From positions 32,001 to 96,000 of IMG/VR virus record IMGVR_UViG_3300029288_000086: a stretch of DNA of 64,000 nt. One strand, written 5' to 3'. Under the pieces are notes generated by a model that saw only the letters and a list, made by a program, of their open reading frames with translations, was not told where the DNA came from and did not search any database. This DNA is from a virus (Duplodnaviria; Caudoviricetes). The stretch's first letter is position 1; each line of letters opens with the position of its first letter. The translations under genes were made by a program, and so were the position numbers. Shown one piece after another: positions 1 through 64,000 of the stretch.

Positions 1-8
1 TTGCAAAA

Positions 9-239
9 ATGATAGAGCTAGAAGACGAATATGGTGTTACTTTATTGACAGAAGATGAAGTCCAAGAATTTCTAAAATCTGATTTGGCACAACTGGAGTA
101 TTTGGTAAAACGCGAAGTTGATCGGTCAGACGCTTGGGATACAACTTCAGAAATTAAAAAGGCATGGGCTGAAGGAATTAATCAAGGATTATTTTTGGCA
201 AAACAATATTATGATACTAGAATTGATGAAGGATTTTAA
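9..239 (+). CDS. hypothetical protein
   Basis: ORF in the co-directional early gene string. Confidence 0.6.
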   Translation: MIELEDEYGVTLLTEDEVQEFLKSDLAQLEYLVKREVDRSDAWDTTSEIKKAWAEGINQGLFLAKQYYDTRIDEGF

Positions 240-468
240 AATTGAACTTCCAACTTTTACAGAGGCAAGTAAAGCCGTCGATTTAAACAACGCAAACCCA
301 TTAGAGAAATTCATTTTTGAAAATGAACCGGCAGGGAATGAAGATGGATTTCTTTTCAGAGTGGGATTAATTGATCTTTTAAATTACGCTCATGAAGAAA
401 TTGATGATTTTGTGTTTGAAAACAATGAAGAAGCTGAATTTTATCGAATTAATGATATTAAACAATAA
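226..468 (+). CDS. hypothetical protein
   Basis: Likely ATG at 226 overlapping the previous gene end. Confidence 0.55.
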   Translation: MKDFKIELPTFTEASKAVDLNNANPLEKFIFENEPAGNEDGFLFRVGLIDLLNYAHEEIDDFVFENNEEAEFYRINDIKQ

Positions 469-584
469 TTATTAACTATACGAATGGAGAAACTATTATA
501 TTTGATAATAGTTAATAATCAGAAATACCCCATGAAATCGGCATTTCATGGACTAAAATAAAATTAGATAAATAAGGAGATAAT

Positions 585-803
585 ATGATTTCAAATACAG
601 TCAAGAATAAGTTGAAAGTTTCTTTGACAGAAAACCTTGAAGATTGGTGGGAAACAGAAAGTGGAAATATGCTTGGAGATATTCCATGGCTTGGGGACAA
701 TACTATTGATAATATGGCAGAATCGGTTTTACTAATATTGCTATCTCTTGATGATGCTCAAGATTGGATGTCAAAAGAAGGCATGTTCACGGAAGATGTT
801 TAA
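585..803 (+). CDS. hypothetical protein (between repeat sites)
   Basis: AAGGAG RBS; flanked by sites 531 and 807. Confidence 0.7.
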   Translation: MISNTVKNKLKVSLTENLEDWWETESGNMLGDIPWLGDNTIDNMAESVLLILLSLDDAQDWMSKEGMFTEDV

Positions 804-846
804 CCCAATGAAATTGGCCTTTTTCATGGGGCTATAAAGAGATAAA

Positions 847-1134
847 ATGGAAAATTTTGAAATATATCATGCTTATATAGAATCATCTGATCCTGATGAT
901 TATCCATTCAAAGACGCTGGAGTATTTTTGAATGATTACGATTTGGCATTAACCTCATTGCTAAAAACTTGGAGAACTATTAAAAATCATTTTGACAAAA
1001 CTGAACAGTATAATCCATATTCGTATTTAGTAATAGATAGTTGGAAATATAATGGAAATTCAAAATTATCAAATAATCGCATATATTCAGAATATAGTTT
1101 AGATGTAAATATAGAAAACATAGGAGAAAAATGA
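847..1134 (+). CDS. hypothetical protein
   Basis: ORF with RBS after site 807. Confidence 0.65.
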   Translation: MENFEIYHAYIESSDPDDYPFKDAGVFLNDYDLALTSLLKTWRTIKNHFDKTEQYNPYSYLVIDSWKYNGNSKLSNNRIYSEYSLDVNIENIGEK

Positions 1135-1337
1135 AAAAATATCAAGTGTTGTTTTGCAATGACAATAAGATTTGTTTTCAAGGGGAAGACGGAATTGTTA
1201 ATCCACAAGAAGCTTTAAGTGGCGGAGGAAATATCTTTGATTTTTCGAGCGATAAAAAAGAGTTGAGAATGAAGCCAGGAACAAAACCAGATGAATATGT
1301 GAGTGTTGAGCATGTTGAGTTTTGGTTAGTAAAATAA
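1131..1337 (+). CDS. hypothetical protein
   Basis: AGGAG RBS, ATGA coupling with the upstream gene. Confidence 0.7.
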   Translation: MKKYQVLFCNDNKICFQGEDGIVNPQEALSGGGNIFDFSSDKKELRMKPGTKPDEYVSVEHVEFWLVK

Positions 1338-1387
1338 CCCCATAAAAGCGTCATTTCATTAGGTAAAATTATATAAAAGGATAAATA

Positions 1388-1723
1388 ATGAAACATATTT
1401 ATGATTGTACATATACGTATCAATTGGCAAGAAAGAAATTGTTTGGCACAAGGAAAGACAGTTATTGGGGATATATTAAACCGGCATATGTGGATGAATT
1501 GATTGTATCGGACTTCTTTAGAAATCAATTAAAAGATGTAGGCGATAAACATCAAAACGGAGATGATTGGTATTTAGACTATACAATTACCGAAGTAGAA
1601 GTTAGATATAAAATTGCTGATGAATTATATAGTTTTTCTGGGTTATCTTCCAATTTATCTGCCGGAGATTTCTTAGAGTATTGTAAAGATCATATGATTA
1701 CATCAGTAATTATTACTACATGA
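1388..1723 (+). CDS. hypothetical protein
   Basis: AAGGA RBS; stop codon lies inside site 1719. Confidence 0.7.
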   Translation: MKHIYDCTYTYQLARKKLFGTRKDSYWGYIKPAYVDELIVSDFFRNQLKDVGDKHQNGDDWYLDYTITEVEVRYKIADELYSFSGLSSNLSAGDFLEYCKDHMITSVIITT

Positions 1724-1752
1724 AACTGCCATTTCATTGAAAGGAGGAATTA

Positions 1753-2508
1753 TTGAGATTAAACGACAATATAGTTATAAAACAATGCGATTGTATGGAA
1801 ACAATGAAATTAATTCCTGACAATTATGTTGATATGGTATTATGTGATTTGCCGTATGGAACAACTTCAAACAAATGGGATTCAATTTTGCCCATAAATG
1901 ATTTGTGGACACAATATAAACGGATTTGTAAAGATAATGCGATTATAGCTCTTACTGCATCTCAACCGTTTACGTCAATGTTGGTAATGAGCAACTTAGA
2001 AATGTACAAACATGAATGGATTTGGATTAAAAATAGAGGAAGTAATTTCGCAAATACAGTAAGAGAACCAATGAAGGAACATGAATCTGTTTTAATTTTC
2101 AGTAAAGGAAAGTGGACTTATAATAAACAGATGCAAGAAAGAACTGGATCTGGTCTTAGTAGAATGAAATATGATTTCAACACAGTTACAAAATCAGAAA
2201 ATTATAGGGAGTTTGAAAGACCACCGTCTGGTGGTGGAGAATTACGTGTTCCTTCTAGTTGGCAAAAGTTTAATACTGAAGTGGGTTTGCACCCAACACA
2301 AAAACCCGTTGCATTATTTGAATATTTAATTAAGACTTACACGAATGAGAATGAAGTTGTTTTGGATAATTGCGCAGGAAGTTTCACAAGTGGAGTTGCC
2401 TGTATAAATTTAAATAGAAAATATATTGGGTATGAGTTAGATGAAAAATACTTTGAAATTGGTAAAAATAGACTTTTAAAAGCTTTAAATACAAAAAATA
2501 CCCCATGA
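1753..2508 (+). CDS. DNA methyltransferase (N4C/N6A, beta class)
   Basis: CDLPYG motif IV, HPTQKP, VLDNCAGS motif I, GYELD; AAGGAGG RBS with TTG start. Confidence 0.93.
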   Translation: MRLNDNIVIKQCDCMETMKLIPDNYVDMVLCDLPYGTTSNKWDSILPINDLWTQYKRICKDNAIIALTASQPFTSMLVMSNLEMYKHEWIWIKNRGSNFANTVREPMKEHESVLIFSKGKWTYNKQMQERTGSGLSRMKYDFNTVTKSENYREFERPPSGGGELRVPSSWQKFNTEVGLHPTQKPVALFEYLIKTYTNENEVVLDNCAGSFTSGVACINLNRKYIGYELDEKYFEIGKNRLLKALNTKNTP

Positions 2509-2607
2509 AACAGATATTTCATGCACTTTAATATGAAATTAATTGCATGTTCGGGTATAAAATAGGGTTTATTATGCAAGATATTGCATGTTAAGAAGGA
2601 GAAAATA

Positions 2608-2769
2608 ATGGAGGAGAATTGGATTTATAATCCTATGTTAAAACAATTCATATTTTTCAAAGGATTAAGAATTTTTATTTATAAGAATTGGAATAAGTAT
2701 TATCATCAATTCCAAGGGTATCAATGGGAAATTGGGTTTGGTCACATTGCAATCGCTTGGTACAAATAA
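2608..2769 (+). CDS. hypothetical protein
   Basis: AAGGAG RBS before ATG 2608. Confidence 0.55.
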   Translation: MEENWIYNPMLKQFIFFKGLRIFIYKNWNKYYHQFQGYQWEIGFGHIAIAWYK

Positions 2770-2792
2770 TCAAATATAAAAAGGAGAATAAA

Positions 2793-3068
2793 ATGCAAGA
2801 TAGTAAATATGTAATTATGTTAGTAAAAGACGGAGTTGCCTTTTGGAGTAAGAATGAACATGGTTGGGTAAATTTGACATGTGCAACCGTATATAACAAA
2901 GAAGAAGTTGATGCTAAATCTGATAGGCCAATGCTTGGAAGATTTGTAGAACTACCTGCCTATAATGGTAATATTAATGTAACAATCAATGGTTATTCTG
3001 TTCCTTCTGCAAAAGATGTTGCTGATGCTATTGTTAAAACTCTCAGAACCCAAGGCGTTACTAGATAA
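2793..3068 (+). CDS. hypothetical protein
   Basis: AAGGAG RBS before ATG 2793. Confidence 0.65.
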   Translation: MQDSKYVIMLVKDGVAFWSKNEHGWVNLTCATVYNKEEVDAKSDRPMLGRFVELPAYNGNINVTINGYSVPSAKDVADAIVKTLRTQGVTR

Positions 3069-3127
3069 TAACTTCCCCATAAAACGAAAATTTCATGGGA
3101 AATAATTAATAAAGAAAGGAGGATTTT

Positions 3128-3313
3128 ATGCCTACATATATCGTAACTACGGAACATTTGTATACTGAACGAGTAAGAATTGAAGCAGAAAACGAGGAAG
3201 ACGCATTAGAAGCTGTATATCAAGGTGATGGAGAAACTATAGAAGGATCATTAAATTATAGTGAATTTAATCCATTGGATAATGCTTCTGAATGGGATAT
3301 TGAGGAAGAGTAA
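3128..3313 (+). CDS. hypothetical acidic protein
   Basis: AAGGAGG RBS; flanked by sites 3078 and 3320. Confidence 0.75.
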   Translation: MPTYIVTTEHLYTERVRIEAENEEDALEAVYQGDGETIEGSLNYSEFNPLDNASEWDIEEE

Positions 3314-3387
3314 ATACCCCATGAAACAAGAGTTTTATTGACGTGACAGCGCCTATATTTATATCTGAGATCAGAAAGGATTATAAT

Positions 3388-3633
3388 ATGACAAAACGAA
3401 TTTTGCATTTACAAATTCCGATGATGGACACAAAAGCTCCAATTAGAGACGCTTTTAGAGTTAGTCCAGAAACAGCAGGAAAGTTTGTTTCTTTAGTAAA
3501 AGAAAAACTTGGAGATGATTGGATTGTAATTATGTCGCCATTTGATCCAACAATTTCTGAGGACGGTCAAACATTTTATAACTTTAAAATGGAACAACTT
3601 ACAAAAGATGAACTGATTAAATTAATTCAATAA
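3388..3633 (+). CDS. hypothetical protein
   Basis: AAAGGA RBS before ATG 3388. Confidence 0.65.
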   Translation: MTKRILHLQIPMMDTKAPIRDAFRVSPETAGKFVSLVKEKLGDDWIVIMSPFDPTISEDGQTFYNFKMEQLTKDELIKLIQ

Positions 3634-3798
3634 ATATTTCTATGCCTTAGCACAAGGGTAGCCGTATTGATGAAGGAGATGGGGTCGCCATAGGGAATGC
3701 AGGACGACAAGTTGTAAGGGAAATTTGCTGACAAGATCGGCACAAAATAAATGTCCGAATATGTGCCACTTAATAAAATATACGCAAAGGAGAATCCT

Positions 3799-3921
3799 AT
3801 GAATGACAAACAAATCAAACAAATGAATAAACACAATGAAGAACTTGCAAAATTCAATGCAGAAAAAGCAAATGCACCTAAAACACATCGAGAAAGACAG
3901 AAGGAACGTAAGCGACATTAA
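3799..3921 (+). CDS. small basic protein (40 aa, not in ORF track)
   Basis: AAGGAG RBS; MNDKQIKQMNKHNEELAKFNAEKANAPKTHRERQKERKRH. Confidence 0.55.
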   Translation: MNDKQIKQMNKHNEELAKFNAEKANAPKTHRERQKERKRH

Positions 3922-3953
3922 TAATATTAATAAAATTGATACCACCAAAACCC

Positions 3954-3982
3954 TTGACAAAATCGGGATTGTGTGGTATAAA
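3954..3982 (+). promoter_or_regulatory. sigma70/SigA-type promoter for the RNA cluster
   Basis: TTGACA-17 bp-TATAAA with extended -10 TG. Confidence 0.85.
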
Positions 3983-3988
3983 TAATAC

Positions 3989-4214
3989 GGAGGCTTTACC
4001 TGAAAAGGACTGCCTTTTATGGCGCAATGAGGGCTTTATTGTGGGAAGTTCCTGGATGATCGTTCGAGTCGAGACGCACAATAAAGAGCGACCTGATAGC
4101 CAAAAAACAAAATATCTTGAGCGTAAAAGGCGTACGCCTAGACGTGGAAATCGTTACTGGTAAAGTCGGCTGACACGGCGGACAATGGATGTAAATTCCT
4201 ACCAAGATATTTTT
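3989..4214 (+). ncRNA. candidate structured non-coding RNA
   Basis: GC-richer tract right after the promoter; stems CTTTATTGTG/CACAATAAAG, AAAATATCTTG/CAAGATATTTT, GCCTTTTAT/GTAAAAGGC; T-loop-like TTCGAGT. Confidence 0.5.
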
Positions 4215-4216
4215 AT

Positions 4217-4288
4217 AACGGGTTAGAGTAGTGGTTCACTCAGGAGCCTCATAAGCTTCGCACACATGTTAGAATCATGTGCCCGCTA
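4217..4288 (+). tRNA. tRNA with CAT anticodon (Met-like, divergent)
   Basis: Cloverleaf: D stem GAGT/ACTC, anticodon loop CTCATAA, T arm ACATG-TTAGAAT-CATGT; one acceptor-stem mismatch. Confidence 0.7.
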
Positions 4289-4431
4289 TTTGCACTAGAT
4301 ATCTAGTGCATAACTAATCCTGTACCCTTGAATGAGGCGACGGGGCAAGTCCTTATCTAATCATAAAACTCGGATTAAAGATCAGCAGGATTCCTCGATA
4401 TAAAAGGGTAAGAGAATAAGAGGAAAAATTT

Positions 4432-4506
4432 GTACCCTTAGCTCAGTTGGTCTAGAGCAAGCGGCTCATAACCGCTGGGTCACAGGTTCAAGTCCTGTAG
4501 GGTACA
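4432..4506 (+). tRNA. tRNA with CAT anticodon (Ile2-like)
   Basis: Perfect cloverleaf GTACCCT/AGGGTAC, AGCGG-CTCATAA-CCGCT, GGTTCAAGTCC; C4:G69 and C5:G68 as in lysidine tRNA-Ile. Confidence 0.92.
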
Positions 4507-4507
4507 C

Positions 4508-4973
4508 TAGGGCAATGGGGGAACATTTTTACTTTATTTTATTTTTTTAGGAGGTTTATATATGAATTACACTCTTGCAACACCGTATGATTTTTATTCC
4601 ACTTTTGATGATTTACACTATTGTTTCCAACATCTTTTCCAAGAACAGGACGGACAATACTCTGTCGAAAAAGATGGAAAAATCATTTTAATGGTAAATG
4701 TTCTTGGAGTAAGGAAAGAGGATTTAGATGTAAAAGTAGATAATGACAGAGATCATCAAGGTTGGCAAATTATTACCGTAAAAGGTAAAACCAACAACGA
4801 AGCCGTAAATAGGGAGTTTTCTGTATTTTGGCAAAAGAGGGTAAAGAATTCAATCAAAAAGCTAGATGGAGTCGTAGAAAACGGCGTCTTAACATTAACG
4901 CTCGAATTCAACGAGCCTGTTAAGCCTAGCGTTGAAATTTCCGTTAAATAGTTGATTTATCCCCATTGCCCTA
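4508..4973. repeat. 13-bp inverted repeat flanking the Hsp20 gene
   Basis: TAGGGCAATGGGG (4508-4520) and CCCCATTGCCCTA (4961-4973). Confidence 0.85.
4562..4951 (+). CDS. small heat shock protein (Hsp20/alpha-crystallin)
   Basis: LGVRKEDLDV and ENGVLTLT motifs, C-terminal V-E-I; AGGAGG RBS. Confidence 0.8.
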   Translation: MNYTLATPYDFYSTFDDLHYCFQHLFQEQDGQYSVEKDGKIILMVNVLGVRKEDLDVKVDNDRDHQGWQIITVKGKTNNEAVNREFSVFWQKRVKNSIKKLDGVVENGVLTLTLEFNEPVKPSVEISVK

Positions 4974-5102
4974 AAAAATAGTCTATCAAATATAATAACA
5001 ACAGGAGGTGAAAAATCCACGCTACCCCATGAAAGCATTATTTTATGCACCATATTTTTTGCAACACAAAATTTTAGTAAGTTTATAGATAAAGGAGATT
5101 AA

Positions 5103-6014
5103 ATGAGTTTTAGTTTTACTAAGGCAACAAAAGGCAAAAAGCCTGTTAGAATTGTTATTGGTGGGCCAAGTGGCTCCGGCAAGACGTACACATCCCTGAC
5201 TTTCGCACAATATCTTGAAAATATCACAAAGAAACCAACCGCCGTTATTGACACTGAGCATTATCGTGCCAGCCTTTATGCGGATAAGTTTGGTTTTGAG
5301 GTAAACAATTGGGAACCCCCATTTGATCCTCGTGAGCTTATCAAGGCTATTCACGAAGTAGAACAAGCGGGATTTGGTCAACTTATTGTTGATAGTAGCA
5401 CCCATTTCTATTCTGGGCAAGGTGGATTGCTCGAAATTGTTTCAGACGCAGCAAAGACGCGCTATGGTGGAAATCAGTATGCTGGATGGGCAGTTGGTAC
5501 ACCCGTACAAAATGACTTGGTAGATACCATTATTCGATCACCATTGCATATCATTTTCTGCACGAGGGCAAAACAAGCCTACGAGGAAACTGAAAAGAAT
5601 GGCAAGAAAACATATGAAAAAACCGGTATGGAACTTCAACAGAGGGATGGCTTTGAGTATGACTTCGATTTCTCGTTGATGATGGATATGGATAACAATG
5701 CTGTTGTTGCTAAAGGTATGGGGCTTGTAACTCTCGGAATGTATATCAAAAAACCTGATTACAAGACCATTGAAAATATTCTGAAGTCCATTAATGATAA
5801 CGCCACTGAAAATTCAATTTCTCCGGTGCGAATCGGTGAATTGCAAAAACAAATTATTGGTGTTTGTAAAGAACTTGGTGGAAAAACAAATACAAAGTTG
5901 ATGGAAACTTTGGAAAAATATACTCCAGATAAGAATCCAGAGCATATTGATGATGAATCCAAATTGGTTGAACTATTGGCTGAAGTTGAGAACTTGAAAA
6001 AGGAGAAAAAGTAA
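5103..6014 (+). CDS. AAA ATPase, Sak4-like recombination protein
   Basis: Walker A GPSGSGKT, VIDTE, LIVDS, FEYDFD; directly upstream of SSB. Confidence 0.85.
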   Translation: MSFSFTKATKGKKPVRIVIGGPSGSGKTYTSLTFAQYLENITKKPTAVIDTEHYRASLYADKFGFEVNNWEPPFDPRELIKAIHEVEQAGFGQLIVDSSTHFYSGQGGLLEIVSDAAKTRYGGNQYAGWAVGTPVQNDLVDTIIRSPLHIIFCTRAKQAYEETEKNGKKTYEKTGMELQQRDGFEYDFDFSLMMDMDNNAVVAKGMGLVTLGMYIKKPDYKTIENILKSINDNATENSISPVRIGELQKQIIGVCKELGGKTNTKLMETLEKYTPDKNPEHIDDESKLVELLAEVENLKKEKK

Positions 6015-6015
6015 A

Positions 6016-6417
6016 ATGAATTTCGATTGCAAATCTAAAGTATTGGCAACAAAAGTTGAAAAGAAAGGTAGTTTTTCTTTGGTCTTTCTCCGAGATTCTC
6101 GCCACGACAAAAAAGCAGATAAGTGGATTCCTAGTCCTTATACCAATGTCCACTTCGTTGCTGGAGCGCATGCCAAAATCGATGAATTGATTAATGCCAT
6201 TAATTCTGCTGATAAGTTTGCAGATGGCAATTCCAAGGGAGTTTACATTCAACCAGGGAGTTGCAGTCTCACAAATGAAGTCTATGAAAAAGAAGATGGC
6301 ACAAAAGTTTATCCAAAACAATTTACTGTTTGGGATTGGGAGTTTGCTGGAGAGAAATCAACCGATGATAATTCTCAAGAATCTGTTGAAGCATCTTCTA
6401 GCGATTTGCCCTTCTAG
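6016..6417 (+). CDS. single-stranded DNA-binding protein-like
   Basis: Acidic tail ending DLPF; position between Sak4 and primase. Confidence 0.7.
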   Translation: MNFDCKSKVLATKVEKKGSFSLVFLRDSRHDKKADKWIPSPYTNVHFVAGAHAKIDELINAINSADKFADGNSKGVYIQPGSCSLTNEVYEKEDGTKVYPKQFTVWDWEFAGEKSTDDNSQESVEASSSDLPF

Positions 6418-6438
6418 TTAATTTCATTACAACAAGTT

Positions 6439-6470
6439 ATAAAGGCGGAGTTTATTTTCTCCGCCTTTAT
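6439..6470 (+). terminator. intrinsic terminator-like hairpin
   Basis: ATAAAGGCGGAG-TTTATTTT-CTCCGCCTTTAT. Confidence 0.7.
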
Positions 6471-6489
6471 AGAATGGAATAATTTATAA

Positions 6490-8454
6490 ATGCTGATTGA
6501 TAAAGATTTAATCGTTGAAGCAAAAAAAACATTGGGTGAAGAAGCAGCAAATATTATAAAAAATGATCTCGATTTACAAAATTGGGATGATAAAAATTTG
6601 AAATCTCTCTGCCCGTTCCACGAGGAGGACACGGGAAGTTTTATTTGGAATCACAAAGATAATGCCTTCAAATGTTTTGGATGTGGCGTCCATTATAATA
6701 TTGTAGATCATTACATGCAATTTAATCGTCTAACTTTTATTGGTGCAATTCAAAAATTATTTGAACAAACTGAAACAAAGTATTCTTTTGGCGAGCAAGG
6801 TGTAAAAACTGAAAAATATTATAAATATCCTTTTTATGATCATTCAGAAGATAGATCGAAAGTAGAGGATTATTTAAAATTAAGACATATTTCTAATACA
6901 ACGCTAGATTTGACAGATGTTCAACAAAGCAATGATGGCAATATCGTATTTAATTATTATGATACCAATGATGTATTGACATTAGTGAAATATCGTCCTG
7001 CAAAACAAGTCAAAAAAGGCGATACTAAAACATGGTGTCAACAAGATGCAGATTCTATGCCATTGTTATTTAATATGAATCGCATTGATTTTACTAATGG
7101 GCCACTATTGATATGCGAAGGAGAAATAGACTGTCTTTCCGCCATTGAAGCCGGATATAAGAATGCAGTTAGTGTTCCTTTAGGGGCCAATAATTATGGG
7201 TGGATAGAAGCTTCGTGGGATTGGCTAGAACTATTCGATAGAATTATTATATGGTCAGATAATGACGAAGCCGGATTAAAAATGAGAAAAGAAGTATGTT
7301 CTCGTTTGGGCGTATGGCGTACTTTGTATGTAGATATGCCAATCCTCTTGGACAAAGATGGAAGTGAAATAAAAATTAATGATGCAGATGGAAAAAAGAG
7401 AGGCGTAAAAGATATTAATGAAGTTCTTTATTATTGTGGAAAACAAAAGGTTCTAGATTTAATTACCGAAGCAAAAGAATTGCCCATTGAAGGTATTGAG
7501 GACTTATCATCAGTTGAACCTTTTGATATAGAATTAGCGCCAGGATTATATTCTGGATTAGAGCCAATAGATAAAACTATTTATAAATTTTTATTTGGTA
7601 GTGTCATTGTTGTGACAGGTCTCAGGGGGGCAGGCAAGTCCACATTGCTTAACCAATGTTTTGTGTGTGAACCATTAGAGCAAGGATATGATACTTTTAT
7701 TTTTAGTGGCGAATTAAGTTCCCCAGTATTGCAAAGTTGGGTAGAATTATCTATGGCTGGCCCCGAACAAGTTAAGATGAAAACAGAACACATTCATGTT
7801 ATCAATGCAGATGCAATGAAACAAATGAAAGAGTGGTATCATGGAAGAACATGGACATATAACCAGACCGACAACAAATTAGAATCAATTCTAGACAAAG
7901 CAGTTAGCGTTACTAGAAAATATGGTGTTAAAATTTGGCTTTTAGATAATTTATCAACTATTGATATTGGTGCCAATGATAATAACCTTTTAGAGAAACA
8001 AAAAAATGTTATTGTGGAATTAATTAAACATGCAAAAACCTACAATGTCTTAATCATTCTTGTTATTCATCCACGCAAATTACAAGCAGGAACCGTAGAC
8101 ATTGTTTCAGATGATGTTGGTGGAAATGGCGCACTTACTAATTTAGCGCAATATGTTATTTCCGTAAAAAGATTTTCCCAAAAAGATAAAGCCGGAGAAA
8201 GGGATGGAAAAGGGAATTGGAAAAAGGGGAAAGAGCCTATTTCAGAAGACGTTGAAGTAAATATTTTAAAAAATCGTTATACGGGAAAAATAGAAGCACA
8301 TAAATTGTTTTTCAATTACAAATCTTACAGATTTTTTTCTAACGCAAGAGAATTATTTAAAAGATATGGATGGGATAAAAATAGGAATCGTCCTATTCCA
8401 ACATTAGAAAGTGAAGATCCAAGATTTGCTTCACCAGATTTTATGAAGGATTAA
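6490..8454 (+). CDS. primase-helicase (Zn finger, TOPRIM, SF4 helicase)
   Basis: CPFH..C..C Zn finger, CEGEID and DNDEAG TOPRIM, GLRGAGKS Walker A, LDNL, HPRK, KNR. Confidence 0.93.
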   Translation: MLIDKDLIVEAKKTLGEEAANIIKNDLDLQNWDDKNLKSLCPFHEEDTGSFIWNHKDNAFKCFGCGVHYNIVDHYMQFNRLTFIGAIQKLFEQTETKYSFGEQGVKTEKYYKYPFYDHSEDRSKVEDYLKLRHISNTTLDLTDVQQSNDGNIVFNYYDTNDVLTLVKYRPAKQVKKGDTKTWCQQDADSMPLLFNMNRIDFTNGPLLICEGEIDCLSAIEAGYKNAVSVPLGANNYGWIEASWDWLELFDRIIIWSDNDEAGLKMRKEVCSRLGVWRTLYVDMPILLDKDGSEIKINDADGKKRGVKDINEVLYYCGKQKVLDLITEAKELPIEGIEDLSSVEPFDIELAPGLYSGLEPIDKTIYKFLFGSVIVVTGLRGAGKSTLLNQCFVCEPLEQGYDTFIFSGELSSPVLQSWVELSMAGPEQVKMKTEHIHVINADAMKQMKEWYHGRTWTYNQTDNKLESILDKAVSVTRKYGVKIWLLDNLSTIDIGANDNNLLEKQKNVIVELIKHAKTYNVLIILVIHPRKLQAGTVDIVSDDVGGNGALTNLAQYVISVKRFSQKDKAGERDGKGNWKKGKEPISEDVEVNILKNRYTGKIEAHKLFFNYKSYRFFSNARELFKRYGWDKNRNRPIPTLESEDPRFASPDFMKD

Positions 8455-8455
8455 A

Positions 8456-11400
8456 ATGAATAATTATATCAATTATCATTCGCATACATCTATGTCGAAC
8501 ATTAGCACTCCAGATAGCGTGATTTCTAATCGAGATCGCGCTATACGTGCTTCTGAATTAAAACAAACAGTTTTGAGCGGCGTGGAACATGGGTGGATGG
8601 GCAAAGTAATTGAAACAATAGAATTATCAAAGGAATTTAATATCAAACCTTTATTGGGTTCTGAAGTTTATGCCGTTAAAAATAGATTTGAAAAAGATAA
8701 AACAAATGCACATCTTATTTTATTAGCGAAAAATGAAAATGGAAGAAAGTCAATCAATAGACTTTTGAGCGAATCAAATGTATCGGGCTTTTATTATAAG
8801 GCAAGATGTGATTTTGAATTATTGTTCAATCTGCCTAAAAATGATGTTTGGGTTACTACGGCTTGTATTGCTGGGTTCCCATGGAAATACGAAGATTCAG
8901 AAAATATAATTGAACAACTATTAGACCACTTTGAAAATAATTTATTTTTAGAAGTACAAAATCATCATACAGATTCACAAAAAATATTAAATAAAAGAAT
9001 CGTTGAATTATCCAATCGTTATCATATTCCACTTATTGCAGGGATGGATAGTCATATGATATATCCTAACCAAGCACAAGAACGAGATGACTATTTATTG
9101 TCTCGCGGTATTGAATATCCAGATGAACAAAACTGGTTTTTAGATTTTCCTTCTTATGAAGAAGCACTACAAAGATTCAAAGACCAAGGTGTTTTGAATG
9201 ATGTAAAAATTGAAGAAGCATTAGATAATACCAATATATTCAATGATGTTAAAGAATATAATTCTATTGTTTTTAATCCCGATATTATTAAACTGCCTAC
9301 TTTATATCCTAATCATAAGCAAGAAGATAAAAATAAAATTCTTGAAACATTAGTTTGGTCTAAATGGGAACAAGAAAAAAACAACATTTTTTCAAGTCAG
9401 CATGCTTATTATGAGGGCGAAATTAGGAAAGAATTAGACACTATTTTCGAAACTAATATGGCTGATTATTTTTTGCTTGATTACGAAGTTATTAAAAAAG
9501 GCAAAGAAATGGGCGGACAAATCACACTAACGGGGCGCGGATCTGCTGTCAGCTTCTATATTTCTAAACTTTTAGATTTTACCACAGTAGACAGAATTGC
9601 GGCGAGTGTCAAATTGTTTCCAGAAAGATTTATTTCCGCAGAGCGATTGTTAGAAACTAAAAGCCTACCCGACATAGACTTTAATTTAGGTAATCCAGAA
9701 GTTTTTGTAAAAGCACAAGAAATTATTATTGGCGAAGGACATAGCTATCCAATGATTGCTTTTGGAACCGTGAAAGCATCTGGAGCATGGAAGTTATTTT
9801 CAAGAATTTCTAACATAGATTTTGATACTGCAAACGATGTTTCAATGCAACTACAAAAATATGACATGGATTTGAAACATGCCGAAAGCGAAGAAGAAAA
9901 AGAATCTCTTGATGTTTTAGATTATATTGAACCTAAATACCATAATATTTTCAATGAAAGCAAAAAATATTTAGGATTAGTGAATTCATTAACTCCCCAT
10001 CCTTGTGCAACACTTCTCTTCAATAATGGAGATATTCGTGAGGAATTTGGTTTAATAAAAATCAAGACAGGCAACGTAGAGCATATTTGTGCGTGTTGTG
10101 ATGGTTTATTTGCAGAAAACTATAAGTTGCTAAAAAATGATTTACTTAAAGTTAATGTTGTAAAATTAATTTATGGCGTATACGAGAGAATTAATTTATG
10201 CCCACATACTATCCCCGAATTATTGAAAGTATGCGAAAATGATAAATCAGTATGGGATGTTTACGCCAATGGTTGGACAAAAGGAATCAATCAATTTGAG
10301 CAAACAGGCACAAGAGGTAGAGCCACTAAATATAAGCCTCACAATATTTCAGAACTTTCGGCTTTTGTCGCTGCCGTAAGACCTGGTTTCAAATCAAATT
10401 ATGATGCTTTTGAAAGCAGGCAAGCATTTGAGTATGGCGTAAAATCTCTTGATGAGTTGATTCAAACAAAAGAATTCCCATATAGTTTTATGATTTATCA
10501 AGAAAACGCTATGCAGGTAATGGCATATGCTGGAATTCCTATCGCCAAAACTTATGAAATTATTAAAAATATCGCTAAAAAACGTGTCGAAAAAGTAAAA
10601 AAATATAAAGATCAATTTATTACTGGAATGAAAAAAAAATTAGTTGATGATGAAAATCTCAACGCCGAAGAAGCAAAAAAAGTTGCTTTAATGACATGGC
10701 AAATTATTGATGATTCTAGCAGATATTCCTTCAACAGTGCGCATGCATATAGTGTAGCGGGAGACTCATTATATGGCGCATATTTGAAGTCGCATTATCC
10801 CCTGGAATTTTATGAAGTATTTTTAAACATTCTTGAAGAAGATGGAGATAAAAACAGGCTATCAGAAGTAAAAATAGAAGCACAAGAAGCATATGGGATA
10901 AAATTTCCTTCACTAAAATTTGGTCAAGATAATCGTAAAATTGTAGCCAATGCTGCTACAAAAGAAATTAATCAATCTATGCAAATTTTAAAAGGTTTTG
11001 GAAATACGGTTGGAGAAAAATTTTATAACCTATCTCTTGATTTTCTCGGCAATGATTTTCTTGAGTTGCTAGTCTATGCGGAAGAAAGTGGATACATGTC
11101 TGCCAAATGGGACAAGCTCATTAAAATTAATTATTTTGATAAATTTGGGAGCAATGGAAAATTATATGAGATTTATAAAGAATTCACAGATGGTGAAAAT
11201 AAATATCAAAAAACTTATGTTGAAAAAACAAAAATAAAAAGATTAGAAACACTAAAAGAAATATGGAATAATTTACCCAATAAAAAAATTCCGTTTAATC
11301 AACAGTTGAAAAATGAATTTGAAATATTGGGAACCATTCAATCTATTTATCCTGAATTAAATAAAAAATATAAAGAAGAAAAATTCCCAACTAAATATTA

Positions 11401-11695
11401 TTATATTAAAGACTTAAATCTTACTTACGCTCCACGGCTAGAATGTTATAATTTGGCTAAAGGAACACAAGGCTCAATTAAAATGTATAAAGCAACGTAC
11501 AACAACAAGCCTTTTTCTGTGGGCGCAATCATAAAATTAAAACAAGGATGGTATGAAGAAAAACCAAACACAAAACCAAACATTAACAATGTTTTTGTTC
11601 CAGATGGAACTGGAACACATTATATTATAAGCAAGTTTGAGTTAGTTACACCAGAAGAATTAGACAAAATATTAGAGGAAAAAACAAATGCCTGA
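8456..11695 (+). CDS. dnaE: DNA polymerase III alpha subunit
   Basis: PHP domain HSH, GRGSA, PDIDF catalytic motif, FNSAHAYS, YLKSHYP. Confidence 0.95.
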   Translation: MNNYINYHSHTSMSNISTPDSVISNRDRAIRASELKQTVLSGVEHGWMGKVIETIELSKEFNIKPLLGSEVYAVKNRFEKDKTNAHLILLAKNENGRKSINRLLSESNVSGFYYKARCDFELLFNLPKNDVWVTTACIAGFPWKYEDSENIIEQLLDHFENNLFLEVQNHHTDSQKILNKRIVELSNRYHIPLIAGMDSHMIYPNQAQERDDYLLSRGIEYPDEQNWFLDFPSYEEALQRFKDQGVLNDVKIEEALDNTNIFNDVKEYNSIVFNPDIIKLPTLYPNHKQEDKNKILETLVWSKWEQEKNNIFSSQHAYYEGEIRKELDTIFETNMADYFLLDYEVIKKGKEMGGQITLTGRGSAVSFYISKLLDFTTVDRIAASVKLFPERFISAERLLETKSLPDIDFNLGNPEVFVKAQEIIIGEGHSYPMIAFGTVKASGAWKLFSRISNIDFDTANDVSMQLQKYDMDLKHAESEEEKESLDVLDYIEPKYHNIFNESKKYLGLVNSLTPHPCATLLFNNGDIREEFGLIKIKTGNVEHICACCDGLFAENYKLLKNDLLKVNVVKLIYGVYERINLCPHTIPELLKVCENDKSVWDVYANGWTKGINQFEQTGTRGRATKYKPHNISELSAFVAAVRPGFKSNYDAFESRQAFEYGVKSLDELIQTKEFPYSFMIYQENAMQVMAYAGIPIAKTYEIIKNIAKKRVEKVKKYKDQFITGMKKKLVDDENLNAEEAKKVALMTWQIIDDSSRYSFNSAHAYSVAGDSLYGAYLKSHYPLEFYEVFLNILEEDGDKNRLSEVKIEAQEAYGIKFPSLKFGQDNRKIVANAATKEINQSMQILKGFGNTVGEKFYNLSLDFLGNDFLELLVYAEESGYMSAKWDKLIKINYFDKFGSNGKLYEIYKEFTDGENKYQKTYVEKTKIKRLETLKEIWNNLPNKKIPFNQQLKNEFEILGTIQSIYPELNKKYKEEKFPTKYYYIKDLNLTYAPRLECYNLAKGTQGSIKMYKATYNNKPFSVGAIIKLKQGWYEEKPNTKPNINNVFVPDGTGTHYIISKFELVTPEELDKILEEKTNA

Positions 11696-11888
11696 ATACA
11701 ACTTTAAATGTACATTATGCAATACAAAATTTTCTATCTTTAGATCAATGAAAGAATCATGGGAAGTATATTGTCCAAAATGCAGAAGTGAACACCTAGA
11801 AAGAATCTTCTTCCCTACTCCTGTCGTATTTAATGGGAAAGGATTTTATAATACAGATTCACGAGCACCCTTGACACCAGAAGAATAG
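11688..11888 (+). CDS. FmdB-family zinc-ribbon protein
   Basis: MPEYNFKC..C...CPKC...FNGKGFYNTD. Confidence 0.85.
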   Translation: MPEYNFKCTLCNTKFSIFRSMKESWEVYCPKCRSEHLERIFFPTPVVFNGKGFYNTDSRAPLTPEE

Positions 11889-11899
11889 TGTGGTAAACT
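11871..11899 (+). promoter_or_regulatory. sigma70-type promoter
   Basis: TTGACA-17 bp-TAAACT with TGTG extension. Confidence 0.8.
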
Positions 11900-11930
11900 T
11901 ATTGTATAAATTAAACGAACAAGGAGAATT

Positions 11931-12374
11931 ATGAATATATATTTAGCACATCCAATTAGTGGGCAGACAAGGGAAGAAATATTTAAATATTATGACCAAG
12001 CAATCTTGGACTTAAAAGATAATTTTAAAGTTTTTCACCCAATGTTGGGCAAAGATTATTTAAGAAATGATCCTAAAGAAAGAGCAAAACCAGCAGGACA
12101 AAATTCACTCAATCCTGTTGCAACAAATCATGCCATTAAAGAACGTGATAAATGGATGGTCACTCAATCTGATGTAGTATTTTTAGATTTTACTGGAGCA
12201 GAAAGAATTTCTATCGGTTGTTGTATGGAACTTGCTTGGGCAGACCTTTTAGGAAAACATACAATTGTTGTAATTGATGAATTGCATAATCATGCATTTG
12301 TATTAGATTGCGCAGACATTGTTTTTAACAATTATAATGAAGCACTTGAATATTTAAAATTATTTAAGTTTTAA
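11931..12374 (+). CDS. nucleoside 2-deoxyribosyltransferase-like protein
   Basis: IYLAHP, SDVV, SIGCCMELAWA...GK. Confidence 0.8.
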   Translation: MNIYLAHPISGQTREEIFKYYDQAILDLKDNFKVFHPMLGKDYLRNDPKERAKPAGQNSLNPVATNHAIKERDKWMVTQSDVVFLDFTGAERISIGCCMELAWADLLGKHTIVVIDELHNHAFVLDCADIVFNNYNEALEYLKLFKF

Positions 12375-12423
12375 CCCCATGAAATGGTATTTTCATGTGG
12401 TACTAAAAATAAAAAGGAAAAAA

Positions 12424-12702
12424 ATGGGAATACGAGATCAGAATAAAAGATTTTATTTGGAATGTGACTGCGGATGTGGAATTTTAGAATTTGAGAGATG
12501 GTATTGGGAAGAAGGCAACGAAGATAATTCCCTATCATTTACTTATTATGTTAGATCCTTTGACGCTTCATGGTTTACTTCTTTTAGACGAAGAATCAAA
12601 CAAGCGTGGAAACTACTAATTGGCGACGATTCATTTGTGTGGAACGTCTGCGTAGAAGAAAAAGATTTAACAAAATTTAAAGAATTTGTAAATTCTATAT
12701 GA
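12424..12702 (+). CDS. hypothetical protein
   Basis: RBS before ATG 12424; flanked by sites 12378 and 12707. Confidence 0.65.
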   Translation: MGIRDQNKRFYLECDCGCGILEFERWYWEEGNEDNSLSFTYYVRSFDASWFTSFRRRIKQAWKLLIGDDSFVWNVCVEEKDLTKFKEFVNSI

Positions 12703-12747
12703 TCACCATAAAATGAAGTTTTCATGGGATAGAGAAAAAGGATAATT

Positions 12748-12942
12748 ATGTTTACACAAAAAATGTATAAAGCATTGCGTAGAGACAATCAAGGGAAAGA
12801 AAATATTATTACTGATCTATTAAATGAAATTGATAGACTAAATAAAGAATTACATCCGGTATGTAATTGTGAAAGATGCACAGGGATAAATGATTATTGT
12901 TTAGAAAGCGAAGATGACAACCCTAGTTTTTCAATGCATTAA
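12748..12942 (+). CDS. hypothetical protein
   Basis: RBS; flanked by sites 12707 and 12952. Confidence 0.65.
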   Translation: MFTQKMYKALRRDNQGKENIITDLLNEIDRLNKELHPVCNCERCTGINDYCLESEDDNPSFSMH

Positions 12943-12991
12943 ATATAACCCCATGAAATCAAACTTTCATTGGATATAGAAAGGAATAATA

Positions 12992-13279
12992 ATGGCATCA
13001 ATATCTTGTGGAGCAGAAACAGATGATATTTTAGATTCAATCTTTGATATATGTATGGACTATACAAAAACGCCTCAAGAAAGAAAAAAGAAAATTTATG
13101 ATGATGTTGTTGGGAAATTAGTATCTTCTTATAATTCAGCAGATCAAATAAGCGAATTTCTTGACAAAGAAGGTGGAGAAGAATGGGAAAGAGCACAAGA
13201 TGAAATGCGTGACAGAGGTAGTTATGGATGGGCGCGTATGGTAATACAAATGATTAAAAATATGCGAGAAGATAATTAA
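12992..13279 (+). CDS. hypothetical protein
   Basis: RBS; flanked by sites 12952 and 13283. Confidence 0.7.
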   Translation: MASISCGAETDDILDSIFDICMDYTKTPQERKKKIYDDVVGKLVSSYNSADQISEFLDKEGGEEWERAQDEMRDRGSYGWARMVIQMIKNMREDN

Positions 13280-13328
13280 CCCTATGAAATAAATGTTTTA
13301 TTGAATTAAATATAAAAAAGGAAAATTT

Positions 13329-13592
13329 ATGAGCTTAACAAATTCTGGAAAATGCGAAAAATGTGGAAAAGATTTTTTTTGGAGCATCGGTAATCCTAGT
13401 TGGTTTTTTGGGAACTGGGAATTAGATTTAAAAATTATGTTTGGAGAATTATTAACAAACGAAGAAAAAGAAATAATAAAAGCAGAAAAGGCAATGAAAG
13501 CATGGTGGTTTTCGGTAAGAAACTTATGCCAAAAGTGTGCTCCTCCTCCGCCTAAAAAAGATGGAATTAAAATATCAATTGGTATGACGTAA
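13329..13592 (+). CDS. hypothetical protein with two CxxC motifs
   Basis: RBS; CEKC and CQKC. Confidence 0.65.
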   Translation: MSLTNSGKCEKCGKDFFWSIGNPSWFFGNWELDLKIMFGELLTNEEKEIIKAEKAMKAWWFSVRNLCQKCAPPPPKKDGIKISIGMT

Positions 13593-13619
13593 TAATTTTT
13601 CTATATACAAAGGATAAAA

Positions 13620-13793
13620 ATGAACGCAATAATTACAGTAAAATTTAAATTATCAGGTGTTTGCGACCCTGAAGATTTAAAAAATACGGGAATGACTTTT
13701 GAGGAAATGGTTCGATACCTAATTTTACAAGAAGGTATTTTTGGACTAGTGGGAGATGACGGAGCAATTATAAATATAGAAGTTTCACAATAA
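13620..13793 (+). CDS. hypothetical protein (57 aa, not in ORF track)
   Basis: AAGGA RBS; fills the gap in the gene string. Confidence 0.55.
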   Translation: MNAIITVKFKLSGVCDPEDLKNTGMTFEEMVRYLILQEGIFGLVGDDGAIINIEVSQ

Positions 13794-13808
13794 TATAAAG
13801 GACAATAT

Positions 13809-14036
13809 ATGATAACCAACGAAATATATAGAGTTTGTAAAACAAAAGAAGATTTTGCAGAAATAAAAGATTTTGATGATTTTGAATCTGCATATACTCA
13901 TTACAGAAAAGATATAGATCAATATATTGCAGGTAAGATAGTTCATAAATATGATTTTGAAGAAGTATTCTTTGATTTTGATAAAAGAAAATATCCACCA
14001 AGAGACCAAATTATAGATATGATAGAGAATACATAA
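13809..14036 (+). CDS. hypothetical protein
   Basis: RBS, co-directional. Confidence 0.6.
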   Translation: MITNEIYRVCKTKEDFAEIKDFDDFESAYTHYRKDIDQYIAGKIVHKYDFEEVFFDFDKRKYPPRDQIIDMIENT

Positions 14037-14045
14037 GGAGACGAT

Positions 14046-14261
14046 ATGGAAAAAGAAGAATATAAGACTTATGTTTGTCAACTCGCAGATCTTCTAGAAG
14101 ATTCACTAGAAGATGCAGATTTTTGGTATAGCGAATGCCCCTTATACGCAGAGCATTCGGAACTATCAATCGCGCATCAGCAAATAAAAACAAAAGCTAC
14201 AGATATTTTACGGCAACTCGACAAGAAAATTCAGGAGGAATTAGCGAATGACGCAAGATGA
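14046..14261 (+). CDS. hypothetical protein
   Basis: AAGGAG RBS. Confidence 0.65.
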   Translation: MEKEEYKTYVCQLADLLEDSLEDADFWYSECPLYAEHSELSIAHQQIKTKATDILRQLDKKIQEELANDAR

Positions 14262-14383
14262 ATTTCAAGAAGTAATCAACGATAATAAGCAAGAAGAGGA
14301 TACATTTTCAATAGGATTATTGCATTTTCCAGATTGGGATAAAATAAAAAGATTAACTGGAAAAAGTAAGGAGGAGTGGCATA

Positions 14384-14806
14384 ATGAAATTTATAGATAA
14401 GCTATTAGAAAGTACTAGGCATGGTAAAATTGATGATGCGTGGAATTTTTTTCCACCAGATAGATACAAATATCGAAGGATGTTTGATCCTCTTACAAAT
14501 CTAAATTTTTCCTTATCTGATAAAGTAATAGAATTTTTTGAAGAAAATAATAAAATAAAAAATAGAGAGAAAAAAGACAAGGGATTGATCATTTTTCCTA
14601 ATGGAGCATCCTTAGAAGTTGATAGAGAAAAACTATTAGAATTAAGTGCTGAATGTAAAAGAGCAATTATCAGGTTTATGGAGCATCTATCATCAGATTA
14701 CGTTAGTGGGAAAATGGAAGCGGATTTGCAAGCAAAACAAGATGCAAAAGATAAGCAAGAATCTAAATCAGAGGAGGCTTCGACGGATGAGGAACAAGAA
14801 GATTAG
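14384..14806 (+). CDS. hypothetical protein
   Basis: AGGAGGAG RBS. Confidence 0.7.
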   Translation: MKFIDKLLESTRHGKIDDAWNFFPPDRYKYRRMFDPLTNLNFSLSDKVIEFFEENNKIKNREKKDKGLIIFPNGASLEVDREKLLELSAECKRAIIRFMEHLSSDYVSGKMEADLQAKQDAKDKQESKSEEASTDEEQED

Positions 14807-15004
14807 TTTGAAATATAAGGCGATGAAGCATCTATTTGAAGATATGAATTATCTTGTTAGTTTAGGTTTTGCAGAATATGTTGCTGATCCAAAAACTGGA
14901 GAAGATGGTTGGCGAATCAATCCAAAAGGCATGGAACTTCTTGAGAATTATCAAGAAAGCACTCATCCCACTCCATGAAATTGAAGTTTCATGGTAATTG
15001 GGTA

Positions 15005-15033
15005 TTGACAAGATAAAGAAAATATGATATAAA
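15005..15033 (+). promoter_or_regulatory. sigma70-type promoter
   Basis: TTGACA-17 bp-TATAAA with TG; 11 bp downstream of site 14974. Confidence 0.75.
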
Positions 15034-15053
15034 TATTACAAGATAGGATAAAA

Positions 15054-15311
15054 ATGGATGTACAAATTAAAAAAGATAATGTTTTTATTGGGATACCAAT
15101 GAAAAATAGAAGATTTGTTGTAGATAAAGAAACTCTGAATACAATATTATCAGACAACGGATTCCAAGAAACATTTTACCTTAATATAAAAAATTTAGGA
15201 AATGAATTATTTTCTATTTATTTTCAAGATAAAAAAGATGTCCCTTTTGATAGGAATAATATTTATTTTCCTGGACACGATAATATAAATATCGAAAGAA
15301 AACTAACATGA
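15054..15311 (+). CDS. hypothetical protein
   Basis: RBS; stop inside site 15307. Confidence 0.65.
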   Translation: MDVQIKKDNVFIGIPMKNRRFVVDKETLNTILSDNGFQETFYLNIKNLGNELFSIYFQDKKDVPFDRNNIYFPGHDNINIERKLT

Positions 15312-15326
15312 AATGGAGATTTCATA

Positions 15327-15548
15327 ATGATAAATACTAGTCAATTTGAAGAAATAAATAAGATTACCGACCCCATAGATGCAGCTAAAAGATATCTCCG
15401 TGCTGTTTCTTTGTTTAGAGACAATTGTGAAACCGACATAAATGAAATAATTTTTGACGATTTAGCATATCGCTTTACAGAAAAATGGGCTGAGATTGTT
15501 TCTAAATTACCCAATGAAAGCGCAATTTCATTGGAGGATAATGGATAA
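15327..15548 (+). CDS. hypothetical protein
   Basis: GGAG RBS lies in the spacer of site 15307; reads through site 15513. Confidence 0.6.
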   Translation: MINTSQFEEINKITDPIDAAKRYLRAVSLFRDNCETDINEIIFDDLAYRFTEKWAEIVSKLPNESAISLEDNG

Positions 15549-15732
15549 AAAATATTGCACAAATTGTATACTAAATTGTAGTAATAAGGCAAATGTTATT
15601 GCTTGTAGTGGGCCAGTTTATAGAGAAAAAGAAGAAATATTAAATGGTTGGAGATTCAGGCATAATAAGAAATTTTATTTTTATTGTCCATCACAAAATG
15701 AATTGATTAAATTAGATTCTATGGAGTAAATT

Positions 15733-15975
15733 ATGGTAAACAATTATTACAAATGGACAGACGAACATATCCAAGAATTAAAAACGAAAGCAAAAAATCT
15801 TGATGGATATATTCTCTACTCTTTATACTGTAACGCATTAGATGAATTATTGTCACTAGCAAAAGAAACTAGTGTCATGTATGATAATCGAAGAGAATTT
15901 GAAGAAAAATATCGCAATTTATATAACATATTAGAAAAAGTTCAAGACGAAATAAATGATAACTTTCAACAATAA
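15733..15975 (+). CDS. hypothetical protein
   Basis: GGAG RBS; stop inside site 15971. Confidence 0.65.
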   Translation: MVNNYYKWTDEHIQELKTKAKNLDGYILYSLYCNALDELLSLAKETSVMYDNRREFEEKYRNLYNILEKVQDEINDNFQQ

Positions 15976-15999
15976 AACTATTATTTCATGAGGTAAAAT

Positions 16000-16272
16000 A
16001 TGACAAAATGTTCTGCAATTATTCAGTTTGGTGATGATTATGGCGATAATCATTGCACATTTCATTGTCAGTTAGATGAAGGTCATTCAGACGAACATTT
16101 AGAAATTGGTAATATGTATGGGGTTCCTTATCGCCTAGAATGGGTTGGTGATATGACGGAAAAGGAAATTGATGAATCTGGATTGAGTTTGATTAAAGAA
16201 GAAGATAGAGATGAATTGCCTACTGTTATGGAAGACGCAATGATGAAGGCAATAAGAAATAAAAGCACATAA
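16000..16272 (+). CDS. hypothetical protein
   Basis: GAGG RBS; flanked by sites 15971 and 16268. Confidence 0.7.
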   Translation: MTKCSAIIQFGDDYGDNHCTFHCQLDEGHSDEHLEIGNMYGVPYRLEWVGDMTEKEIDESGLSLIKEEDRDELPTVMEDAMMKAIRNKST

Positions 16273-16295
16273 AACGACCATTTCATGAGGATAAT

Positions 16296-16829
16296 TTGGC
16301 ATATTATACAGGCATTGGATCTAGAGAAACACCGCAAGAGATTTTAGACTTATTTATTATTGTAGGAAGATTCTTAGCACAAAAGAATTTTACATTACGA
16401 TCAGGTCATGCAAAAGGTGCAGATCAGGCATTCGAAATAGGATGTGATAAAGTAAAAGGTAAAAAAGAAATATACATTCCTTGGAAAAATTTTGAAAACT
16501 CCGATTCTAGCTTAATAGTATCAAAGCCTAAAGCCTTTGAAATAGGAGAGAAATTTCATCCCGCATGGGGCAATCTGTCAGATGGTGCTAGAAAATTACA
16601 GGCAAGAAATAGTCACCAAATACTAGGTGAAGAATTATGCGAGTTGCCTGATTTTGTAATTTGCTGGACTAAAAAAGGAAAAGGTTCTGGGGGAACAGGA
16701 CAAGCAATAAGAATTGCAAAATATTATAACGTGCCAATATTTGATGCAGGAGCTTATAATAGCATCGAGGAAGTAAAAAAAGAATTAAAAATATTTTTGT
16801 TGCCGAGGATAAAAAGTGAGAGAATATAA
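16296..16829 (+). CDS. SLOG/DprA-like Rossmann-fold protein
   Basis: YTGIGSRETP, LRSGHAKGAD, ARN, GGTGQAIRIA. Confidence 0.8.
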   Translation: MAYYTGIGSRETPQEILDLFIIVGRFLAQKNFTLRSGHAKGADQAFEIGCDKVKGKKEIYIPWKNFENSDSSLIVSKPKAFEIGEKFHPAWGNLSDGARKLQARNSHQILGEELCELPDFVICWTKKGKGSGGTGQAIRIAKYYNVPIFDAGAYNSIEEVKKELKIFLLPRIKSERI

Positions 16830-17088
16830 AGAAATTAATACTAAAAAATTAGTAGAATCAAAACTTGTCTGCAATAAATGTGGTTTGACTTATGATGATG
16901 AAAAATCAGAACATGATTATGAAGAATGGCAATGGGAAACAATGTTCCCATTCAAAATCCATTTCGGATATTCAACAAAACATGATTTAGAAAACTGGGA
17001 ATTTGATTTATGCGAAAAGTGCATTGAAGAAATTGTATCCACTTTTAAAATTCAACCAAAAGTAGAAAATTATGATCCGTTTCATTAA
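16816..17088 (+). CDS. hypothetical Zn-binding protein
   Basis: CNKC and DLCEKC. Confidence 0.65.
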   Translation: MREYKEINTKKLVESKLVCNKCGLTYDDEKSEHDYEEWQWETMFPFKIHFGYSTKHDLENWEFDLCEKCIEEIVSTFKIQPKVENYDPFH

Positions 17089-17096
17089 AGGGCAAT

Positions 17097-17381
17097 ATGA
17101 CAACAAAAGTAGTTCATTGTAAAAAAGAAAAATATGATATTTATATTGGCAGACCTTCTATTTGGGGCAATCCTTTTAGTTGGAAAGAAAGAACTTTAGC
17201 AAAATATCAATGCAAAGACAGGGAAGATTCTTTGCGATTATATAGAGAATACGCATTAAACAATACTGAAATTATGCGAAGATTACCAGAATTAAAAGAC
17301 AAAGTTTTAGGATGTTGGTGTAAGCCATTGGCTTGTCATGGTGACGTGTTAATTGAAATTATGAAGGATAATAACATATGA
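17097..17381 (+). CDS. DUF4326 family protein
   Basis: YIGRPSIWGNPF and LGCWCKPLACHGDVL. Confidence 0.9.
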   Translation: MTTKVVHCKKEKYDIYIGRPSIWGNPFSWKERTLAKYQCKDREDSLRLYREYALNNTEIMRRLPELKDKVLGCWCKPLACHGDVLIEIMKDNNI

Positions 17382-17851
17382 TAAGAATAATCGAAGATGA
17401 TATTTTCAATTCACCCATAAACACCATTATTTGCCATCAAGTAAATTGCCAAGGTGTCATGGGAAGCGGTATTGCTAAGGAAATTAAATCTCGTTATCCG
17501 TCCGTATATGAACAATATAAATCTTTTTGTGGCAGTTTAGATAGAAAGTACCTTTTAGGAATGGGACATTTGTCCATAGACAATCGCACCAATAGAGTTA
17601 TTGGAAATTTATTTGGGCAAGATGGTTATGGGAAAGGGTTGCAAACAGATTATTTTGCTTTACAATCTGCTCTCGGAGATGTAAAGAAATTTGCAAAAGA
17701 TCATCACCTCCTTGTCGCTATACCGTTCGGTATAGGGCGTGGTTTTGGAGGTGGAGATTGGAATATTGTGTATAAAATAATAGAAACCGTTTTTGAAGAT
17801 TATGACAATGTTGTTATTTATAAGCTACCAGATGAAACACGCATTTCATGA
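17378..17851 (+). CDS. macro domain protein (ADP-ribose processing)
   Basis: ICHQVNCQGVMGSGIA, NLFGQ, IG.G.GGGDW. Confidence 0.9.
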   Translation: MIRIIEDDIFNSPINTIICHQVNCQGVMGSGIAKEIKSRYPSVYEQYKSFCGSLDRKYLLGMGHLSIDNRTNRVIGNLFGQDGYGKGLQTDYFALQSALGDVKKFAKDHHLLVAIPFGIGRGFGGGDWNIVYKIIETVFEDYDNVVIYKLPDETRIS

Positions 17852-17860
17852 GGTAAAAAT

Positions 17861-18148
17861 ATGAAAAAAGAAGAGTTCATAAAGAAAGTTAAACAAATTT
17901 CTAACCCTAGGATTATAGAAAGTATGGATGAATATTTAATTCTTCTAAATACTTATTGGGTCGTTGAAAGTGCAGATTTTGGTAATTTTGATCATTTCTG
18001 TACGCCACCAGTAAAACTTTCTTATAAACCTCATGAGGGTGGATCCGCTGTTCAAAAGAAAATTGACAATTTTTATAAACGAGAATCCGCACTTAGAGAA
18101 AAATATTTTAGATGGTTTGATGAAGCAATTAATAAGGAGAATATATGA
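17861..18148 (+). CDS. hypothetical protein
   Basis: GAGG RBS after site 17831. Confidence 0.65.
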   Translation: MKKEEFIKKVKQISNPRIIESMDEYLILLNTYWVVESADFGNFDHFCTPPVKLSYKPHEGGSAVQKKIDNFYKRESALREKYFRWFDEAINKENI

Positions 18149-18339
18149 ATATAGATTTAGAGAATGTTAAGATTTATGAAGCTTTTAGACGATGCATAAA
18201 TAGTACACCACTAGAAGAAATTCATTGGTTTGAGAATGGTGAGGAAGTTGTTATTGATAAAGAAGTTATAAGTGAGTTTGAAGATATTGGATTAAACAAT
18301 ATTGATTTTGCTACAATGAAGTATTGGAAAAGGGTATAA
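18145..18339 (+). CDS. hypothetical protein
   Basis: AAGGAG RBS, coupled. Confidence 0.65.
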   Translation: MNIDLENVKIYEAFRRCINSTPLEEIHWFENGEEVVIDKEVISEFEDIGLNNIDFATMKYWKRV

Positions 18340-18340
18340 T

Positions 18341-18673
18341 GTGAAAACTAAATTTAAATTAGCAGGAAGTTCAGCCAACGTGGTTTTACGTGATGGAAAA
18401 ATATTTTATGATAGAAAGTATGCAGATGATTATTTAGTTTGCGAACAAGCCGAAACATCAAATGTTTTCTCTTTTCAAGAACATTTTTTGCCCATGATAA
18501 AAAAGACCACACAATCCTCTTCATTTGAAGACGGCAGATATCATGTTTATTTTACGGGAACGGTTGTTTGGAACGGTGGGCATAATAGTGAAAGCGGAAT
18601 CTGGGAGGGTTGGGATAAACCAGAATTAGATTATGTGCATTGGAAAAAACTAAATGACACCATGAAAGAATAG
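18341..18673 (+). CDS. hypothetical protein
   Basis: Coupled; stop in the spacer of site 18661. Confidence 0.6.
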   Translation: MKTKFKLAGSSANVVLRDGKIFYDRKYADDYLVCEQAETSNVFSFQEHFLPMIKKTTQSSSFEDGRYHVYFTGTVVWNGGHNSESGIWEGWDKPELDYVHWKKLNDTMKE

Positions 18674-18697
18674 TTTCATGGGCCTAAAAGGAGAAGA

Positions 18698-18904
18698 ATG
18701 AAAGAAATTGAAGAAATTCACGAATTAGATAACCTAAAAATTATTACAATGAGATATGTCACTAGTGAATATGGTAGCCATTATGAAATAGAATTAGAAG
18801 GTGGAATTTTTGCTAATTTCCATGGCGGAAGTGTTGGCTATGAAAACGCAACTCCATGGTATTACATGGAAAAAAGAAATAAGTTAGAATTATTAGACAC
18901 TTGA
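18698..18904 (+). CDS. hypothetical protein
   Basis: AAGGAG RBS. Confidence 0.65.
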   Translation: MKEIEEIHELDNLKIITMRYVTSEYGSHYEIELEGGIFANFHGGSVGYENATPWYYMEKRNKLELLDT

Positions 18905-18929
18905 TAAATAAACACATCTATGATAATAT
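18901..18929 (+). promoter_or_regulatory. sigma70-type promoter for tRNA-Trp
   Basis: TTGATA-17 bp-TAATAT with TG, ending 9 bp before the tRNA. Confidence 0.65.
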
Positions 18930-18938
18930 TATAGGTAT

Positions 18939-19014
18939 GGGACGTTAGCGCAATTGGTAGAGCACTCGCCTCCAAAGCGAATGGTTAGGGGTTCAAGTCC
19001 TCTACGTCCCGCCA
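18939..19014 (+). tRNA. tRNA-Trp (CCA)
   Basis: GGGACGT/ACGTCCC acceptor, loop CTCCAAA, GGTTCAAGTCC, G73 and encoded CCA. Confidence 0.92.
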
Positions 19015-19167
19015 AAGGAATAATATGGCAAATATAGAAATAATTTTATTTTGTTTCGTTGTTGTCTTAATAACGATAGTTTTATTGTGTTTAGTGGCCG
19101 AGATATTGAATAAACTTACCATGAAATGAGGGTTTATGGGGTATAATATAAATATAAAAGGAGCATT

Positions 19168-19704
19168 ATGAAAGCATTCAATCCAGAAGAACATATGATT
19201 TTTAATGGCATTATTGGAAGTAGATTATATGGAACAAATAGCGAAACTTCAGATACTGATTTTCGTGGAATTTGTCTTCCGACATTAAAAGTCTTGCTTG
19301 ATCCATTCAATCGTTTCGAGCAAAAAGACTCAGGCTTTAACGAAGATGACCGTGTAATTTATTCATTAGATAAGTTTATTAAATTGTGTGCAGATTCAAA
19401 TCCGAACATTCAAGAACTCTTGTTTGTTCCAGAATCAAAAACTTTATTTAAAACTAAACAATGGGATTTGATTTTAGAAAATAGACACTTGTTTTTAAGC
19501 AAGAAAGCGAAGCATACTTTCCTTGGGTACTCCTGGGCACAAATTCAAAAAGCTAAAGTTCACCGCAAATGGTTTTTAGATCCACCAAAAGAAAAACCAA
19601 CAAGAAAAATGTTTGGATTAACAGATTCTCCAATTATTTCGGGAGAAGGCTTACAGGCGGCATCTAATATTAGATTTGATTTATTTACAGAATCTTTGCC
19701 GTAG
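19168..19704 (+). pseudogene. RlaP/YcgL-like Pol-beta nucleotidyltransferase, apparently 3'-truncated
   Basis: GSRLYGTNSETSDTDFRG, NPNIQELLF, FLGY motifs; ends abruptly overlapping the CCA fragment. Confidence 0.65.
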
Positions 19705-20725
19705 AGATTTTACTATTAATGCAATGGCATATAATGAAGACGAAGGTTTGATTGATCCGTTTGATGGGCTACAAGATATAGAAAATCATCTTATTAAATG
19801 CGTAGGAAAAGCGAACGATAGATTTCGAGAAGATGCATTAAGAATGCTTCGTGCGATAAGATTTTCCGCGCAATTGGGGTTTTCTATAGAAGAAGAAACA
19901 GAATCATACATCATAAATAACTGTAATTTAATTGCAAATGTATCATCAGAAAGAATTAATGCTGAAATTTGTAAAATACTAATATCAAATCACCCTGAAA
20001 AAATAGCATCAATATATCTTAATAATTTATCAAAACATTTTCTTCCAGAACTTGATGCGTTGTTTTCTTGTGAACAAAATACGCCTTGGCACATCTATAA
20101 TGTAGGAATTCATACTCTTGAAGCACTAAAAAACAGTAAAAATGATTTAGTACTGAGATTAGCAATATTATTCCACGACATAGGTAAGCCTTCCTCCAAA
20201 ACCACAACACCCGAAGGGATAGATCATTTTTATCATCATCCAATAAAATCAGCAGAAATAGCAAAAGAGACAATGACAAGGTTACATTTCGATAATAAAA
20301 CTATTGAGGATGTCGTAACTTTAGTTTCTTATCACGATGCAACGATAGATACAAATAAACGTTCTATCAAAAGAATGTTAAATAAAATTGGCGAAGAATT
20401 GTTTTTCAAATTGCTTGATTTGCAATACGCAGATTGTAGTGCTCAAAATCTAGAATTGTCAATAGAAAAAATAAATTTATTGCCAAAAATCAGAAAAATG
20501 GCACAAGAAATTTTGACAGAAAAAGAACCGTTTGGCATAAAGGATCTTGCAATTAATGGAAACGACATGATGGCACTAGGCTACAAACCCAACAAAGAAT
20601 TAGGCAATGCTTTATCAACAATTTTGGAATTGGTTATTGATGATTCAACCTTAAACACAAAAAATCAATTACAAGAAATTGCTTCAAAACTCTTGACAGA
20701 TTCAACAAACTGTGGTAAACTTTAA
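19676..20725 (+). pseudogene. CCA-adding enzyme/poly(A) polymerase with HD domain, lacking the N-terminal catalytic head
   Basis: Begins at RRDFTINAMA; has EDALRMLRAIRF, SSERI, HDIGK; no GG.VRD/D.D motif and no convincing RBS. Confidence 0.75.
20693..20721 (+). promoter_or_regulatory. sigma70-type promoter
   Basis: TTGACA-17 bp-TAAACT with TGTG. Confidence 0.8.
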
Positions 20726-20745
20726 ACATAAGGAGATTTTTTAAA

Positions 20746-21231
20746 ATGGAATATAGACTTTATTTTTTCGTGCCATACAATATTTCAGATATCCAAAAAG
20801 GTATTCAAGCAGGACATGCTGCCATTCAATATGCAATTCAATATGCACAAAATCAAGATTTCCGTGATTTCTTCATAAATGATAAAACTTGGATAATTTT
20901 GAATGGAGGAACGACTAGATTTCCAAAACAAGATACTGAGGGGCAAGGAACATTAAACCAAATTATGGACGATCTAGAAGCAAACGGAATCAATCATTCT
21001 TATTTCTGCGAACCAGATTTGAATTATGCTCTCTCTGCCATTTGTTTTCTTGTTGACGAGAGAGTTTGGGACAAAGAATTATATCCTGATTGGCAAGAAT
21101 ATGTAGGATTTAATCATGACAATGATAAACATTTTGATACTCGACAAACATACGATGATTGGAAAAATTTTATTGGCGGTGAAAAAAACGTATTTTTGCG
21201 CGAATTATTAAAAGATAAACATTTGGCATAA
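20746..21231 (+). CDS. peptidyl-tRNA hydrolase II-like protein
   Basis: IQKGIQAGHA and F.EPDLN.ALSAICF pattern. Confidence 0.65.
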   Translation: MEYRLYFFVPYNISDIQKGIQAGHAAIQYAIQYAQNQDFRDFFINDKTWIILNGGTTRFPKQDTEGQGTLNQIMDDLEANGINHSYFCEPDLNYALSAICFLVDERVWDKELYPDWQEYVGFNHDNDKHFDTRQTYDDWKNFIGGEKNVFLRELLKDKHLA

Positions 21232-21254
21232 ATACACAATGAAAGGAATATTTC

Positions 21255-21674
21255 ATGGGACTTAAAAAATTATCACAAGACTTAATTAATAATATGTATT
21301 TTGATTATGATGACGGACAAGAAATTATAGAAGAAACGGCATTAGCTGCGTTATTGCAATCAGAAATAGCATTTTGCTATCCGCAACCAAATAAGTCAAA
21401 AGAAGATGAATCTGTTATAGCATTGGGCGTAAATTGCAATGATATATTTTGGTGGGGTTGTGCAGATTTGGAGCTTTTTAATTATTCTGAAATTCAATCT
21501 TTGTATGAATCATCTTTTGATAAAGAGGGAAATGAAAAACCATGGGGATCAATTATTTGGTCTTGTTTGCATAGAAAAATGAGACCGCAACACCCAGTTG
21601 AAGATATGATGAAAAAGCAAGGATTTTGGACTAATGATTTAGAAGCACTACCTGTTCGTGTGAATACTGGATAG
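21255..21674 (+). CDS. hypothetical protein
   Basis: Start codon is the ATG of site 21238; ends just before site 21679. Confidence 0.7.
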   Translation: MGLKKLSQDLINNMYFDYDDGQEIIEETALAALLQSEIAFCYPQPNKSKEDESVIALGVNCNDIFWWGCADLELFNYSEIQSLYESSFDKEGNEKPWGSIIWSCLHRKMRPQHPVEDMMKKQGFWTNDLEALPVRVNTG

Positions 21675-21770
21675 TCTCCATGAAAGAGTCATTTCATGGG
21701 ACAATGACCACTGTATATAGTGGTAGTATGACAGATATGGTAGAAGATATGAAGGCAATGAAAGGATAAT

Positions 21771-22151
21771 ATGAATTTTTTACAAAAAATATTAAAAAGA
21801 GAAGAATATAGAGCAATAAGAGAATATGATGAAAAAGAAAGAGTTGCTGCTCACAATCAACTAATGTCAGAATTATCTTTATTAGAAAATCCAGAATTTA
21901 GATTCGACAATATAAAAATATTGTTAGATTATGAAAATTCGCCAGAATATAAACTAATTGAACTAAAAAGAAAATATTTAAGATTGGTGAAAAGAATTTG
22001 CATTTTTAATAATATTCCTATAGAAAATAAAGATACTGTTGGAAATATTAATTCAAAATTATCAAAAATTTACTCAAAATTAAATGTTCCGGGAAATACA
22101 ACATTAAAAAAATATGTTGAATTGTTATCAGAAATAAATAATAGCATATAA
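21771..22151 (+). CDS. hypothetical protein
   Basis: RBS. Confidence 0.6.
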   Translation: MNFLQKILKREEYRAIREYDEKERVAAHNQLMSELSLLENPEFRFDNIKILLDYENSPEYKLIELKRKYLRLVKRICIFNNIPIENKDTVGNINSKLSKIYSKLNVPGNTTLKKYVELLSEINNSI

Positions 22152-22162
22152 GGGAACAAATT

Positions 22163-22381
22163 ATGATAATAAAATATTTTTGTGATTGTGGAAAAGAATT
22201 AAATTTTGATCAATTTGAATATGACGACTACCCTAAGACTATTTTTTGTGGATGTGGGTCTAAATACGATAAAGGATTTTGTGAAGAATGTGGGCATTTT
22301 CATGTTGACCAAATGTATGTTGCTCCAAAAGAAACTATGCAACAGCAAAAAGATGGTCAGCATCATAATGTGGTTATATAG
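22163..22381 (+). CDS. Cys-rich hypothetical protein
   Basis: CDCG, CGCG, CEECG. Confidence 0.6.
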   Translation: MIIKYFCDCGKELNFDQFEYDDYPKTIFCGCGSKYDKGFCEECGHFHVDQMYVAPKETMQQQKDGQHHNVVI

Positions 22382-22466
22382 GATTCACAGGGTTTTAAAA
22401 TGGTTGTTTATTATTCTAATCGTAATTATTATTTTGGAAATGATAAATATATTTTAAGGAGACGAT

Positions 22467-22682
22467 ATGAATAAGATTTATAGCGTTGATAAGAATACTA
22501 GCGTTGGAGAATTTTGCTCAGGAATATTTATTGATCTGTTTTCAGCAATACAACACGCAAAACATATTTCTAAAACTGAAGGAAATATAACATATGTTTA
22601 TCAACATATTCTCAAAAACAAAGAATATGTCCCTGATGGAATGATTTTTGATTCAAGTACTTTTGAATCAGAACCAGAATAG
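22467..22682 (+). CDS. hypothetical protein
   Basis: AAGGAG RBS. Confidence 0.65.
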   Translation: MNKIYSVDKNTSVGEFCSGIFIDLFSAIQHAKHISKTEGNITYVYQHILKNKEYVPDGMIFDSSTFESEPE

Positions 22683-22691
22683 GAGAAAAAT

Positions 22692-22874
22692 ATGTATGTA
22701 AAAAAATTTGATAAAATGGGAATAGATGAATTTACAACATTATCATTTCCTTCAGAAAAAGAACTGCTGAATTTTCTAGAAAATAATCCCAATTATGCGT
22801 TACACTGGGATAATGAATATTTATGGGAATTAAATAAAATTTATGTTAATGGTTGGGAAGATCCACGCCCATAG
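22692..22874 (+). CDS. hypothetical protein
   Basis: AGGAG RBS; stop inside site 22870. Confidence 0.65.
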   Translation: MYVKKFDKMGIDEFTTLSFPSEKELLNFLENNPNYALHWDNEYLWELNKIYVNGWEDPRP

Positions 22875-22908
22875 AACAAGTATTTCATGATATAAAATAA
22901 GGATAAAT

Positions 22909-23319
22909 ATGAAAAAAATTGAAAATATAATTAAATTTATGATAGATGCACACGGAGATCAAAAATATGGCAATTTGCCATTTTGTGTTCATCCCCTGTT
23001 GGTTTCAAGACATTTTGAAGATAATACTTTAAAAACTGTAGCATTATTACATGATGTGATTGAAGACACTCCATATTCTTTTGAAGATATTCGAAATTTA
23101 TTTGGCGAAGAAATTGCTATTGCAGTCGATGCTATTTCACGAAGAGATGATGAAAAATATTTAGAAGACTACATCCCAAGAGTAGCCAAAAACGCATTAG
23201 CCAAACAAGTAAAAATTGCAGATTTACAAGAGAATATTCATAGTGCTAAATTTTGTTATTTGGGATATGAAAAATTAATTCCTAGATATGAAAAGGCATT
23301 AAGAATTTTACAATCATAA
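22909..23319 (+). CDS. HD-domain hydrolase, small alarmone hydrolase (Mesh1/SpoT-like)
   Basis: AHGDQ, P..HP, ALLHDVIEDT, VKIADLQEN. Confidence 0.85.
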   Translation: MKKIENIIKFMIDAHGDQKYGNLPFCVHPLLVSRHFEDNTLKTVALLHDVIEDTPYSFEDIRNLFGEEIAIAVDAISRRDDEKYLEDYIPRVAKNALAKQVKIADLQENIHSAKFCYLGYEKLIPRYEKALRILQS

Positions 23320-23361
23320 TACCATGAAATAAGGATTTTATTGGTCTGGAAGGAGAAATAA

Positions 23362-24135
23362 TTGAAACTTAAAGATATAGCAAAAGAATCGTATTATCAT
23401 GAAAAAGGTGGAATGCTTTTAAAAGGTGATTGTTTAGATTGGATGCCGAAATTACCAGACAAGTCTATTGACATGATATTATGTGATTTACCTTACGGTA
23501 CAACAAAATGTCGTTGGGATACAATTATCCCACTAGATAAATTATGGTTGCAATATAATAGAATTATAAAAGATAATGGATCTATATGTTTGTTTGCTCA
23601 ACTTCCTTTCGATAAAGTTCTTGGATGTAGCAATTTGGAAATGTTACGATATGAATGGGTATGGGAAAAGGAACAAGGAACAGGGAATTTGAATGCCAAT
23701 AAAATGCCTTTAAAAAAGACTGAAAATATTCTTGTTTTCTATAAAAAGTTACCTTTATATAATCCTCAAAAAACCATTGGAAGACCATATGAAATTGAAA
23801 GAGAATATAATGATAACGAAATATTTGGGAAAACAGGAACAAGAGATGGATATATTACTAAGAATGATGGTTTTAGATATCCAACAAATATTTTAAAGTT
23901 TAATCGAGAACTGAAGAACAGATTACATCCAACGCAAAAACCAGTATTATTACTTGAGTATTTAATCAAAACTTATACTAATGAAAATGAAATTGTCTTA
24001 GATAATACGGCAGGATCGTGTGGTGTGGCAATTGCCTCTAAAAACATTAATCGTAAATGGATTTGTATTGAGAAAGATCAAAAGTATTGTGATGTTTCTA
24101 TAGACAGAATTAAGAATTGGACAATAACCCCATGA
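23362..24135 (+). CDS. DNA methyltransferase (beta class)
   Basis: CDLPYG, HPTQKP, VLDNTAGS; paralog of 1753..2508. Confidence 0.93.
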   Translation: MKLKDIAKESYYHEKGGMLLKGDCLDWMPKLPDKSIDMILCDLPYGTTKCRWDTIIPLDKLWLQYNRIIKDNGSICLFAQLPFDKVLGCSNLEMLRYEWVWEKEQGTGNLNANKMPLKKTENILVFYKKLPLYNPQKTIGRPYEIEREYNDNEIFGKTGTRDGYITKNDGFRYPTNILKFNRELKNRLHPTQKPVLLLEYLIKTYTNENEIVLDNTAGSCGVAIASKNINRKWICIEKDQKYCDVSIDRIKNWTITP

Positions 24136-24166
24136 AATGCAAATTTTATTAAAAGGAGAATGAATA

Positions 24167-24385
24167 ATGACCACTACAAAAGAAAACGCCGAAACAGCAT
24201 CAGAATCATTAAAAAATCGAGCTTCAAAATCGCTTATCCAGCTCATCTATCAGGCATCTCAAGGGCAACAATATGTAAATGTGCAATCAGCAAGAAATAT
24301 TATCGAAGATATTGTCGCAGCATCACTTTTAGAAAATCAATTGTTAATAAACACAGCTATAAAAACACCAAAGGAGAAAAATTAA
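24167..24385 (+). CDS. hypothetical protein
   Basis: AAGGAG RBS. Confidence 0.55.
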   Translation: MTTTKENAETASESLKNRASKSLIQLIYQASQGQQYVNVQSARNIIEDIVAASLLENQLLINTAIKTPKEKN

Positions 24386-24386
24386 A

Positions 24387-24602
24387 ATGACAGACGAAGG
24401 CAAAAAATTGCAGCAAATTCAAATTCAAAAGAGTTATAATTTTTTAAAAGAAGAACGAGTAGTTACAAGCAAAGATACAGCATTTAAATGGATATATGAA
24501 ATCGCCCAAGACTACGATGGAGCAGAAGATATCGGAGGTTTACGAGCAGTAATTGATGAACTCGCCGCCTATGCCTTGCTTGGGAAAGAATGTTCAGAAT
24601 AA
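24387..24602 (+). CDS. hypothetical protein
   Basis: AAGGAG RBS. Confidence 0.65.
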   Translation: MTDEGKKLQQIQIQKSYNFLKEERVVTSKDTAFKWIYEIAQDYDGAEDIGGLRAVIDELAAYALLGKECSE

Positions 24603-24855
24603 TATGAGTAAATCTCAAATATATGACCCAAATACCTTGACAAGAATGAGCTTTCGTGATAGACTATATCAATGGCTATCAAAGAAATTACCTTGGAGAT
24701 TGGTCTGGTTTTGTGTAATTAGAGCATTGGGTATATACAATTCTTATCGAAGATTATACCCAAATACTTTCAATATGCCTACATCTGGACTTACTGTAAT
24801 AGAGTTAATTCATAGGTTGGATGAAAAAAGATTCGATGAATGGGAGCAATAATTA

Positions 24856-25176
24856 TTGAAAAAAATATGCTTTTATTGTGGAGAAGAAATTAATGAAAAA
24901 GATTTGTATTGGTCAGAACCAATAGAAGGTGCTTATCCCTCAAGATATGGTAACTTATTTTTTCATAAAGAAAAATGTTACAGAAAAATAAACAATATAC
25001 ATCGGTATATAAAGGACAATACTGAAAAGATATTAGAAACACTTACAAATAGCAATCCTCAAATACCAAAAAGACTAGATTCAAAAATACCTATAAACAA
25101 AAAAGAAGTAAAGAAAAATGAGAAAATTAAAACAGAAAAAACAAAAAGCAAGCATTATTCTAAAAGAAAGAGGTAG
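24856..25176 (+). CDS. hypothetical protein
   Basis: GGAG RBS, CxxC motif. Confidence 0.55.
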   Translation: MKKICFYCGEEINEKDLYWSEPIEGAYPSRYGNLFFHKEKCYRKINNIHRYIKDNTEKILETLTNSNPQIPKRLDSKIPINKKEVKKNEKIKTEKTKSKHYSKRKR

Positions 25177-25181
25177 GAAAC

Positions 25182-25490
25182 ATGATTTCAAATTCTGAAA
25201 ATGAAATTTTAGATGCTATTCATTTTCCGCCAAAGAAAATTAATGTTGGAAAATATAGCGTAGAAATTAAAAATAAATTGCAAGAGGGAAATAAAGTAAA
25301 AATTGATATTGAAAAATATCGTCCACAAAAGGATTCTGGATCAATTACTGATACTTTCTGGAAATTTTTAGAAGACAATAAAGACACTGTTTTTACAATT
25401 TTCGCTCGTAATAAATATGGGATTATGTGGGGAATAGAAGAAGATGCGAGGTGGTCTTTATATAGCGATTTTTTAATTAAAGTTGAATAA
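25182..25490 (+). CDS. hypothetical protein
   Basis: RBS. Confidence 0.6.
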   Translation: MISNSENEILDAIHFPPKKINVGKYSVEIKNKLQEGNKVKIDIEKYRPQKDSGSITDTFWKFLEDNKDTVFTIFARNKYGIMWGIEEDARWSLYSDFLIKVE

Positions 25491-25511
25491 TTACAATAAA
25501 ACAATAATTTC

Positions 25512-25721
25512 ATGGAGAATAATATGACAGTTGCATCTTATGTAATTTTAGGAATAGTCGGATGGATAATGTTTGGATCAATTGTTTTGGGTGGTATTGA
25601 CAAAAATCTAGAAATTACCAATTGGAAATTGCATGCTGTTTGGTGGTTGAGATTATTGGTAAATTTATTCTGGCCTATTATTGCTGTTATATATTTGAGT
25701 AAAAAGAATCACACGAAATGA
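25512..25721 (+). CDS. small membrane protein
   Basis: Two hydrophobic segments; begins in site 25495. Confidence 0.6.
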   Translation: MENNMTVASYVILGIVGWIMFGSIVLGGIDKNLEITNWKLHAVWWLRLLVNLFWPIIAVIYLSKKNHTK

Positions 25722-25749
25722 ATATTGAGTTAGGAGAAAAATATAGTAA

Positions 25750-26301
25750 ATGATAAATAAATATATTATTGATAGTGATATTACACATATCGTCTTAAGA
25801 GAAACAGACACCGAATATATGGAAACATTGATTGATACTGAAGATTTACATAAATTAATAAATTTTAAATATAGTTGGTTTCCGGCATATTTGCAAAGCC
25901 CAAAGGCATACTACGCTCATTGTACAGAATATTTATCATCAAATCATGGCGTTCCAATTAATCGAACAATAGGGTTGCAGTGTTTTGTTTTAGACTTACA
26001 AGGGAACGATAATTGCCACGTAGATCATATAAACCATAATGCGCTAGACAACAGAAAAGAAAATTTAAGAATTATTAAAGCAAAAAACAATTTGACAAAT
26101 AGAAAATCAAGAAATTGTAACAATACTTCTGGGCATAGAAATGTATGCAAAATAAACAACAAATGGGTCGTACAATTACAAGTCAACGGCAAAAATACAA
26201 GATTAAAATCTTTTCCATTGGATAAATTAGATGAGGCTAGTGCATACGCAGAAGAGATGAGGCAATTACATTATGGAGATTTTGCAGGATTTGATTTATG
26301 A
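25750..26301 (+). CDS. HNH homing endonuclease with AP2-like C-terminus
   Basis: VDHINHNALDNRKENLR, NTSGHRNV. Confidence 0.85.
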   Translation: MINKYIIDSDITHIVLRETDTEYMETLIDTEDLHKLINFKYSWFPAYLQSPKAYYAHCTEYLSSNHGVPINRTIGLQCFVLDLQGNDNCHVDHINHNALDNRKENLRIIKAKNNLTNRKSRNCNNTSGHRNVCKINNKWVVQLQVNGKNTRLKSFPLDKLDEASAYAEEMRQLHYGDFAGFDL

Positions 26302-27017
26302 CTTATCAAATATATAATCAAAACAATACAAAAGTTTGTAGTCTACCAAAAGTAGATTTAATATATGCGGACATGATCTACGAGAATGAAAACCTTTCAT
26401 GGATTTATGATTTTTTCGATTTACTTAAACCCAATGGAATTTTTATCGTCCAAACGGATTTTCATACAAATTATTTAGTGAGAGATGTTCTTGAGAATAT
26501 CCGTCAAGCAACATTTGTAAATCATTTGGTTCAAAAAAACGAATGGGGCAACCATCCTAAGAATAGATTTCATCAATGCTATGATGACATTATAATTTTC
26601 TGTAATGGCAAAAATTGGAAATTTTATCCAGAAAGAATTCAAGTAGATAAAGTTACAAAAAACAAAGGACTGAATCCTTCAGGTAGGCAAACAAAACAAG
26701 CAACAGCATGGATAGACGATGTTTGTTTAACTACAACTTCAAAAGAACGAGTCAAGAAAGAAGATGGGCATTTGATTCGATGGCAAAAACCCTTAAAATT
26801 ATTTGACAGAATTATTGCCCCATTTACTGACGAAGGAGATGTAATATTAGATCCTTTTATGGGCAGTGGAAGTCTTGGAGAATGGTGTATAAAAAATAAT
26901 AGGAATTATGTCGGAATTGAATTAGATAAAAAGATTTTTGGACTAGCAAAACAAAGATTGGAAAAACTTACCCCACGAAATATCACTTTCATTGAAAAAG
27001 GACAAAAATATGTTTAA
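26298..27017 (+). CDS. DNA methyltransferase (beta class, atypical motif IV)
   Basis: WQKP, ILDPFMGSGS, GIELD; DMIY in place of DPPY. Confidence 0.85.
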   Translation: MTYQIYNQNNTKVCSLPKVDLIYADMIYENENLSWIYDFFDLLKPNGIFIVQTDFHTNYLVRDVLENIRQATFVNHLVQKNEWGNHPKNRFHQCYDDIIIFCNGKNWKFYPERIQVDKVTKNKGLNPSGRQTKQATAWIDDVCLTTTSKERVKKEDGHLIRWQKPLKLFDRIIAPFTDEGDVILDPFMGSGSLGEWCIKNNRNYVGIELDKKIFGLAKQRLEKLTPRNITFIEKGQKYV

Positions 27018-27289
27018 TGATATGCCAAAGGGTTTTCCTAAAAATATAGGCATTATAAAGATACCTATAGGGCATCCTTATTCATATTCTAAAAATAAAA
27101 GAAAGGAGAATACAATGGAAATTTTAAGTAAAGATAAAATAAATAAATTAATAGATATGTATAGCATTGAAGATACCGTCAATACTTTTCTATCAAAAAC
27201 TATCAATAAATTTCCACTTACAGAAGATGAATTAAAATTAGCATTTCAGATTATTGATCGCTGTTTTGTAAAATATTATTTAGATTAGA

Positions 27290-27523
27290 ATGGAAAATAA
27301 AATGATTAAATATTTTCACGAATTAACATTTGCTGAACATTTTGATATTTATAATAGGGCATTATCATGGAACAGAATAAGAAAAAAATATCCCGAGCCT
27401 CCCTGGTGCTCCAATGAAAACGCAGTTCAGGGATTGATGGGATGTGACAATTTGATGATACATGCAATTAAATCTGAACTAGATTGTCAAGAATGTAGAT
27501 TTTATAAGAGAGGAAAAACATGA
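27290..27523 (+). CDS. hypothetical protein
   Basis: Cys-rich ORF in the gene string. Confidence 0.55.
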   Translation: MENKMIKYFHELTFAEHFDIYNRALSWNRIRKKYPEPPWCSNENAVQGLMGCDNLMIHAIKSELDCQECRFYKRGKT

Positions 27524-27677
27524 ACGATATTAGAATGTTAATAGAGCAACAATTAAAAGATTTTATTGATTTTCTAGCGGAAAGAAAATACTTTTTATTA
27601 TCTGAAAAAGAACATTCTAGAATCACTTTTAAAATTTTACAAGAATTAATTAATGAATATATGGAGAAAATTTAATT

Positions 27678-28505
27678 GTGCAAGCATATTTAAACATTGT
27701 AAAAGATATTTTAGATAATGGCGTATTAAAAGAAAATCGTACAGGTGTAAACGCTCTTGCTATTAGTGGAGCTATGTTTTCACATGATATGCGAGAAGGC
27801 TTTCCATTGCTTACCACAAAGAAAATGTCTTTAAAAAACATTGCAGTAGAATTAGAATTTTTTATCAAAGGCTTGAGCAGTAAAAAATGGCTACAAGATA
27901 GATGGAATTTTATATGGAATAGCTGGTGTAATCCACAAAAAGTTCCATATGGTACAGACGAAGAAACCAAGCGAAGAATGCGGGAAGAAGATGATTTGGG
28001 AGCAATTTATGGAAAGCAATGGCGTAATTTCGGCGGAGTCGACCAGCTAAAAAATGTTGTAAATACCTTGAAGGCAAATCCAAATGATCGCAGGATGATC
28101 GTAAGTGCTTGGAATCCACCAGAGCTAAACCAAATGGCACTTCCTCCTTGTCACTTAATGTTTCAAGTAATTGTAATTAATAATACAATTAATCTAAACT
28201 GGTATCAGCGCAGTGTAGACACAATGTTGGGATTGCCCTATAATATCGCATCTTACGGATTGTTGCTAGAACTTTTGGCAAAAGAATCCAATCTAATTCC
28301 TGCTAAATTATGTGGAATGCTAGGTGATGTGCATATTTATGAAAATCATATTGAAAATACAAAAATTCAATTATGGCGTGAACCAATGGAATTGCCATCT
28401 ATAGAAATAACTAATTTTACAAATATTTTTGATTGGACATACAAAGACTTTTCTTTAGAAAATTATAAATCACATCCTGCAATAAAATTTGATATAGCGG
28501 TATAA
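27678..28505 (+). CDS. thyA: thymidylate synthase
   Basis: RTG, FPLLTTKK, RRMIVSAWN, ALPPCH, YQRSVD, PYNIASY, DVHIYENH. Confidence 0.97.
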   Translation: MQAYLNIVKDILDNGVLKENRTGVNALAISGAMFSHDMREGFPLLTTKKMSLKNIAVELEFFIKGLSSKKWLQDRWNFIWNSWCNPQKVPYGTDEETKRRMREEDDLGAIYGKQWRNFGGVDQLKNVVNTLKANPNDRRMIVSAWNPPELNQMALPPCHLMFQVIVINNTINLNWYQRSVDTMLGLPYNIASYGLLLELLAKESNLIPAKLCGMLGDVHIYENHIENTKIQLWREPMELPSIEITNFTNIFDWTYKDFSLENYKSHPAIKFDIAV

Positions 28506-28514
28506 GGAGGTAAA

Positions 28515-28706
28515 ATGACATCAAAAGAGGAAAAAGATTTCACAGAGAAAGTAATTAGATTGTCATACAAATGTGCAAACGAATTGAACATCAAGAGAGA
28601 AGATATTGTTAGTCAAATTTTTATAAAATGGCTTATCGACAAAGTAGATAATTTTGAAAAGGAATCTCATAAAAATGAAGACAAAAATATTGATATTGCT
28701 GTATAA
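28515..28706 (+). CDS. hypothetical protein
   Basis: AAGGAGG RBS. Confidence 0.6.
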   Translation: MTSKEEKDFTEKVIRLSYKCANELNIKREDIVSQIFIKWLIDKVDNFEKESHKNEDKNIDIAV

Positions 28707-38114: not shown

Positions 38115-40238
38115 TTAATCAATAAAATATTGTCCTGATAAATAAATCTTTGTAGCACTTGCACTCAGCATCGAGGATGTTATTGGTAACAATATTTTCC
38201 CCGATCCTTGTTGTTGCAACATAATTTGACTAGCGCCACTTGGCAATAAACCAACCACATCTGTATACCCCGCACTCAATGTAATACCCTCATAACAAGG
38301 ATAAAAAGATGCAGTAACGCTTGCACTAGTTCTATGTATAGCGGAGGGGATAGATAGATATAATTGGTTAGTGCTTGACCCAGATAAACTATTTAAAGAC
38401 AAACTTTCCTCAAAAAACACATTTCTCCCAATAATATTGTAGTTTCCAACATTATAAGAATACCCAAATGTTGCTCCCGAACAATTTAATGCCGAGGCAA
38501 AAGCAGAAGGAGCAACATACATTGCCCCACCATCTTTGATAGTTGTTCCTGTTATCCCATTAAAAAGGCATATATTGCTTGCACTGGAAGTTGTCGCAGA
38601 AGAAACATAAGATAATCCAGAAGAAAGAGAAGAATTATATGAGTCACTAACACTATTCCATTTCTGAGAATTAAAATTCGTTGTAACTCCAGAGTCAATG
38701 GCTGATCCATAAATATCTAAAAACATATAACTTGGGTCATCTAATCTTAATCGATTGCTTAAAACCATTTTAAAATCTAATGGGTCGTCATAACTAAAAT
38801 CAATTCCAAGTAAAGCAGGATAAACATAAGTTCCCGATTTTAGTTCTATCGTCATAACACAGCCCATTTCTAACTGATCAATAAACGGTTGATATTCTTT
38901 TATAAATAAAAAATTAGCAGAGTTTATATCAAAAGTGTATCTTGGCTGTGATACTTTTTCTAAGATATTCACCCCCTCATCGTATAAGTCTTGAGCAGCA
39001 TCTTGAACTTGTACCTCGGTCATTGTTGTAGTGCTTATAAAGTTTACATTAGTATAGGTATTCCCTATAATAAAGTTATTTAAATTAGACAGTTGAGTAC
39101 TTGTAAAATTAACAGGATTTGTAAACGACAAGTCAGAATTAATATAAGTTAATTGAGATTGAATTCCTGTTATTATACCTTCCTCCACAACAATGCTTGC
39201 ACTTGTATCTGTAATACTTTGATTAACAACCACCATACTCGCACTTACTTCTGTAGTCGGTAGCCCTTGTTGTGTCATCACATCTTTTAATGATTGTAAT
39301 GATGCCAACTCTCCTTGCAGAGTTACCAAATCAGATTCCAGTCCTATTAGAGCGGTATTTTCAACTCTTAAACTTGTCAGGAGGTTCGCATAAATAGGTT
39401 GCCATGTTGTTATTTTCCCTTCCCACAAATCTAAAGCATCAATTAAATCTTGAGCCATCCATCTAGTGGTTTTATAATAGTCAAAATTATAAATAGTATT
39501 TGTCCCAATCGGATTAACAAGATTGATCTCTAGTCCTTCTCCTCCAATGACATTCATAGCAGTAACAAGTTCATTTGTTGATTCTGTTATTGTAAAGCTT
39601 TTCATTAGATTGTCAAAAGAAATAAAAATATCACTTGTAGTAGTGGCATTAGGAAGCGAATAAGCAGAAACAGTTTTATTGATGCTATCGAAAACAAATA
39701 CGCATTGAAATGTCTGACTAACTTCATTTACCATAAAATCATAAAGCGTTTTATCTGTTACATCAAAACTTCTATACACTCCCAATAAAGCAGGGTCAAT
39801 AGTCCCCAGTCCCCATCCTGGGACATATGATAAAAGCTCGTGCAACAAAGTTCCCTGCGGATTATAAATATCATAAAAGTTATAAGTTCCTTGAAAAAGA
39901 CTAAGTTTTTTATAATTAAATATAACTTCAAGCGACTTGCAAACAATAGATTTTGTTTCTTTTATCCCCTCTCCTTCAGTAGAAATATCAGTAATCATAA
40001 AAACACCAATATTTTCAACATTTACAAGTCTTCTATATTCTAAAAAATTATAATAATCTATATCTACCCCATTGATTTGCGCAGGAGCAGTGAAACTAAA
40101 AGTAGACAAACTGTTGAAACGAAGTTCAAATTTCCTATCTTTTATAGTCCCTAGGTTATATAGAGCTGTTCCATCAGGATTTGATAAGTAAAAGTTAGGA
40201 ATACTTATCTGATTAAAATAGTCAAAAACAATATTCAT
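38115..40238 (-). CDS. tail tip/Tal-like protein
   Basis: Follows Dit; central coiled coil; INLVNPIGTNTIYNFDYY. Confidence 0.7.
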   Translation of the reverse strand: MNIVFDYFNQISIPNFYLSNPDGTALYNLGTIKDRKFELRFNSLSTFSFTAPAQINGVDIDYYNFLEYRRLVNVENIGVFMITDISTEGEGIKETKSIVCKSLEVIFNYKKLSLFQGTYNFYDIYNPQGTLLHELLSYVPGWGLGTIDPALLGVYRSFDVTDKTLYDFMVNEVSQTFQCVFVFDSINKTVSAYSLPNATTTSDIFISFDNLMKSFTITESTNELVTAMNVIGGEGLEINLVNPIGTNTIYNFDYYKTTRWMAQDLIDALDLWEGKITTWQPIYANLLTSLRVENTALIGLESDLVTLQGELASLQSLKDVMTQQGLPTTEVSASMVVVNQSITDTSASIVVEEGIITGIQSQLTYINSDLSFTNPVNFTSTQLSNLNNFIIGNTYTNVNFISTTTMTEVQVQDAAQDLYDEGVNILEKVSQPRYTFDINSANFLFIKEYQPFIDQLEMGCVMTIELKSGTYVYPALLGIDFSYDDPLDFKMVLSNRLRLDDPSYMFLDIYGSAIDSGVTTNFNSQKWNSVSDSYNSSLSSGLSYVSSATTSSASNICLFNGITGTTIKDGGAMYVAPSAFASALNCSGATFGYSYNVGNYNIIGRNVFFEESLSLNSLSGSSTNQLYLSIPSAIHRTSASVTASFYPCYEGITLSAGYTDVVGLLPSGASQIMLQQQGSGKILLPITSSMLSASATKIYLSGQYFID

Positions 40239-41047
40239 TACGCACCAACTCCTTTAGGGAAAATAGCGCTTAGAGTAAAATTAGTAATACTTCCAGAAAC
40301 AGTAACATTATTTACTCCCTTAACTGTTTGGAAAAAGTTTTTATTAAATCTATTCATAAGCAAAGATCCAGAAGTACAACTAATTATCCCTTTATCGTTA
40401 TCTACAGTCACAGTTTCATTAGGGGCAATATCCGAAAAACTACAAGTTCTTCCAACCACACTTCCGCTAATATCGCTGTTGTTAGTAATCGAAAAATTGC
40501 CACCTAAAGAACCCGTAGTAAATGTAATTACCGGCCTATTATAACCATCATATGCGCTATAATTAATATAGTCAAAAGTTTCATTTGCCGATCCGCTAGT
40601 ATAACTCTTTGTTAAAAGTGGTGGATAGGAAATTCCCCACGGTCTATCACATTTGGCATGTAAAGATAGAGCATAATTTAAATTACCAATGTACTGATGA
40701 GACGATGCTGTTATAATAACATTATAAACAATATCAGAAATATCGTTTTGAACAATCCTTAAGGGCAAATATGTACTTCTACCTAGTAACCATCTTTCAA
40801 TGGCGTTTCTTGTAATTCCGTCTATATATGAGAAACTTCCAACAACAAAATCAAACTCCAAAGAATTCGAATAATATCTTCCATAAAAATAAGGAACTTC
40901 TCTGCGATATATCCATTCTTCTTGAATATTAACATTTCCCCCAGCGGGACTATTTTCAGGATTTGACTTATTAAAATCAAATATCCTTAAATCATAAATT
41001 TCGCTAGAAATGCCATCAAATATAAAGCTATTACCATAAAACCCCAT
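40238..41047 (-). CDS. distal tail protein (Dit)
   Basis: FIFDGISS start, CDRPW, NETVTVDN..G, KGVN; position after the tape measure gene. Confidence 0.75.
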   Translation of the reverse strand: MGFYGNSFIFDGISSEIYDLRIFDFNKSNPENSPAGGNVNIQEEWIYRREVPYFYGRYYSNSLEFDFVVGSFSYIDGITRNAIERWLLGRSTYLPLRIVQNDISDIVYNVIITASSHQYIGNLNYALSLHAKCDRPWGISYPPLLTKSYTSGSANETFDYINYSAYDGYNRPVITFTTGSLGGNFSITNNSDISGSVVGRTCSFSDIAPNETVTVDNDKGIISCTSGSLLMNRFNKNFFQTVKGVNNVTVSGSITNFTLSAIFPKGVGA

Positions 41048-41064
41048 AATGCCTCCTTTCAGAT

Positions 41065-41484
41065 TTATAATTTCATAATAAAAAATAACATTTCATAAGG
41101 AGGAAGTCCGCTTGAACTATTTGATGTTCCAACCGTATGACTATGTGTTCCTTGACTATCTGTAGTTCCACTAAAACTATGGGAGTGATCTGGACTCACA
41201 CTTGATGCTCCCGATGTTGAAGCCAATGCGCTTGTTCCAGAAGAAGCATTAGTTGTGCCACTAACTGTGTGCGTATGTTCACCCGATGAATCTAAATTAA
41301 TTGAAGTATGAGTATGAGTCAATGCGCCACCCGTTGTTTCAACAGCGGCGTCATCTAATGCACCAAAAACAAAAAATTCTCGAAGATCAGGCGTGTCATT
41401 TGTGCCATTACACAACCCCCATCCTGATGGAATATTTTCAATAATATCATTCCAGCCCGTAATAATTCCTTTAGGCACTGCCAT
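41065..41484 (-). CDS. tail collar domain protein with HxH repeats
   Basis: IPSGWGLCNGTNDTPDLR, HTH/HSH repeats, LPPY..L.FIMK. Confidence 0.8.
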   Translation of the reverse strand: MAVPKGIITGWNDIIENIPSGWGLCNGTNDTPDLREFFVFGALDDAAVETTGGALTHTHTSINLDSSGEHTHTVSGTTNASSGTSALASTSGASSVSPDHSHSFSGTTDSQGTHSHTVGTSNSSSGLPPYEMLFFIMKL

Positions 41485-41485
41485 T

Positions 41486-41905
41486 TTACACCATCCTCAT
41501 AATATAATATAATAAGATACAAGGTGGAAGAGCCGTGGCAGTAGCCAAAGTAGAAGTGTGTACATGGGCATATTCATATGCAAGATTTGTCTCGCCACTA
41601 TAACTATGAGAGTGACCCCCATACGCAAATTTTTCTGATGCTGATGCCCTGCTATTTCCTCCTGCCGAGCTTGTGCTTATACTAAAAGAATGGGAATGGG
41701 CTGTTCCGCCCACAGAAGAATCGGGGCATGTATGTCCATGCGTTGAAGCTCCTCCGCTCGTATTTAATTGGTCATTAGTAGATGCACCATATATAAACAT
41801 TCCCCTTAAATCAGGAGTGCCGTTTGTCCCGTCACACACTTGCCAATTTTCAGGCACTGAAACGTCTCCCCATGCCATAATTTGATTAAACAATATATCT
41901 GCCAT
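41486..41905 (-). CDS. tail collar domain protein with HxH repeats
   Basis: WQVCDGTNGTPDLRG, HxH repeats, LPP. Confidence 0.8.
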   Translation of the reverse strand: MADILFNQIMAWGDVSVPENWQVCDGTNGTPDLRGMFIYGASTNDQLNTSGGASTHGHTCPDSSVGGTAHSHSFSISTSSAGGNSRASASEKFAYGGHSHSYSGETNLAYEYAHVHTSTLATATALPPCILLYYIMRMV

Positions 41906-42375
41906 TATGATATCCTTTTTATCCAATGCAAAGATTTGTACGGGGGCATAGAAGAAGCCGTACTAGAAACACCGGTTTGCGCATGAGTATGATTATTCAT
42001 ACTGGTATTAGCTCCACCGACAGTGTGATAGTGATTAAAAGCCGCTGCTGTAGCACCTGTTCCACTTTGTGCCGTATGATAAGTCGCCTCTCCAGATGTA
42101 TTAAAACTAGATATGGAATGGTCGTGAGCAAAATTACTTACACCTCCCCCTGTGTGCAAATGGGTAGAAGCGCCTTCAGTTGTTAAAAGTTCTGTAGAAT
42201 TAGATGCCCCTTTTACAAATCTATCTTTTATATTCGGTGTTCCATTAAGCCCATTACATACTATATATCCAGAAGGAATTTCCGAAATTAATCCATACCA
42301 CATAGTAATAGCTCCTATAGGAAAACTTATATCAGCAACAGGGCTTTCATTTGAAAACTGATTGATAACTATCAT
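41905..42375 (-). CDS. tail collar domain protein with HxH repeats
   Basis: PIGAITMW, CNGLNGTPNIK, HxH repeats, MPPY. Confidence 0.8.
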   Translation of the reverse strand: MIVINQFSNESPVADISFPIGAITMWYGLISEIPSGYIVCNGLNGTPNIKDRFVKGASNSTELLTTEGASTHLHTGGGVSNFAHDHSISSFNTSGEATYHTAQSGTGATAAAFNHYHTVGGANTSMNNHTHAQTGVSSTASSMPPYKSLHWIKRIS

Positions 42376-42402
42376 TTATTTTTCCTTTTTTTGTATATAA
42401 AA

Positions 42403-42434
42403 TCTAGTCCTTAAAAATATTTTTAAGGACTAGA
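42403..42434. terminator. 32-bp perfect palindrome / terminator-like hairpin after the tape measure gene
   Basis: TCTAGTCCTTAAAAAT-ATTTTTAAGGACTAGA. Confidence 0.55.
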
Positions 42435-42439
42435 TAAAC

Positions 42440-45400
42440 TTAAATGCTTTGGTTAAATACATTAGCTTTTTTCCCGCGATGATTTACAACATCGTTCATA
42501 ACCGTAAATACCATTTGTTTAACTTCTTGTAATTTTACTTTGTCAAGATTCCCTTGCACTGTGATCGGCATAGTAACATTAATTTCATTATTGCCGTCAT
42601 TGGAAAGATTAGAAACAAATTGTGGTGATGCCACACCCGTTTTTTTCATAATGTTGTAGAATAAAGAAGCCAACGGAGACGCAGCTTGTATTTGAGAACG
42701 GTTTAATACTGCGCCAACTTCTTCGGGGTGCACCTTTATCAATCCTTCATTGTTTGTTTCAAAAGAACCACCGTCTGCAAAAGCAGTGCCCCTTTTTTTT
42801 GCTTCAGAGGGCTTTGTAATCGGAGAAACTATTTTTTTTGTAGCAGGTTTAGAAACAACATTACTACCGCCAGCAGAAGTAGATTCTGCTATTCTAGACA
42901 AAGCATCAATCATTTCATTGATTTTCTCAATCATAATATCAAAACGATCAATGACAAGATCTATGCCTGCTAATTGCATGTCTATCCATTTATCATATGC
43001 ATCTGCTTCAGCGTCCAAGGCTTCAATTTGAATATCATAGGTTCTATCGGCTTGCATTTTAGCAATTTCTTCTATTTTTTCAGCTTTTTCTTCTTCGAGC
43101 TTAAGACGTTTTGCTTTAGCTTCTTGACTATTATCAAACTGAATAGCAAATAACTGATCATCAATGTCTGCCAATTCTTTATTTTTTTCGCCCAGTTCAT
43201 CTTGATAATCTTTTTGTTCTTTATCCAGACGTAATGATTCTTTTTTTGCATCAATAATATCATGATAAGCATCTCTTTGAGCTTCTAATGCTTTTTTCTG
43301 ATCTTGAACTGCTTTTTTCTGAGCATTTATAGATTTTATTTCATCTTCATATCCTTGCTTTTTAAGTTTATTTAGTTCTTCTTGCTCGGATATAACAGAA
43401 CTACCACCAGAAGAAGAAACAGAAGGTATAGATATTTTTATACTCATCGCAGCAAAAGTTTTTAACAATCCTTGCAATCTTGCTGTTTCTTCAGCAGCCA
43501 ATTTAGCTGTTACTATCATCGAATTAGCTAAAATATAATTGCCATTTGCAGCAGCTATCGCAGCTTTTTGTAAACCATATTTTGCGAATTCATTTATTAA
43601 TTCTTGCTGTGTTGCAGCACGGGCAGCCTCTGCATCAAAAATATAACCATCCGCTGTTGCAGTAAGATATTGAGCAAGATTAGCATTAGCAGTAATAAGG
43701 TCTAAAGCAGTTTCATAAGAAATTTTACCTTCGTTAGATTGCTCTGACGCTGCTTTTGCAACAGCATCCATAGCAGAAGAAAGAGATTCGGAAGAAGCAA
43801 CGAGATCTTCAACAGCAGGAGGCAATTCTTCGATAGATGAAACTGTGTCAGCAATGCCCTCGCGCATCTCTCTCAAGTGCTCAGTAACACTATTTGCTGA
43901 AACAGCCGCGTTATTGTTTGTAGCATTTAACACATTTAAATAATGCTCATAATTGATAATAAGTTCTTGTGCACTTGATATTTCTTCTTGGTAAGTATCA
44001 ATCATTTCTTTAATCCAAGGATTGCTTTTTTCCTTACCGAGTTCAGAAAGAATTTCTTCTGGGGTTCCTTCAAATCGCTTTGCTTTACCGAGACCAGTTA
44101 CTCCCGTGCCTACGCTCCGCGTTGTTGATGTACTTAAGTATCCAAGCGCCGCTCCATAAGATTCTTTATTTTCTTGAATAAACTCTTTTGCTTCTAAATC
44201 TGCTTTTTTCTGAATCCATTCAATATTTTCTTTAATTGCCTGACTATTACTATCTACGGCAGCAGTATAAGCATTAACGCCATCTGTGGCGTATCCATAT
44301 TTTGTATTCAAAATGGTTTGAATATCCATCAATCTAACTAAATCATCGGCAGATTTGTCTGCTTTATTGGCGAGATTTTCATACTCAGAAGCTAAAGATT
44401 TCAAGTCATCTACATTCTTTGTTACTTCTTCATAATTTTTTTGAAGCTTATCATTTAAATTAGTCATTGAATTGCCAAATTTATCAGCATTGGCAATTAA
44501 TAAAACAACTCCCGCAACTAAAATACTTATTCCACCTGTTAGCAATGCCTGAGCCGAAGCTGCTGCCATAGTTGCTCCAGCAACCCCAAGCATTCCTTGT
44601 TTCCAAAGAACAAGCATGGTTATTAGCCTCGGAATATAAGTTATTATTTGTATTATTGAAGTGCCTATGGATTGAGCTTTTATAACCAATAATGATGCAC
44701 TAATTGCTAGTAAAACAGGAACCAATCCTCCTAAATTACTAATTAAATTTACAACCCCTGTTCCAAGTTTTAAAATGTCCTTTATCAAATCTTCTGAAAC
44801 AGTTTTAGACCACATTGCTTCTATCGAAGCTTTAAGTTTATTAGAATTAGCTTCAATACTGTCATTGAATATTTTATAGCGAGATTCCGTTGTTCCTAAA
44901 GCCTCTGCTTCAATAACTAATGCTTGATTATATTTTTCTTGATCATTAAGCAAGGCGGTTAAAATATTCGCTTGCCTTTGACCAGCAAAAGCATTCACCA
45001 GCATAGATTGCGTTACCGTATCTCCAGATTTTCCTAGTTCATCCCATTTTTCTCTGACATCGACTAGAACATCGCTAAAATCACGCCAAGTATTTTTGTC
45101 ATCACGAAGTTTAATATCAAGACTAGACAATACTTTTTCTACATCTGATATATCTTCACCTTCGTCACTTAGATATTTGCCGATTTTCACGTTTTGCATA
45201 CGCATCAAAATTGTTTTAAAAGATTGTCCAATACTTTCCGCTGCGATTCTAGTATCACTCGATACAACTGTAATCATAGCAGCCATTTCTTCTAAGGAAA
45301 TATTCGACTGCTTAGATACTGCTGAGACCTTTGTGAGTGCATCACTAATTTCTTGTGTACTGGTTGCAAAATTATTATCAAGAGAAACTAGCTTATCAAT

Positions 45401-46180
45401 TGTAGGAATAACTTCGTCTATAGTTAATTTAAAGCCATTCATAATAGAAGTAAGAGATTCGGTAGAATCCGCTTGATCCATATTTGCCAATTTAGCCATC
45501 ATAACACTTGCTCTTAGAAGCTGCTGGGTTTCGGAAATTGTCTTGCCTTGTCTCTGCCATTCCAAAGCACCTTTAGCAACTTCAAGAGTTGTAGCGCCAA
45601 GTTCTATAGCCAAACCATTATATTGAGAAGCTAAATTAGATATTTGTTTTTCAGTATACCCTGTAACAATTTGGGTATCAGTCATTTCTTTATTTAAATC
45701 TTTGATATACTGAACGCCCTCTTGAATTTTTTTCAAAGATCCGTACAACAAGCCGGTTGCGACACCCCAAAGAGCAATTTTAGTAACTGCCTTACCTATT
45801 GCTGTAGTAAAATTATCTGTACTATTAGTAGTTGTTCTAATACCTTGATTAGTCCGTGTTATATTATTTTGAAATTTCCCCATTTCCACATTGACATTAT
45901 CGAGAGATGTTTCACCACGGGAATATGCCCCGATAAGATCTTGCATATGAGCATACTGACTAGAAATTCCAGATGTTTTAAATGCGTCAACATTCGATAC
46001 TTTCAATTTTTCTAACTTATTCTGAAGAGTACCAACTGTAGTATTTAATTTAGCCAATTCAGAATCTGACATTCCTGTTATTTTTGCTTTAACATTAATT
46101 GCAGGATTATAACTTTTTAACTTCGCTTCTACGCCACTGGTATCTAATTGTAACTTTGCAAGAATACTATATTCACTCAT
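42440..46180 (-). CDS. tail tape measure protein
   Basis: 1246 aa, helical, TP901-type core (EWQRQG, DNNFATS, IGQSFKTI, AGQRQAN), hydrophobic segments. Confidence 0.9.
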   Translation of the reverse strand: MSEYSILAKLQLDTSGVEAKLKSYNPAINVKAKITGMSDSELAKLNTTVGTLQNKLEKLKVSNVDAFKTSGISSQYAHMQDLIGAYSRGETSLDNVNVEMGKFQNNITRTNQGIRTTTNSTDNFTTAIGKAVTKIALWGVATGLLYGSLKKIQEGVQYIKDLNKEMTDTQIVTGYTEKQISNLASQYNGLAIELGATTLEVAKGALEWQRQGKTISETQQLLRASVMMAKLANMDQADSTESLTSIMNGFKLTIDEVIPTIDKLVSLDNNFATSTQEISDALTKVSAVSKQSNISLEEMAAMITVVSSDTRIAAESIGQSFKTILMRMQNVKIGKYLSDEGEDISDVEKVLSSLDIKLRDDKNTWRDFSDVLVDVREKWDELGKSGDTVTQSMLVNAFAGQRQANILTALLNDQEKYNQALVIEAEALGTTESRYKIFNDSIEANSNKLKASIEAMWSKTVSEDLIKDILKLGTGVVNLISNLGGLVPVLLAISASLLVIKAQSIGTSIIQIITYIPRLITMLVLWKQGMLGVAGATMAAASAQALLTGGISILVAGVVLLIANADKFGNSMTNLNDKLQKNYEEVTKNVDDLKSLASEYENLANKADKSADDLVRLMDIQTILNTKYGYATDGVNAYTAAVDSNSQAIKENIEWIQKKADLEAKEFIQENKESYGAALGYLSTSTTRSVGTGVTGLGKAKRFEGTPEEILSELGKEKSNPWIKEMIDTYQEEISSAQELIINYEHYLNVLNATNNNAAVSANSVTEHLREMREGIADTVSSIEELPPAVEDLVASSESLSSAMDAVAKAASEQSNEGKISYETALDLITANANLAQYLTATADGYIFDAEAARAATQQELINEFAKYGLQKAAIAAANGNYILANSMIVTAKLAAEETARLQGLLKTFAAMSIKISIPSVSSSGGSSVISEQEELNKLKKQGYEDEIKSINAQKKAVQDQKKALEAQRDAYHDIIDAKKESLRLDKEQKDYQDELGEKNKELADIDDQLFAIQFDNSQEAKAKRLKLEEEKAEKIEEIAKMQADRTYDIQIEALDAEADAYDKWIDMQLAGIDLVIDRFDIMIEKINEMIDALSRIAESTSAGGSNVVSKPATKKIVSPITKPSEAKKRGTAFADGGSFETNNEGLIKVHPEEVGAVLNRSQIQAASPLASLFYNIMKKTGVASPQFVSNLSNDGNNEINVTMPITVQGNLDKVKLQEVKQMVFTVMNDVVNHRGKKANVFNQSI

Positions 46181-46242
46181 ATTTTATATGCACTCCTTTC
46201 TGCGCAAGAAGCGCATATTATCTGTTTATTTGTTTTTACCCA

Positions 46243-47238
46243 TTATTTAAGGGCTTTAAGCTCAGGCCATTGAGTGTCCTTCGTTGTCAGATCTGTGTAA
46301 AGGCTCACCATGCTCTCGCTTGACCACCCAATTAGGGACTGTATTAATTGAGAAGGTATCTTTTTTCTAGCAAATTCAGTCACTACAAAGTGGCGACACG
46401 CGTGTGGATAAAACGACATGCCTAGTCTTTTCTCAATTAAAGAAACCCAATATCTGGCCGTTACATCCGTTGCAGGAGTTCCATCTGTTTTTATAAAAAT
46501 AGAATTATGCTCTTGATTATTTTTTTTCATAATTCCTTCTCTTTCTACTAACCATTCTTTATAAAAAGGCATAAACTTATCTTTGAGAATATATTTATAT
46601 AACATTTTTCCTGAACGTCCCCTTCCTTTTGTTTGGACGGGATGAGTGGTCTCAAGAAATAAGTCTTCGAAAGCTGTATTGCTCTCATCAATGAGATCAA
46701 CAGTAAACCGCAATAATTCTGAGAATCTAGATCCAGAAAATACAGCAAGCGCTAACCAACAAGCAATGACTTTATTTTCTTTAGAAAAATATTCTAATAA
46801 GTCATTCACTTGTTCGTTTGATAAAATTGTTTTTTCTCTTCTCAATTCTTTAGGGGCGCTTTCTATTGTTTTTAAAATTATCGAATGAAAATTAGGATAT
46901 TCTGTATCATAAAATTTTTCTATAAATATAGATAAAGATGATAAGAACGACCGAAGCCTATTGGCTCTCGAAGAACCAACGCGCATCTCGTCTGCCACGA
47001 AGGAAAAAAATTCTGCTAGCTCTAATTTTCTAATATCTGTGAATAATTTATTATCATTATGAAGCAAATTCCACACCATGAAGATGTTGCTGTCACTCTG
47101 ATATGCCAAAATTGTCTTGCCACTACACCTTGTTGATTTTTCTCTAAGAAATTTTTCTACAAGTTTTTTATTGATAGGATTTATTTGTTCTATTAATTCT
47201 TCTGTAACGAACTTGTTTTTGTAAGTTTTACGTGCCAT
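46243..47238 (-). CDS. tyrosine recombinase (Xer/integrase family)
   Basis: SGSRFSEL (R), TKG (K), HACRH (HxxR), IGWSSESMVSLY (W, Y); N-terminal core-binding region. Confidence 0.92.
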   Translation of the reverse strand: MARKTYKNKFVTEELIEQINPINKKLVEKFLREKSTRCSGKTILAYQSDSNIFMVWNLLHNDNKLFTDIRKLELAEFFSFVADEMRVGSSRANRLRSFLSSLSIFIEKFYDTEYPNFHSIILKTIESAPKELRREKTILSNEQVNDLLEYFSKENKVIACWLALAVFSGSRFSELLRFTVDLIDESNTAFEDLFLETTHPVQTKGRGRSGKMLYKYILKDKFMPFYKEWLVEREGIMKKNNQEHNSIFIKTDGTPATDVTARYWVSLIEKRLGMSFYPHACRHFVVTEFARKKIPSQLIQSLIGWSSESMVSLYTDLTTKDTQWPELKALK

Positions 47239-47256
47239 TATTTTTAATTTCCTCCA

Positions 47257-48186
47257 TTATGTCATGTCTAAATAATCTACGGGAAAATTTAGTTTTAATA
47301 AATTGTGATAAAGTTCCCAAGACTTTTCATCATATGCTTTTGCTGCCTCTAGCTCCAATTTAAAACTTCCTAAATGAACACTTTTCCCACCAATCCCTAT
47401 TTTTGATCTCCAATTATTATTTATTTTGTCAAAAGAAACCCCTACATATATACTACTTGTGTTTTTCAATCTCTTTATCCCTGCCATTTTTTCACTTGAA
47501 GACTTTCTTTTTCCTTCAGCCCTACTTCGCTTTTGCGATTCTGACATTTTTAGTTTTGTTTCGGGCGATGCTTTTCTACCAAGATTGGCAATTAATAATG
47601 CCATTTTAATTTTTTCACGAGTTTCTTGACTTCTGTTTTTTATCCCCTCCATCATTTTAGCATGGTGTTCTTCTGTCATTGGAACCCCCTTATTTACAGG
47701 AGGAAGCCCTTTCCTTAATAAAGATAATCTCTGCTTCTCTTTTTCATCTATTTTTATTCTTTTTCTTTTATTGGCATCGCTCATTCGTTTTTTAGTAATA
47801 TCTGATACTATTCTATTCTTTTTTTCAATAGATCGTCTTTCAAGTTCTTTGATATCAAATTCTATTCCCAATACTCCTAAACCACCATCTGTTTTATTAT
47901 ATCCAAGTTTATTATTTTTTGATTGATATAAAGAAATATAATATTTTTCACGATCATGAAGAACATCCATTTCACATTCTTCTAGAATATAAAATTTAAA
48001 ATTTTCTTCTCCGTATTTATTCCATGCTGATTGCAAATGATGATTCCCATGCCTATCATTTCTTAAAGCACATCTATGATTTATCCATCTATCATTAATA
48101 TTAACGGCACATCCTATATATTTTTTATTATTAATAATATTTTCAATACAATATATTCCACATAATATTTTAGATCTCATAATCAT
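47257..48186 (-). CDS. GIY-YIG homing endonuclease with NUMOD3-like repeats and AP2 domain
   Basis: GIYCIEN...YIG, GYN; ETKLKMSE repeats; YVGVS...LGSF..E.EAAKAYD. Confidence 0.9.
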   Translation of the reverse strand: MIMRSKILCGIYCIENIINNKKYIGCAVNINDRWINHRCALRNDRHGNHHLQSAWNKYGEENFKFYILEECEMDVLHDREKYYISLYQSKNNKLGYNKTDGGLGVLGIEFDIKELERRSIEKKNRIVSDITKKRMSDANKRKRIKIDEKEKQRLSLLRKGLPPVNKGVPMTEEHHAKMMEGIKNRSQETREKIKMALLIANLGRKASPETKLKMSESQKRSRAEGKRKSSSEKMAGIKRLKNTSSIYVGVSFDKINNNWRSKIGIGGKSVHLGSFKLELEAAKAYDEKSWELYHNLLKLNFPVDYLDMT

Positions 48187-48619
48187 ACCTTAAAACTATT
48201 TCAACTCTCGGATTCACTTTATCATACTTAAAACTTTCAAAAGCAATTTCTAACATATCTCCACTATCATCCACCAAGACATTTGCCTCTACAAAACCAT
48301 CTTGAAAAAATTTAGGACTTAACATTAAATTGTCCATATCTCTTCTTCGATGATCCGCAAAATAAAATGTATAAGTCATTTTCGCTTTATCTATGTTTAG
48401 ATTTGCAATTTTATAATAACTTGCGAGCCATATCGAGAATTCTTTATACTTTTGTTTCATATCATTTTGTTGCATTCTCTTTATTGCTGTAAAGCGATTT
48501 AGTGACGGCGGAAAAGGTTTGTCAATTGGTTTCTTTTTTCTCTTAGGATACTTATTAAAGTATTCATCATAATATTTATTCAAAACATCATAATCTATTA
48601 TAATTTTTATTTCTTGCAT
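48170..48619 (-). CDS. RusA-like Holliday junction resolvase
   Basis: PPSLN, RRRDMDN, K...DG.V...VDD, PRVEI. Confidence 0.8.
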   Translation of the reverse strand: MQEIKIIIDYDVLNKYYDEYFNKYPKRKKKPIDKPFPPSLNRFTAIKRMQQNDMKQKYKEFSIWLASYYKIANLNIDKAKMTYTFYFADHRRRDMDNLMLSPKFFQDGFVEANVLVDDSGDMLEIAFESFKYDKVNPRVEIVLRYDYEI

Positions 48620-48703
48620 TTACATACCTCCAATCCATCTTAAAAATAATGGCAGAATATGAATTAACATATTCTGCCTCATTCCTAAAAAACAATATAA
48701 ATA

Positions 48704-49171
48704 TTATATAATACGATCCGGTATTTTTACCTGCGGAACCAATGGTTCATTTACAGGAACAACAGGATTTTCCTTCGCAATAAGCGCTTCAGTTTTTGCT
48801 ATAGCTTCTGGTGATTTCTCTTTTCCTACATTAAAATTATTATAGACAGCAGCTTCAATCGCGGCATCTAATACAGCCAAATCAATTTTAACCTTGTGAG
48901 AATCTAGATAAGTTTGTGCAATCTTAATAGCTTCATCTTTTTTGCTAACAATAACACCGTCAAGATCAAGTTGCTCGGCACATTGAACTGCTAAGTCTAC
49001 TGCCTCTTGCAAAATAGCCCTATTCTTATCGCTAAGTTGTCCTTGAATTTTTACAATAACTTCCTTAATCCATGCGCTAATAAGCGTAGCGAAAGCAACT
49101 GCCAAAATCGGTAAAGATAGTTCCAACACCTTTTGTAAAAATGTCCAAAAGAATTGTGTAAAAACTTCCAT
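48704..49171 (-). CDS. holin (LL-H-like)
   Basis: N-terminal TM helix, AVQCAEQ, KK..A, IEAAV. Confidence 0.75.
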   Translation of the reverse strand: MEVFTQFFWTFLQKVLELSLPILAVAFATLISAWIKEVIVKIQGQLSDKNRAILQEAVDLAVQCAEQLDLDGVIVSKKDEAIKIAQTYLDSHKVKIDLAVLDAAIEAAVYNNFNVGKEKSPEAIAKTEALIAKENPVVPVNEPLVPQVKIPDRII

Positions 49172-49197
49172 ATATTATTCTCCTTTTGTAAATATTA

Positions 49198-49686
49198 TTA
49201 ACCTCGTATAAACGAGATATCATGCGCGACAAACGCCCCTTCCAATATTGCATCAAAACTTCCATCTTCTAGCATTCGTTCCACAACATTCCAGAAAGGT
49301 CTTGCTTCACCAGCATATCCACCAAAATCATAATTATTCCCAGATTCTATGTATTCAGCAAGATTTTTACGTCTATCTAAAACACTGTTACCATGTTGAT
49401 GTTCATCAGGATTATATTCCATTCGTGCCCAATCATACCCCACTCTGGCACTAATTTCGTTCCCGATAAACTTTGCAGTATCCTTCGACCATGCATCTAG
49501 AAAACCCCCACTATCCATAAGTCTAACATAATCTCCGCTATAAGGATAGTCTTCATAAACATTTAAGAAAACAACCTCTTTTATATTTTCCAAAATTACT
49601 TGAGTTACATCATCCATGATCTTTCTCAGATCATTTCCGATAATTTGCATCAGCATAGCATCATTTGTTATAGGAGTACTGTTCAT
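49198..49686 (-). CDS. tail completion/neck-like protein
   Basis: VY..Y....Y.R and ARPF pattern; position in the tail module. Confidence 0.5.
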   Translation of the reverse strand: MNSTPITNDAMLMQIIGNDLRKIMDDVTQVILENIKEVVFLNVYEDYPYSGDYVRLMDSGGFLDAWSKDTAKFIGNEISARVGYDWARMEYNPDEHQHGNSVLDRRKNLAEYIESGNNYDFGGYAGEARPFWNVVERMLEDGSFDAILEGAFVAHDISFIRG

Positions 49687-49692
49687 AAGAAT

Positions 49693-49959
49693 TTACCTCC
49701 TATTATACTTAGAATTATTAAATTTATCTTTATCTTTCCATGATTTCTCAAGAACAACTGCCTCAACAACCTCGACTTTATTATTGTTGCGCTTATCTGT
49801 TATATTTTCCCTGCACCCACATTCGTCACAAATACGAAATGTTTCAACATAACTTGCCCCTGTTTCGTCATCAATAATATCAACAATGCTCATCCTGTCA
49901 TTTTCACAGTCAGGACACGGATGTTTTATCTTTTTTCTAAATTTCTCTTTCACAGTCAT
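49693..49959 (-). CDS. zinc-ribbon protein
   Basis: CPDC and CDEC. Confidence 0.6.
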   Translation of the reverse strand: MTVKEKFRKKIKHPCPDCENDRMSIVDIIDDETGASYVETFRICDECGCRENITDKRNNNKVEVVEAVVLEKSWKDKDKFNNSKYNRR

Positions 49960-49971
49960 ATTTATCTTTTC

Positions 49972-49991
49972 AATGAAATCACGATTTCATG
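49972..49991 (-). repeat. Copy of the dyad repeat in the late region
   Basis: Minus strand reads CCCCATGAAA TCGTGA TTTCATTG and contains the stop of 49979..50575. Confidence 0.9.
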
Positions 49992-50575
49992 GGGATCTTT
50001 TGTGTTGTTTCGGAAGGCTTTTTAGATTTCTTTTCCGAAACGGAAGAGGTGCCCTCAATTTTAGGGAATACTTCTGCGAGTTGCTGTAATTGGGGTGCGA
50101 TATCTTTTGCGAGATTTTGAACTCCTTCAGGAGACCAATCCATCTGTGAAATATTATCAATAAACAATCCTACTTTGTCAATAAGTTTATTTAACTTTCC
50201 TTCCAGATTTTTTTGTTGGGAGATTCTTTCGATGTCTCTTGACAATTCTGCAAAATTAATAATAGCACTTTTAATTTTATACCAAGCACCTGTATTCAAA
50301 AGATTGTCTACAAATTTAGTGGCTTTTTCATTATCATTTTTTTCATCCTCAATATTAATATCAGTCATAATATTAATGACATTTAAAACCAAATTAAGTT
50401 CTGCCTCTAAGTGAGATTCTACGGGGGACAATTCTCTCTCTGCAAAATAAGCATCCAATATAGCATGCTTTCCTGTAATATCAAGATAAGAATTTACCCA
50501 TATTTTCTGATTGCCAACCTCAATCTCTGTTTTTACTTTTTCTGGAAATTTTAAATCAATCTTTTTTTCTTCCAT
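49979..50575 (-). CDS. hypothetical protein (possible tail chaperone)
   Basis: AAGGA RBS; between major tail and tape measure genes. Confidence 0.55.
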   Translation of the reverse strand: MEEKKIDLKFPEKVKTEIEVGNQKIWVNSYLDITGKHAILDAYFAERELSPVESHLEAELNLVLNVINIMTDINIEDEKNDNEKATKFVDNLLNTGAWYKIKSAIINFAELSRDIERISQQKNLEGKLNKLIDKVGLFIDNISQMDWSPEGVQNLAKDIAPQLQQLAEVFPKIEGTSSVSEKKSKKPSETTQKIPMKS

Positions 50576-50603
50576 TTTTCCTTTATCCTAAAAATATAAA
50601 ATT

Positions 50604-51044
50604 TTAAAATTCTTCTTTGTCAGATTTTCTTACAACTTTGCGAGGAATTTTCATTTTGACAGGTTCTACATTAGCAGGGGCATATGTCTTAACTTGGCTA
50701 ACAAGTCTATCTGCCCAATCTCTCAAAGATTCATTCTCTGCTTTTGCTTCATCTAATTCAAACTGAAGTTCCTCTACGTCCAGTCTAAGCCCCTCTATTT
50801 CTCTTTCATATTTTCTGCAATTTGCGGTAAGTTCTTTACGCATCTCAGCTACTTGAGCAGCGGCTTCTTTAGAAATAGACAAAGCATCTGCGGTATTGTC
50901 CAACGCTAATTGGCCACCCTCAAGAATCGTTTTTTCGGTCTCTACTTTTAATTTTTGCTTATCGCTTTTAGAAAGAAAGGTCTTCCATAGCATTACTAGA
51001 ACGCCAACGATAGCGATAATGTCTGTAACGCTAAGATTCTCCAT
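50604..51044 (-). CDS. membrane-anchored coiled-coil protein
   Basis: N-terminal TM helix then heptad-like region. Confidence 0.6.
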   Translation of the reverse strand: MENLSVTDIIAIVGVLVMLWKTFLSKSDKQKLKVETEKTILEGGQLALDNTADALSISKEAAAQVAEMRKELTANCRKYEREIEGLRLDVEELQFELDEAKAENESLRDWADRLVSQVKTYAPANVEPVKMKIPRKVVRKSDKEEF

Positions 51045-51393
51045 TCCTTTTCTCTCCTCTTGTTCTAAATTTTTTAATGCTGTCACGAATTAGATCAGGT
51101 AAATAAACAGGTTTTTGATTAGCAAGCAATAACAGAAAAACTAAAATCACCATAGATGGTCGTATAAATGTAGATGCAAAATTGTATTCGCTACCTTTTG
51201 GAATAAATACTAATATAGTATAAACAACACTCCAATAAAAACCTAATACTATATATGTCCATTTAGCCCATCCAACATCAGAGAACCTTCTTTTTTTCTT
51301 CGAATTTTTTAATACATCTATTAAATTTGCTAATCCAACAATAAAGCTTCCAAAAATCATTGCATATAAATAAATGTTTGCAATAATATCCAT
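51031..51393 (-). CDS. membrane protein (3 TM)
   Basis: AGGAGG RBS; three hydrophobic segments. Confidence 0.65.
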   Translation of the reverse strand: MDIIANIYLYAMIFGSFIVGLANLIDVLKNSKKKRRFSDVGWAKWTYIVLGFYWSVVYTILVFIPKGSEYNFASTFIRPSMVILVFLLLLANQKPVYLPDLIRDSIKKFRTRGEKRNGES

Positions 51394-51456
51394 CGCATTG
51401 CCTCCTTTTAAAAAAGGGGCGAGGATTAGTCGCCCCCCTAATAGCAATGCTTAGAA

Positions 51457-52515
51457 TTAAGCAGTAGCAGTAATAGTAGCAGTATCTGTCAAAGTGCCAG
51501 AGACACTATCGGTATAGCAAGCACTAATTATAGCAATATATCCGGCAGCAATTGATGAACCAGCAGTCACAAGACCAGTATTTGCGCCAACACTATAGAA
51601 TGCAGCAGGAGGAGTTACTGAGCCTGAAGTCACGTGATACGACGCAGAAGTGGTCACATCAACATTTCCATTCAGTCCACCACGCAAGCCAAGAGCCTGA
51701 AGTTGGATGGTCTTAGGAAGTCCAGCAGCAACAGAGAATGAAGTATCTTTGCTCAAAAATAGATTATTCACACTAGGATTAGCACCAGTATAAGGGATAC
51801 GAGTAATAGTAGCATAATAATCATTGACAGTACAATTAGTCGTTTTAGTTACTAAAGCAGTCCCCTCAAGAGGTTGGCTTGAAACACCATTTGCTGTCAT
51901 TGCTAAAGTATAGTTACCCAGAACTTGGAAATTCGGAATATGAATTTGAACAAGATTGACAATACCTTTAGTAGTAGAATCTCTTTCCTGAGTAGTCAAG
52001 GTAAGGTCTACAATAGTAGGAGGAGCAACTGCTTCTACTGTAAGTTGATCGGCAGTTACCGCATATTCATAAACAGCCGTACCAGATAAACTATTTCCAC
52101 CAGAAACAGTGATTACACTACCAACAGGAGTCACGTTTTGAATAGTGGCAGGATCTCCAAGGAATACATTAACACCCTTTGTTCCAGTAGGAGTATTTGC
52201 CAAAGTAGCACTACCACTAGCAGAGAAGGTCACACATTCGGTTTTTAGAGCAGTCACAGAACTATTCAATACAGTCGTACCAGCGTTCAAAGACAAGATA
52301 TCCATATTGAAAGAAGCGTCAGTAATTTTGACATCAACTTTTTTATCATGAATATAGGTAAAGAGTAACTGGTTATTAATACCACCACGAACTTCAGTGG
52401 ATTGAGCAGACATGGTAAAAGCACTATCAATATTTGCCTTACCATACATTAAAGCAACACCAGTCGTAGAATCTCTGATAATTGCATCACCAACACTAAC
52501 AAGCACACGAGTCAT
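51457..52515 (-). CDS. major tail protein with C-terminal Ig-like domain
   Basis: EVRGG.N.L, beta-rich, followed by a terminator-like hairpin. Confidence 0.7.
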   Translation of the reverse strand: MTRVLVSVGDAIIRDSTTGVALMYGKANIDSAFTMSAQSTEVRGGINNQLLFTYIHDKKVDVKITDASFNMDILSLNAGTTVLNSSVTALKTECVTFSASGSATLANTPTGTKGVNVFLGDPATIQNVTPVGSVITVSGGNSLSGTAVYEYAVTADQLTVEAVAPPTIVDLTLTTQERDSTTKGIVNLVQIHIPNFQVLGNYTLAMTANGVSSQPLEGTALVTKTTNCTVNDYYATITRIPYTGANPSVNNLFLSKDTSFSVAAGLPKTIQLQALGLRGGLNGNVDVTTSASYHVTSGSVTPPAAFYSVGANTGLVTAGSSIAAGYIAIISACYTDSVSGTLTDTATITATA

Positions 52516-52533
52516 ATTTTATTTTCTCCTTTT

Positions 52534-53322
52534 TTATTTTAAAATGGTATTTCCGGTCAGTTCAGCTTCCAGTTTTCCGAATTCTTCCTGACTCATCAAT
52601 ATACTATCATATCTATCTTTTTTCTTTCTATGATAAAGATATGACTGTAATTTTCCACTTTTCATTTTTACTTGCCCTGATGCTATCAAAGGCTCATAAA
52701 GTTCATATTGCTTTAAAACAATAATTCTATCAAATAATTCTGATAGTTGATAAAGAGTCCATTCCCCTATTTCTTTAGGAATATATTTAAATAAAACAGA
52801 TAATGTAAATATCTGATCATTAAAAGTAAGAGGGTATTCCCTTTGAACCCATTTCAGATTTTCTTCTAGATCTGGATTGTATTGATTAATATAATCAATA
52901 TCACTGCCATTTTGTTCAAGAATTATTTCTCTAAGATTTTCAAACTCCTCTTCTGAAAATATTGTTTTCCCAATTTGTAATTGAAAAATACTGTTATCTA
53001 AATCTTCTAAAGTTTCTACTTTCCCCTTAGCATTTAAAGCTATTATTTCAACATCTTCATTTTTTGTAATATATTTAAAAAAATCTTCAATCATATGTTG
53101 AGGGATTTGAAGTTCTATTAACACAAATTTCAAATAACTCATTTTATATAATCTTTTTGTAGAAGACGCAGCCAATTTAGGATAAGTAAAAATACCGTTA
53201 AATAATTTAATATATTCTAAATCTTTTACAAGTAAGGGGTGAAATTCTATTTCTTTATATTTTTGAGGATATCCAAAAGCATCATTAATTTCATCATAAT
53301 TTTGTATCGCTTCTGTGTTCAC
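52534..53322 (-). CDS. hypothetical tail-assembly protein
   Basis: GGAGG RBS; position in the structural module. Confidence 0.55.
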   Translation of the reverse strand: MNTEAIQNYDEINDAFGYPQKYKEIEFHPLLVKDLEYIKLFNGIFTYPKLAASSTKRLYKMSYLKFVLIELQIPQHMIEDFFKYITKNEDVEIIALNAKGKVETLEDLDNSIFQLQIGKTIFSEEEFENLREIILEQNGSDIDYINQYNPDLEENLKWVQREYPLTFNDQIFTLSVLFKYIPKEIGEWTLYQLSELFDRIIVLKQYELYEPLIASGQVKMKSGKLQSYLYHRKKKDRYDSILMSQEEFGKLEAELTGNTILK

Positions 53323-53334
53323 ATGGATACCTCC

Positions 53335-53910
53335 CTAGAAATTCTGATTACACATAATTAATTCGAAACCTTTATATACACTATTACCAACATTTATACC
53401 TGTCATACGACAATATTGAGATGCTTTATAATCAAAGAATAATCTGCCCAAGTTTTCTATATCTGCTCCGTTTAATACTTCTATCAACCGCTGTATTATA
53501 GATAATGAACGAGGATTTTTATTACTCATCATATTGATGGTTTCATGACTGTATACTTCGAAGCGAATTGATTGAGTTCCTGTTACATAATTTTTAGGAA
53601 CAACAGTTACAGGACTTATTCTTAAAACAGTAGCAACTTCTGTCCATGCAGCGCTCATGCCCGCATCAAAGAAAACTCGATAATCAGTCATCATCCCATT
53701 GCCTTGATATATTAAGGCACCTTTTTGAGCACTAGTAAGATTAGCATTTACATTTACATTCCATGCAGTATTAACAGGATATTTTAGTAATCTCCAAATA
53801 AAATCATCATTATTCATAAGATAGGTTGTAATATTATAAGGGACTTCCTCTAATTTTGTATATTTGTTATAAGCATCTTGAATACCATCTAAAATTTGGG
53901 TTGCTGTCAT
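53335..53910 (-). CDS. tail terminator-like protein
   Basis: Position; IWRLLKY, LNG..I..LG.L.F. Confidence 0.5.
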   Translation of the reverse strand: MTATQILDGIQDAYNKYTKLEEVPYNITTYLMNNDDFIWRLLKYPVNTAWNVNVNANLTSAQKGALIYQGNGMMTDYRVFFDAGMSAAWTEVATVLRISPVTVVPKNYVTGTQSIRFEVYSHETINMMSNKNPRSLSIIQRLIEVLNGADIENLGRLFFDYKASQYCRMTGINVGNSVYKGFELIMCNQNF

Positions 53911-53928
53911 TTTGCATATCTCCTTCTT

Positions 53929-55197
53929 TTAGAATGCGCCGTTAAGCGTTATTGAAATTTGTTTTGTGTATGAACCAGATGTTGCGGTTATGAGTAGGGG
54001 TAGGTCAAGGTATCGTTCTACGTTTTCTAATGAGAATCCATTATTATTTGTAATCATAATGTAATGATCAGTAGGAACATTTGTATTAGCAGCCGCAAAT
54101 GTAAAGGTATTTGCTTGTGCTACGCCATTAGTATAGAGATATGTTGTAAATATTGTTGTATCTCCTTCTAATATTTCTGTGTTATCTGATGGTAATACTC
54201 GTATCTCGGTTGTAGTCGTTCCAGATGCGGTCACAGATATTAATGCAGATGCCGATACGGAAGGATTACCTCCCATATACGATGTTATTGTTGTACTTCC
54301 AGATGCATTTAGAGTAATCGATCCAGATGTGTTGACAGTAGCTATGGTTGATGAACTAGTCGCATAGGTAAGAGAACCAGTTGTAGGTAGGTTGTTACAG
54401 AGTAGAGTAGCATTGATAGGATATGATTCTGATACGTTACCTGATATTTGAGAGGCTGAGAGGGAAATAGAGTACACCAACTTGTAGTAATCTGCGATAC
54501 CCAAAGTTAAGTTATCGGTTTGTGTATTATATTGATATCCGCCCATAGTCAAGGTCATCATTCTCGCTGTTGTATCTGTCAACGTTTGCTGATTTTGGGA
54601 ATTCATGATCCCGTTACCAAACAATTTCCAACACACTCTTTGATTTGGACGTCCAAATAAGAATCTTTGATTTGGCTGAACCAATTCTGTACGAGTATTT
54701 AGCTGTAGGAAACAGTCGCAATATCCTTGCGGAAGTGCAAGATCATCCTGCCTGAGCAAATCACGGGTTCCGGTGATATCATAATCCACGACAAGTGGCT
54801 CTTGATAAATAACACCGTTGTCACCAATCCAACGCAATTGCTCATTACATCTTCGAACAACACAATTCAAAAGTACTGACTTTATATTATCTGTAAATAC
54901 GCAGAGCCAAAAATTATCATCAAAGTAGAAAAGTGTGCCAATTGTAGGAATAAAAGTTTCATAAGTATCCAAGATTATTTGTTTCCAATCGTCTCCACGT
55001 TTTTGACCTGTTTTACTATCCACAACAGCAGTAATACGAACATCTATGTCTTGATATATTTGACTTCCAAAAGATATTTCTCGTTGTATAGTAAAAATAT
55101 CTGTACTATTTTTAAATAGTGTATGTCCTGCGTATTTATACTCATTTACTTTTATTTGACTAGCGGAAGGGGTTTGTCCGAGCGCAAATCTCATCAT
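53929..55197 (-). CDS. head-tail joining protein with Ig-like C-terminal domains
   Basis: RRCN..L.W; Y.TS...IATV...G.IT Big_2-like repeat. Confidence 0.6.
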   Translation of the reverse strand: MMRFALGQTPSASQIKVNEYKYAGHTLFKNSTDIFTIQREISFGSQIYQDIDVRITAVVDSKTGQKRGDDWKQIILDTYETFIPTIGTLFYFDDNFWLCVFTDNIKSVLLNCVVRRCNEQLRWIGDNGVIYQEPLVVDYDITGTRDLLRQDDLALPQGYCDCFLQLNTRTELVQPNQRFLFGRPNQRVCWKLFGNGIMNSQNQQTLTDTTARMMTLTMGGYQYNTQTDNLTLGIADYYKLVYSISLSASQISGNVSESYPINATLLCNNLPTTGSLTYATSSSTIATVNTSGSITLNASGSTTITSYMGGNPSVSASALISVTASGTTTTEIRVLPSDNTEILEGDTTIFTTYLYTNGVAQANTFTFAAANTNVPTDHYIMITNNNGFSLENVERYLDLPLLITATSGSYTKQISITLNGAF

Positions 55198-55209
55198 ATT
55201 ACCCCTCCT

Positions 55210-55686
55210 TTATGTAGTATAAAAAGTCTGATTAAACCAATTGTCCCAAGACACATTATTATCCCAATCATAATCACCCAATAACTTATCAACGCCTTCA
55301 ATAACTTCAATCAAGTATGCTTTCATTGATGGAAGCATGGGAGCAGACATCTTAAATTCCCTATCAACAAAATATCTTCCAAGGGCATTTTTGTCTGATA
55401 CTTGTTGTTGCAACCATTGTTTAACCATTGCGCGAGACAAAATATTGATCTCTCTACTTGCCAAATCTCTTGTAAAATATCCGACAACAGACGATCCAGA
55501 CCCTTCGGTATAACTCATATCTGCCGTTGTTACTCTTGAAAAATCATCAATTGCGGCGAGAAGCCAGTATTCAGTATAATTGACCATCGCAGCAGATCCG
55601 CTAGTAGTATAAAGCGTGTTCAAAGTATCATCATTTTTTATTTGTAGCATAAATCTGTCTACAACACTACTTGCACTTGTTCCCAT
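55210..55686 (-). CDS. head-tail connector-like protein
   Basis: V.DRF..I...EINILS..M...W pattern; position after the capsid genes. Confidence 0.5.
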   Translation of the reverse strand: MGTSASSVVDRFMLQIKNDDTLNTLYTTSGSAAMVNYTEYWLLAAIDDFSRVTTADMSYTEGSGSSVVGYFTRDLASREINILSRAMVKQWLQQQVSDKNALGRYFVDREFKMSAPMLPSMKAYLIEVIEGVDKLLGDYDWDNNVSWDNWFNQTFYTT

Positions 55687-55795
55687 AGCCCTCCTTTCTT
55701 ATTGTTTAATTTTTATCAATATAGTTAATATTAAAAAATCTACCTTCGATTAAAAAGATAGATTTGTTAATATATATTATAATTTTTTATTTTTA

Positions 55796-56836
55796 TCAGG
55801 GGATTATTAGTTCACCAGATGCTATTTTTTGTTGTTCTTTGTATTGCATAAAATCTTCAAATTGATTAAGTGAATTGTTATATTGCCCATACCAGCTATG
55901 AAATTCGTCGTGGTGTTTCTTACAAATTGCTACACCCAATAAATGCCTGTAATGTATTTCTAAAACTTTATCAACTATAATATCTATTTCTTTAGTGTCA
56001 TACTCTGAAATTCTTAATCTTCTTTTTATACCCAATTCTCTAAAAGCATCATGAACTATATTATAAAAATTATAAAGATGGTGTATATGAAGATGTTTTG
56101 TTTCACCGCAAATTAAACATTTATGATTAGATATTTCTAAAGATTCATCCCTCCATTTTTTCATTTTCTTTTGCAAATAACTAAAAATTAATGTTTTACC
56201 ACCTTGCCAATTGTTTCCTCCCTCGCCTCTTTTTTCTAACGAAACTCTTTCTGTTGTACATTGATTGCATCTACAAGAATATAATAAACTTGAAATATCA
56301 TGAGTTTCAATATGTCCTTTTGGGCATTTCGTTTTTACTACAGAATGATTATTTAAATAACCATCTACAAATTCTACTATTTCAAGTCCTTTTGTTTTTA
56401 AACGATTTTCAATTTCTTTCTCACCTAATCGCCTTGATTTTCCACCTAGTTTTCTACCACATTCAGGACAACGCGACCCTTTTTTAAAATTATAAAAAGA
56501 TAATTCTTTCGTATGTCCACAAGGAAAGCTTATTAAAAGTTTCTCATCTACACCATAATAATTTTCAGAAATCAATTCACAATCTGTCGAATTTATATAG
56601 TTTTTAACATAATCAAAAGAAAACGAATGCTTTTTTCGTCTACCTTCATTCGCGCACTGGGGACATCCGGTTCCTCTTCCAATTATATCTCGCGGCATAG
56701 TATAGAAATCAACACCGTGGAGATTACATCTAAATTTTCCTTTTGCACTCATTTTTGTATATTCTAACACCGTAATATTATTTCCAAATTTTTCAAACAC
56801 CAAATATTCTATTTCTTTCAAATCTTTTTTTCTCAA
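55796..56836 (-). CDS. HNH endonuclease with Zn-ribbon repeats
   Basis: C..H, CPQC, CPEC; NWQGG; CLICG...HIHH...C..HH..FH..YG. Confidence 0.8.
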   Translation of the reverse strand: MRKKDLKEIEYLVFEKFGNNITVLEYTKMSAKGKFRCNLHGVDFYTMPRDIIGRGTGCPQCANEGRRKKHSFSFDYVKNYINSTDCELISENYYGVDEKLLISFPCGHTKELSFYNFKKGSRCPECGRKLGGKSRRLGEKEIENRLKTKGLEIVEFVDGYLNNHSVVKTKCPKGHIETHDISSLLYSCRCNQCTTERVSLEKRGEGGNNWQGGKTLIFSYLQKKMKKWRDESLEISNHKCLICGETKHLHIHHLYNFYNIVHDAFRELGIKRRLRISEYDTKEIDIIVDKVLEIHYRHLLGVAICKKHHDEFHSWYGQYNNSLNQFEDFMQYKEQQKIASGELIIP

Positions 56837-56952
56837 TTTTATCTCCCAATTTCAATAAATACCCTTAATTATAAAAATGAGCGAAAGAATACTTAAGGGT
56901 CGTATTCTTGTCAACAAATTCATGAGGTTTGTCTATCCGCTCATTTACATTT

Positions 56953-56981
56953 ATATTACCACACTTTTACAATTTTGTCAA
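56953..56981 (-). promoter_or_regulatory. sigma70-type promoter for the HNH gene
   Basis: Minus strand TTGACA-17 bp-TAATAT with TGTG. Confidence 0.8.
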
Positions 56982-57038
56982 GGGTTAAATAAATATTCCT
57001 TCCCTCTTATTGCTATATAGTAAAAACCACGTTATTTT

Positions 57039-57707
57039 CTAATCTTCTAATTTGTTCCTTTCAATGCTTTCTTTTTGAGCCATCACCCTCTGATTAATAT
57101 CAATGCCTGAAATTTCAGAAACTTTACGAATTAAATTCATATCAATATCTTGACCTTCAACAAGCATTTCTATTAACATATTTGCAATAATCCCTTGTTG
57201 GCCAACATTTGCAGATTTAAGTAATTTATCAGAATTTGGGGAATTTGCTAATATTTCTTTTATTTTATCGGCGCTTAAAATTTTCTTATAATCTTCTTCC
57301 ATGCCTAATAGTCTAACAGCAGAGGTATTATTTACAAAAAAATATCCTTTTCTTGCAAAATTTCTTTGATTCTCTTTAATTTGCGCAATTTCTGAAAACA
57401 TGATATTTTTTGTTTCACCAAAATAATCAAAACTATATCTGTTTCCTTGTCCGTGATCTTTTGTATTTAAATTAAGCTTATCATTACAAAGGCTGACAAC
57501 TTCAATCATGTCATTTGGAGATATGTTCACATATTGTTGCTGATTCTGTTTACTTTCTAATTCTAAAGCTTTATTTTTCCAATATTCTAGTTCAGATATA
57601 TTGGGATCATCATGCCTTACGGTTGAAACTTTTTTTAAAACTTTTTTTGCCCCTTCTCCGTTCTGAGAAGAATTTATTACTTTATCTAAAGATTTAGCGG
57701 GAGCCAT
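57039..57707 (-). CDS. hypothetical protein after the capsid gene
   Basis: AAGGA RBS. Confidence 0.65.
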   Translation of the reverse strand: MAPAKSLDKVINSSQNGEGAKKVLKKVSTVRHDDPNISELEYWKNKALELESKQNQQQYVNISPNDMIEVVSLCNDKLNLNTKDHGQGNRYSFDYFGETKNIMFSEIAQIKENQRNFARKGYFFVNNTSAVRLLGMEEDYKKILSADKIKEILANSPNSDKLLKSANVGQQGIIANMLIEMLVEGQDIDMNLIRKVSEISGIDINQRVMAQKESIERNKLED

Positions 57708-57750
57708 TTTTTTATTTTCCTTTTCTTTTTTATAAAATTTTTATTTTGAT

Positions 57751-57780
57751 AATATGGAGGGCTTTTACACCCTCCATATT
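57751..57780 (-). terminator. terminator after the major capsid gene
   Basis: AATATGGAGGG-loop-CCCTCCATATT. Confidence 0.75.
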
Positions 57781-57794
57781 TAACATACTGAACG

Positions 57795-58931
57795 TTATGA
57801 AACTGTAATCTCGGCTGCGACGCTCGAAGTAACTACGCCAACAGTCCAAGATTTCCACATAGTAGCCTGTTGAGACATGTCTGGATTAGCATATGGTTCA
57901 TCGACATTACTCATAGCTGTTCCACCAATAACACATTTGATAAGCTTATCGGTTCCAGGAGCAACAATCCAAACACGATCATTATTCAAGAAAGTAGCAA
58001 ATGGGCCGGTAGAAAAGTCGGCAACCTGCGGTAGTTCATAGGTATTAATACCAGAAATGTTGCGCATATAACCAAGTTTCACATAATCGCTTTCGATCTC
58101 GTATCTATAATTAGCATCATTTGGAAAGATTTTATTTAAGGCAATCTTGGTGCCAACAGCAATAGTAGCAGCCCCACCTGACCACGATGAAACTTTATCT
58201 GATAAAGTAATCAAATCGTCTTGGGAATATCCGACTACGCGCAATCCGGTGGATGCGGTAGTTGAGAGTGCGGCCATAGCAGTAGCCATAGATGTATAAA
58301 TATCCCGACTCATCTCTGTCTCAAGTGCCAGCAACGCCTTGGCGATAAAGTTTCCGAGGCTCTCCTTGCCGGTAAGAACTCTCCACAAATTAAGACTAAC
58401 CGTAACTTGTCTCATTTCAGGAGTCAAGAACTTCTGGCCAAGGAATTGAGTCTGGCGATTAGCCTGTTTCTTTCCGAGATTTGAAGCTTTAGTAACAGCA
58501 AAAATATCACGAGAGCGAATATCGAAGATGGCTGTTTCGCCCCAACCAACGGTTTGTATCGACGCGAAAGCGCTGTTTCCCTTCAAAACCGTATCGGGCA
58601 GAATACTGTCAATAATTTGAGTACCAATATTTCCGATAGCCCAGCGAAGAGTAGGGTGATTATGATATTCATTAGCAGTAGCAGGAGAAAGATCGGTAAT
58701 ACCGACTTTCTTTGCGGCATAATTCAAAATCATTTCACTTAAAGCTTCTGATTTTTGGGTTAAGGTAACTTCTTTGCCTTCACGATCTTTTGATGCATAA
58801 GAAAACTTGGTTGATGTATTTCTAGAATTTTCGGATTGGTAATGATTCCAAAAATCAATAGAACTTTCAAGAATAGTTTTCATGTCTACATCGGCAGCAA
58901 AATGTAAAACGTTTGCAGGTAATTTAGTCAT
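57795..58931 (-). CDS. major capsid protein
   Basis: 378 aa after the protease and decoration genes, GGAGG RBS, followed by a terminator. Confidence 0.75.
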   Translation of the reverse strand: MTKLPANVLHFAADVDMKTILESSIDFWNHYQSENSRNTSTKFSYASKDREGKEVTLTQKSEALSEMILNYAAKKVGITDLSPATANEYHNHPTLRWAIGNIGTQIIDSILPDTVLKGNSAFASIQTVGWGETAIFDIRSRDIFAVTKASNLGKKQANRQTQFLGQKFLTPEMRQVTVSLNLWRVLTGKESLGNFIAKALLALETEMSRDIYTSMATAMAALSTTASTGLRVVGYSQDDLITLSDKVSSWSGGAATIAVGTKIALNKIFPNDANYRYEIESDYVKLGYMRNISGINTYELPQVADFSTGPFATFLNNDRVWIVAPGTDKLIKCVIGGTAMSNVDEPYANPDMSQQATMWKSWTVGVVTSSVAAEITVS

Positions 58932-58993
58932 ATTTTTATTTATCCTCCATTTTTTTTATTTTTTGTGTAAAGTCAGGTAAGAACATGACTAGA

Positions 58994-59521
58994 TTAGATG
59001 TGAGCAACTCTAAATTGGAAAGCCGCCACTCTTCCTGATCCAATGCTTCCATCAGGGAGAGATATGTAAGCGGTCTTCAAATATTGAAGATAAAAACCAT
59101 TAACAGTTACAGCAGACCACTTGAGTTTATAGTTACCGCCATCATCAGGAATAGCGTAAGCAGCAACAGTGGAACTATCGAGAGTTTCAGCGCTAACAGT
59201 CACAATATCTCCTAACTGTAAACGCCTCGCAACACCGACTTCTCCGGCAATTGTATAAAAATCACGAGCATTTCCTAGCCCATTAACTTTTTCACCAGCG
59301 CCATTAAGTAAGAAAGGCAACACTGGGGTATCAACCATGTGAATGCCGGTCATAGAAGCCGAGTTAGGAGCGGTAGCAGCAAAACATTCGCTCGCAGAAA
59401 CGGTTAACAACACGACAAGATTGCCGTTATCAAGATTGGATGCGCTTATAAAGTTTGAGCTATAAGCATTTACATCCTGTGCAGCGATACTATCTAAGTT
59501 TGTAACAGTATGATAAGTCAT
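58994..59521 (-). CDS. capsid decoration/cement protein
   Basis: LDNG.LV, GD..TVS; same upstream leader sequence as the capsid gene. Confidence 0.6.
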   Translation of the reverse strand: MTYHTVTNLDSIAAQDVNAYSSNFISASNLDNGNLVVLLTVSASECFAATAPNSASMTGIHMVDTPVLPFLLNGAGEKVNGLGNARDFYTIAGEVGVARRLQLGDIVTVSAETLDSSTVAAYAIPDDGGNYKLKWSAVTVNGFYLQYLKTAYISLPDGSIGSGRVAAFQFRVAHI

Positions 59522-59550
59522 ATTTTTATTTATCCTCCATTTTTATTGAA

Positions 59551-61494
59551 TTAATTTTTTGGCAACCAACCTTCTTTGGCGTATTTTTTAGATACATCCT
59601 CTGAAGATTCGTTATCTCTATGTAACCAAGAATTGACAGTAACCATACGGGTGAATGTCTCTTTTTTCTTGGGGCCATCTTTAATACGTTCATAAGCTAA
59701 ACTTTTTTTGCTACTTTGCCAAGCAGGAAGAGTATCCAAAGTAAATTCTTTTACTTCTTCTCTAGCATTGTCAAGTTCTTCTTTTGAGAATACATCAGAC
59801 ACTTCTTGTAAAGTTTTTTCAACAGCATAATCGAACTGTTGCTTTTCAATTTTATCTTTATATTCTTTAAGTTTAGCATTTTCAGCCATATAAACATCTT
59901 TGTCTTCTTTGGCGGCAACAGATTCTTCTGCCATTTTACACATTTTTTTATACATAGCAGAACAAAGCAAAGCATAATTCATTTCCTCGCCAGCAGTATA
60001 TTTGTCAGCAAGTTCTTTATTGTCTTCAGTTTCGTCTACAAGCATTTGCATAAGTGCAGCCATATCAAGATTTGCGTCTAAAGACATTTTTTCTTCTTTA
60101 GGTTCTTCTTTCTCTTTGGCTTCTTCAGCAGGAGTTTCTTTTTCCTCATCTTCTTTTTTTTCTTCTTCAGAAGTTTCAGTTTTTTCTTCTACTGCCATTT
60201 CTTCTGTTTCTACCGCCATTTTTTCTTTTTCTGGCTGAGTTTCAGATTCTGGAAGTTTTTCTTCTGCCATAGTTTCTTCTTTAGGTTCTAATTCTTTATC
60301 ATTTTCATCTTTCACACTAAGTTCCTCCTTTTTTACAGATTTATTCTTCACCCAAATTCCCCCTTCAACGTGATATCTTTTTTTAAAACTATTTATGGCC
60401 GTGGGCCATGCATATTCTCCACCTATCGCATCGGCTTGAGCAGCTATTGCATTTGCTTGGCTCAACGAAATAGGAGGTTTAATACCTTTGAGAGCAGGGT
60501 TTATGTCAGATATTTTTTCATATGGAAATGTCAAAACTTCACCATCATCAAAATAAGACATAGGCTTATCTTCGATTTCTTTCATTCTGTTAACCATATC
60601 TTTAGACCATTCTAGCGCTTCATTTCCCCCATATAACATCCAATTTATATGAGATGTTGTTGGAGGAGACTTCTTTCTAGAATCGTTTTGATGATATGAC
60701 AAATATTTATGCGCCGATTTAATTTTTTCAGGATGCGCCTTTTCATTTTTAGAAAAATGTCTAGCAATAGTTAATGCAACAGAATTTCCACCTATTCCAT
60801 ATTGCTTATATAATTCCAATCCTTTACTAGAATTATTTTTAATCTCTTGAGAAATAGAAAAATCAATTGAAGAATATTTAGAAAATTCTTTCGCATAATC
60901 TTGCTGATATTTTTCATTAAGCTGAGAAAACGATAATACTTGAAGTTCTGCATTTTCGATTGCACTTTTTACAGATGCTCCTAATAAGCATATCCCAAAA
61001 TAGCAAAAATCATCCATTTCTTCTATGCCATTATCTTCTCGTATATGAGATTCATAAAGCCACATTTCAACACTGATTCCAACTTTGCCATCTCTTTTTT
61101 CAAGAATTTCAGATACGGCGGGAACATAAATTTTCCAAATTTTGGCATCTACGTAAAATCCCAAAACTTCTTCGCCGTTCTCATTTATTACTTTTTCAAA
61201 AGATCCAGTATCTGGAATAGCGAACCCGCATATTAAACTCTTATCTACTTCTACGTGTGAACCGAAGTCCCTACCGCTATTAATTAAATTATATACAATA
61301 GGCATATTGTAGATAGTAGATGCTGTTTTTTTAAGGGTTTCTTCGCTGCAAAAAAGATCATGATAATTCTTACCCGATGAAAATGCATGAATTCTACAAG
61401 TTATAAATCTAGAATCAGGATTATCTTCGATTATTTCTGCTGAGTCAACACTAAAAACTAACGGCTTTCTTTCTTCTGTTCTTTCTTCACTCAA
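59551..61494 (-). CDS. prohead protease/scaffold multidomain protein
   Basis: DFGSH, IWK.Y, ISVEM, GICLLG protease core; acidic coiled-coil scaffold tail. Confidence 0.8.
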   Translation of the reverse strand: MSEERTEERKPLVFSVDSAEIIEDNPDSRFITCRIHAFSSGKNYHDLFCSEETLKKTASTIYNMPIVYNLINSGRDFGSHVEVDKSLICGFAIPDTGSFEKVINENGEEVLGFYVDAKIWKIYVPAVSEILEKRDGKVGISVEMWLYESHIREDNGIEEMDDFCYFGICLLGASVKSAIENAELQVLSFSQLNEKYQQDYAKEFSKYSSIDFSISQEIKNNSSKGLELYKQYGIGGNSVALTIARHFSKNEKAHPEKIKSAHKYLSYHQNDSRKKSPPTTSHINWMLYGGNEALEWSKDMVNRMKEIEDKPMSYFDDGEVLTFPYEKISDINPALKGIKPPISLSQANAIAAQADAIGGEYAWPTAINSFKKRYHVEGGIWVKNKSVKKEELSVKDENDKELEPKEETMAEEKLPESETQPEKEKMAVETEEMAVEEKTETSEEEKKEDEEKETPAEEAKEKEEPKEEKMSLDANLDMAALMQMLVDETEDNKELADKYTAGEEMNYALLCSAMYKKMCKMAEESVAAKEDKDVYMAENAKLKEYKDKIEKQQFDYAVEKTLQEVSDVFSKEELDNAREEVKEFTLDTLPAWQSSKKSLAYERIKDGPKKKETFTRMVTVNSWLHRDNESSEDVSKKYAKEGWLPKN

Positions 61495-61558
61495 TTATTC
61501 CTCCTTTCTCAAGAGGGAAAATAATTCCGTCTTTAAAAATTCTATCAAATTATTGCTC

Positions 61559-61577
61559 AATAAAAACACGTTTCATG
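61559..61577 (-). repeat. Copy of the dyad repeat (5-nt spacer)
   Basis: Minus strand reads CCATGAAA CGTGT TTTTATT directly after the stop at 61580. Confidence 0.7.
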
Positions 61578-61579
61578 GA

Positions 61580-61771
61580 CTAATATTGTTTCGCCCATTT
61601 AACCCATAAAGGAGAGGTTTTTAATGCATCTTCCAAAATTTTAGTTTGTGAAAAATAATAAATATCCCCCTCTATTGTTAAAAGGGGAACTCCATGGTTC
61701 TCTAAATAGTTTGATATTTTCTCTTTGAAACCAATTTTATTTTTAATAGATTTTGAATTAACTATAAACAT
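61580..61771 (-). CDS. hypothetical protein
   Basis: GGGAG RBS before ATG 61771. Confidence 0.6.
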   Translation of the reverse strand: MFIVNSKSIKNKIGFKEKISNYLENHGVPLLTIEGDIYYFSQTKILEDALKTSPLWVKWAKQY

Positions 61772-61772
61772 T

Positions 61773-62246
61773 TTACTCCCAAGTTGCATCGAACAATACA
61801 ACATCCTTGACCGCTTTAATCTTTGTGGCAAAAGCAACACTAGTATCTTCTTCCTCACATTGCTCGTCCAACATTTTAGTTAAAAATCCTAAGTCAATAT
61901 AAGACTTTTCTTCTAATGCAAGATTATATAAAGACTCGATACTTTCAGTTGTTTGTTGTTCTGTCAATACATAAAAATCAGCGATACTATTAATGTCTGT
62001 GAAATCAATTATGGGGGCACTAACTTCTTCTATTTTTACTTTTCCGCCAGTTCTGTCATTGATATAATCCATAAATAAATTAGCATGACCGTTTTCACCC
62101 GCAGACTGTTCTTTGAAGAATTTGGCAAGATTTTTCAACTGCATATCTTCAAACAATGATTGGATTTGCATATATTTATTCTGATTTAATAACTCAATCA
62201 TAACCTGCTCATTTAAAGCATCATTTAAATTCTCAGATAATTTCAC
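61773..62246 (-). CDS. non-heme ferritin
   Basis: LNEQV..E....Y, FF..Q...E..HA, EQQTTESI, FL...EQCEEE ferroxidase pattern. Confidence 0.88.
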   Translation of the reverse strand: MKLSENLNDALNEQVMIELLNQNKYMQIQSLFEDMQLKNLAKFFKEQSAGENGHANLFMDYINDRTGGKVKIEEVSAPIIDFTDINSIADFYVLTEQQTTESIESLYNLALEEKSYIDLGFLTKMLDEQCEEEDTSVAFATKIKAVKDVVLFDATWE

Positions 62247-62262
62247 TTACTGTGCCTCCTTT

Positions 62263-62589
62263 CTATCGGATAGCATTTATAACATCATAAAACTTTTCAT
62301 ATAAAGAAATATGATCTTCTCTTAATTTTTTTGCATTATTCAGATTTCTCAAGCATTCAGCAATAATATCAGATGCTTTTTCTCCAATAGTAATATCTTT
62401 AGGAATATCGTATTCTGGAGTCCAGTGAAGCATCCCATCTTCTGCATTATAAAAATTCAGATTCGCATGTTCTTCTTCTGTAAAAGATAAATCATTCACC
62501 AAATCCCTAACAATCTTTAAAGTAGTATAATTATTTTCTTTTGGCAAAATAGAAATTAAGACAAGTCTTTCTGATACTGTTAATAGCAT
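62263..62589 (-). CDS. hypothetical protein
   Basis: AGGAG RBS. Confidence 0.65.
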   Translation of the reverse strand: MLLTVSERLVLISILPKENNYTTLKIVRDLVNDLSFTEEEHANLNFYNAEDGMLHWTPEYDIPKDITIGEKASDIIAECLRNLNNAKKLREDHISLYEKFYDVINAIR

Positions 62590-62664
62590 TACAAATATCT
62601 CCTAAGTTTATGTTTGGGGATATAAATTAATATATCCCCATTATGATTATTGACTATTTAATTA

Positions 62665-63507
62665 TTATGCGTGAAGGGTATTGTACATTGGGATAAAGTA
62701 AGGAGTACCACCAACGTCACACACCAAAGCAACATCTGCGCCAACAGTTTCACTAGTAGGAGAAGCTGAAGGAACCAAAGCATTAGCAACAACACCACCA
62801 GCAACAGCGTTGAATTTCATAATTGTAGGCATTTTTGCAGTACCAGCGAATTCGATACCTGCACCAACTGTTTGATCTGCGCCCAAATAAAGTACGGCAT
62901 CGCATGCGCAAGCTGTAGTGGTTGCTTCAACTTGACCAGCAATAGCATGGCATAAGCCTGTCACTGCGCCAGTACCATCAATGATGCCAAGCAAACCAGT
63001 CGCCCAACCTTGTCCAATAGCACCATTCAAAACAACTTTACCAGAAACACCGGCTAAGTGAGCATTAGCATTTTTGGTAGAAACACCACCAGCGCCAATA
63101 TTTGTGTGCCCTTGCACCGCATAGGCATCAAAACAGTTTGCAGCTACGGAAGCGCTAGATAAAACACCTTGTAAACGAGTATTCGCCGTCGCAGCAGTAT
63201 TTCTCACACCAACAAAAGCAGACAAACAAGAACTTCCTTCATCTGTTTTATTAGTAGCGGTTGCCATATTGGATGTAAAAGCGATATTGTCCAACAAACT
63301 TGTATCGGTCACAGGAGTGCTATAAACACCCACGCTCAAGGCAGGGAGGTTTAGTCCCGTAGGAGCAGTGTCGATATTTAGGGACGATGCAGAAAAGAAC
63401 GTATCTGTCAAAGTGCCCAATCTGCGAACCTCAGTACCAAGACCAGTTCTCTGTGCATAAGTATTCATTTTGTTAACATTTGAAGCATTAGAAGCTGAAA
63501 AAGTCAT
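62665..63507 (-). CDS. probable virion protein (Ala/Gly/Thr-rich)
   Basis: GGAGG RBS; C-terminal G..YFIP.Y; followed by a hairpin. Confidence 0.6.
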   Translation of the reverse strand: MTFSASNASNVNKMNTYAQRTGLGTEVRRLGTLTDTFFSASSLNIDTAPTGLNLPALSVGVYSTPVTDTSLLDNIAFTSNMATATNKTDEGSSCLSAFVGVRNTAATANTRLQGVLSSASVAANCFDAYAVQGHTNIGAGGVSTKNANAHLAGVSGKVVLNGAIGQGWATGLLGIIDGTGAVTGLCHAIAGQVEATTTACACDAVLYLGADQTVGAGIEFAGTAKMPTIMKFNAVAGGVVANALVPSASPTSETVGADVALVCDVGGTPYFIPMYNTLHA

Positions 63508-63610
63508 TATTCCTCCATTTCATTCTTTTTGATATAATTCTTGTCACGGAGCCGAGGTTTTACCCTTGTTATGACAAGTTAATACGATATGATATTTTTT
63601 TATTTTTACA

Positions 63611-64000
63611 TTAATTTTTTCCACCTTTTGAGATGTTCGAACCTGCGCTGCGAGTTTCTTCTCCCGCCTCTCCAATATTTGAATCTGACTTTGTGGGACG
63701 TCCTGCCCCAGATGAGTTCGCTCCACTCTGTTGAAAACTAGATATGATAGGAGTTAGGTTATCGACCCAACCAGACATTCTTGTTTCGTCTAACTGTGTT
63801 TGAAACTCAAACGGATTAACTCCGAGCGCAGAACATATTTTTGGAAAATTAATAATTCCTTTATCCATCAATGCAGTTTGACGATCCAATCTCCTTTCTC
63901 TATCAACATAAAATCTTGTTCCTTCTAAAGTAATCTTAAATTTATATTTTTTTGTAAGTTTATTAATTTGATACTCTAAGAAGTTCTCAAATACAGGATA
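63611..64000 (-). CDS. portal protein, C-terminal part (truncated by window edge)
   Basis: Frame open to 64000 (YPVFENFL...); ends with GRP.K acidic tail typical of portals; upstream of the protease gene. Confidence 0.7.
   Translation of the reverse strand, partial: YPVFENFLEYQINKLTKKYKFKITLEGTRFYVDRERRLDRQTALMDKGIINFPKICSALGVNPFEFQTQLDETRMSGWVDNLTPIISSFQQSGANSSGAGRPTKSDSNIGEAGEETRSAGSNISKGGKN

Follow-up and report, generated by a model that had tools for sequence, protein, structure and literature searches.

Short palindromic sites at accessory-gene junctions of an SPbeta-like phage look like fixed joints for gene swapping

The accessory genes of a large, SPbeta-like phage with a genome of 143 kb are separated by copies of a short palindromic site, with the consensus (T/A)ACCCC-ATGAAA-N6-TTTCAT-GG, present in about 30 copies in the window analysed here (a stretch of 64,000 nucleotides of this genome) and in about 90 copies in the genome. 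In related phages the order of the 6-base centres is preserved whereas the genes in between have been replaced, which gives the sites, at the sequence level, the look of fixed joints at which genes are swapped. Site layout, the persistence of centres beside unrelated flanks, and the movement and replacement of cassettes are all observed directly. The reading that we favour, with a probability of roughly 0.45, takes the sites for addressed points of crossover through which cassettes are exchanged, namely dif-like duplex elements recognised by a protein.

The sites and their geometry

Exact matches to ATGAAA-N(3-9)-TTTCAT number 16 in the window, against 0.41 expected, and a weight-matrix scan, which gave at most one hit in shuffled sequences, detected 96 N6 sites across the genome, 29 of them within the window; genome-wide counts range from 89 to 96, with 88 distinct centres. 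Beyond the N6 sites, the window contains one N8 copy (808) and a degenerate copy (19121). The sites are oriented like the genes that they adjoin. The same array is a family trait, with 24 to 94 copies per record in 5 other phage records, compared to 0 to 1 for a reversed control pattern. The key features are summarized in Table 1.

Table 1. Junction sites and associated genes in the window. Relative A is contig G001.
Feature	Position	Strand	Basis and remarks
Junction site, centre tcggca	532..549	+	Motif and weight-matrix scans
Junction site variant, 8-nt centre	808..827	+	Motif scan, ORF comparison
Junction site, centre gcgtca	1342..1359	+	Same centre in relative A
Junction site, centre ctgcca	1720..1737	+	TGA is stop of ORF 1388..1723; centre in relative A, both flanks unrelated
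MTase1, N6/N4 DNA methyltransferase	1753..2508	+	Complete PF01555; single-gene unit; ..NTP end at next site's TGA
Junction site, centre cagata	2505..2522	+	Centre also in relative A, flanks unrelated
Junction site, centre cgaaaa	3079..3096	+	Common to relative A
Junction site, centre caagag	3321..3338	+	Common to relative A
Junction site, centre gcatta	5029..5046	+	gtgtta at equivalent place in relative A
AAA_24 / Sak4-like single-strand annealing protein	5103..6014	+	Candidate for rival short-homology route
Read-through site	7825		+ strand ORF comparison
Junction site, centre tggtat	12379..12396	+	Weight-matrix scan, ORF comparison
Junction site, centre tgaagt	12708..12725	+	Common to relative A; homology begins at site's left edge
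Junction site, centre tcaaac	12953..12970	+	Site and following gene both missing from relative A
Junction site, centre taaatg	13284..13301	+	Common to relative A
Five-site run (14975, 15308, 15514, 15972, 16269)	14975..16286	+	Centres ttgaag, tggaga, gcgcaa, ctatta, cgacca
Junction site, centre cacgca	17832..17849	+	TGA at right edge is stop of macro-domain ORF
Junction site, centre gaatag	18662..18679	+	Upstream ORF ends ATG AAA GAA TAG, tail ..MKE
Degenerate site ATGAAA tgaggg TTTATG	19121..19138	+	3' of tRNA-Trp
Junction site, centre ggaata	21239..21256	+	Right arm is ATG source for ORF 21255..21674
Junction site, centre gagtca	21680..21697	+	Weight-matrix scan, ORF comparison
Degenerate site ATAGAA caagta TTTCAT (2 mismatches)	22871..22888	+	TAG stops ORF 22692..22874, tail ..RP
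HD-type metal-dependent phosphohydrolase	22909..23319	+	Single-gene unit
Junction site, centre taagga	23324..23341	+	Weight-matrix scan, ORF comparison
MTase2, N6/N4 DNA methyltransferase	23362..24135	+	Complete PF01555; single-gene unit; ..ITP end at next site's TGA
Junction site, centre tgcaaa	24132..24149	+	Common to relatives A and B
Junction site, centre caataa	25496..25513	+	cgataa in relative A
Third MTase-like gene	26298..27017	+	Reads through site 26975-26992, left arm ACGAAA
Site, centre gtgaca	28742..28759	.	Within block conserved with relative A
Site, centre tgttga	34682..34699	+	Common to relative contigs A and L010
Xer-like tyrosine recombinase, YomM-like	46243..47238	-	R, HxxR, W, Y present; candidate site-binding enzyme
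Site in minus-strand late region	49973..49990	-	Oriented with minus-strand genes

The site spans 18-26 bp and has fixed arms, between which each copy carries its own centre, non-palindromic and of fixed length; a fixed-length centre within a 10-6-10 geometry is the form of tyrosine-recombinase core sites. In 45 sites the arms are perfect, 37 have a change in one arm that breaks or weakens a G-C pair, and only 1 has a compensating double variant. Across these variants, no compensatory pairing or covariation between the arms was found, and the arms thus look like the half-sites that a protein would bind on duplex DNA, arranged much as in dif. The same counts bear on the idea that the site is an RNA-level element, namely, a hairpin at the message 3' end that serves for processing, stabilisation or termination. 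The co-orientation of the sites with transcription, their place directly after stop codons and the ability of the arms to pair (CCCAUGAAA with UUUCAUGGG) would all fit a hairpin, but the single-arm changes are hardly ever compensated, no T-run follows the sites, the terminator-like matches on the + strand do not fall on them, the SPbeta version would be a 5-bp stem made of A/U only, and a loop would have no reason to be conserved letter for letter between phages. We consider such a role very improbable. Neither a sigma-70 promoter nor a terminator was found within the site, and the region is not enriched for either.

Gene ends at the sites

By comparison with all + strand ORFs, the stop codon of the upstream gene is part of the site at 1720, 2505, 14975, 15308, 15972, 16269, 17832, 18662, 22871 and 24132, usually as a TGA or TAA within the left arm; together with the degenerate copy at 19121 and the minus-oriented site at 49973, these ten N6 sites account for the 12 overlaps with an upstream stop codon reported in the initial annotation. 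At 13 further sites the stop falls 4-10 nt short of the site, where 14 within about 10 nt had been counted, and the three read-through sites (7825, 15514 and 26975) were confirmed. The site-encoded protein tails are real as well: ACC CCA TGA gives rise to ..NTP, ..ITP and ..PTP, CCC ATA G to ..RP, and ATG AAA GAA TAG to ..MKE. Two sites had also been proposed to supply the ATG of the next gene; the right arm does so at 21255, but 25512 is doubtful because a better ribosome-binding site (RBS), GGAG, precedes another in-frame ATG at 25524.

The suggestion that genes were captured up to the site, which predicted truncated or replaced tails, goes too far. No domain is truncated, and in the C-terminus comparison proposed as a check, the presence or absence of a site makes no difference to the alignment column at which homologues end, just after the last conserved helix; they differ only in 2-8 terminal residues. 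The junction-specific part of the proteins is, by these alignments, confined to the last 2-8 codons. One tail is a mere read-through, via a T>C change in the TGA of the site; the relative A orthologue of 26298..27017 (90% identical) stops at that TGA. The overlap of stops and sites probably has two causes, the packing of the genome and the stop that the left arm with its flank (ACC CCA TGA / TAA) gives in one frame, so that unrelated proteins gain 2-3 site-encoded terminal residues.

Genes that move between the sites

Three genes had been described as exact single-gene units. MTase1 does fill the interval between sites 1720 and 2505, and MTase2 that between 23324 and 24132; the HD hydrolase likewise fills the interval from 22871 to 23324, of which the upstream site is degenerate. 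The two methyltransferases are 45% identical to each other, and each has much closer relatives elsewhere (68-98% identity for MTase1 and 60-80% for MTase2), which rules out their origin by duplication within this genome.

Occurrence of the same cassettes at other positions, the second proposed check, was found for both MTase1 and MTase2-type genes. A 96% identical copy of MTase1 in another phage (L064) lies between different sites and has the 7-residue tail replaced, with homology that begins at the RBS and stops about 20 nt before the site. In relative A, the two sites that bracket MTase1 here are 285 bp apart and enclose a different small gene, with no flank homology. MTase2-type genes occupy two other map positions in relatives, and an 80% identical copy of MTase2 (in L267) lies in a region syntenic with 129-131 kb of the genome. 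Upstream of the tgcaaa site, relatives A and B carry a third MTase type, whose reading frame closes 42 nt ahead of the site with a stop of its own. The slot tatatc>tcttcg is occupied by a C5 MTase in this genome and by an N6/N4 MTase in another relative (L268). Under the favoured reading, the methyltransferases would be typical cargo.

At least 34 of the 63 sites in the compared relative A loci have identical centres in the same order, with about 1.3 expected by chance. Sequence identity reaches background level at the site's left edge, as it does at both edges of many sites. Relatives A and B have all centres of the five-site run in the order seen here, with all four intervening genes unrelated, and conserved centres enclose differing cassettes in seven consecutive cases. 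One gene (g216, 93% identity) is displaced by one slot, and its cassette has a chimeric leader. When junctions are sorted by gene conservation in relative A, sites mark none of the 10 that have conserved genes on both sides, 12 of the 31 that have one conserved neighbour, and 38 of the 72 that have none (p=0.02 and p=0.002). By these comparisons, a site is tied to its place on the map and not to the gene beside it.

These observations contradict true integron-like capture, whereby a gene and its 3' site travel as a cassette that an integrase inserts at a common attachment site. The initial annotation had likened the packing to integron cassettes, and what stands of this is that promoterless RBS-ORF units are exchangeable. 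The units are indeed co-oriented, in the order RBS-ORF-site with the stop codon in the site, and an extra gene (ORF 12992..13279) arrives with an extra site (tcaaac). In this sole clear insertion, however, the extra site is 5' of the extra gene; moreover, one gene occurs with different sites and one site pair with different genes, there is no attI, the phage recombinases score 23-43 bits with integron-integrase models that have cut-offs of at least 265, and the sites are short, position-bound and fixed in their arms, lacking the folded-strand signature of attC. Capture of this kind therefore has next to no probability.

An independent replicate, as judged from sequence, is provided by cultured phages of the SPbeta group. 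In Bacillus phage SPbeta, TAAAA-N6-TTTTA forms an analogous array with the same behaviour: SPbeta, Goe11, SPR and phi3Ts have centres in common beside unrelated flanks, identity of about 97% falls to random at the site edge, and the MTases of these phages sit in exact slots.

How crossover might occur

Under the favoured reading, inverted arms of about 10 bp around a 6-bp centre would be recognised by a protein on duplex DNA at accessory-gene junctions, and the centre of each junction would be its address. Gene-sized units (RBS plus ORF) between two sites would be swapped among related phages, with crossovers in or right at sites with the same centre, so that map order would be kept while slot contents change. 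The genome encodes two Xer-like tyrosine recombinases with the full set of catalytic residues, and such an enzyme, requiring matching centres as in heterospecific lox/FRT or pdif exchange, may be responsible. The link between recombinases and arrays is not strict: no palindrome array was found in the first 50 kb of Lactococcus phage 949, which has a YomM-like recombinase, and no orthologue of the other, non-YomM-like recombinase was found in a 96%-complete, array-bearing record (G005).

The main rival holds that the palindromes bind a phage protein with another primary role (junction regulation, roadblock or silencing) and that the Sak4-like annealing protein or host RecA makes the exchanges by recombining short homologies; the palindromes would then act as exchange points only because unrelated neighbours share no identity beyond these 18-26 bp. 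If exchange merely needs such identity, identical centres beside replaced flanks are also expected, which counts against addressed crossover, as does the lack of a site at 19 of the 31 conservation breaks. Ends of BLAST segments were no closer to sites than random intergenic positions. The loose link with recombinases fits the rival, and so do the conservation of the arms without pairing covariation, which implies that some protein reads them, the presence of the Sak4-like gene, breakpoints in the leader or gene tail rather than the core (the MTase1/L064 pair and the g216 leader), the drift of centres beside conserved flanks (aagtca/gagtca/gaatca and caataa/cgataa), as in neutral sequence, and the precedent of promoter-early stem-loop (PeSL) elements in T4-type phages (PMC2839356). 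It is opposed by the absence of promoter and terminator signals, by the restriction of some 90 sites to variable junctions with no evident regulatory role, and by the tyrosine-recombinase core geometry. In addition, ChAP-seq of MrpR in SPbeta found only the ten promoter regions containing SPBRE, a sequence different from the palindromes (PMC10516654). On balance, we find the short-homology account, including its crossover route, unlikely, albeit a serious competitor of addressed crossover.

Comparison with known systems

Integron cassettes (attC/IntI) are similarly promoterless, co-oriented single-gene units in which the 3' end of the ORF meets a recombination-type site. An integron gene carries its attC along and its cassette is inserted at a single attI, whereas here the sites are fixed at map positions, the genes between them change, and the recombinases are not IntI. 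In heterospecific lox/FRT cassette exchange, identical arms with different spacers block cross-reaction and two flanking sites allow an in-place swap, the pattern seen between these relatives. Recombinase-mediated cassette exchange with lox/FRT is, however, an engineered laboratory method with a known enzyme and 13-8-13 sites, whereas the present system is natural, with sites of about 10-6-10, tens of slots and an enzyme that is only a candidate.

The pdif/dif modules of Acinetobacter Rep_3 plasmids (XerC/XerD) share the short inverted arms, the 6-bp spacer and the position of sites at the bounds of gene modules, and are likewise found in different contexts (PMC13141974, PMC6449649); pdif sites with identical or almost identical spacers react with each other (PMC13141974). 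Orientation of pdif sites alternates around modules and the enzymes are host XerC/XerD, whereas the roughly 90 sites of the phage genome are all co-oriented with genes, have nearly all distinct centres and a fixed map order, and have only a candidate recombinase. PeSL cassettes of T4-type phages likewise have short motifs that recur in plastic regions, between small non-essential ORFs, and mark insertions, deletions and replacements between related phages, but these motifs comprise a sigma-70 promoter and a terminator hairpin and recombine by homology (PMC2839356, PMC4122927); here, there is no such signature and no pairing covariation, and each copy has a unique centre conserved between phages. 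Finally, SPBRE, which serves the recombinase-fold repressor MrpR/SroF of SPbeta as operator (PMC10516654; bioRxiv 10.1101/2025.11.27.690993), resembles the junction palindromes in being repeated and intergenic in the same phage group and in having a reader with the tyrosine-recombinase fold, but differs in sequence (ACAAATACAAAWAATATGTAT), in its location within promoters, in its copy number of about 10 and in being bound by a monomer; in SPbeta as in the present phage, the junction palindromes form a class of their own with more members.

An array of palindromic sites at gene ends

The phage contig (143,090 bp, 32% G+C; the window comprises its bases 32001-96000) represents a phage distantly related to SPbeta of Bacillus, with which it has in common, by tblastn, the terminase (32% identity), YonG, the YonO-type RNA polymerase, tail proteins, the YomM-like tyrosine recombinase and the Pol III alpha polymerase. 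In roughly the first 32 kb of the window, genes lie on the + strand; beyond that, they lie on the - strand. The sites found at the gene ends are short palindromes with the layout CCCCATGAAA-N6-TTTCATGGGG and the consensus (T/A)ACCCC-ATGAAA-N6-TTTCAT-(G/T)G, in which two arms surround a 6-nt centre, hereafter also the address; the spacer deviates from 6 nt only in a few copies. The window contains 16 exact copies against 0.41 expected, and a weight-matrix scan of the genome yields 96 copies, compared with no more than 1 in shuffled sequence. Among the 89 genomic copies with no more than one arm mismatch, there are 88 different centres, none of them palindromic, with T favoured as the first base and A as the last. 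The C-rich flank is constantly gene-upstream, and the single good copy of the minus-strand region is inverted. Site density is high in two small-gene arms and low among the structural genes. Together with its flanks, the site is organized approximately as 10-6-10, the geometry of the dif-type core sites of tyrosine recombinases.

Both contig ends fall in sites (Table), the addresses of which are 26 kb apart in relative A, a complete related phage record, indicating that the assembly broke at two sites and that the stretch between them is missing. A one-mismatch motif copy within the primase-helicase gene, with a centre duplicating that of the site at genome 122084, is probably a chance match.

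Coordinates of the features discussed (window positions unless another record or the genome is named)
Feature	Position	Detail
MTase1	1753..2508 (+)	
MTase2	23362..24135 (+)	
HD hydrolase	22909..23319	
Third MTase-like gene	26298..27017	
First run of retained addresses	14975-16286	ttgaag, tggaga, gcgcaa, ctatta, cgacca
Second run of retained addresses	1342-3096	gcgtca, ctgcca, cagata, cgaaaa
Strong sigma-70-type promoter	14993-15040	TTGACA, 17 nt, TATAAA; directly after site 14975
Motif copy in primase-helicase gene	7825-7842	centre gagtgg
Contig-end sites	genome 5-22; 143067-143084	centres gatttg; ttagta
Contig-end addresses in relative A (G001)	76976; 103186	gatttg; ttagta
93%-identical gene, shifted by one slot	genome 124967-126410; L008:5400-6345	gaacga>catcta here; catcta>tttcca in relative A
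HNH endonuclease paralogues	25750-26301; L019:5466-5999, 11096-11629; L055:10307-10861	40-45% identity
tRNA genes (two tRNA-Met, one tRNA-Trp) with the two enzyme genes next to tRNA-Trp	4216-4507; 18939-19014; 19168-20725	
C5-cytosine MTase (PF00145)	genome 132540-133530 (L269)	slot tatatc>tcttcg
MTase2-type gene (PF01555)	L268:1202-2030	slot tatatc>tcttcg
Chimeric MTase	L267:722-1474	
MTase1 homologue on unrelated small-gene contig	L065:2440-3290	flanks ATAAAT gaagaa TTTCAT and ATGAAA taaaaa TTCTAT
Xer-like tyrosine recombinase	genome 26867-27775	
YomM-like (Xer-like) tyrosine recombinase	46243-47238	
Examples of SPbeta palindromes	NC_001884: 113664, 115044, 116415, 117535, 118470	

The variation of the arms bears on how the sites are read. 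Across the genome, the arms are perfect in 45 sites, and in 37 a G-C pair is disrupted by a single G>A or C>T change, against a single site with a compensating double change. Judging by this pattern in the sequence, the sites are unlikely to act as a hairpin, and a role in RNA of any kind appears very improbable; the arm variants are consistent with two half-sites on duplex DNA that would be read by a protein dimer. Reading the sites as sigma-70 promoters or intrinsic terminators was rejected because the promoter and terminator scan showed no association with them and they lack a T-run: promoter-like matches number 116, compared with 97.6 +/- 10.3 in shuffles, with no promoter enrichment and no sites among the matches. 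A strong promoter directly follows one site (Table) and is conserved in relative A; promoters of this kind are also located behind a few further sites. Identity of the sites with SPBRE, the operator of the SPbeta repressor MrpR (PMC10516654), was rejected as well since sequence and context differ: upstream of ten MrpR ChAP-seq target genes, SPBRE has the sequence ACAAATACAAAWAATATGTAT and is located within promoter spacers.

Sites, stop codons and gene starts

Comparison of the sites with all + strand ORFs shows that the initial annotation had described the layout as a whole correctly. The upstream stop codon lies inside 12 sites, the number originally given (10 good sites, the degenerate 19121 and the minus-oriented 49973), mostly as TGA or TAA at left-arm positions 2-4; it precedes a further 13 sites by 4-10 nt, frequently as the TAA of TAACCCC, and 3 sites are indeed read through. 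Past the site, the next gene starts after 10-45 nt, its start codon being preceded by a Shine-Dalgarno sequence. The protein tails ..NTP, ..ITP, ..PTP, ..RP and ..MKE, which had been attributed to the sites, come from the flank, arm or centre, and for annotation purposes, this explains the recurrent ..TP/..TQ tails and the occasional read-through extensions. The two DNA methyltransferases (MTase1 and MTase2) and the HD hydrolase each fill one interval between sites, as had been reported, the upstream site of the hydrolase having 2 mismatches. Of the two sites thought to supply an in-frame ATG to the next gene, 21255 does so from its right arm, whereas the ATG at 25512 is probably not a true start. 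The possibility that the site serves to close all three reading frames was dismissed: the arm frame is closed in 97% of the sites, the others in 38% and 14%.

The same addresses between different genes

A pattern scan of IMG/VR revealed further contigs with dense site arrays, with 24-94 copies in each of five records against 0-1 for the reversed control pattern. Relative A, a 160-kb record rated complete, and a second related record, relative B, share with the phage patches of 65-93% nucleotide identity, and the centres of the phage recur at their sites in unchanged order. Among 63 sites in the relative A loci examined, no fewer than 34 share the centres of the phage, compared with about 1.3 expected by chance, and the full list adds more. 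In 39 aligned same-centre pairs, where centre identity is 100% by choice of the pairs, the arms are 74-100% identical, and directly to the left of the site, identity drops to the 20-45% background; on the right, a leader of 10-30 nt is frequently retained and followed by a different gene, and in many pairs both flanks are unrelated. In the first run of retained addresses (Table), all four intervening genes are unrelated, and the second run likewise encloses unrelated genes.

When gene junctions are classified by comparison with relative A, sites are present in 0 of 10 conserved-conserved junctions, 12 of 31 breaks of conservation and 38 of 72 variable-variable junctions. Eight BLAST segment ends lie near sites, versus 2.5 for random genome positions and about 10 for random intergenic positions. 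In IMG/VR scans for three single addresses, the matches beyond relatives A and B were AT-rich background; one further record is a second, 100% identical assembly of the phage that provides no variants.

Several individual loci deserve mention. A 93%-identical gene occupies neighbouring slots, that is, intervals between two sites, in the phage and in relative A, and its leader is chimeric from both leaders, suggesting that adjacent junctions underwent unequal exchange. Paralogous HNH endonucleases occur at different addresses in the phage and in related contigs. The tRNA-Trp gene is adjoined by an RlaP-type nucleotidyltransferase and a CCA-adding/HD enzyme in a site-bounded block that is absent from relatives A and B.

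Methyltransferases as cargo

MTase1 and MTase2, both with complete PF01555 domains, are only 45% identical to each other, whereas MTase1 belongs to a widespread subfamily with members 68-98% identical, some annotated in Proteobacteria, and the relatives of MTase2 are 60-80% identical; the two were thus acquired independently and did not arise by duplication. The slot ctgcca>cagata, occupied here by MTase1, is taken by another small gene in relatives A and B, where its sites are 285 bp apart. Conversely, contig L064 carries MTase1 in a 96%-identical copy flanked by different sites, an N4 variant upstream and centre tcaata downstream; homology extends from the RBS to about 20 nt before the site, and the tails, KLLEITQ* and KALNTKNTP*, each end in the TGA of a site. 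In L267, an MTase2-type gene with 80% identity terminates in site tcctga, and its surroundings are syntenic with genome 129-131 kb. Another slot, tatatc>tcttcg, holds a C5-cytosine MTase here and a 60%-identical MTase2-type gene in a different record (Table), and relative A has two more MTases as single-gene units, at other addresses again. The expected mobility of the cassettes is thus borne out by MTases both ways: the same gene occurs at other positions, and the same position hosts other genes.

The L267 MTase is itself chimeric, its body being 80% nucleotide-identical to MTase2 and its 3' part 77% to MTase1, so that exchange occurs inside genes too. On an unrelated contig of small genes, a homologue of MTase1 (79% identity) has degenerate site-like flanks (Table).

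The initial annotation further suggested that genes had been captured up to the site, which would predict truncated or replaced C-termini. Replacement is apparent, the final 2-8 residues of the tails being exchanged or modified; truncation is contradicted by the complete Pfam domain and by the alignments of both subfamilies, in which all members reach the same last conserved helix (with the invariant R240 in MTase1), followed by 4-25 variable residues. Members that precede a site end in ..TP/..TQ, encoded by ACC CCA TGA or ACC CAA TGA. The third MTase-like gene has a 90%-identical orthologue that stops at the TGA of the site; in the phage, this site reads ACGAAA, and hence the frame continues for 14 codons, which illustrates the origin of such tails.

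The array in the SPbeta group

A blind count of k-N-k palindromes in SPbeta (NC_001884) found 34 exact copies of TAAAA-N6-TTTTA against 1.7 expected, often extended to TCTAGAaTAAAA-N6-TTTTAtcTAGA. These palindromes, which are distinct from SPBRE, have varied centres, and many provide the TAA stop of the upstream gene. SPbeta, Goe11, SPR and phi3Ts have the centres gatcaa, tttgtc, tattcc, ttcaat, gtttta and ggatga in common, with the order kept, and at the edges of the sites, flank identity changes from about 97% to the random level. The SPbeta slot gatcaa>tttgtc is exactly filled by the methyltransferase mtbP and contains an unrelated ORF in Goe11; in phi3Ts, a second MTase lies in slot tatctc>gatcaa. 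The array of the window therefore exemplifies a trait that belongs to the phage group as a whole, and with the same architecture in a B. subtilis phage and its cultured relatives, the idea is directly testable by genetics. The literature searched, which excluded the 1999 SPbeta genome paper, yielded no description of these palindromes.

The laboratory hybrid Hyb1phi3Ts-SPbeta was considered as a case of site junctions and discarded, the region examined differing from phi3Ts by a 116-bp tandem duplication rather than a junction at a site; according to the paper on the hybrid, 15 of its 16 junctions fall within long homology, and one, 'following yosA', is non-homologous.

How the units might be exchanged

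About 90 copies retain the arms, and other lineages have different ones, which implies that a trans-acting protein must read them. Fixed arms combined with distinct centres follow the logic that underlies heterospecific lox/FRT exchange. Given this logic, common to lox/FRT and plasmid dif (pdif) sites, our preferred reading is that crossovers at sites with matching addresses would swap the unit between them; the candidate enzyme is a phage-encoded Xer-like tyrosine recombinase. Two such proteins are encoded (Table), with R, K, HxxR, H/W and Y all present in both and PF00589 E-values of 7.6e-22 and 1.4e-20.

The link between sites and enzyme is weak. Co-occurrence of the YomM-like recombinase with the array fails for Lactococcus phage 949, which encodes this recombinase and has no palindrome array in its first 50 kb, and the second recombinase has no orthologue in one array-bearing, 96%-complete record. 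In addition, some junctions lie in the leader or the gene tail, and centres drift where the flanks are conserved. Both count in favour of exchange through short homology, as with the promoter-early stem-loops (PeSL) of T4-type phages (PMC2839356), and a need for 18-26 bp of identity alone would also produce identical centres next to replaced flanks. These observations keep short-homology exchange alive, even if we regard it as rather unlikely; exchange at the sites by a recombinase has odds just short of even. To the complete proposition, that SPbeta-like phages naturally exchange cassettes through a phage Xer-like recombinase acting on about 90 heterospecific dif-like sites, with the 6-bp centres as slot addresses, we assign a probability of roughly 0.4. 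If it is true, relatives that co-infect a cell or already reside in it could trade accessory genes one at a time, each within its slot, leaving the gene order unscrambled; methyltransferases and other anti-defence genes would be examples of such cargo. How single accessory genes are shuffled with genome order kept is a long-standing question of modular evolution; in this array, the joints can be seen directly, there are many of them and each bears its own label, and among the cargo are methyltransferases, which protect against restriction by the host.

Comparison with known exchange systems

The likeness to integron cassettes noted in the initial annotation holds insofar as both systems consist of promoterless, co-oriented ORFs, here with 10-45 nt including the RBS from site to start. 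It does not extend further, and a true integron appears exceedingly improbable. Both PF00589 proteins are Xer-like rather than IntI-type, scoring 22.8 and 43.3 bits with integron-integrase models against a cut-off of 265, and no common, attI-like insertion site was found. The integron attC travels with its gene, whereas here the same centres accompany unrelated genes and the same genes different centres. Furthermore, attC is a long imperfect palindrome that acts as a folded single strand, in contrast to sites of 18-26 bp with fixed arms and 37 single arm variants versus 1 compensated.

PeSLs resemble the sites in that both motifs mark ORF indels or replacements between related phages. However, a PeSL combines a sigma-70 early promoter with a terminator stem-loop, and the sites have neither promoter nor T-run nor pairing covariation.

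The two arms of about 11 bp and the 6-bp spacer of dif and pdif are matched by the sites. The sites that bound pdif modules are in opposite orientation, with alternating C and D, whereas all sites here are gene-oriented, with the C-rich flank upstream. Recombination at pdif is carried out by the host XerC/XerD; this phage encodes Xer-like proteins of its own. Sites of the pdif type react when their spacers match (PMC13141974), and the comparative pattern of addresses described here would fit the same rule.
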